Shown here: piece by piece, positions 1-30,945 of the stretch
Layout of the letters: each line of letters begins with the position of its first letter
How positions within the stretch are numbered: position 1 is the first letter of the stretch
IMG/VR virus record: IMGVR_UViG_3300006105_000076
Coordinates: 1 to 30,945 of that record
From: a virus
Taxonomy: Duplodnaviria > Caudoviricetes
Reading direction: 5' to 3' (one strand)
Length of the DNA stretch: 30,945 nt
Translations under genes and position numbers: made by a program
The notes under the pieces: model-generated
Database searches by the model: none
What the model saw: the letters and a program-made list of their open reading frames with translations, nothing else
Told to the model about the DNA's origin: nothing

Positions 1-9
1 GGCGGCAAC
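1..9 (+). repeat. Terminal direct repeat GGCGGCAAC (left copy), putative cos end
   Basis: Identical to 30937-30945. Confidence 0.75.
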
Positions 10-56
10 TCCCGATGGAAATTTTATTTTCTAAAAGATTCCTTACCGGGGTGGGG

Positions 57-238
57 TGGCAGGCCAGCTCGATTTTTTCCCCAGATCTCTCAGCACGTTT
101 TTAAGAATACATCAAAACGATCTCGGGGTTTTAACCATCTACCTGCCATACCTACCACTCCCTACCATTAAAGTATTAGAGAATAGAGAGATATGAAGAG
201 GCAGGTAGGGTTGGCGCACCAGAACGCCGTGGCAGGTA
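57..238. repeat. GGCAGGTA(G) iteron-like repeats, putative replication origin
   Basis: CTACCTGCC 139-147 (inverted), GGCAGGTAG 200-208, TGGCAGGTA 230-238, partial copies 57-63, 149-157, 161-167; inverted copies flank an AT-rich spacer; non-coding, downstream of helicase. Confidence 0.55.
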
Positions 239-387
239 AATTATACCAACCAGACCATAATCAGTTATTACCCGATCCCTTTTAATCAATCACCTCACGA
301 ATCACCCATTCGACCAGCCATCATGATCTTTGAATACAAAGGGCGCGGGTAAGCCTGTTGCCACAAATGTTGCAACTAACTAACCAA

Positions 388-426
388 AGAAAAACCCCGC
401 GCATGGATTCCATGACACGGGGATTT
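388..426 (-). terminator. Rho-independent terminator after the helicase gene
   Basis: Stem CCCCG..CATGG-att-CCATG..CGGGG followed by a T-run on the minus strand, about 20 bp after the stop at 447. Confidence 0.7.
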
Positions 427-446
427 AATTGAAGGAAATTGAACGA

Positions 447-1544
447 TCAGACGATCCGATACTTCCGCGAATTATGGTTCCCGATTCGTTCAAACTTGAT
501 CGGGCAGTCACCCTGGGCAAAACGGAAGATCCGGCCATTGTAGGCACGGAAGATCTTACCCATAGCGGATCGGCTCTTCGGCCAGATCTCGAACTCCTTC
601 GTCTCCTTGTCGATCTTTCCATTGATGTGATCGGCAAAGAGATTCTCCTCACGGCAGATCCAGATCAAATCATCGAAACCAATGCCATCACGGCACTTCA
701 GCTCGATGGCATCGCGGAAGACCCCGGCAGCCATCTTCGTCACCAGCGTCTTCATATCGGCACCATCCTGATCTCCGAACTCATCCGCATCCAGACGCCG
801 CAGCGGCGACCCGAATCCAGCATGCTCAACGATCCCACCGATCACTCGTGACCATTCTTCAAAGCCAACAAGCCTCTCGGTGCCTTCAGGCATACCAGCA
901 TCAGCCCACGCTTGGATCAGTGAGGCCAGCGCCGAGAGAATCGAATGCCTGATCTCAGGACGCTCCAGATACCCATCGGAGATCGGGTGCTTGATCTTGC
1001 GAGCCTGCGGATCCGCCTCAAGGTTGAACAAATCCACGAATAGCATGCGCCCCATCAGATCGGGGGAAACCTCCGCCTGATTGCACGAGAACATTACCAT
1101 CGTCCGCTTCTGAATCTCAAAGGTACGGTTTCCACCCATCCGGCGACCGGAATGCACCGACGACGTTGCAAAGGCCTCCAACGCGGCTCCCTCGAGCTTG
1201 TGACGGATATTGTCGAATACCAGGGACTGATACCCAGCCAGCACGGCAGAATCGAGAACTTTGGCCACCTCTTCCTTCTCCTCCGGCAGCGCCATCATGC
1301 GGCAGTACCCAGTCACAGGAATTTCCACGATCTTGATTAGAAGAGACTTTCCCGAGCGGGGTGAGTTGGCATTCCAGCAGAAAAACGGAATCTGACCCGA
1401 TCCATCGATCACAAGGAAGCGCGAAACCATCGCCGCAATTTGAACCGAGAGCGACCTCCCACCATCCTCGGCAAAGGGGAACTCCGACAGCAGATCCCGC
1501 AAGAACTTTGTAGCCTGAGGAAGTGGCACAATATCGTAATTCAT
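447..1544 (-). CDS. P-loop ATPase/helicase domain of a phage primase-helicase-type protein (C-terminal part)
   Basis: Walker A NSPRSGKS, Walker B LVFDNI, motif C FSCN, arginine finger DLMGR; SD AAGGAGGGG and ATGA overlap. Confidence 0.8.
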   Translation of the reverse strand: MNYDIVPLPQATKFLRDLLSEFPFAEDGGRSLSVQIAAMVSRFLVIDGSGQIPFFCWNANSPRSGKSLLIKIVEIPVTGYCRMMALPEEKEEVAKVLDSAVLAGYQSLVFDNIRHKLEGAALEAFATSSVHSGRRMGGNRTFEIQKRTMVMFSCNQAEVSPDLMGRMLFVDLFNLEADPQARKIKHPISDGYLERPEIRHSILSALASLIQAWADAGMPEGTERLVGFEEWSRVIGGIVEHAGFGSPLRRLDADEFGDQDGADMKTLVTKMAAGVFRDAIELKCRDGIGFDDLIWICREENLFADHINGKIDKETKEFEIWPKSRSAMGKIFRAYNGRIFRFAQGDCPIKFERIGNHNSRKYRIV

Positions 1545-2572
1545 TTCCCCTCCTTGAGCTTCTGCACCTCATCGCGTAGGTAGCGGATGCAAGTTGTAAT
1601 GTCGGGTATTGGATCAGTTATCCAATCACGATCTTCCAATCGTTTTAGCTCAGTATCGAGCGGTATCTCATCTTGTGGCGGCAACTTCGGATCAACCACA
1701 TGGGTCGCGGTCTCGTAGTTTGGGTTAGGAATCCATTTCTGCTTTGGCAACGGGCGGCGGGTGCGGGCCTTTACCAAGCCATCCCAATATCCGACTTTGT
1801 AACCGATAGATGACTTGGCGGTCTGCCAATCTTTTTCGGGCCACTGGATCTCATCCCCTTCGCAGATCACCTCGTCAGGGCCAAGCTCTCGCCATTCGGG
1901 TTCAGTTATTCGAGAATCTTGGATAACTGGTTCCTCTGGCGCGGTGGCGATGGAGGATTCTGCTTTTTCTGCCCGTTCATTCCAATACATTTCGTTTTTG
2001 TGGTATCGGAGAGCATCCATCTCCCAGAGCTTTGCGGAGTGTTCTGCCTTGTTCAGAAGCTCACGGAGCCTTGCGACTTCTTCTTCTAAATCCATGCGCT
2101 CGACATCTGCCTCATCAAAGCAGTTATAATAGTATTCAAAGAGGTCTGTGAGTTGCTCGTTCTTCTCACGGAGCCTTTCGACCTCGGCTTCTAGTTTGAG
2201 GTTCATTTCTCCGACTGGTTCACAAGCGTAGCAGGAGCCTTGGCATCCTCGTGTAAAGCGATCAAGTTCCTCACGGAGCCTTGCTGTCATGTGGGCATCC
2301 CTCCTGAGAGCATACAGCTCCTTCTCCAGCTCCCGTGCCAGGGCAACCAGACCCCCATGATTGTGGAATGAATAGAAGACAGCATCTGTCCTCGGCGTCT
2401 CCGATTGCCTGATCCGGCGCTCCTGATCATTACGCACCTGATCGGCACGCTCCCATCCATTCTCCCAGCCACGCTGATAGCCCTCCTTCACACGCTCCTC
2501 CGTGCTTGGCAGCGTCCCGTCGGGATTCAGGAATCGGATCCCTTCACTATTCCAGTATTCTTCGGCAGTCAT
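1541..2572 (-). CDS. Mosaic coiled-coil phage early protein
   Basis: SD TAGGAGG; ETPRTDA..LARELEKEL segment; three RLRE-delimited modules. Confidence 0.8.
   Translation of the reverse strand: MTAEEYWNSEGIRFLNPDGTLPSTEERVKEGYQRGWENGWERADQVRNDQERRIRQSETPRTDAVFYSFHNHGGLVALARELEKELYALRRDAHMTARLREELDRFTRGCQGSCYACEPVGEMNLKLEAEVERLREKNEQLTDLFEYYYNCFDEADVERMDLEEEVARLRELLNKAEHSAKLWEMDALRYHKNEMYWNERAEKAESSIATAPEEPVIQDSRITEPEWRELGPDEVICEGDEIQWPEKDWQTAKSSIGYKVGYWDGLVKARTRRPLPKQKWIPNPNYETATHVVDPKLPPQDEIPLDTELKRLEDRDWITDPIPDITTCIRYLRDEVQKLKEGK
2060..2282 (+). repeat. 13-bp repeat CTCACGGAGCCTT x3 with exact 105-bp period
   Basis: Copies start at 2060, 2165, 2270; intervening 92-bp segments largely unrelated. 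Confidence 0.9.
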
Positions 2573-2595
2573 CGTTGGTCCTCCTAGGCTGCTGG

Positions 2596-2901
2596 TTAGA
2601 ATGGGATATCGTCCTCGGCGATCTCCGGCGACGTGGCACGGGTGATCGGGGCCGCAATCGGCGTCCTGGTATCGGCGGCACGAGGGGTGAAAATCGTGAA
2701 ATTCCCGATGATCGGCATCTGGAGATCAGGATTGGCATCACGCTCCTCACGCGAGACCCCCTGCTTTACGAATCCATCATAGCCGAACTCATCCCGGCCA
2801 TTCTTGTTCTCGATCAGAACCAGATCGAGGTAGTTGTGCTTCTTCCCGCGATAGAGACGATTCTTATCGATCAGGTTGGTTTTGATTTTAACGGTAATCA
2901 T
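2596..2901 (-). CDS. Phage single-stranded DNA-binding protein (putative)
   Basis: Small beta-rich core (IDKNRLYRGKK..YLDL..DEFGYDGFVKQ..PIIGN), flexible linker, acidic EDDIPF tail. Confidence 0.7.
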   Translation of the reverse strand: MITVKIKTNLIDKNRLYRGKKHNYLDLVLIENKNGRDEFGYDGFVKQGVSREERDANPDLQMPIIGNFTIFTPRAADTRTPIAAPITRATSPEIAEDDIPF

Positions 2902-2914
2902 GGTGTTAGGTGTT

Positions 2915-3787
2915 TTAGGTGGCGGGTTGGGTTGTTGGTTTGGGGTTGAGTGGTTCGATCAGGATCTGCGAGGTTGCGTCATAGCCGGGTCCGAGCCACT
3001 CCAGCTTGTTCTCCTTGCGGAGGATCGGCAGCTCGATGCGGGAGATCATCCGGAGGGGACGCTGCTGCTTGCGGAACTCATGCGAGGTCAGGACCGCCGA
3101 GGCGACCATCTTTCCCATCGACTCGTAGCCTTTCTCATAGGTCGTTTTCCCGTCATCGCCCTTCTTTTTGATCGACCTCCAGAACAGACAATCCTTTTCC
3201 ACATAGGTTCGGAAGCTGTCCGAGTTCAGATCCTCCATGCGGTCGCTATGGGGTTGCAGGACCACCGGCACACCATCGAGCAGGAATACCCCGTTGCGTG
3301 AGCAGACCGCCCCGACATCACGGGCAAAATCCGACAGAATCCGATTCACCCGTGGCAGCTCGATCTCCTCCCGCAGTACCGGATTCTTATCCTCCAGGGC
3401 ACCCAGCGCAGCGGCGGCCTCCTCCGCAGTCAGATTGCCATCCTTCAGCCTCTGGGCGATGGCCGACTTAGCACGACGGGCATGGCAGAGCTTCAGCGAC
3501 TCCAGGGCGGATTCGATCACGCCCCAGGCATCCATGCCGGGGATCACGGCGGCAGGGCCTCCGACGAAATCAAGACGGCCCGACTCCATCAGCGCCTGCG
3601 TGATGGTTATGAGATTGGCCGGACGCCCCTTCTGCTCGATCTCACGGGCATGAAGGAAAATCTCCGCACAGATCGGCGACAGCCAATCCGGCGAGAACCC
3701 TTTCACCTCCGAGACCTGCCGACTTCCGTTGGCGACGATCCATCCCCGCACCAGATCATCGGCGCGGGGGTCAGTATATTGTTCCAT
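2915..3787 (-). CDS. DnaB-like N-terminal domain fused to the pre-ATPase region of a phage helicase (N-terminal part)
   Basis: EIF..IEQKGRPANLITITQALMESGRLDFVGGPA resembles DnaB NTD; ends LPILRKENKLEWLGPGYDATSQIL; no Walker A. Confidence 0.65.
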   Translation of the reverse strand: MEQYTDPRADDLVRGWIVANGSRQVSEVKGFSPDWLSPICAEIFLHAREIEQKGRPANLITITQALMESGRLDFVGGPAAVIPGMDAWGVIESALESLKLCHARRAKSAIAQRLKDGNLTAEEAAAALGALEDKNPVLREEIELPRVNRILSDFARDVGAVCSRNGVFLLDGVPVVLQPHSDRMEDLNSDSFRTYVEKDCLFWRSIKKKGDDGKTTYEKGYESMGKMVASAVLTSHEFRKQQRPLRMISRIELPILRKENKLEWLGPGYDATSQILIEPLNPKPTTQPAT

Positions 3788-3824
3788 TCTTTCTAATTCC
3801 TCCCTGTGGGTCTAGCGACCCGTG

Positions 3825-4085
3825 TCAATTCGTGAACGTCACCTGCCAGACATGCGGCTCAGGCCATCGGTCATCAGGATTCAGACAGACAATCTCGTGA
3901 CGCAGATGCCGCTTCATCACGTTCAGGATCTTCACGATCAGCGATGAGGCCGCATACTTCTCACCGGCAGTGCAGGTAGCCCGAAGGGGCTTGGGGAATA
4001 ATCCCTTCAGCTCTTCGGGAACTCCCGTGATCTTGGCCGTGGCAAAATTCCCCGGCTTATCGGTCGTGGTGATCTCAAAGGTCAT
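3825..4085 (-). CDS. Hypothetical protein (86 aa, start moved to MTFEITT)
   Basis: SD TAGGAGG and ATGA overlap with upstream stop at 4082. Confidence 0.7.
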   Translation of the reverse strand: MTFEITTTDKPGNFATAKITGVPEELKGLFPKPLRATCTAGEKYAASSLIVKILNVMKRHLRHEIVCLNPDDRWPEPHVWQVTFTN

Positions 4086-4306
4086 TGCGGACCTCCTAAA
4101 TCTATAACCAAAGCATTTTTGCCATTTTCTTTTGCCCAATTTTCAAAGATTTCATCGCGCCATTTTTTATAGCTAGAAATGAATTTGTTATCGTTGGCTT
4201 TTGAATGAGGAATTTCTGGATCCCATTCGCAAAAAACTTCTCCTGTATCACAAATTTTCATTCTGCAAATCACCCCGCATTCAGAAATAAAAACGTACAT
4301 TTTCAC
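4082..4306 (-). CDS. Hypothetical protein, AT-rich
   Basis: SD AAGGAGG, GTGA overlap; visibly lower GC than neighbours. Confidence 0.7.
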   Translation of the reverse strand: MKMYVFISECGVICRMKICDTGEVFCEWDPEIPHSKANDNKFISSYKKWRDEIFENWAKENGKNALVIDLGGPQ

Positions 4307-4791
4307 TTCGCACCTCCTTCCTTGCTCAGGAGATAATCGTAGAACTCCACCATCGGACGGAGCAGCTCACAGGCCTTTTTCCGCTCCGTGGTGCCCCACT
4401 TCTCCACGGGCACCTTCCGACGCCAGATCGAGAACCACTGGTGGATCCCCTCGATGGTGACGATGGCCGTCCCCTTGCCGAGACCGTCATTGAGCTGCGG
4501 TTTCGTCGTCTCCTCCGAGGGAGGCAGGCCGAGGGCGAGGGAGAGCTGCGAATCAATCTGTTCTTCCGTATCCTCGACGAAATCCTCCCCATACTGCTTC
4601 TCCCCATACTCGCGCCACTGGCGCATCCAGAGAGACGAACACTTCTTGGCCACCTTGATCCGGTAACCGATCTCAAAGAACTCCTGCCCCGAAAGCACCT
4701 CCGGCAGCACCAGACCATCAGGCCTGAAATACCCCGCTGGCGTCAGTACCTGGGCGGAATCCTCTCCTTCCGTTTGTATTTCCAATGTCAT
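4303..4791 (-). CDS. Phage protein with LmbU-like N-terminal region (putative DNA binding)
   Basis: GLVLPE..EFFEIG..SSLWMRQWREYGEKQYG recalls the GLxLP..W..G..WWLGDWxxYG pattern; SD TAGGAGG. Confidence 0.55.
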   Translation of the reverse strand: MTLEIQTEGEDSAQVLTPAGYFRPDGLVLPEVLSGQEFFEIGYRIKVAKKCSSLWMRQWREYGEKQYGEDFVEDTEEQIDSQLSLALGLPPSEETTKPQLNDGLGKGTAIVTIEGIHQWFSIWRRKVPVEKWGTTERKKACELLRPMVEFYDYLLSKEGGAK

Positions 4792-4817
4792 CGTTATTCC
4801 TCCTAGTTATTTTGCCG

Positions 4818-5315
4818 CTAGGCTCCCCGACGGCGATTGAGTTGAGCCTCCCGAAACTTCTCCCTTGATCCCTCCGACTTGCGGTACTTCGTCACCTCGA
4901 CTCCCAAAATGTCGGCAAAGGCGCAGACATAATGGCTTACCAAGGCGCGGGTCACTCCCAGCTCCCGTGCGATCTCGGCCTGTGACTTCCTCCCGTTGAG
5001 CTGATCCAGACCGGCACAGAGCGCAAGGGCCTGAGCTTGTACGGCGAGATTCTGGCACGTCAGCAGGGACGCAATGATGTGACCGAACTGCTCCCGATGC
5101 GCTCCGGAGAGCTTTTCAGCCTCCTCCTTGTGCCATTTCAGGACACGAAGCGCCTGCGGCGGCGTGATCCCGAGCAGATCGGCAAGAACCTCCTCCTCGG
5201 AATCAATCTCCGATGCCAGATCCGGCTCATAGGCACTCTCCATCGAATCACCCACCCAGGCACGGAAAGCGCCGTCAGGAGATGCCGAGACACCACTGTG
5301 ATGATTGAACATCAT
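4818..5315 (-). CDS. HTH protein with sigma-70 region 4-like helix-turn-helix; candidate late activator
   Basis: KSQAEIARELGVTRALVSHY; start reassigned to MMFNHH (ATGA overlap at 5312-5315). Confidence 0.7.
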   Translation of the reverse strand: MMFNHHSGVSASPDGAFRAWVGDSMESAYEPDLASEIDSEEEVLADLLGITPPQALRVLKWHKEEAEKLSGAHREQFGHIIASLLTCQNLAVQAQALALCAGLDQLNGRKSQAEIARELGVTRALVSHYVCAFADILGVEVTKYRKSEGSREKFREAQLNRRRGA

Positions 5316-5641
5316 GCCGCCCCCTTTCGCAGACCGAGGAATGACCTGATCCGGCACGCCTTGTGACCCGTCAGGTCACAGAGAACATCCAGTCCCGATC
5401 CATTCAGGAAATGCAGCAGGGCAAAGACCTCCTTCCCCGAGATCATTCCATCGATCTGGTCCACCTGATAATTTGCCTGACGGCAGCGGCTGAACCGACG
5501 GCGGCCCACCTTGTAGACATCTCGCGGCTGACCATTGGCGACGATCCCCTTCCGCTCAAAAATGCGGTAATCATCGATCGCCTGATTGATCACGGCAGAA
5601 AGCAGCCCGACCAGAGCATCATCCTCGGTGGTTTGCTTCAT
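5312..5641 (-). CDS. Hypothetical protein (109 aa)
   Basis: Start MKQTTE via ATGA overlap and GGAGG; LLSAVINQAIDDY helix. Confidence 0.7.
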   Translation of the reverse strand: MKQTTEDDALVGLLSAVINQAIDDYRIFERKGIVANGQPRDVYKVGRRRFSRCRQANYQVDQIDGMISGKEVFALLHFLNGSGLDVLCDLTGHKACRIRSFLGLRKGAA

Positions 5642-5835
5642 CGGATTCCGATCGCCTCCTGCTTGCGGTTCTCCATCTGGATCGACCGAGCCTTCGAGGA
5701 ACGACGGGCACCGGAGACCGCCCCGCCACGTTTGCCCAGGAACGAACAAGCCGCATACCAGTCGCAGCCATGCTCACGCATCACCGAGCGCACCTTCATC
5801 TCCCATCCCAAGCGATCAAGGGGCTTGGAATTCAT
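5638..5835 (-). CDS. Small basic hypothetical protein
   Basis: SD AAGGAGG; ATGA overlaps at both ends. Confidence 0.7.
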   Translation of the reverse strand: MNSKPLDRLGWEMKVRSVMREHGCDWYAACSFLGKRGGAVSGARRSSKARSIQMENRKQEAIGIR

Positions 5836-6050
5836 CGCACGGCCTCCTTGCGGTTCAGATCGGCGACACCGGAGTAGGAAACAAACCGATTCAGATCCTG
5901 ATCAGGTGACAGCCAGGTAATCTCATCGAGGAAGCGATTCGATCCATTGCCCGGGGCAGGGGACTGGAAACAATCAAAGCAAACCAGATCCCCGTCATTG
6001 CGGAGGAAATGACCAAACTCCTCCCCGCAGAACAAACAGCACCGGCTCAT
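5832..6050 (-). CDS. Small zinc-finger protein (72 aa)
   Basis: CLFC...CFDC; GGAGGTG SD before ATG at 6050. Confidence 0.65.
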   Translation of the reverse strand: MSRCCLFCGEEFGHFLRNDGDLVCFDCFQSPAPGNGSNRFLDEITWLSPDQDLNRFVSYSGVADLNRKEAVR

Positions 6051-6139
6051 CGCCCACCTCCCTTGCGGACGAATTCCCACGAGATGACAAACATCGTTGC
6101 GGCTGCAAGGCCCAGATAGAAACGCTCCAGATTATTCAT
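6047..6139 (-). CDS. 30-aa hydrophobic peptide MNNLERFYLGLAAATMFVISWEFVRKGGGR (absent from ORF track)
   Basis: Exactly fills the gap with ATGA overlaps at both ends; GGAGG SD. Confidence 0.65.
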   Translation of the reverse strand: MNNLERFYLGLAAATMFVISWEFVRKGGGR

Positions 6140-6366
6140 CGGGAACCTCCCATGATCTGATCGACCAGATCGCCGACTCGTGGCGACATCGATGTCGAGG
6201 GATACACCGTGCTGCGGATCTTCAGGCCGGTCCGGCGCTGAAGCATCGATTTTTCAAACCCCGTGAAGCGGCGATACCAGATCCAGAAACGGACCATCTG
6301 GTACGCCAACTCCCGGCGAACGATGAAAAGAACCACCGAGAGAACGCCCAAGAAAAGGGCGATCAT
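6136..6366 (-). CDS. Small membrane-anchored protein
   Basis: N-terminal hydrophobic helix; GAAAGGGGG SD-like. Confidence 0.65.
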   Translation of the reverse strand: MIALFLGVLSVVLFIVRRELAYQMVRFWIWYRRFTGFEKSMLQRRTGLKIRSTVYPSTSMSPRVGDLVDQIMGGSR

Positions 6367-6386
6367 GCGGCCCCCTTTCGTGCATC

Positions 6387-6560
6387 AGGGCACACTAGGG
6401 CACACTGGGAACCCCGATTAACAGAGTGGCGGTGAGGGAGGGATTCGAACCCTCGGTACGAGTACACATCAAGTTTAAGCATGGTTTTTCGTGGTTTACA
6501 GAGATACGGCGTGGTGTTTTTTGGTATGTTTTGATCTCGCAGGGCACACTGGGGCACACT
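6387..6560. other. attP: tRNA-Ser 3'-end core (6427-6460) flanked by arm-type integrase sites
   Basis: Minus strand CGTACCGAGGGTTCGAATCCCTCCCTCACCGCCA = T-arm, acceptor strand, discriminator G and CCA of a tRNA-Ser; tandem RGGGCACACT at 6387-6406 and 6541-6560. Confidence 0.92.
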
Positions 6561-6572
6561 ACTTTTATTTTC

Positions 6573-7640
6573 ATGGCCTCGTTGTTCACCCGCGAAAGAA
6601 GTCCGTTCTGGTGGATTAAATTCCGAAACTGCAAGGGAACGGTTCAAAGAAAGCCCACGGCGTATCGTCTTGATTCCAAATTGGAGACGAGGAAAGCGCG
6701 GGAATTGGCGATGCTTCGAAGTGTGGAGGAGTTCCGCTATGCGGGAACTGGTCCCGGGGAGGATCGGCATCTCAAGAACTGGGTGCCGCTGTGGCTTCAC
6801 GGCACAAAGAGCGGATTGACCTTGAAGCGTTATCTCGGTGCCTGGACGCCCCTGAGCATTTTCTTTGATGCGAAGGGTATCGTTCTTGCCGAGCAGATCA
6901 CCAGGGCGGATTGCCATGAATACTTCGCAACCCGCCGCATCGATATCGGCGGCCTTGGAAAAACTCACACCAACACGGTTCTTTTTGACCTGAAAGTTCT
7001 CCGCACGATTCTCTTTGAAGCAATGCGCCGCGACTGGATCCTCTACAATCCCGCCAGCCGACTTGGGATCAAAGCGGTAAAACCTAAGGAAAGGGCGGAA
7101 ATGACCACCGAGGACATTGAAATCGTGCGATCCAATCTTCCCGAAGGAAGCGGAATGCGGATTGCCTTTGAGATCGCCCTGCATCAGGGGTGCCGGTTGC
7201 GGGAGACGAGCCTGCCTTTGGATCGTTTCGATCTGGAGGATGGAACGGTCACCTTCGATGTGAAGGGAGGAGGCACCCATGTCACCCTGATTCACCCCGA
7301 GCTGCGGCCCTTGATTGAGAAACTGATCAAAGTAAAAAGGAAAATGACTTGGGTTTACGAGGAGCAGGCTGCCAGAGACTTTTTCCGGCTTTTTAAGAAA
7401 CTCAAACTTCGCAAACGTGCGATCAGCTTCCATTCGACGCGGGTGACCGCCGTGACGCGGATGGCACGCAGCGGATCGGTCAGCGAACAACAGGCGATGC
7501 GCTTTATCGGGCATAGCTCGACGGTTGTTCATAAGGTGTATCAGAGGCTTGGGGCGCACGATTTGGTGAACTGCCTGGACGCCTTGTCCGGTTCCAAAAA
7601 CCTGTTGAGCGGAAAGAACGATTTTGCCGCAGCCATTTGA
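6573..7640 (+). CDS. int: Tyrosine recombinase (integrase)
   Basis: HQGCRLRE, VKGG, FHSTR, IGH, KVY catalytic set; arm-binding N-terminus MASLFTRERSPFWWIKF. Confidence 0.95.
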   Translation: MASLFTRERSPFWWIKFRNCKGTVQRKPTAYRLDSKLETRKARELAMLRSVEEFRYAGTGPGEDRHLKNWVPLWLHGTKSGLTLKRYLGAWTPLSIFFDAKGIVLAEQITRADCHEYFATRRIDIGGLGKTHTNTVLFDLKVLRTILFEAMRRDWILYNPASRLGIKAVKPKERAEMTTEDIEIVRSNLPEGSGMRIAFEIALHQGCRLRETSLPLDRFDLEDGTVTFDVKGGGTHVTLIHPELRPLIEKLIKVKRKMTWVYEEQAARDFFRLFKKLKLRKRAISFHSTRVTAVTRMARSGSVSEQQAMRFIGHSSTVVHKVYQRLGAHDLVNCLDALSGSKNLLSGKNDFAAAI

Positions 7641-7767
7641 GGGCGTGGCAGACGGTTGTCATCGTCCCGAATTCCATCTCGTAGCCTCCGGCGATCATGG
7701 CCGTCACGTAGCCGGGAGAACGCCCCAGCTTTTCGGCAAGTTGCGATTTGTTGACCAGCGGGGACAT
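7504..7767 (-). CDS. Excisionase-like HTH protein
   Basis: LVNKSQLAEKLGRSPGYV HTH; convergent with and overlapping the int 3' end by 137 bp. Confidence 0.65.
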   Translation of the reverse strand: MSPLVNKSQLAEKLGRSPGYVTAMIAGGYEMEFGTMTTVCHALKWLRQNRSFRSTGFWNRTRRPGSSPNRAPQASDTPYEQPSSYAR

Positions 7768-7772
7768 GGTTT

Positions 7773-7925
7773 TTATTTTTTCGGGGTGCCGTAAGTTTTC
7801 TTGATCGCCTTGCGGACGAGGTCTGAAACCTTGAGATCGTCTTCCTTGGCAAGTTTGCGGAGGTGCATGATTACTGGCTTTGCAAGCCGAACATTGATTT
7901 TTGAATCAAAGGTCATTTCGTTCAT
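7773..7925 (-). CDS. 50-aa ribbon-helix-helix protein in the Cro position (absent from ORF track)
   Basis: MNEMTFDSKINVRLAKPVIMHLRKLAKEDDLKVSDLVRKAIKKTYGTPKK; beta-ribbon INVRL and SDLVRKAI helix. Confidence 0.85.
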   Translation of the reverse strand: MNEMTFDSKINVRLAKPVIMHLRKLAKEDDLKVSDLVRKAIKKTYGTPKK

Positions 7926-8025
7926 CTGCCCTCTTGTCCCACAATGGTTCCCATACGGTCAATCTAATTCTTTTGCTTACGAGATTATTTTTCGCATTTG
8001 GTGAACAATGGTCTACATTGAGTCC
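7926..8025. promoter_or_regulatory. Divergent immunity promoters and operators
   Basis: Rightward TTCGCA-17-TACATT-6-ATG(8026); leftward TTGACC 7957-7962; palindrome CAATG-N5-CATTG 8006-8020; ACAATGGT at 7941 and 8005. Confidence 0.65.
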
Positions 8026-8244
8026 ATGACAGATACAGATAGGTTGACGGAAAACATCAGGGTGAGGATTTCAAAAAAAATGAAATCCCACCTTGAGCTA
8101 TTGGCTGACCAACGTGGACCAGGGACAAAACTTAGCGACTTGGCACGAGAAGCCATTTATCAGACCTATTTTGCCACATACCCTCTGACAGAAGTTAAGG
8201 GCATGAGAGCCGCAGAATTACCTAAAAAATCAAAAAGGCGCTGA
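8026..8244 (+). CDS. Ribbon-helix-helix repressor in the CI position, probably leaderless
   Basis: ENIRVRISKKMKSHLELLADQRGPGTKLSDLAREAI; ATG 7 nt after a -10 hexamer. Confidence 0.8.
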   Translation: MTDTDRLTENIRVRISKKMKSHLELLADQRGPGTKLSDLAREAIYQTYFATYPLTEVKGMRAAELPKKSKRR

Positions 8245-8291
8245 TTTTTACCTTCCCGTGTGGTACTCCAATGTATAACGAGTAAAGACGC

Positions 8292-8564
8292 ATGAACAAC
8301 TTATTCTTGGCAGCCACCACAGACCCCGCTTCGGCATTTGCTGCTATTGGTATTTTTGGGATCCTGATTGCGATTGTGATTGGGGCGCTCTATGCCCTCT
8401 TCCCATTGATCGTGATGTGGCAACTCGGCGGGGTGAAACAACGGATCGACCGGCAGCGCAACGAGGAATCGAAAGCGTTGAAATCAGCCGTGGACGAACT
8501 CCAACGGCAGAACAAATTGACCCGACAGCTCCTGCGTGCCTACGGGCACGATCCGGAAGCGTAG
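8292..8564 (+). CDS. Single-pass membrane protein, possible superinfection exclusion
   Basis: Long hydrophobic helix plus coiled coil; co-oriented with repressor; TATAAC at 8274-8279. Confidence 0.7.
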   Translation: MNNLFLAATTDPASAFAAIGIFGILIAIVIGALYALFPLIVMWQLGGVKQRIDRQRNEESKALKSAVDELQRQNKLTRQLLRAYGHDPEA

Positions 8565-8570
8565 TTTGGT

Positions 8571-8822
8571 TCAGCGTTCCACGCGCCGCCAGCCGTCGAG
8601 CCACAGAAGCGCGGAAAGCCGGTTGGCATAGGCACAGACATCGATCTCGGGGGCATCTGGCAGCAACAGATGGATTCCTTCGTGCAACACGGTATCGAGC
8701 CTCTCACGGCTGCGCTGGGGAGCGATCACGATCTGATCCGGGGCGATGGCTAGGCCGAGAGCCTTTTCCCTCCCGAGCTTCTTCTCGGTCAGCCTGATCT
8801 TGCGTGGGAGTTTTTTAGCCAT
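8571..8822 (-). CDS. Minimal HEXXH zinc metallopeptidase-like protein
   Basis: RLDTVLHEGIHLL plus downstream Glu (APEIDV). Confidence 0.7.
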   Translation of the reverse strand: MAKKLPRKIRLTEKKLGREKALGLAIAPDQIVIAPQRSRERLDTVLHEGIHLLLPDAPEIDVCAYANRLSALLWLDGWRRVER

Positions 8823-9000
8823 CGATCTCGTCGTGGATTTTCAGCCGTATCATGTCCATGAACTCATCCAGGCGTCCCATCAGGACATCGGGATCGGACG
8901 TGATGCAACGCAGCCGGAAAGGCAATTTGATCCCCTCGATCTTGACCGCCAGATCAATGTTCCAATCGGTGATCGGCAAACGGGGTGATTTCTTTCTCAT
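8815..9000 (-). CDS. Hypothetical protein (61 aa)
   Basis: Fills gap in a co-oriented run; ATG at 9000. Confidence 0.55.
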   Translation of the reverse strand: MRKKSPRLPITDWNIDLAVKIEGIKLPFRLRCITSDPDVLMGRLDEFMDMIRLKIHDEIDG

Positions 9001-9013
9001 GCGATGATGCGGT

Positions 9014-9289
9014 TCAGGCCTTGTTGTAATGCCAGACGGAAACGACATTACGGCCAACACTGATCCTGAACTTTTTTTTCTGAATGATTTTCTTGTTCAG
9101 GAGATTGTTGGCGCGGGCAAGCATGGTATTCCTTGCTACGCCGCCAGCCCTAGCCATGTCGGAAATCGTCAGCCAGCCGGCAGGAACCACGTCCGGAGTG
9201 CCCGTGCCGTGGGATTCAGAAAGGATTTCCATCAGCCAATCATTTCCTGTCTTTTCGGGTACTTTTTTGGGTAGGGCTTTCTTTTTCAT
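9014..9289 (-). CDS. Winged-HTH-like protein
   Basis: VPAGWLTISDMARAGGVARNTM followed by a beta-hairpin. Confidence 0.65.
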   Translation of the reverse strand: MKKKALPKKVPEKTGNDWLMEILSESHGTGTPDVVPAGWLTISDMARAGGVARNTMLARANNLLNKKIIQKKKFRISVGRNVVSVWHYNKA

Positions 9290-9309
9290 CGTTCAAAAAT
9301 TGATCCAAA

Positions 9310-10071
9310 TCAAAAAGGCAGCCGCCATCCGTGGTCCTCGCCCTCACTGGGGCCGGTGAAGAGCCAGACCTGAGAGGCGGCATTCTTCCCTTCTCGGAAC
9401 TCTCCCGCCACGATTCCCATTCCCCAAGCCATCGTGGCCCTGCGTGCCGAGGCATAGGTCATCTCCCGTTTGCGGGTCAGGGTACCGGAGCAATATCCGT
9501 GGGAGGATTTCATGGTGCGTCCCGGGGCCTGCATGGCCCGATGCGTGTGGGCAAAGACTACTTTTCCTCCGTAGGCCTCGGCCATGTCCCTGGCACACGA
9601 TTCGTTGTAAAAAGTGCCGTGGGTAAAAGTCAGGTCAGCGCGGCGGTATTGCTGATAAATCCCGTCGTAGGGAATGACCCGCGTGCCGATCTTGGCGCAG
9701 CCGTCCTCGATGTGCTGGATCGCACGGTTACTGGCATACCCGATGACCGCATTGGGGGATGATTGCAGGTGCCAGAGTCGCGCCTCATGGTTCCCACAGA
9801 GAAAAATGTCGGGTCGGTATTCTTTGAGAAACATCAATCCACCATCGATATCGGGAGCGACCGGCTCCGCACTGTCGGCATCGATGCCACGGGCACCCGA
9901 CCGGAAAGCCGCCGTGTCGATGGCATCGCCGAGGTGGATTGAAAGGTCACCCTTGCGGATCCATGCTTTTTTGAAATCAAGGACGGCTTTTTTGGCATCA
10001 GGGCAGATATGTTTTCCGTGGGAACATCCAATCGCCATGAAACGGGTCCACTTGGAGGTGATAGCGGCCAT
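9310..10071 (-). CDS. Calcineurin-like metallophosphoesterase
   Basis: GCSHG, LGDAID, GNHE, THG, AHTH motifs. Confidence 0.88.
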   Translation of the reverse strand: MAAITSKWTRFMAIGCSHGKHICPDAKKAVLDFKKAWIRKGDLSIHLGDAIDTAAFRSGARGIDADSAEPVAPDIDGGLMFLKEYRPDIFLCGNHEARLWHLQSSPNAVIGYASNRAIQHIEDGCAKIGTRVIPYDGIYQQYRRADLTFTHGTFYNESCARDMAEAYGGKVVFAHTHRAMQAPGRTMKSSHGYCSGTLTRKREMTYASARRATMAWGMGIVAGEFREGKNAASQVWLFTGPSEGEDHGWRLPF

Positions 10072-10072
10072 G

Positions 10073-10633
10073 TCAGTGGGTGTACAAATAGAGGTCGAGA
10101 TCGGCGCGGAGTTTTTCCACGGGACCGTTATTCAGCAAAATCCGGTCGTAATTGATCACTTGATCCTCGGAAGCATGGGATTCGACGGGAACCGTGCCGG
10201 GGCGCCTGACATCGATGATCGTAAACCCAAACTGCTTCAGTGCGGTGACTTCGTTTCCAAACCGCACGTCATCAACGACCACGGAAAGACCCTCGGAAAG
10301 GCAGCGCGTTACCTTGGACAGCAAAATGCGGCGCCAAATGTCCGGCGCAATCAGATCACGCCCCCATTCGACGCCGAGTGTTTGCATGGCATAGCGGGGA
10401 GAACGGCCTCCAAGGAGGTCGGTTGGGGTCTCCTTGAGTTTCCCATCGATCATTTCCACGGATTCGATAATGCCGCACCCGGCCTCAATCAGGAGGCATC
10501 GGATCATCCGTTTAATCGGCGAAGCAAATCTCAAACGGCGGAAATGGTGCTTGAAGACGAGGTGGTCGGCGGCGGTCGATTTGCCGGAGCCAGCCAGACC
10601 GCTGAAGGCAATCAATATGGGCTTGGAAGCCAT
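10073..10633 (-). CDS. Deoxynucleoside monophosphate kinase
   Basis: GLAGSGKST, FASPIK, SPRYAMQTLGVEWGR, DDVRFGNE, HASE. Confidence 0.92.
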   Translation of the reverse strand: MASKPILIAFSGLAGSGKSTAADHLVFKHHFRRLRFASPIKRMIRCLLIEAGCGIIESVEMIDGKLKETPTDLLGGRSPRYAMQTLGVEWGRDLIAPDIWRRILLSKVTRCLSEGLSVVVDDVRFGNEVTALKQFGFTIIDVRRPGTVPVESHASEDQVINYDRILLNNGPVEKLRADLDLYLYTH

Positions 10634-10647
10634 CTCCATGAGTTTGG

Positions 10648-10653
10648 TGTCAA
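10648..10653 (-). promoter_or_regulatory. TTGACA late-type element
   Basis: 14 nt before ATG at 10633. Confidence 0.5.
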
Positions 10654-10773
10654 GTCATTGGGAAAAAGGTTTCCCGACATGGCGCTGTCATCGACATATT
10701 AAAAAAACGTGTCGATGTTTTTAACAATTCACGCCATGTGAATAGAAATTGGCATTTTCTTTACACGTTTAAG

Positions 10774-11337
10774 TCAAGCCAACAGGGATTTTGCCGCTGT
10801 CAGGCGATTTTCCCAACCGGCAAGGAACTTTGCTTGAGAGGGACGGGATGCAACGATCTCCTCATAATGTCGGCGGATCTTTTGCAGAAACCCCATGCAG
10901 AGTCCCGTCGTGTCATGGACGGCAAACGCGGCCTGTCGCGTCATGTCACCAAGCACGCCATCCGTGCCGATCCGTGCCCCGTAATCGTTGCAGGCCTGCT
11001 GGAGGTAACGGATCGCCGAGCCGATGCCGATATTGACCCCCTCAAAGAATACCAATTCCTGTACCAGGACGGGTAACCCATTTAGCGGCGTCCAGTATTT
11101 TTCAAAATAGACCTTGGCAATTTCGTCCGGTTGCGGATCAGCACTGACTTCGGCATCCTTGAGGAGTAATCCGGCAAAGGTTGAACCTCCGGAGTCCTCG
11201 AAGACATTTTCCCAGACGATTTCCCCGGTGACGTGATTGAGTTCACATTCCCAATCCAAAACCAGATTCAGGGCCTTGCTAAATCCAGCGGGGTATCCGG
11301 CTTGCAAAGCCGCCATGCCAATATCGCTTTTTTTCAC
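10774..11337 (-). CDS. Endolysin, glycoside hydrolase family 108 with peptidoglycan-binding domain
   Basis: WE..DSGGSTFAGL, YFEKYW, FFEGVNIG, DGVLGDMT, KFLAGWENR. Confidence 0.9.
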   Translation of the reverse strand: MKKSDIGMAALQAGYPAGFSKALNLVLDWECELNHVTGEIVWENVFEDSGGSTFAGLLLKDAEVSADPQPDEIAKVYFEKYWTPLNGLPVLVQELVFFEGVNIGIGSAIRYLQQACNDYGARIGTDGVLGDMTRQAAFAVHDTTGLCMGFLQKIRRHYEEIVASRPSQAKFLAGWENRLTAAKSLLA

Positions 11338-11606
11338 GGGGAAGGCGGGGTGAGGGGATCGGAAGGCTTGTTCGTGAATGCTGAACCGGCGACTTCGATT
11401 CCTTTACGGAGCGCACCGCCTCCGTAGATGGTGTAGGCAAGATCCTTGAGAGTTCCGCTCATCGCTTCATCGAGGACATGATGCCAGAAGACGCAGTACC
11501 CGAGGATCAGCACCAAAAAAGCCGTGAAAGCCGTGCCGACCCAGCGCATCCAGGAATCGGGGGTGTTCTCCGAATGAACGGAGCGGATGTAGCTCCAGAG
11601 GTTCAT
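11334..11606 (-). CDS. Putative holin
   Basis: Hydrophobic helices; directly upstream of and overlapping the endolysin. Confidence 0.65.
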   Translation of the reverse strand: MNLWSYIRSVHSENTPDSWMRWVGTAFTAFLVLILGYCVFWHHVLDEAMSGTLKDLAYTIYGGGALRKGIEVAGSAFTNKPSDPLTPPSP

Positions 11607-11827
11607 AGAGTTATGTTTTTTGAAATCGGCAAGGCGAAAAGTCTCAACGGGAATCCGCTTTCAATCTCAAAAAATGAAAGGCACCAATTCCGGAACTGCT
11701 GAACCTCTAATGCTAAATCAAAAAGCCACCATGCCCCATATTTAGCAACAGCCTCCTGCTCTTCTTCTGACCAGTAAACAGGGCAAAAAAGGAACCACCC
11801 TTCATGAGATACAAGAATCGACCTCAT
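11603..11827 (-). CDS. Aromatic-rich hypothetical protein (74 aa)
   Basis: TGATG and ATGA overlaps; lower GC. Confidence 0.55.
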   Translation of the reverse strand: MRSILVSHEGWFLFCPVYWSEEEQEAVAKYGAWWLFDLALEVQQFRNWCLSFFEIESGFPLRLFALPISKNITL

Positions 11828-12444
11828 CAAAACGGGAGGTGGGGGGTGAACTCTGAAAGGAAATGCAATGACCAGCGTCCAATGGAAAAGCCGAGCGCGA
11901 ATCCTCCGACGAAGATCCCGGCGAGGGCGACGAGCTGCCACGGCATCTGGACGACTTGGAGGGCGGGCTTGAAGGTCGAGAGGGCGGCCATCCCGGCTGC
12001 GATGGAGAAAATCCACACCAGGGCATCGCGTTCGCGTTCGGCACGGGCGCGGAGGGCCTTGTCCTTGGCATCCTCGGCCTGCCACCAGTCGCGCTGGCCG
12101 ATGGCGATGTCGTATTGCGCCTCGTACCAGGCGATCTTTCCCGTGGCGGTTTCCAGTTTCAGCCCGAGATCATTGATCGTGGCTTGCAGATCACGAACGG
12201 CATTCTTGGCGACCGGATCGGTGACAATGGCGGCGAGGCGTGTGGCCTGTGCCGCTGCCGATTGCTGGGAAACACGAGCCGAGGAGAGCGCCGCATCGAC
12301 CTCGGCATGGGGAGTAGATGAGGAAACATGGCGCACCGGACTGGAAGCGCAGCCGGTCAGGCTGACCAGAACTGTGGCAGCTAAAAAAAGCGCCAGAATT
12401 ACAGAAAGTATCAAAACGGCGGTTTCTTTAATCGCTGGAGTCAT
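11827..12444 (-). CDS. Lipoprotein with coiled coil and C-terminal TM helices; candidate unimolecular spanin
   Basis: Lipobox LTG|C; helical middle; two C-terminal hydrophobic segments; in lysis cassette. Confidence 0.65.
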   Translation of the reverse strand: MTPAIKETAVLILSVILALFLAATVLVSLTGCASSPVRHVSSSTPHAEVDAALSSARVSQQSAAAQATRLAAIVTDPVAKNAVRDLQATINDLGLKLETATGKIAWYEAQYDIAIGQRDWWQAEDAKDKALRARAERERDALVWIFSIAAGMAALSTFKPALQVVQMPWQLVALAGIFVGGFALGFSIGRWSLHFLSEFTPHLPF

Positions 12445-12638
12445 TTTCTGATGTTTTTGTAAATCGTGACTGCCGAGGCGCAGATGGAGAAGGAAGCAGC
12501 ACCAATCGACATGATGACCGCGATGTCGGAGACAATCGGGTGGGATTCGAGAAGACCCACTCCAAGAAAAACCAGCGAAGAGCAGGCCGAGACGATGGAC
12601 CCCGTGATCCCAGGAAGAATGGGTTCCGAATGGTTCAT
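12441..12638 (-). CDS. Small two-TM protein (holin/antiholin-like)
   Basis: Two hydrophobic segments with basic C-terminus. Confidence 0.6.
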   Translation of the reverse strand: MNHSEPILPGITGSIVSACSSLVFLGVGLLESHPIVSDIAVIMSIGAASFSICASAVTIYKNIRK

Positions 12639-12653
12639 CGTCCCGGCTTCTGC

Positions 12654-12848
12654 TTATTTGCTGAAGCGGACGTTCAGGACGCCTGCACCCGTAGGCTGAA
12701 CAGTGATGTTCAGGGCGACGACGTTGGCAATCGATTGACCGGCTGGAAGCGTTACAACGCCGGTGATAGCGTTGAGGACAGCTTGCACATCGGCAACCTG
12801 AAGGGCTGCATTGGCGGTGACGGGCTGGGTTTGGAGAGCAATGCTCAT
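12654..12848 (-). CDS. Small hypothetical protein
   Basis: Clean 64-aa ORF with A/C-rich leader. Confidence 0.65.
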   Translation of the reverse strand: MSIALQTQPVTANAALQVADVQAVLNAITGVVTLPAGQSIANVVALNITVQPTGAGVLNVRFSK

Positions 12849-12949
12849 AAGTTGAGTTTATTGATTCCCTTGGGGAGTCCTTTATTCATGTCGGATCGAT
12901 GCCTGCATGAGCTAGGGATTGACCTTGAAGGGGTTCAAAATAAATGCCG

Positions 12950-12956
12950 TGTCAAA
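12950..12956 (-). promoter_or_regulatory. TTTGACA element ahead of the lysis cassette
   Basis: Directly after the stop at 12959; no ATG at 13-14 nt. Confidence 0.5.
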
Positions 12957-12958
12957 AT

Positions 12959-13222
12959 CTACCATTTTGGCGGTGTTGCCGCGCACGATGCCGAACGAAA
13001 ACCAGTCTTTGAATCCATATTGCATCCGCAAATCAAACATCGTCCATTGTCATAATAGGGGCAAGAAACGCAGATCGTGATCCTAGCGTGCTGTTCGTCG
13101 GCAGTGACGGGTTCCTGTCCAGACACGATGGCTCCGGCTTCCGCCACAAGGGCTTTACCAAAGCTGGCTACTTGGGTCATCAGGGGTGGTGGTGTGGGTT
13201 TCATAGAACAGTTACAGCTCAT
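12959..13222 (-). CDS. Small Cys-motif protein (87 aa)
   Basis: RITICVSCPYYDNGRCLICGC..K..SASC..PPKW; ATGA overlap with upstream gene. Confidence 0.75.
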   Translation of the reverse strand: MSCNCSMKPTPPPLMTQVASFGKALVAEAGAIVSGQEPVTADEQHARITICVSCPYYDNGRCLICGCNMDSKTGFRSASCAATPPKW

Positions 13223-14241
13223 TGGAGTATGGGTATGCTCAGAAGGGCTGCTAAATCGACTTTGGGCTTGGGAGATCCAAGGTTGATGAACGACGGAATC
13301 CCGATCATCTGACCGATCATGCTTTGAGCCTGGCAGAAACAAACAGGGTTAGGAGTTGCAGAGGTGCAAGACCCGTCACAAACAGTGTAAAGGCATCCAT
13401 ATTGATCCTCCCCACAAGACGAATAATCGTAGCACGGTCCAAAACACACACCATGAGCGTCTTGTGCCGTATCTCCACCATTACACATTCCACAATCGTC
13501 AAGGACGGCATTCCCACAGCAGTTGTTTGCGCAATCTAAAGATAATGCGTTGCAATCCCAATTATTATTATTATTAACACCTGCTTCATTGGTGGGGGAA
13601 TAACAAAGCCCATTACAATCGAGAGTAGCATCCCCGTTGCAATATCCTAAACAATCAAGATAGATGCAGTTTCCATTGCTGTCCTCTCCACAAGCAGAGA
13701 CATCCCAGCAATTCCCACCGCAAACATTTTGGTAATCGCTATATTCGCAACCAACTCCCCAGATAATGTTGCAAATAGAACCAAAACCATTGCAAATGCA
13801 AGGAGATAATCCGTTGTTGTCTAAACAACCACAATCATTTGTTCCACACTCACTACAACAATGCCCTCCTGCGTTGACACTTTGAGGGGAGCATTCTGTA
13901 ATATTGTAATCACTAAAATCATAAAAAGTATTTCCATCCTCGTTTGAGGGGGAATAGTAATTTACACCCGAGCAATCAATAATTGCATCTCCGTTGCAGT
14001 ATCCAAGAGCATCCAATGTTGAAGATCCACCGCATACACCATTGCAATCAGCCCCTGCTTGCGAGGATGATATTCCTAAATCGGGGCCACAAAGTCCGTT
14101 ACAATACCATTGTGCTGCATTAGTGTCAGAACAATTCGTGTAACTTGTGCAATCTCCATTGATGTCGGGATACAAACAATCCCCATTCTCATCTACTCCA
14201 CACGATTTTTCATACCCGTAAACGCTAGAATCGCACGGCAT
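13219..14241 (-). CDS. Cys-rich acidic repeat protein
   Basis: About 43 Cys in 340 aa (hand count); DCNGVCGG, LGYCNGDA, CGED repeats; no signal peptide; low GC. Confidence 0.8.
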   Translation of the reverse strand: MPCDSSVYGYEKSCGVDENGDCLYPDINGDCTSYTNCSDTNAAQWYCNGLCGPDLGISSSQAGADCNGVCGGSSTLDALGYCNGDAIIDCSGVNYYSPSNEDGNTFYDFSDYNITECSPQSVNAGGHCCSECGTNDCGCLDNNGLSPCICNGFGSICNIIWGVGCEYSDYQNVCGGNCWDVSACGEDSNGNCIYLDCLGYCNGDATLDCNGLCYSPTNEAGVNNNNNWDCNALSLDCANNCCGNAVLDDCGMCNGGDTAQDAHGVCFGPCYDYSSCGEDQYGCLYTVCDGSCTSATPNPVCFCQAQSMIGQMIGIPSFINLGSPKPKVDLAALLSIPILQ

Positions 14242-14249
14242 CGCAATTC

Positions 14250-15470
14250 CTAGTTAGAACAAACGACGGAAGTCAGGTTTCCTGATCCATCATAACTCAT
14301 AGCAAAAGTGCCATGAGTCAGAGGATTATTAGAAGCGTCGGTTGCCTGAATGCCGATCAGGACAGTTGGTGAACCATCCCATGAAAGATTGACGTATCCG
14401 ATGACATTTGAGGACTGGTCTTGGATGATGTATCGAGCAGGGTTTGCTCCGGTTCCACCATCGGCATAAGCTGAAGATCCGAGTGGAAATAGATTGGAAA
14501 GCCCATTGTAGTTGGTTGCATGGAGATTTCCACTTGCATCGAATCCAGCCGACCCGTCGGCAAAAGATGCAGATCCATCGGGGTTCAAAGATGAATTGTT
14601 GGTGTATAGCCCACCGGAAGCCCCAACATAGCCATTGGTTCCAAGGTTGCCTCCTATATCAATGGTAAGATTTTGAGAACCAACAGAAATACCATTTCCA
14701 AAATCAGGATCTGATGATGGATTAACCGGAGTGTAACCAAGTGCGGATTCAATGTTTTCAGAAGTTACAGATGCATCTGAACCAGCAGCACCAGTGGAAC
14801 CCGTAGCCCCGGTAGCTCCTACCAGAGAGGAAACGGCGATGAGATTTGTCCAAGACGAGTCACCAACGTGCTGCCATTGAATGTACCCCCCCGAAACTTG
14901 CAGATTAACGGATGCACCATTGCTGCCGTTCTGCCCATTGCTTCCAGCAGCACCCTGCAATGAAGAAACGGCGATGAGATTTGTCCAGCTTGAGTCACCA
15001 ACGTGCTGCCACTGAATATATCCTCCGGCAACTTGGAGATTAACTGACGCACCAGCAGCTCCAGGGCTGCCATTGCTACCAGCGGCACCCATGGCTCCAG
15101 TGGCACCGACCAGGGATGACACCGCGATTAAATTGTTCCAGGACGAGTCACCAACGTGCTGCCATTGGATATATCCGCCGGATACTTGGAGATTAACTGA
15201 CGCACCAGCAGCTCCAGGGCTGCCATTGCTACCCGCAGGACCCGTTGCTCCAGTGGCTCCGATCAGGGACGAAACTGCGATGAGATTTGTCCAGGACGAG
15301 TCACCAACGTGTTGCCACTGAATATATCCTCCGGCAACTTGGAGATTAACCGAAGCACCAGCGGAGCCAGGGCTTCCAGCGGGTCCTACGGGACCAACTC
15401 CTCCACCTTGCACGACGGCATCGATGACGGGGCCGGTCGGATTGATCGTGACATTGATCGTATCGCTCAT
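14250..15470 (-). CDS. Collagen-like tail fibre
   Basis: Gly-X-Y tracts interrupted by four SVNLQVxGGYIQWQHVGDSSWxNLIAVSSL domains. Confidence 0.85.
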   Translation of the reverse strand: MSDTINVTINPTGPVIDAVVQGGGVGPVGPAGSPGSAGASVNLQVAGGYIQWQHVGDSSWTNLIAVSSLIGATGATGPAGSNGSPGAAGASVNLQVSGGYIQWQHVGDSSWNNLIAVSSLVGATGAMGAAGSNGSPGAAGASVNLQVAGGYIQWQHVGDSSWTNLIAVSSLQGAAGSNGQNGSNGASVNLQVSGGYIQWQHVGDSSWTNLIAVSSLVGATGATGSTGAAGSDASVTSENIESALGYTPVNPSSDPDFGNGISVGSQNLTIDIGGNLGTNGYVGASGGLYTNNSSLNPDGSASFADGSAGFDASGNLHATNYNGLSNLFPLGSSAYADGGTGANPARYIIQDQSSNVIGYVNLSWDGSPTVLIGIQATDASNNPLTHGTFAMSYDGSGNLTSVVCSN

Positions 15471-15820
15471 GCCGAATAGTTGGGAGCGATGGTCACGGGG
15501 CCAGAAACCACCTGAAGCGGTTCCCCTCCATTCGTGGTCACAAAGATGTCATGAAAAAACGTGGCGTCTGAGGGAAATGGAAGCGGCAGCGCGGCGGTTT
15601 GAGTTCCCGTAAGGGAACGGGTAATGATCCCGGATGTCGCCGGGGAGGAAATCGTGACCGTGAAAGAAGCCAGAACCGCATAACCGAGCGAGGTCGGACC
15701 ACGCCGGATCTGGGAAATGACGGTGGCTCCCGTCAAATCAATCGCCGTGGTGTCCGTGTGGGTGAGGTTGATCGTATCCTCATAAAACTGCCCCTGAGTG
15801 ATGGGAATCGGCACGGCCAT
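15467..15820 (-). CDS. Fibre adaptor, BppU/LtfC-like beta-sandwich
   Basis: ITQG..IDLTGATVISQIR..LTGTQTAAL..HDI..SGPVTI pattern. Confidence 0.7.
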   Translation of the reverse strand: MAVPIPITQGQFYEDTINLTHTDTTAIDLTGATVISQIRRGPTSLGYAVLASFTVTISSPATSGIITRSLTGTQTAALPLPFPSDATFFHDIFVTTNGGEPLQVVSGPVTIAPNYSA

Positions 15821-15833
15821 GCCGATGCAGGGA

Positions 15834-15840
15834 TGTCAAA
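15834..15840 (-). promoter_or_regulatory. TTTGACA late element
   Basis: 13 nt before ATG at 15820. Confidence 0.65.
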
Positions 15841-15978
15841 CAAGCCTCTGGGAAGAGGCGCGTAAGACTATTTCGACAGAAATAGCCCGGAGGGCGGCAC
15901 CGCTTTGCGGGAGCAAAGTGCCGTCAAAAGGAAGACGATCAGCAGACCAACAAGCCGTCAAAAGCTCCGCGCAAACCA

Positions 15979-16989
15979 TCACACCGTCACAAAAGGCTGC
16001 TCCCTTTGCCTCAAATGCCCGAAATACTCGGGAGATTGTTCATGCCACGCCCTGTGGTGGACGATCTTGTCACCACGACGCTTGATATGGTCGCAGGCGA
16101 TGTGAGGGACGCAAGCGATCCGGAGACCTTTGGGGTGCCACCGTTGCCAGCATAGGAAAAGATCCTGAGTGCCACGACCATCGTATCCGATGAAATCGGC
16201 AAGTTGGAGGGCCTTACGGGATAGCAACGTGCAACCAAGGCCGCACCAATCCGAAGGAACCACGGCCCCAAGGCCGATACCTGGGTAGGCGTAATCCATC
16301 CACCCCCGGCGTCGCCATCCGTGCTTTGCCGTGATTTCCCAGATATTCCCATCAGGGGGGCATTTCTTTACCCGTTCGCGGAGGCGGATCATCCGTTTCT
16401 GCTCTTTCTTTGCCGTTGCTTTGTCCTGGCATCCTTTTAACCGATCCTCGCTGGCATCGAGGCAGAGCTTTAGACGGGCTGGAAGTTTCCTTTCTTTGGG
16501 CAAGAAATCCTCAGCAATTGGATTCTGTGGCGTTCCAAATCCGCCGAGGAAAAGGCCATTTGGATAGGTTGCTGCGGCGATGTCATAATAGGGATCACCG
16601 ACCGAATCCGGCATTTGGAGCGTCCATTCTAGAACGCGAAGCGAATCAGGCGTGGGAATCGTGTCACTCTCGACCGACCAACAAAGATCGGCTTTGATCC
16701 GACGGGCAAAGGCGAAAGCTGCCCCCTGAAGCTGGGCGATACGGATCTGGGCTGACTCTTTGTAGTCTTTTTCGTCCTCGATGATTGGCAACCGGATGGC
16801 CGTAATCTTCCAGCCCTCGGGAAGGTGTCCCTTGGCAAACTCCTCGGCACGTTTGGATTCATCGCTCTGATCGGTCGCAAAGATAAAATGCGCTTCAGAG
16901 TAATGACCGGCAGCCGTGGAAATGGCCCTGATCAGTTGGGGCCAGACATGGAGGTAGGAGCGGGTCGCCGCCGTGATGATTGCAAACAT
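15979..16989 (-). CDS. GT-A fold glycosyltransferase
   Basis: WSVESDT (DxD-like), DWCGLGCTLLSRKAL, TQDLFLC, CDH. Confidence 0.8.
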   Translation of the reverse strand: MFAIITAATRSYLHVWPQLIRAISTAAGHYSEAHFIFATDQSDESKRAEEFAKGHLPEGWKITAIRLPIIEDEKDYKESAQIRIAQLQGAAFAFARRIKADLCWSVESDTIPTPDSLRVLEWTLQMPDSVGDPYYDIAAATYPNGLFLGGFGTPQNPIAEDFLPKERKLPARLKLCLDASEDRLKGCQDKATAKKEQKRMIRLRERVKKCPPDGNIWEITAKHGWRRRGWMDYAYPGIGLGAVVPSDWCGLGCTLLSRKALQLADFIGYDGRGTQDLFLCWQRWHPKGLRIACVPHIACDHIKRRGDKIVHHRAWHEQSPEYFGHLRQREQPFVTV

Positions 16990-17013
16990 GGGATCGTTGA
17001 CCCCGGCGGCGTG

Positions 17014-18330
17014 TCAATTAATCCAATAAGTACCGTCTGGATATCCAGAATATGTTGATCCCACGCTGTCGGTGGAATAAGTCACCGGAGGGATGGCAAG
17101 GATGAGCGGCTCAATGACTACATTCGCGTCTGTAGCACAAGAAATGACCGAGGAGTAATTATTATCCACCGTAAAGGTCTTGCTCGATGTGCCATCGGAG
17201 GCATTGGTGATTGCCAGAAACATCCCCGTTGAAGCTCCTCCATTGTAAGAAACCGACCAATTTTGGCCTCCTGAAAATGTTGCTGCATTTGTAAATGTTG
17301 TAAAATCCACATTAGAAAAACCAATAATCCCTGAAGTGGTAACGGACGAGATGGCTGAACCATCAACAGAAAGAGAAGATGATGCCGTGGTGCCCACGGT
17401 GGATCCGCTGACCAGTGTGGTCGTTTGGTAGATCACGGAATCTCCCGTGATGTAATATCCGGAAGTGTAGGTGGAATAGGAAATAGCCTCTCGGATGCCT
17501 GGATGCTCGGAGGCCGTCAACAATCCGGAGGGTTGGAGATCAGTTCCGTATTGGGAATCCGCGAGATAAACATCACCACCGTTTCCCCATGTCGTTCCCT
17601 CCCAAGACAAGATGGCTCCGAGGTTTTTATATCCTTGCAAAGGAACCATGCCAGAAAGAGTTATCGTGGTTTCTGACGTGCTTTCATAGCTGTAGGGAGC
17701 ATTGTAAATCCACGTTTGCCCGTAATCTGAGCCATGCTCTTCTGAGTTCAAATCAGTCATCGAAAGATAATTGAAACAAGTTGCTAAAATAGCAGTCGAT
17801 CCATAGGTCAAACTAATGCTGGAAGTTGTGGAAAGGTCAGAAATCGGCCCTGTGTATCCAGAATTTGCCGTAAAGAATGTGCCGTAAATCACCTCATCAC
17901 TTGCAGCCGTTTGCGTGGAATTGAGCGAATGAGAGCAAAGGCTTGTGGTGACCACTGTCTCATTTTCCACCGAAAAAGTTGTGAAACTGACAGCCGTGGT
18001 GGATGCAGTGGTGGATCCCGTTTCAAAACTCGTCGTGTAAAGATTCCACGAGGCCCCTGATGAAGCCGATGTCGTGGTCGTGGACATGAAAGCATCAGCA
18101 ACGATTGCTTCCAAATAAGGATATGACCCAGAATTCCCTATTTCGCGAGTTCCAGAATCTGCAAATGTACCACTTCCAGAACCACCCGAAACAATCGGAC
18201 CTCCTGTTGTATTTGCTGCTATGTAAGTATCATTTTCGGTGAAATTGATTTGAGGCCATGAAACCGAATAATATGGAGGCCAAGTATCTTGAGGCCACGC
18301 ATCGCCAAACTCGTAGCTGGTGATCGGCAT
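17014..18330 (-). CDS. Ser/Thr-rich tail protein
   Basis: Long S/T runs, very few K/R; position in tail module. Confidence 0.75.
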   Translation of the reverse strand: MPITSYEFGDAWPQDTWPPYYSVSWPQINFTENDTYIAANTTGGPIVSGGSGSGTFADSGTREIGNSGSYPYLEAIVADAFMSTTTTSASSGASWNLYTTSFETGSTTASTTAVSFTTFSVENETVVTTSLCSHSLNSTQTAASDEVIYGTFFTANSGYTGPISDLSTTSSISLTYGSTAILATCFNYLSMTDLNSEEHGSDYGQTWIYNAPYSYESTSETTITLSGMVPLQGYKNLGAILSWEGTTWGNGGDVYLADSQYGTDLQPSGLLTASEHPGIREAISYSTYTSGYYITGDSVIYQTTTLVSGSTVGTTASSSLSVDGSAISSVTTSGIIGFSNVDFTTFTNAATFSGGQNWSVSYNGGASTGMFLAITNASDGTSSKTFTVDNNYSSVISCATDANVVIEPLILAIPPVTYSTDSVGSTYSGYPDGTYWIN

Positions 18331-18333
18331 GGC

Positions 18334-18897
18334 CTAGGATGCGATCCAGACGCCGGAGTAATGACCATCGGCGGATGATACCGTAGACGGTGTGAGCGTT
18401 ACGTTCCCTTGGAAGATATTGTAGGTCATGCTTGCCTTGTAAAGGCCTACCAGCACATCAACTTCGCTCGGCATAGCATCCGTGGCCGGAGTCTGGATGT
18501 CCGGAGGAGAGGCATCGACATGAATGGTGGCAGCAGTAATCTGAGTGCCATCGGACGTGCAGGCTGCCTTCACATACCAAAGGCTGGCCGCATCCACGGA
18601 AAACGTGTCGTAGATGTTGCTAGGGAGGAGTCCATTCACGACTCCGGGCCAGAGAGTGATCTCGGGCGCGGAAGAAGTCCCCCCTGGGGAAATATCAAAA
18701 GGTAATTTGGAACATGCAGCGGAAGCGTAATTTCCAGCAATCGTGAGCGTGGTTCCTCCGGGAGCCGTGGTGACGGTATAACCGGGGCCTTTCTGCAAAA
18801 CGAGTTCGCGAAAATTGCCCTCGAGGATGGAGGCGATCCGATCCCATGCGGCGGGAGTCAGCAATCCAGCTCCGGACATCCTCGGAAGCAATCTCAT
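18334..18897 (-). CDS. Minor tail protein
   Basis: Position; GPGYTVTTAPGGTTLTI beta motif. Confidence 0.65.
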   Translation of the reverse strand: MRLLPRMSGAGLLTPAAWDRIASILEGNFRELVLQKGPGYTVTTAPGGTTLTIAGNYASAACSKLPFDISPGGTSSAPEITLWPGVVNGLLPSNIYDTFSVDAASLWYVKAACTSDGTQITAATIHVDASPPDIQTPATDAMPSEVDVLVGLYKASMTYNIFQGNVTLTPSTVSSADGHYSGVWIAS

Positions 18898-18900
18898 GGC

Positions 18901-19590
18901 CTAGAACCCGAAATGGCTTCCGCTGCCGCTGGTGTAATGATAGAGACTATCCGACCATCCCTTCAGCCCCGAGGCACGCAGCTCGTAGCTGTTGCGCCAA
19001 GTCGAGGAGGTCAGGGATCTGGAACTTGCCCCGGTCAAAAGCCAATTTGCCGATCCAGCTAGGGAAGGAAGGGTGACGCTTTTAAAACTGGAAGAGTAGA
19101 CCTGCCCCACAGTCGAAAGATCGACAATATCGGTTTCAACCAAAGTGACATGAGCCGTGACCGTGGGATTCAGATAGGAATCGACCCCCCAGAGGATAAA
19201 CTGGGCATACCAACCGAGTGGAGTTGTCGGTCCTGCCGTCACCAAGGCTTGCCAACCGAATGCCGCGTCCGAAGGGGAGGATTGAGCCTTGGAAATGGCG
19301 TTGAGATCGGAATCAGAAAGGGCATGGGCACCACCCGAAGCAAAAATGGGGTGGGTGATCAGTGGTTCGGTCGAGCATGAGGAAGTGATCTCGATGTTCT
19401 GACCAAGGCTGGCGCTGCCGATTTGTTTGTAAGTAACGACGTATTTGCCTCCAGTGTAGCTTTGCTGAATGTCGTAAGCGTCACTGGGTACCGAAGGGTA
19501 CCCATCAAAAGATTCCAGCGTCGTGTTGGTGATGTTCTGACCCAGCGATGAATCAAACTGAACCGATTCTGAAGTGGTGGTGTAAGCCAT
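18901..19590 (-). CDS. Tail tip/distal tail protein (putative)
   Basis: First gene after tape measure; EPLITHPIF motif. Confidence 0.6.
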   Translation of the reverse strand: MAYTTTSESVQFDSSLGQNITNTTLESFDGYPSVPSDAYDIQQSYTGGKYVVTYKQIGSASLGQNIEITSSCSTEPLITHPIFASGGAHALSDSDLNAISKAQSSPSDAAFGWQALVTAGPTTPLGWYAQFILWGVDSYLNPTVTAHVTLVETDIVDLSTVGQVYSSSFKSVTLPSLAGSANWLLTGASSRSLTSSTWRNSYELRASGLKGWSDSLYHYTSGSGSHFGF

Positions 19591-19593
19591 AGG

Positions 19594-21105
19594 TTATTGG
19601 GCAAATGCCGCAGCCGGGATCGAAGCCACGGCTCCGGGGGCGCGGGAGGTATTGTCGGCGATGCGTTGGAGCAGGCTGCTCTGACGGCGATTTTCGACCA
19701 GGATCGGATTATCCCCAAGCAAAGCGGAACGCCCACCGCCACCGACTCGCTCCAGGGAATCGGCAATGATGGAAAATTTATTGGCCCCGATGTCGGAAGA
19801 ATCAAAATTGCCAGATGGAATGGAATACTTGGAATTTGCATCCGCCCGACCTTCCTCGTTGGCTTCTTGGGTTTTTTCAGTAGCCGTTGTTAAGGGTTTT
19901 AAATTCTGAACAAGTTTTGACCCCAGATCGGAAAGCTTTGTTTTTAGATCAGAAGAAACCAAGAATTCCTCGTTTTTCTGATTGTTTTTAAAATTGGTAA
20001 GGCCGTTCCCTCTAGATTGCACATCTTTAAGAATATCATCAAAACCCGTGGCTTTGAATCCAGAGAGTCCGGCAGTTTTACCAAGCAAAGGGATTTTTCC
20101 GAATTGTTCCATTGCTTCCTCAATGACCTTTTGGAATCCAGCCTCAAAATAGTCCAAGGGAGTTTTAAATACGGTGATCAAAAAATCACGAATCTTGGCA
20201 CCAAAAAGCAAAAATCCTTCTAAAGCAGCGGATAACCCTTCCTCACTAAAAACCAAAGAGATGCTATCTTGGAAAAATTGAACCAATTTGGACCATTCGT
20301 CTGAAAAATCTGTGACAAAATTGCCAATCACATTGCCGAAACCAACGCCCCAGGATGAGAAATCGATTTTTTCAAAATTCTCAATGACACCGTGAAGTGC
20401 AGGAACAAAAGAAGAACCAATACCAACAAAGAATCCCGAGATTTTTTGACCAACGTGCGAAAGCGCTTCGTTCGCTTCTTTAAAACTGGCGGCATTTTCT
20501 CCAAGAAGTTTGGCCGTATTTGAAACATTTCCAGCATTTTGAAATGACGGCGAATTAAATACTGCGAGAAGCTCTGCCCCACTTTTCCCAAAAATCTGCA
20601 TCGCTACAGCAGCTTGTTCAGTTGGGTTGCCAAGTTTGTGAATAGAAGCGCCTATTTGTTCAAACGCCTTGTCAGGAGATTCATTCGCAAGAGTCCTAGC
20701 ATCGAGGCCAAGGGCATGAAGAACAGATGCCGAACCGCCGCCGTTAACAGAAGCGGCAAGATTCTTTTGCATTTTGGCAACTGCTGGTCCGATCTTTTCA
20801 GCTTCCACCCCTGAATCCTTGAAAGCCATGCGGAGTCCGTAAAGGTTTTCGACGGCAATGCCGGTTTTATTGCTAAGTTCCTGCATTTCCGACCCAAGCT
20901 CCATGGCACCGTGGAGTCCTTCCATGATGGCCCCAACTGATCCGACGGCTGCCACAACTTTTGCGATGGGGCCAAGCAATTCGCCGAATCCTTCCTTGCC
21001 CATCTTGGCTGTTTCTTCCTTAACGGCACTTGTGGCCCGCTTGAGCGATTGTGTCAGCGGGGCGATGTCGAGACCGAATTGAGCTAAAAGGGATTCGTTG
21101 GCCAT
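19594..21105 (-). CDS. Tape measure protein (short, 503 aa)
   Basis: Helical; ELSNKTGIAVENL, AMQIFGKSGAELL. Confidence 0.88.
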   Translation of the reverse strand: MANESLLAQFGLDIAPLTQSLKRATSAVKEETAKMGKEGFGELLGPIAKVVAAVGSVGAIMEGLHGAMELGSEMQELSNKTGIAVENLYGLRMAFKDSGVEAEKIGPAVAKMQKNLAASVNGGGSASVLHALGLDARTLANESPDKAFEQIGASIHKLGNPTEQAAVAMQIFGKSGAELLAVFNSPSFQNAGNVSNTAKLLGENAASFKEANEALSHVGQKISGFFVGIGSSFVPALHGVIENFEKIDFSSWGVGFGNVIGNFVTDFSDEWSKLVQFFQDSISLVFSEEGLSAALEGFLLFGAKIRDFLITVFKTPLDYFEAGFQKVIEEAMEQFGKIPLLGKTAGLSGFKATGFDDILKDVQSRGNGLTNFKNNQKNEEFLVSSDLKTKLSDLGSKLVQNLKPLTTATEKTQEANEEGRADANSKYSIPSGNFDSSDIGANKFSIIADSLERVGGGGRSALLGDNPILVENRRQSSLLQRIADNTSRAPGAVASIPAAAFAQ

Positions 21106-21123
21106 CTTTGCAAAGGTTAAAAG

Positions 21124-21813
21124 TCAAATCCCACGAATTTTAAATCCGGGGTATTTTTTGGCCACATCAGCAATTTTTTTGAACACTCCGGAACGGACAT
21201 TACGGTGGTAATATCCGACACGGCCATTGATTGCCTTGAGCAAAGCAGCACGACCACCGCCGCGAACGGCTGCGCGGGTGAAATTCTGAATCAGGAATCC
21301 AACCTTGGAAGCCGTCACTTTCCTGACATGGCTAACCTCATCGGAAAGGACTTTCCCATTCACCATGGCTTTGTTGACGTAGCCGGTAGGCGTTTTTGGC
21401 AAAGGGATGCCCATGCGTTGCGCCAAAAGCACCCAGGAGCGTTTTGCCGTTCCGATGCGGCGTTTCAACTCAGCTTCCCGCTGTTCGGAAGTCATCTGAA
21501 TCCATGCCCAGATATAATCGGGGTAATGGTGGCGTCCACTTTTGCCGGGGCCGACAAGATAAGCTGTTCCCTTGGCTAGCGAGGATTGGGGATGCTTGGC
21601 AGGAGACGGTTCGCGTATAAAAACCCATTTTTCTAGGCTTTTTTTAATGGAATTTGCCGTGGCCTTTGGCGTGTTGGAAACGGCAGCAGAAAGTACGCTT
21701 CCGATTTCGGCTTTGACCACTTCTTCATAATTGACCCCGGTGAGGCGTGCCATCGCTTCCACGGCGCGGTTGAAGTTTGAGGTGTCGATTGTGAGGCCGG
21801 ATTTACTCATCAT
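21124..21813 (-). CDS. Basic neck/tail completion protein (HK97 gp10-like)
   Basis: IDTSNFNRA..VSNTP; highly basic. Confidence 0.55.
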   Translation of the reverse strand: MMSKSGLTIDTSNFNRAVEAMARLTGVNYEEVVKAEIGSVLSAAVSNTPKATANSIKKSLEKWVFIREPSPAKHPQSSLAKGTAYLVGPGKSGRHHYPDYIWAWIQMTSEQREAELKRRIGTAKRSWVLLAQRMGIPLPKTPTGYVNKAMVNGKVLSDEVSHVRKVTASKVGFLIQNFTRAAVRGGGRAALLKAINGRVGYYHRNVRSGVFKKIADVAKKYPGFKIRGI

Positions 21814-22042
21814 CTAGTCCCTCGGTGCCAAATGATCGGGCAAATTCCATGAGGTGATCGATCTGCTGCGGCACCGGCTCAGCAGGAGTGACGGTCCAGA
21901 TGTCGTGCGATCTCAGGGCAGCGTGGTAGTAGGCATTCACCCGATAGACTGGCAGCTCCATGATCTGCGCCTCGGTAAAGCCGCCCTCCTTTGCCAGCGT
22001 AAAAATCAGGCTGGCAAGCGACGGCGGCTCTAGGAGTTTGGG
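21803..22042 (-). CDS. Tail assembly chaperone -1 frameshift extension (gpT-like)
   Basis: Entered via C CCA AAC at 22036-22042; FTEAQIMELP..Y pattern. Confidence 0.75.
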   Translation of the reverse strand, partial: PKLLEPPSLASLIFTLAKEGGFTEAQIMELPVYRVNAYYHAALRSHDIWTVTPAEPVPQQIDHLMEFARSFGTEGLDDE

Positions 22043-22416
22043 GGTGGTGTTTCCTTGCTGGCGGATCCGGGCTTGGGTTCGACCTCGATCTGGGTTTCCT
22101 TTTCGAGATTGGTGACTTCGATGAACCATTCGGCGGCAATCTTGAGATCCTCGGGACTGAGGCTTTCCATGAATCGGTCCTTGTCCACCAGGTAAGCCGA
22201 TTTGTTGAGCGTATTGATGGAAACCCGCTCGATCGGGGCCGCGATCAGGTAGATGAAAGCAAAAAGGAGTTCCTCGTTTTTGTCGGCCTCATCGATGTCG
22301 AGCCAGCGGAGGATCCGGGCGAGCTTGAGCTTCACCCCGTTGCTGTAGCTGCGGACCTTAACGCCGCCGATGACGGGTTCCTCCTGGTAGAGGCGTTCGT
22401 TGAGTGTTTCGGTCAT
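22030..22416 (-). CDS. Tail assembly chaperone (gpG-like)
   Basis: Position; ends PPN on a slippery heptamer. Confidence 0.75.
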   Translation of the reverse strand: MTETLNERLYQEEPVIGGVKVRSYSNGVKLKLARILRWLDIDEADKNEELLFAFIYLIAAPIERVSINTLNKSAYLVDKDRFMESLSPEDLKIAAEWFIEVTNLEKETQIEVEPKPGSASKETPPPNS

Positions 22417-22874
22417 AGCTTGGAAATCAGGCGCTGGCGTTCGGACTCACTCGCATTGGAGGGAATGAAGGCGGCGCGGCCACCACGGGTGACCTTGATC
22501 GTCGGGGAGGCGTTCTTGATCTCGTTGCGGAGGCTGCCAACGTTCTCCATGAGGCATTTCATGAAAGCAATCGGATGATCGGGATTGTCGATGATCCATT
22601 GGCGGTCATTCCATCGCTTGAGGAATTCGGATTGGGAAATGGTTTCCCCAGCAAAAGCCTTGAATTCGATTTGGGAAGATTTCAAAAGCCAGACAACGGT
22701 CCGGCGGGGCTTGCCATCGATACCCTGCTCAATGGTATCGAGGTACCCGTTGTCGGCCAGATTACCCCCACAGGTGATGGAGGCGGCTACGGCGTGAGTA
22801 TTGGCCGAGGAGAGGGGATGCTCGTGATCGACGAGCAAAGAGAGGTTTTCGTGAAGGTTGATTTCGGGGTTCAT
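22413..22874 (-). CDS. Hypothetical protein in tail module
   Basis: 153-aa ORF coupled to chaperone. Confidence 0.7.
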   Translation of the reverse strand: MNPEINLHENLSLLVDHEHPLSSANTHAVAASITCGGNLADNGYLDTIEQGIDGKPRRTVVWLLKSSQIEFKAFAGETISQSEFLKRWNDRQWIIDNPDHPIAFMKCLMENVGSLRNEIKNASPTIKVTRGGRAAFIPSNASESERQRLISKL

Positions 22875-22899
22875 GATAAAATGTCAGGGGAGGGAAATC

Positions 22900-23226
22900 C
22901 TAGGAAGCTCCGGGGAACCACTTGCCCTTGTAGCTCCAACTGTTGAAATCATCCGATTTCTCGGTCTTGGAATAGCTGTCGATGATGATCACCCCGCCGC
23001 TGATCGTGCTGGGGAGGTTGGTGGTGGCCACGCCGAGGGTGATGGAAGGGTAATCGGCCTGACCATCCACCGAAAATTCCCCCGTGGGATCGAAGGTGGC
23101 AGCCGTGGAGAAAGCTCCGGAGTAATCCTTGAGAACCTTGGTCTCGACTTTCTTGGAGGTGGTGACCTTGGTGATGACCCCGCTGGTGAAGCTGGAGATG
23201 CCGATGGAAGCTGTGATGGCGGACAT
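22900..23226 (-). CDS. Tail tube protein paralog 2 (putative)
   Basis: Small beta-rich; similar to 23247-23567; strong codon bias. Confidence 0.65.
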   Translation of the reverse strand: MSAITASIGISSFTSGVITKVTTSKKVETKVLKDYSGAFSTAATFDPTGEFSVDGQADYPSITLGVATTNLPSTISGGVIIIDSYSKTEKSDDFNSWSYKGKWFPGAS

Positions 23227-23246
23227 GGTGGTGGATCAGTTCGGGG

Positions 23247-23567
23247 TTAGCTCCACTTCATTGCGGAGATCGTAAAATCGGGGAAATCGTCCTGAGATTC
23301 GTCCACGCTGATTTCGGTGACCACAACCGTGCCGGATGTGACCGAGGAGGTGGCGGCCACGGTGGAGAGGGCGGCGTTGCCCTTGCCCTTGACGCTGATC
23401 TTGGTCTCGGTCATCGGGGTGACCGCAGCTTGAACCGTGACGCCGGATGCGTTCTTGATCGTCTTGACCTCGCGGGTCACATCCTGGGTGACCTCGTTGA
23501 TGACGCATCCCGTGGGAGCGGTGACAAGAGCCTGAAATGCGGAGGATACGCCAATGGTTGCGGACAT
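23247..23567 (-). CDS. Tail tube protein paralog 1 (putative)
   Basis: Small beta-rich; ESQDDF vs EKSDDF shared motif. Confidence 0.65.
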   Translation of the reverse strand: MSATIGVSSAFQALVTAPTGCVINEVTQDVTREVKTIKNASGVTVQAAVTPMTETKISVKGKGNAALSTVAATSSVTSGTVVVTEISVDESQDDFPDFTISAMKWS

Positions 23568-23570
23568 AGG

Positions 23571-23666
23571 TTACTTGGATGGCAGGGGTTCGGGTGCCGG
23601 TGCCGGGGCGGGTGCCGCGACATCCTTTTCGAGGATGAGGGGGTTGGGCTTTTTCTCGTCGCTCAT
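23571..23666 (-). CDS. 31-aa peptide MSDEKKPNPLILEKDVAAPAPAPAPEPLPSK (absent from ORF track)
   Basis: ATG 14 nt after TTTGACA; stop 3 nt before next start. Confidence 0.65.
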   Translation of the reverse strand: MSDEKKPNPLILEKDVAAPAPAPAPEPLPSK

Positions 23667-23680
23667 GAAGTGAATGCGCC

Positions 23681-23687
23681 TGTCAAA
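23681..23687 (-). promoter_or_regulatory. TTTGACA late element
   Basis: 14 nt before ATG at 23666. Confidence 0.65.
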
Positions 23688-23767
23688 CGAGCGACATGGT
23701 CGGAGCGAGTTGAAACCGCTGAAAGCGGACCCGAAGGGCGAGCCTCGCGGGAGCGAGCGAGTTCAAA

Positions 23768-24166
23768 TCATTCCGAAACGCCCACCGTGGCTTGAACCTC
23801 AGCTACCCAGGTATGATTCTCGCGGGAGGTTTTCGTGTTCACAATCCAGACACCTGCGAAGCTGGCTGATCCGGATGGCCAGTTGGTCGTGAGGTAATCG
23901 GCATCGAGGCACGATCTGACGGAATTTAGCGTGTCGGTGAACGTCGAAAGGCTGTCGGATCCAAGCAATGCCGGGGCCACGATCTTGACGGTCACGGTGG
24001 CCTTGTAGAGGGGGCCTGCACTATGTTCGATATCGGCAGCGGCAAGGATGAGGTTCAACGACTCAGGTGTCATTTCCTCGTAATCACTGCCAAGGTAGAT
24101 GGTCGTGCCGCTGAATGATGGTTGGAAAGCGGTCCGGAGTGCGGACTCGATGGTGAGCGGGTTCAT
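23768..24166 (-). CDS. Tail terminator-like protein
   Basis: Position and size between head closure and tail tube genes. Confidence 0.6.
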   Translation of the reverse strand: MNPLTIESALRTAFQPSFSGTTIYLGSDYEEMTPESLNLILAAADIEHSAGPLYKATVTVKIVAPALLGSDSLSTFTDTLNSVRSCLDADYLTTNWPSGSASFAGVWIVNTKTSRENHTWVAEVQATVGVSE

Positions 24167-24492
24167 TATTCGCGGATGGCGGTGACGAGGATTTCTGCCG
24201 AGAGAGGCGATCCGGGGAGGCTGGTGGCCGTCTCGACGCGGTAGGTGACGTTTTCCACGACAAGTTTGAGCTGTGTTCCAAGAGACGGACGGCTGGCGCG
24301 GGTCATGGGCCAGCGCACCTTGATGTTCTTGTCGGTATTGAATCCACCCATCTCTAGGGACATTGAGGGCTGCGGAACGGTCACATGCGCGTAAAAGGGA
24401 GTGCCGGTGCCGAGCTGGATGAGTGTGCCGAGCGTGTCGGCGATCTCGTTGGCCGCACGGGTGCGAAAAGCGGCGATGGAGGTGCGGTTCAC
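24166..24492 (-). CDS. Head closure/head-tail joining protein
   Basis: First gene after capsid; LEMGGF..RPSLG..TYRV pattern. Confidence 0.6.
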   Translation of the reverse strand: MNRTSIAAFRTRAANEIADTLGTLIQLGTGTPFYAHVTVPQPSMSLEMGGFNTDKNIKVRWPMTRASRPSLGTQLKLVVENVTYRVETATSLPGSPLSAEILVTAIRE

Positions 24493-24506
24493 GAAAGAAT
24501 CAGGGG

Positions 24507-24513
24507 TGTCAAA
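24507..24513 (-). promoter_or_regulatory. TTTGACA late element
   Basis: 14 nt before GTG at 24492; just after the capsid terminator. Confidence 0.65.
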
Positions 24514-24519
24514 GGTTCC

Positions 24520-24558
24520 AAGAAAGAAAGAAGGGGCACCCCTTTCGAGGTGCCCCTT
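24520..24558 (-). terminator. Rho-independent terminator after capsid gene
   Basis: Perfect 10-bp stem AAGGGGCACC/GGTGCCCCTT then CTTTCTTTCTT. Confidence 0.85.
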
Positions 24559-24578
24559 GCTTTGTGAGCCTAGGAGGA

Positions 24579-25496
24579 TTAGGCAGAGATCGTCCGGAGG
24601 GCGCTGGTATCAGCAACCGCCGAGCCAACAGCCAGGTCATACGAGCCGTAGAGGGAGCGGGTGGACTGGTCGGCCCAGATGTTGAGGTTGACCGCGACGC
24701 CGAGATCGGGAATCTCGATGACCTCGGAGAGCTGGAGCAGGGAAGCCACAGCGGGATCGATGTACGGGATGGCGGTGGCCACGGCCATCGCTTCCTCTGA
24801 GGCTACTAGGCCCTTCACTGTGCGCGTCGTACCGTTCAAACCGTTGTCTGTTCCACCGGTGATTCCGGTCCAACGGTTGTTCAGGTAGATGCCGTTCTCA
24901 AACCCGTAGGCACCCTTCTGGGCGACATCGAGGTTGAATCCGGTCTGGGGCAGGAGGTACTGGTAGTAGCTGCCGTCGAGGATCAGCGCCTTGCTGGAGC
25001 TGTTGCTGATGGAAGCCCAGATCGTTCCGAGGGCGGCACTGATGAAAGTGTTGCCGGGAAGCGCATTGCTGGTCGTGATCGCGGAGGTGTAAGCCGTTCC
25101 GAAGGTCGGGGATCCGACGGTTCCTGCACCGATCGGCGTCAGGACGTTGTCCATGACGGCATCGGCGAGTTTGCGCAGAGCGATCTTCATGAGCTTCTCC
25201 AGACGGAAGCCCTGGTTGAGCTGCTGGCTGGTCAGGCCGAATCCGGCGCTGATGTGGGTCATGGTGATCGCCGCGTTGCTGAGGGTCGAACCGGCAACGG
25301 CAAACGACGTGGGGTTGGAGACCGCAGCGGCGCTGGCGGTGGCGACACCGACCTGCAACTTGCGGAGAGGATCGACGACATCCGACGAGAAATCCGTCGA
25401 AAATGCGTTGAGTGGTGCGAGGCGGTTCTGGAGAACCGTCACGGCTGCCCTCGTGCCCGTATCGACAACGAGGGAACTGCTAAATGTGTTGGACAT
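24579..25496 (-). CDS. Major capsid protein
   Basis: Follows protease/scaffold; 305 aa; strong codon bias; terminator downstream. Confidence 0.8.
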   Translation of the reverse strand: MSNTFSSSLVVDTGTRAAVTVLQNRLAPLNAFSTDFSSDVVDPLRKLQVGVATASAAAVSNPTSFAVAGSTLSNAAITMTHISAGFGLTSQQLNQGFRLEKLMKIALRKLADAVMDNVLTPIGAGTVGSPTFGTAYTSAITTSNALPGNTFISAALGTIWASISNSSSKALILDGSYYQYLLPQTGFNLDVAQKGAYGFENGIYLNNRWTGITGGTDNGLNGTTRTVKGLVASEEAMAVATAIPYIDPAVASLLQLSEVIEIPDLGVAVNLNIWADQSTRSLYGSYDLAVGSAVADTSALRTISA

Positions 25497-25520
25497 TTGA
25501 ATGTGGGGTTGGGGTTGGGT

Positions 25521-26645
25521 TTATTTCCTCGACCGGGCTGCAATGGCCTTTTCGAGGTCACGGCGGTGGGTTTGGAAAAATTCTAGGCGTGCAGGACCGG
25601 CTTCCATCGCCTCGTATTGCTCGACCAAGGATGGCTGCGCGGCACTTTCGGAAATCTGCGGGATCTCACAGGCAGGCATGAGGCCGAGAACCGTTTTGAC
25701 GGAGCGGTGAAGCATGTTCAGCTCGACGAGCTGGGCTTCCTTGATGGCAAGATTTTCACGCAGGGCCTTCAGCTCGGTTTTCACGGCGGCAAGCTCGATG
25801 CGGTTGGCTTCGAACTCGGTATCAATGACGCGAAGGCGTGCCAATTCGGCAGGAACGACAACCGGGGCGGCGGCGGATTCAACTGCAGATTCCTCTGCTG
25901 TTGGTTCTGCTTTTACCTCAGGTTCCTCAAGAACGGGTTCGCTCTCGATGACGGAATTGAGTTCTTCCTTACCTTCCTCAACGACCGCCTCCACAGCGGT
26001 GGCCTCGGCGGCAGGGGCGGCTTCCACAACCACAGCCGCCTCAACGGGGGCTTCGGCGGGAATTTCGGTGGGTTGGGCGTTCTCGTCCATAGCTTGAAAA
26101 AGGCCGTTTCCGCAAGCGGGGTTTTTAACCAGGTCGGCTCCGTAAAGTTCACAAACTCTCGCCGCATAGGCGACGATGTCATCGGCAACTACCTGTGCAA
26201 GGGTGCCATCCTGATCATCCTCGTCGTCATCCGGTTCCATGTCGGCCCCTTTGACCGGATCGGGGGCGTTCATGAAAGAAATCGAAATGCCGAAATTGCT
26301 CGGCATGGTCTCGGCCATTTCAAGGATCGTGGCAAAACTCTCGTGGGTTTTGAGCAGGTAAAGGTCACCGCGTACCTTTTCCCCATCGAGGTAGACATCG
26401 CGGATGGCTCCTACGAGATCCTCAATCCCGGTGCCGTGGTCAAAGTTCACAGGAACGCCGTCGGCAAATGCCTGGGCGGCGACCGCAACTTCGGAAAGCG
26501 TGGTGTCATCGACAATGATGGGTTCCCCAAGGAAGGTATGTCCCTTGGCAGGTCCCTTGCTGATCAAACTGACTCCACGAAGCACTCCGGCCTCGGCATC
26601 AATGCGCGAGTCTGCTGCTACGGAAAATAAGGAAAGTTTGCTCAT
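25521..26645 (-). CDS. Prohead protease fused to scaffold
   Basis: VNFDHG, FGISISF, ADLVKNPA; acidic Ala/Glu linker and coiled coil. Confidence 0.85.
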   Translation of the reverse strand: MSKLSLFSVAADSRIDAEAGVLRGVSLISKGPAKGHTFLGEPIIVDDTTLSEVAVAAQAFADGVPVNFDHGTGIEDLVGAIRDVYLDGEKVRGDLYLLKTHESFATILEMAETMPSNFGISISFMNAPDPVKGADMEPDDDEDDQDGTLAQVVADDIVAYAARVCELYGADLVKNPACGNGLFQAMDENAQPTEIPAEAPVEAAVVVEAAPAAEATAVEAVVEEGKEELNSVIESEPVLEEPEVKAEPTAEESAVESAAAPVVVPAELARLRVIDTEFEANRIELAAVKTELKALRENLAIKEAQLVELNMLHRSVKTVLGLMPACEIPQISESAAQPSLVEQYEAMEAGPARLEFFQTHRRDLEKAIAARSRK

Positions 26646-28144
26646 TCTGGATTTCCCACGAGTGTCAAATCTGGCGTGACGGGGCTGCCGGGGGCCGGTG
26701 GGAAAACTTCGGCAACGGAAAGCTGCACTCCCTCTTCCTTGGCAATCTGTTCGACGAGCTTTTTCCTGCGTGCAGCAAACCGGACAATGTCCTCGTCCTG
26801 ACGGTCAGCGTCCAAGCCCTGCAAAGCGTAATAGCGTTGGGGAGATATCTGACCGCGAAGCAAAAGGTCACTGAGGAGGCGTCCTTCCCTGGCAAAATCG
26901 ACACTGATCCGGGCGGGAGGCGTCAGCTCGCAGCGCCACCAATCGGATCCATTTCCCGGCATCGGCAACCGTCCTGCCTCAATCTCCTGCCAAACCCAGA
27001 AACGCCAGAAAGGAAGCGCAAAAGAATGCGAGATCACGTCGCGGATCTCATCGAGCTTTCCGCTGGCTTCTTCCAATATCCAACGCTGATTCGCACCACC
27101 GGCATCGGTGGCATCAAAAAGGAACTGGCTGCTGACGCCCAACCCGACGGCGATTTCTTCTTTCAAGGTATTGAGAAACTCACGGATGTTGGATGATGGA
27201 TGATTATTAATAAGACTCTCTACACGCTCACCTGGCTTGAGCTGCGGGATCACCGATCCGCTGGTAATGATGTCGTGGGTCATTGTCCCGGTGCCGCTGC
27301 CACCGGATCCCTTGACCAAAGCGGAACCCAACCCAATGGAACCGGCCTCCGGGGATGTAATGACCAGACCAAGGGATGCCCCAAGCTTGGCGCTGGCTTT
27401 TTCCGAGGCAAGGTACTCCGCGATATCCTGCAACGTCTGGGCGGCACGGGCCAGATGGCTGGGGGCACGCACGCCTCCAAGGCGGTAGGCCATCTTGACC
27501 TGAGTCATGTCATCCGCGCTGACATCGGTGTAATCATCGGAACCGGGAGCGGTTAAAACCCTCCAACGGGTTGGCCGTCCACGGGAATCGACCTTAGCCC
27601 CATCGTTCCATCCATCCTTTTCATCGCCCTGGACGCTGCCGACATTTTCCCCAGGGACGAGGCGGAACATGGCGCGGCCATTTTTGCTGACGGTGCGCTG
27701 CCAAAAGACATCACCGGCCAAAGTCATGCTCTTGGTAAGCAATGTCTGGGCTTGGTAAAAATTCACATTCCCGGAAACATCGACACCAAAGGCTGAATTT
27801 CCACAGGCGTCCTCAAAGGCACGCTCGGCCATTCGGTTCCACTTTTCATCAGCAGTGCGAGCTTGCGGAACAAGAGGACCGACAAGGCGTGAAATCTTAT
27901 CCACGGCACCACCGGCCAAACCGGAATTATTATACAACCAGTATGCCTTGCGGCATAAGCTCAAACGGGATCCGGAAACGAGATCCTTGGACGCATCCAG
28001 AGTCGGTGCGTAGATCCACATGCGGTTTGTGGAATAAAGATTATTCCCAGCCTCATAAGCCGCAAAATCGGATTGTTTTCTAGGGCGGCCAGCACCGACT
28101 CGGGCACCTCCGCGTTTTGATTTTGATTTGGTAGGTGTCGCCAT
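26642..28144 (-). CDS. Lambda-type portal protein
   Basis: RKAYWLYNNSG, NFYQAQ..GDVF, DGAKVDSRGRP, LKPGE. Confidence 0.9.
   Translation of the reverse strand: MATPTKSKSKRGGARVGAGRPRKQSDFAAYEAGNNLYSTNRMWIYAPTLDASKDLVSGSRLSLCRKAYWLYNNSGLAGGAVDKISRLVGPLVPQARTADEKWNRMAERAFEDACGNSAFGVDVSGNVNFYQAQTLLTKSMTLAGDVFWQRTVSKNGRAMFRLVPGENVGSVQGDEKDGWNDGAKVDSRGRPTRWRVLTAPGSDDYTDVSADDMTQVKMAYRLGGVRAPSHLARAAQTLQDIAEYLASEKASAKLGASLGLVITSPEAGSIGLGSALVKGSGGSGTGTMTHDIITSGSVIPQLKPGERVESLINNHPSSNIREFLNTLKEEIAVGLGVSSQFLFDATDAGGANQRWILEEASGKLDEIRDVISHSFALPFWRFWVWQEIEAGRLPMPGNGSDWWRCELTPPARISVDFAREGRLLSDLLLRGQISPQRYYALQGLDADRQDEDIVRFAARRKKLVEQIAKEEGVQLSVAEVFPPAPGSPVTPDLTLVGNPE
26663..26669 (-). promoter_or_regulatory. 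TTTGACA late element inside the portal 3' end
   Basis: 17 nt before protease ATG. Confidence 0.5.
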
Positions 28145-28158
28145 AAGAGGCGATCACT

Positions 28159-28165
28159 TGTCAAA
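28159..28165 (-). promoter_or_regulatory. TTTGACA late element
   Basis: 14 nt before portal ATG. Confidence 0.65.
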
Positions 28166-28177
28166 AAATCAAAGAAA

Positions 28178-28504
28178 TCAAAGGACCGCCACCGTGCGTC
28201 CGTAATCGACGCGGGTGCAAAGCTGTCGGGACTGAAGCGCCGTGCCGTCAGTGTTCAAAGGGGCATCACCTTTTTCGGCACGCACATCCATGACCACGCC
28301 GAGGTAAAGCCATTTCGGAAATGCTACCTCACCATTGGCAGATCCGCCGTCGGCTGCCGTGCCGGTGATGGTTACCTCCTCGGAAGCGGAGGCAAAGATG
28401 GAGTCGGATAGTGCCTTCAGCTCCTCGATGCTCTTGTATCGGAGGTATGATTTGATTCCGGAGACCTTCTGATGGTCAAAGGTAGCGTTGGTGCTGGAAG
28501 CCAT
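28178..28504 (-). CDS. Head completion protein (gpW position)
   Basis: Between terL and portal as in lambda. Confidence 0.6.
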   Translation of the reverse strand: MASSTNATFDHQKVSGIKSYLRYKSIEELKALSDSIFASASEEVTITGTAADGGSANGEVAFPKWLYLGVVMDVRAEKGDAPLNTDGTALQSRQLCTRVDYGRTVAVL

Positions 28505-28517
28505 GCATCGCTAGGGA

Positions 28518-28524
28518 TGTCAAA
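28518..28524 (-). promoter_or_regulatory. TTTGACA late element overlapping the terL stop
   Basis: 13 nt before ATG at 28504. Confidence 0.6.
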
Positions 28525-30253
28525 GTTTCTCCCGAAGGATGGCCCAGCCGACGCAGTGGAGCTTGGTACAATCCCCGTAGTGGTCGTTCTCCAATTTCTT
28601 GAACTCGTAGGGGGTGGTGCGGTTGTTCCTGTTCTCGACAAGTACCTGACCGCTCAGGCCTGCAATGAAATCGCGGGTGACATCCTCGGGAAGATGAAGC
28701 AGAGGGGGTAGCTTCTTTTGAACCCGATCGATATAGAGGTGCATTTTCCAAACATGATCCGAATAGCTATAAAGAATGGATCCGACTCCGGGGAGGGGTG
28801 ATACGTGGAATTGCTTGAAGGTGGCACCCCCGCCCTTGCTTGGATAGAAGAGGCCTTCCGATCTTCCGCAGACGGAATAGACTCTCTCGGTGAAGAATCC
28901 CGAATCGATAAGTCCAGCCATCGGGCGTACCTGGGTGACGCCGTCGGGCATGAGGTAGGTTCTGGCTGCCAAGAATGAATCACTGACCAATTCATCGACC
29001 TCGGCGACTTCACCCCAATCAATCACCCAGCTTTCTCCGGACATGATCCGAGCCTCGACGGTCCAATGCGTCCGGGTGCCACCCGGATCGGCGCAGAGGG
29101 TAAGGATAGGAGTCTGTCCATCAATGACCGCCGCCGCCGGGATCTGGCGCTGACGGTAGTCGCTCCGGAGATCGAGGAGGCTGTCATCCTTGACGGTGGT
29201 TGCCCGGTCTTCCCACGGCAGTCCGAGATAGGTGTTGTAAAAATCATGGAGGCCACCGGGGCTGTCGCGTTTTTGGAGGAAGAGTTTGGCAAGTTCTCCC
29301 CAGCTCGATTGCGGGGAATACATGGCATTGAGATGGCAGGAGATGTGATCTCTGGGGGCGGCAATGTTCCCGGCAATCCATCGACCGGATGCCACGAGGC
29401 GGCGTTGCATTTCCTGTGGCCAGAGGGATCCGCATGCTTCGCACTGGTAGCAGGCTGTATCCGAAACGCCATCGAGGTCCCAGACGCCATCCGCTCCACG
29501 CAGCTCGTCGGACCATTTTACCTGCTCAAACCGAAGGTGCTGGCTTTTTCCGCAATCGGGGCAATCGACGTGGTATCTGTGTTGGCTGCCGGAAAGAAAT
29601 TGGCTGTAGATTGCTCCGGTGGCAACCGTGGGCGTCGATACCAGGACACGCTTGCAAATGGAGCGGTAGAAGTTGGTTCGTGCCATTGCCAGCTCCAGCG
29701 ATGGAGCTTCGGTGGCGGAGGCGTCGGGCCATTTGTCCACCTCGTCGCAAAAAAGGTAGCGGGTAGGGCGGGAGGCAAGGTTGGCTTCGGAATTGGAACC
29801 GACTAACTTGACCGTGCAACTCTTGAACTGCATTTCCGTTTTTTTGAAAAGATCGGGATCATCGGGAAGCAATGGCCGGAGCGCGGCACACGATTTTACT
29901 CGTGGGATAAGTTCACGTTCGCTCCATGATTTTGCATTCTCTCCAGTGGAAGTGACGTACAGGACGGGACCCGGATCCTCGGCGACAGCGTATTGGATGA
30001 GGTTGGCAAGAAGGGTTGTTCCGCCGATCTGGGCGCTCTTTACAAAAGTGATCTGCCTGATTGCCCGATCACCGAACCAGAGATGAAGCTGCCTGAGGTA
30101 GGGGGTGAAATCACAGTTGAATCTCCCAGGGCGCGGAGAGAATCGGGGATCGATGACGATCTCGCGTTCAGCCCATGTCAGAGGGTCGGGACGCTCCTTC
30201 GGTTCCCACATCGAGGCGAGGTCGGCCTCAAGTCGTTGCAGGGCCGGTGACAT
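28520..30253 (-). CDS. terL: Terminase large subunit, lambda gpA family
   Basis: TPYL, KSAQIGGT, LFCDEVD, STPT, CPDC..CEAC, FYNTYLGLPW, NDHYGDC; start at MSPALQ. Confidence 0.96.
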   Translation of the reverse strand: MSPALQRLEADLASMWEPKERPDPLTWAEREIVIDPRFSPRPGRFNCDFTPYLRQLHLWFGDRAIRQITFVKSAQIGGTTLLANLIQYAVAEDPGPVLYVTSTGENAKSWSERELIPRVKSCAALRPLLPDDPDLFKKTEMQFKSCTVKLVGSNSEANLASRPTRYLFCDEVDKWPDASATEAPSLELAMARTNFYRSICKRVLVSTPTVATGAIYSQFLSGSQHRYHVDCPDCGKSQHLRFEQVKWSDELRGADGVWDLDGVSDTACYQCEACGSLWPQEMQRRLVASGRWIAGNIAAPRDHISCHLNAMYSPQSSWGELAKLFLQKRDSPGGLHDFYNTYLGLPWEDRATTVKDDSLLDLRSDYRQRQIPAAAVIDGQTPILTLCADPGGTRTHWTVEARIMSGESWVIDWGEVAEVDELVSDSFLAARTYLMPDGVTQVRPMAGLIDSGFFTERVYSVCGRSEGLFYPSKGGGATFKQFHVSPLPGVGSILYSYSDHVWKMHLYIDRVQKKLPPLLHLPEDVTRDFIAGLSGQVLVENRNNRTTPYEFKKLENDHYGDCTKLHCVGWAILREKL

Positions 30254-30833
30254 CAGCGGACGTTTCCTTTTGGTTCCACGGGGTTGATGCAGCCGCAGCC
30301 GCCAGCTCACGAAGGATCGACACCACTTCCTCCCTGACAATCCCCGAAACATCGACGGGAGATTCGATACGGGATGCCAAAACGTCAGGAAGGTTTTCCA
30401 TAAGTTGCTTGGCCATTGCCATGTTACCCAGGATGAATTCGGAAACTTTGGAAACTTCGACGAGTTTTCCGGAAGCAGTTGCCAGTTTTAGGTTGTTTTC
30501 CGAAACGAGGGTCCAGAGTTTGTGCGCTTCGATGGATGCTTTCAGTAATGTCGGAAGGGAATTCATGTCACCCCTGGCTTCAGCCTGATCACAGAGATTA
30601 GAAAGACGGGCATGACGGACGGCAGCGGCCTGTTCGGTCTCTTCAGGCGTCATGGGCTTTGCATTTGCTTCGGGTCGTGCAAAAGAAAACTGAGAATCTT
30701 GTGCGCGAGAACGGAGGAAATCCCGCCACCGAGGATCATCGAGGTTCCGCCAGTTACGAACGGCGCGGACGGAAACGGAATGAACTTTGGCGCATTCCTC
30801 AATAAGGGCAGATTCGTGACGTGATTTCCGCAT
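30228..30833 (-). CDS. terS: Terminase small subunit (Nu1-like)
   Basis: HTH CAKVHSVSVRAVRNW; GKLVEVSKV..LMENLPDVLA; upstream of terL. Confidence 0.85.
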   Translation of the reverse strand: MRKSRHESALIEECAKVHSVSVRAVRNWRNLDDPRWRDFLRSRAQDSQFSFARPEANAKPMTPEETEQAAAVRHARLSNLCDQAEARGDMNSLPTLLKASIEAHKLWTLVSENNLKLATASGKLVEVSKVSEFILGNMAMAKQLMENLPDVLASRIESPVDVSGIVREEVVSILRELAAAAASTPWNQKETSADVTGPATT

Positions 30834-30846
30834 TCGTTCCGAGGAA

Positions 30847-30853
30847 TGTCAAA
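30847..30853 (-). promoter_or_regulatory. TTTGACA late element
   Basis: 13 nt before terS ATG. Confidence 0.65.
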
Positions 30854-30936
30854 GGAAGCATACGGAACGATCAAGGAACGGAAGGAAAGGGATTGGTTCC
30901 CTAATGTCTGCAACCAACACGCTTAAAAATAACGCG

Positions 30937-30945
30937 GGCGGCAAC
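30937..30945 (+). repeat. Terminal direct repeat (right copy)
   Basis: Identical to 1-9. Confidence 0.75.

Follow-up and report, generated by a model that had tools for sequence, protein, structure and literature searches.

Why should an uncultured phage carry, only 13–17 nt ahead of the start codons of its late genes, the word TTGACA that in bacterial promoters usually lies some 30 bases away? In initiation by the sigma-70 family, DNA is opened at the -10 element, which stands at a fixed distance of about 17 bp from the -35 word. The original prediction offered two explanations for the compressed layout, namely a compact promoter giving leaderless late mRNAs gene by gene, or a translation-initiation signal. 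The reading that we favour, with a probability of roughly 0.7 on the sequence comparisons described below, is that TTTGACA is a phage late promoter of a compact type, used by the host RNA polymerase together with a phage factor, most likely a helix-turn-helix (HTH) protein. The window, i.e. the whole stretch of 30,945 nt that was analysed, holds a genome that looks complete; its host is likely a member of the Verrucomicrobia, with Chthoniobacterales as the likely order, and its attP core (6427..6459, plus strand) is an exact 33-bp copy of the tRNA-Ser(GCT) 3' end in three genomes of that order (G104, G112 and G284). All other features given below lie on the minus, coding strand.

TTGACA occurs 12 times in the window, an ordinary count, since shuffled sequences contain 16.1 copies on average and at least 12 in 87 cases out of 100; what is unusual is the strand and the position. 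Counting against shuffled sequence thus yields no enrichment in total, but 11 of the 12 copies fall on the coding strand, and all 11 stand at gene boundaries, as had been claimed. An ATG or GTG opening at least 30 codons is found at spacer 13–17 in eight of these 11 (background 0.089 per site; binomial p 5e-7), and TTGACA is the top hexamer at the motif distance in 40 hand-listed gene starts. The spacer values given earlier all hold on recount, and so does the division between early and motif genes: a regular-expression search for Shine-Dalgarno-like words recovered one in the early genes at 4791, 4306, 3787, 2572 and 1544 (and in two others) versus none in ten of ten motif genes. The gene names fared less evenly. 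PHROGs matches exist for terS, terL, portal, tape measure, fibre assembly, endolysin, dNMP kinase and integrase, confirming these names, while 'gpW-like', 'protease', 'capsid' and 'head closure' have neither a PHROGs match at E 0.001 nor a relevant Pfam match and rest on gene position; for 'glycosyltransferase', a 336-aa gene, the Pfam match reaches E 0.14 at best.

The copy ahead of terS (30847..30853; spacer 13 to ATG 30833) lies near the genome end, as in 13 relatives. TTTGACA at 28518..28524 contains the terL stop codon and precedes, at spacer 13, ATG 28504 of a 108-aa head gene; the portal gene, assigned by PHROGs, has its copy at 28159..28165 (spacer 14 to ATG 28144), and its 3' end harbours the copy of a 374-aa protease-position gene (26663..26669; spacer 17 to ATG 26645), for which a pyrimidine-purine step at +14 would put the transcription start at 26648. 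Downstream of the capsid-position gene, an intrinsic-terminator-like hairpin of 12 pairs (24531..24558) is followed, 7 nt past its T-run and just where the original prediction had placed it, by TTTGACA at 24507..24513 (spacer 14 to GTG 24492 of another 108-aa gene). The tail-tube block is headed by a copy at 23681..23687, at spacer 14 from a 31-aa ORF (23571..23666) that is kept together with the motif in L001, L005, L007, L010 and L032 at the least; in other clades an A/C-rich non-coding leader takes its position. The tape measure gene has the variant TTTGACT (21122..21128; spacer 16 to ATG 21105), and among its listed orthologues most have TTGACA and a few TTGACT or none. ATTGACA at 17012..17018 is 22 nt from ATG 16989 of the 336-aa gene, with a conserved leader start, AACGATC, exactly 13 nt past the motif and a predicted transcription start at 16998. 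The T-run of a small terminator-like hairpin (15844..15859) runs into TTTGACA at 15834..15840, which precedes a 117-aa fibre-assembly gene (spacer 13 to ATG 15820). For the lysis block, TTTGACA at 12950..12956 stands 101 nt from ATG 12848, the conserved leader start GAACCCC lies 13 nt past the motif, and transcription is predicted to start at 12936. CTTGACA at 10648..10654 serves dNMP kinase (spacer 14 to ATG 10633, with an in-frame ATG 10639 at 8); here and at terS, where starts fall at 13/14, a purine occurs without a preceding pyrimidine. Outside the range first considered, ATTGACA at 3823..3829 lies in the early region, 35 nt upstream of an ATG with GGAGG, and possibly belongs to another class, since it has no pyrimidine-purine step at 13/14. 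The label 'late' is inferred from the gene content. No copy precedes terL, capsid, the tail terminator or most tail genes; these would be co-transcribed, which makes 'gene by gene' an overstatement.

About 100 related phages show the same layout, as do distant prophages from the likely host order. Conserved motif-to-start spacing, which had been sought as a check, is present in these relatives: at 190 dereplicated TTTGACA sites (out of 731), ATG or GTG occurs 56, 24, 33, 15 and 12 times at offsets 13–17 and 6, 4, 0, 6 and 0 times at offsets 8, 9, 10, 11 and 12, which gives a sharp lower edge. Less favourably for a promoter, terminator-like hairpins lie upstream of only 24 of the 190 sites versus 29 of 400 controls. 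GTG accounts for 33 of 80 starts at 13/14 versus 5 of 91 farther off (Fisher 1e-8, a value that is optimistic, as are the other p-values, because sites and phages are kin), and TTG is absent from starts at 13/14. This preference matches the ATG/GTG rule described for leaderless mRNAs in mycobacteria (PMC4633059). GTG tolerance at the best spacing only would also suit an optimal ribosome distance, if UUUGACA acted on the mRNA to signal translation without a Shine-Dalgarno word, being bound some 13 nt upstream of the start codon by the ribosome or a phage protein. Such a signal would agree with the fixed distance to start codons, with motif genes lacking a Shine-Dalgarno word, with copies upstream of internal in-frame starts and with the TGA of the motif closing an upstream frame of at least 60 codons at 66 of the 190 sites; we nevertheless regard it as improbable.

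In orthologues the motif stays fixed 13–14 nt from the leader start while the ATG shifts to 22–101 nt away (22, 26 and 26 nt in the 336-aa gene, 38–101 nt with the lysis leader and 27–53 nt at 25 tail-tube sites); its retention with the ATG 27–101 nt off speaks against action on the ribosome. So do the 16S 3' tails of three host-order genomes, which are canonical and have no UGUCAA complement near their end; by this sample, the motif is unlikely to be a Shine-Dalgarno site. G is frequent in the -13..-1 region (0.29), unlike in capsid leaders (0.10), which likewise disfavours a translation signal, and the G fraction drops from 0.22 in the spacer, whose first half is G/C-rich, to 0.06 in the leader (21 sites). 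A pyrimidine-purine step, which marks bacterial start sites including those of Akkermansia (PMC4782308), stands at 13 or 14 in 85 of 110 sites with the start codon elsewhere (shuffle mean 54, p ~0.0002) and in 33 of 44 sites with the start at least 20 nt off or absent (mean 22, p 0.0004).

Another reading, in which the motif is a plain -35 hexamer or arises incidentally from stop codons and the packing of genes, could draw on the chance-level total count and on the overlap with stop codons in a third of the copies. It is very improbable: the -10 hexamer TANNNT is found 16–18 nt downstream at none of 124 dereplicated sites, nor at any copy that was scored, strand and spacing are strict, the motif is retained within coding sequence in different frames, and it is absent from two non-Verrucomicrobia prophages with a related terL. 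At any offset, -10-like TANNNT reaches at most 2 of 124 sites. The figure for offsets 0–8 is at most 1 of 124, by which an extended -10 or -10-only leaderless promoter of the Thermus/Deinococcus type was ruled out. Nor does a second or upstream element appear from -40 to -1, where relative entropy is at most 0.11 bits. Sigma-54 promoters, with their consensus of GG at -24 and TTGC at -12, were ruled out on this lack of a conserved upstream position and on the word itself, TTGACA.

The opposite strand is purged, as expected of a DNA signal, which speaks against a translation signal. Antisense TTGACA occurs 24 times versus 82–93 expected in 30 dereplicated loci (486 kb); under a codon-preserving null the hexamer counts 14 versus 54.5 and the 7-mer 1 versus 15.3, and in three host samples the antisense 7-mer stands at 14 versus 17.9 expected. 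Depletion of the antisense hexamer is partly common to hosts (7 versus 19.8 in G112 and 11 versus 18.6 in G080, but 41 versus 44 in G326). Counting against the promoter, sense coding sequence shows no depletion of the 7-mer (19 versus 10.3 expected), and about 11 of the 17 listed in-frame cases are copies upstream of an internal Met in ClpP-type protease genes. G125 is a single-contig 5.6-Mb genome with four motif-using prophages. Three homologous prophages of this genome carry back-to-back copies serving divergent genes whose ATGs lie 45–47 nt apart, an arrangement that also tells against a signal on the mRNA; in five of the six directions, a relaxed scan met no canonical promoter up to 250 nt away. 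Host genes, finally, do not use the motif, again unlike what a ribosomal signal would suggest: 800 kb of unselected DNA from three host genomes gives no peak at 13–17, five whole host genomes have 48 matches at spacer 13–14 versus 37 at 10–11, and TTGACN within 90 nt was met in one of 37 host tRNAs, at 45 nt. The motif is confined to phage and enriched upstream of late genes, and neither host genes nor tRNAs use its spacing. Together, these sequence comparisons indirectly favour the compact promoter, with leaderless or nearly leaderless late mRNAs, over the other explanation originally proposed.

The host polymerase likely needs a phage factor at such a promoter, since a genome that looks complete yielded neither a polymerase nor a full sigma, and host genes make no use of the spacing. 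The candidate activator is a 165-aa protein of no named family (4818..5315), with an HTH predicted at residues 112–137, whose family counts over 500 distant representatives. It is present in 21 of 21 near-complete phages chosen by terL or portal, and in four more chosen by the HTH itself, and 24 of these 25 have 5–11 motif copies on one strand. Of 20 prophage regions picked by their portal, ten have the HTH and ten lack it; 8 of the former use the motif versus 1 of the latter (Fisher 0.005), in a comparison where six of the nine double negatives are one portal subtype, four are only 16–20 kb and bins may be mixed. Alternatively, the compact promoter might be read by the host holoenzyme unmodified (through an alternative host sigma) or by a different phage protein, the HTH protein merely riding along. 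TTGACA is indeed the word of canonical sigma region 4.2, which is kept in host RpoD and in a second sigma, and two exceptions would fit: G465, a complete 38-kb phage, has a close HTH (E 6e-52) with the motif unused (0 of 21 copies), and G125b uses the motif (6 of 10) with no detectable HTH. This option seems to us rather unlikely, though the least so of the rivals, because the spacing is unused in host genes and tRNAs, HTH and motif co-occur across phages whose terL is only 21–36% identical, and the flanks shift with HTH clade, from T-TTGACA at 108 of 127 near-clade sites to mostly G-TTGAC(A/G) in distant prophages with a differing HTH helix.

The HTH protein weakly resembles sigma-70 regions 3–4. 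Its hhalign probability is 15–19% for the whole protein (15% for host region 4.2) and 57% on trimmed pieces, Pfam Sigma70_r4_2 matches at E 0.008–0.06, under the cut-off, and Foldseek gives sigma likeness at E 0.09 or worse. The collinear alignment begins at region 3, only some 40 residues lie ahead of it, and no region 2 family is among the Pfam matches. On another view, the late transcripts would be long and made by a Q/AlpA-like antiterminator, the HTH protein, and the motif would serve on them as a site of sigma-region-4 pausing or loading, or as a mark for processing, the ends at +13/14 then being processed or absent. The PHROGs matches (63 ORFs) and Pfam matches (30 ORFs) include no Q family; a weak fold match to the AlpA complex 7xyb_G (Z 4.9, rmsd 6.0, 88 aligned) would be in line with this view. 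The HTH gene lies in the early operon, as does lambdoid Q, and in the Q-lambda loading complex sigma region 4, placed immediately upstream of region 2, binds a -35-like site (PMC9388147). Against this, a Q-type pause requires a -10-like hexamer, which is missing here, lone genes on the opposite strand bear the motif and are inexplicable by read-through, the pyrimidine-purine step is typical of initiation, and the AlpA match is at noise level. We thus hold a pause or loading site to be quite unlikely.

With the compact promoter, transcription would begin 13–14 nt past TTTGACA at a purine that follows a pyrimidine, the word being located at about -19 to -14 and a -10 box being absent. An ATG or GTG at the start point would yield a leaderless mRNA, other sites a leader of 2–100 nt that is A/C-rich if long. 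With ten or eleven copies, the late region would be split into short transcription units (terS-terL; head gene; portal; protease-capsid; the restart after the terminator; tail tube block; tape measure block; fibre genes; lysis; dNMP kinase). The host RNA polymerase would likely depend on the phage factor, most likely the HTH protein, which may set a sigma-region-4-type reader, either its own HTH or host region 4, on TTGACA beside the opening bubble. If true, such a widespread phage promoter, with nothing but the -35 word 13 bp from the start, would mean that another geometry is open to bacterial RNA polymerase once re-geared, and would raise the question of how it melts DNA without a -10 element. 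It would also be the first late-transcription switch for Verrucomicrobia phages, give a function to the HTH protein family and make start codons and hidden ORFs in these genomes callable by a simple rule; it might furthermore yield a 7-bp promoter that stays off until a single small protein is supplied. More tentatively still, and with the odds rather against it, this may be a promoter class without a -10, in which a phage 'half-sigma' (region 3-4-like, with no region 2) takes the host RNA polymerase to a lone -35 word at -19..-14 for leaderless starts, so that the collapsed geometry of region 4, otherwise known from the paused lambda Q complex alone, would have become a general mode of initiation, in most lambda-portal temperate phages of a bacterial order.

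Literature searches aimed at the motif showed no report of a compact TTGACA promoter among the papers listed. Single-element or activator-dependent phage late promoters include those of T4 gp55 (TATAAATA), P1 Lpa, Mu C and RinA/ArpU. Like these, the present system combines one short conserved word with one small phage protein at late genes; words and positions differ, and no Pfam or PHROGs match ties the HTH protein to them. The lambda Q-loading geometry, which includes a 1-bp gap, gives as hexamer + 1 + 6 + 6 the 13-nt spacing seen here. At PR', the phage protein shifts sigma region 4 to a -35-like site immediately upstream of region 2 and displaces region 3; that is a paused elongation complex at one site, needing a -10-like hexamer and a Q-binding element (PMC9388147), whereas here about ten sites per genome have neither and no Q family was matched. 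T4 AsiA/MotA, P23-45 gp39 and Xp10 P7 likewise remodel or move sigma region 4 and so switch promoter choice, but they remove it from TTGACA and leave the -10 in use (PMC7403470), whereas the present phages retain TTGACA and do without a -10. With sigma-70 -35/-10 promoters the phage shares the hexamer and the pyrimidine-purine step at the predicted start, and leaderless mRNAs make up about 10% of start sites in Akkermansia's phylum (PMC4782308); the phage hexamer would sit at -19..-14 instead of near -35, with no -10 box. The Thermus phages Lalka27a and YS40 also have many late promoters and mostly leaderless mRNAs, whose first base is the start codon's A or G, and a phage factor is proposed to redirect the host polymerase; their element is a TANNNT-type -10 (TAGGGT) 6 nt before the start (bioRxiv 10.64898/2026.04.20.719267), whereas the sole element here is a -35 word at 13–14 nt.

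The hexamer TTGACA occurs 12 times in the window against a shuffle mean of 16.1, so that the total is not raised; the original prediction holds, with 11 of the 12 copies on the coding strand and all 11 at gene boundaries. Eight of these coding-strand copies are followed by ATG or GTG at a spacer of 13–17 nt, counted from motif end to start codon (background 0.089, p 5e-7), and every spacer originally quoted was correct on remeasuring. An extra copy at 3823, in the early region ahead of a gene led by a Shine-Dalgarno (SD) sequence, may belong to another class. Immediately 3' of this early ATTGACA lies an inverted repeat, GGGTC-4-GACCC (3809-3821, minus strand), which a related locus (L034) keeps with one arm change and which is possibly an operator or a hairpin ahead of the replication gene. 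At the other end of the window, GTTCC units are repeated upstream of terS (30834-30900, minus strand), and the spacer between the terS motif and its ATG is filled by a TTCC-NN-GGAA palindrome conserved in the near clade. Both are likely to be sites for terminase or for packaging that overlap with the terS promoter, in which case this promoter might be repressed by TerS itself.

The window, 30,945 nt long, is the genome of a temperate phage, with nearly all genes on the minus strand; a scan of 63 ORFs gave PHROGs matches for terS, terL, a lambda-type portal, tape measure, fibre assembly, endolysin, dNMP kinase and a tyrosine integrase. It looks complete, because the same 9-nt repeat stands at both ends and because similarly arranged relatives that have terminal repeats measure 28.5–32 kb. 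The terL gene has six matches (58–61% identity) in MAGs titled Terrimicrobiaceae, Chthoniobacter, Spartobacteria, Verrucomicrobiota, Akkermansiaceae and Burkholderiaceae, the last of which is perhaps mis-binned, and 33 bp beside the integrase (6427-6459) are identical to the tRNA-Ser(GCT) 3' end in three genomes from the order of Terrimicrobiaceae, which we take to be Chthoniobacterales. A 37-nt attP pattern matched none of 102 family genomes, unlike the 29-nt attP core, for which matches were obtained. Such sequence matches point to Verrucomicrobia as the likely host. The immunity region (7504-8244) contains an Arc-like 50-aa gene and a helix-turn-helix (HTH) gene opposite a divergent 78-aa ORF, with no classic cI/cro pair. 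One candidate host bin contains a phage contig (G284:C414, L340-L341) whose primase-like and dNMP kinase genes share 75% identity with those of the window; it also has distant versions of terL and of the 165-aa HTH protein discussed below and uses the motif eight times, a mixture that reads as module shuffling. The palindromic hexamers GCCGGC, GGCGCC, CCGCGG and CGATCG are strongly avoided in 30 dereplicated phage loci, as expected under host restriction pressure.

Conserved spacing between motif and start codon, on which the original prediction depended, is present in relatives. The hexamer occurs 311 times in sense and 30 times in antisense orientation in 94 related viral loci, where its ATG peak at 13–17 nt is unmatched by any of 13 control hexamers, and the same spacing recurs in distant prophages whose terL is merely 21–36% identical. 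Once the 101 sequences are dereplicated to 30 (486 kb), the hexamer ranks second or third of 4096 in sense-strand enrichment and 14th to 72nd in antisense depletion. Host DNA has no start-codon peak at the motif spacing in 400 kb of one genome (G326) and 200 kb each of two others (G080 and G112), and host-wide use of the motif was rejected on these samples. Five whole host genomes give 48 matches at spacer 13–14 versus 37 at 10–11; TTGACN lies upstream of one of 37 host tRNAs, at the canonical 45 nt, and region 4.2 of the host RpoD is canonical. One MAG (G004) has 40 motif matches versus 4 for reversed-pattern controls, with no gene-start peak in 347 kb chosen around its matches. Sequence comparison thus defined indicates that the motif is conserved and phage-specific. 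As for the hosts' own promoters, tRNA genes (L135-L164) often have CTTGCC or TTGCA about 40–45 nt upstream with a weak -10, as judged by eye, and antisense TTGAC(A/T/G) is depleted in G112 genes, so that reliance on the -35 element is possible in these hosts.

The original prediction had offered two readings, a compact promoter giving leaderless late mRNAs or a translation-initiation signal, and these can be compared at 190 TTTGACA sites dereplicated from 731, which are related to one another, so that p-values on them are inflated. Start codons cluster at 13: ATG/GTG counts jump from 0 at 12 to 56 at 13, which sets a sharp lower limit, and a tail extends to 19 and farther. Where the start codon lies elsewhere, 85 of 110 sites have a pyrimidine–purine step at 13/14, against 54 by shuffling; this step marks transcription start sites across phyla (PMC4782308). 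The motif stays fixed to the leader rather than to the ATG. Three phages, for instance, begin the same leader ahead of a 336-aa gene (motif at 17012) 13 nt past the motif, and their ATGs follow at 22, 26 and 26 nt; for the copy at 12950, three phages likewise have the leader start at 13 and the ATG 101 nt away; and at 25 tail-tube sites an A/C-rich leader starts at 13–14, with the ATG 27–53 nt off. The predicted 88-nt leader ahead of the lysis block (12849-12936, minus strand), whose 5' part is conserved in L173 and L174, could be a structured RNA delaying lysis. Orthologous sites (13 groups) share a mean identity of 0.59 within the spacer, which rises to 0.74 immediately downstream. GTG accounts for 33 of 80 starts at 13/14 versus 5 of 91 farther off, and the same GTG use is described for leaderless mRNA in mycobacteria (PMC4633059).

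Under a codon-preserving null, the antisense strand is purged of the hexamer (14 versus 54.5 expected) and of the 7-mer (1 versus 15.3). Counting against this, the hexamer is antisense-depleted also in two of three host samples (ratios 0.35 and 0.59), in which the 7-mer is not, and within ORFs the sense-strand 7-mer shows no depletion, partly owing to its retention ahead of an internal Met in ClpP-type protease genes. There it lies 14–17 nt before the in-frame Met (L003:4753, L050:10408, L065:14718, L097:14082 and others), an arrangement resembling lambda C/Nu3, in which the scaffold gene is nested within the protease gene; the motif would supply the scaffold with its own promoter. Back-to-back copies serve divergent genes 45–47 nt apart in three homologous prophages of one bacterial genome (G125), which count as one evolutionary event. 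Leader-start anchoring, the pyrimidine–purine step, the GTG rule, the antisense purge and the divergent copies together favour a start at +13/14, and with it the compact promoter. A translation signal is disfavoured both by this anchoring and by the 16S tails of three hosts, which hold no complement to the motif, so that an extended anti-SD reading was rejected. Translational coupling through the TGA of the motif was likewise rejected, since only 66 of the 190 sites overlap a stop codon. Terminators lie upstream of 24 of the 190 sites versus 29 of 400 controls and are not general. Across 124 sites there is no -10-like word and no upstream element, and the possibility that the start ATG supplies the TG for an extended -10 was rejected because TANNNT is absent behind it. 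Overall, we put the probability that the motif is a promoter with its transcription start at +13/14 at roughly 0.8.

No polymerase or full σ factor was found among the window ORFs scanned, and ORF clustering across the 101 sequences singled out a conserved DNA-binding candidate, the 165-aa HTH protein encoded in the early operon (4818-5315, minus strand). Its family has 564 representatives at E 0.001 or better, and no named Pfam family matched it. It is present in all 21 near-complete phages picked by terL or portal, several of which contributed to the profile; with four more picked via the HTH protein itself, 24 of the 25 carry 5–11 one-strand motif copies. Prophages served as the comparison set because viral scans with integrase (4 loci), endolysin (3) and dNMP kinase (2) yielded too few negatives. 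A set blind to motif and HTH protein, made up of 20 of the 89 portal matches obtained from 401 genomes, long contigs being favoured, shows motif use in 8 of 10 regions with the protein versus 1 of 10 without (Fisher 0.005), the motif-negative regions being from few lineages and partly short. Use meant at least three exact copies on one strand, except that G274 was counted on 10 of 17 variant copies, and the 4 of 43 in G080 were scored as chance. The pattern has real exceptions: G465 has a close HTH protein and does not use the motif, and G125b uses it with no HTH protein detected, a distant candidate having been rejected (probability 0.4%). The G465 phage (L301-L302), complete at 38 kb, differs in its head module, has its late genes in the opposite orientation and carries canonical-looking promoters. 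Directly 5' of the hexamer the near clade has T, and distant clades, whose recognition helix differs, mostly have G; this hints at direct reading, although drift could also account for it. On this association the HTH protein is, by a narrow balance, the probable activator of the motif promoters. Four prophages of G125:C1 (near 1.70, 2.32, 3.90 and 3.99 Mb) all use the motif, three with divergent back-to-back copies, and this single-contig genome would lend itself at once to testing, provided that the strain is in culture.

Fold searches with two models of the HTH protein (pLDDT 71.5 and 88.3, the second confident) found nothing in the PDB that reached E 0.001, and Z never exceeded 5.8; the top rows, σ factors, KorA/ArdK and TFIIB-type proteins, are all at noise level. 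BFVD and Atlas searches returned uncharacterised phage proteins only, and PDB sequence searches generic HTH matches. One profile alignment placed the protein collinear with σ70 regions 3 to 4 (104 columns, probability 19%), and a deeper profile aligned a 26-column HTH alone, which makes this likeness a lead, not a homology call. In the proposed mechanism, the HTH protein would redirect host RNA polymerase to the motif, and transcription would start on a purine 13–14 nt after TTTGACA.

Among known systems, the Q-loading complex of phage lambda offers a structural precedent for such compact geometry, its arithmetic (hexamer + 1 + 6 + 6 = 13) including a 1-bp gap. However, it is a paused elongation state needing a -10-like word, which the motif sites are without. 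In that complex the region 4 reader lies directly upstream of region 2 (PMC9388147), and by this analogy a collapsed region-4 or half-σ geometry at the motif would be possible, though less likely than not. The motif fails the defining tests of -35/-10, -10-only, σ54, SD and Q-pause elements, and the titles and abstract openings listed in literature searches on motif and host group gave no account of it. The word is likewise absent, by term search, from two papers on initiation signals. Among the systems compared, the nearest working analogue is the Thermus phage Lalka27a with its dense leaderless late promoters, although these keep a -10 word, whereas the motif has none (bioRxiv 10.64898/2026.04.20.719267). 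We regard the system as an apparently undescribed variant of phage-activated late promoters, and the motif promoter would be categorically new should initiation prove to proceed without a -10 element.
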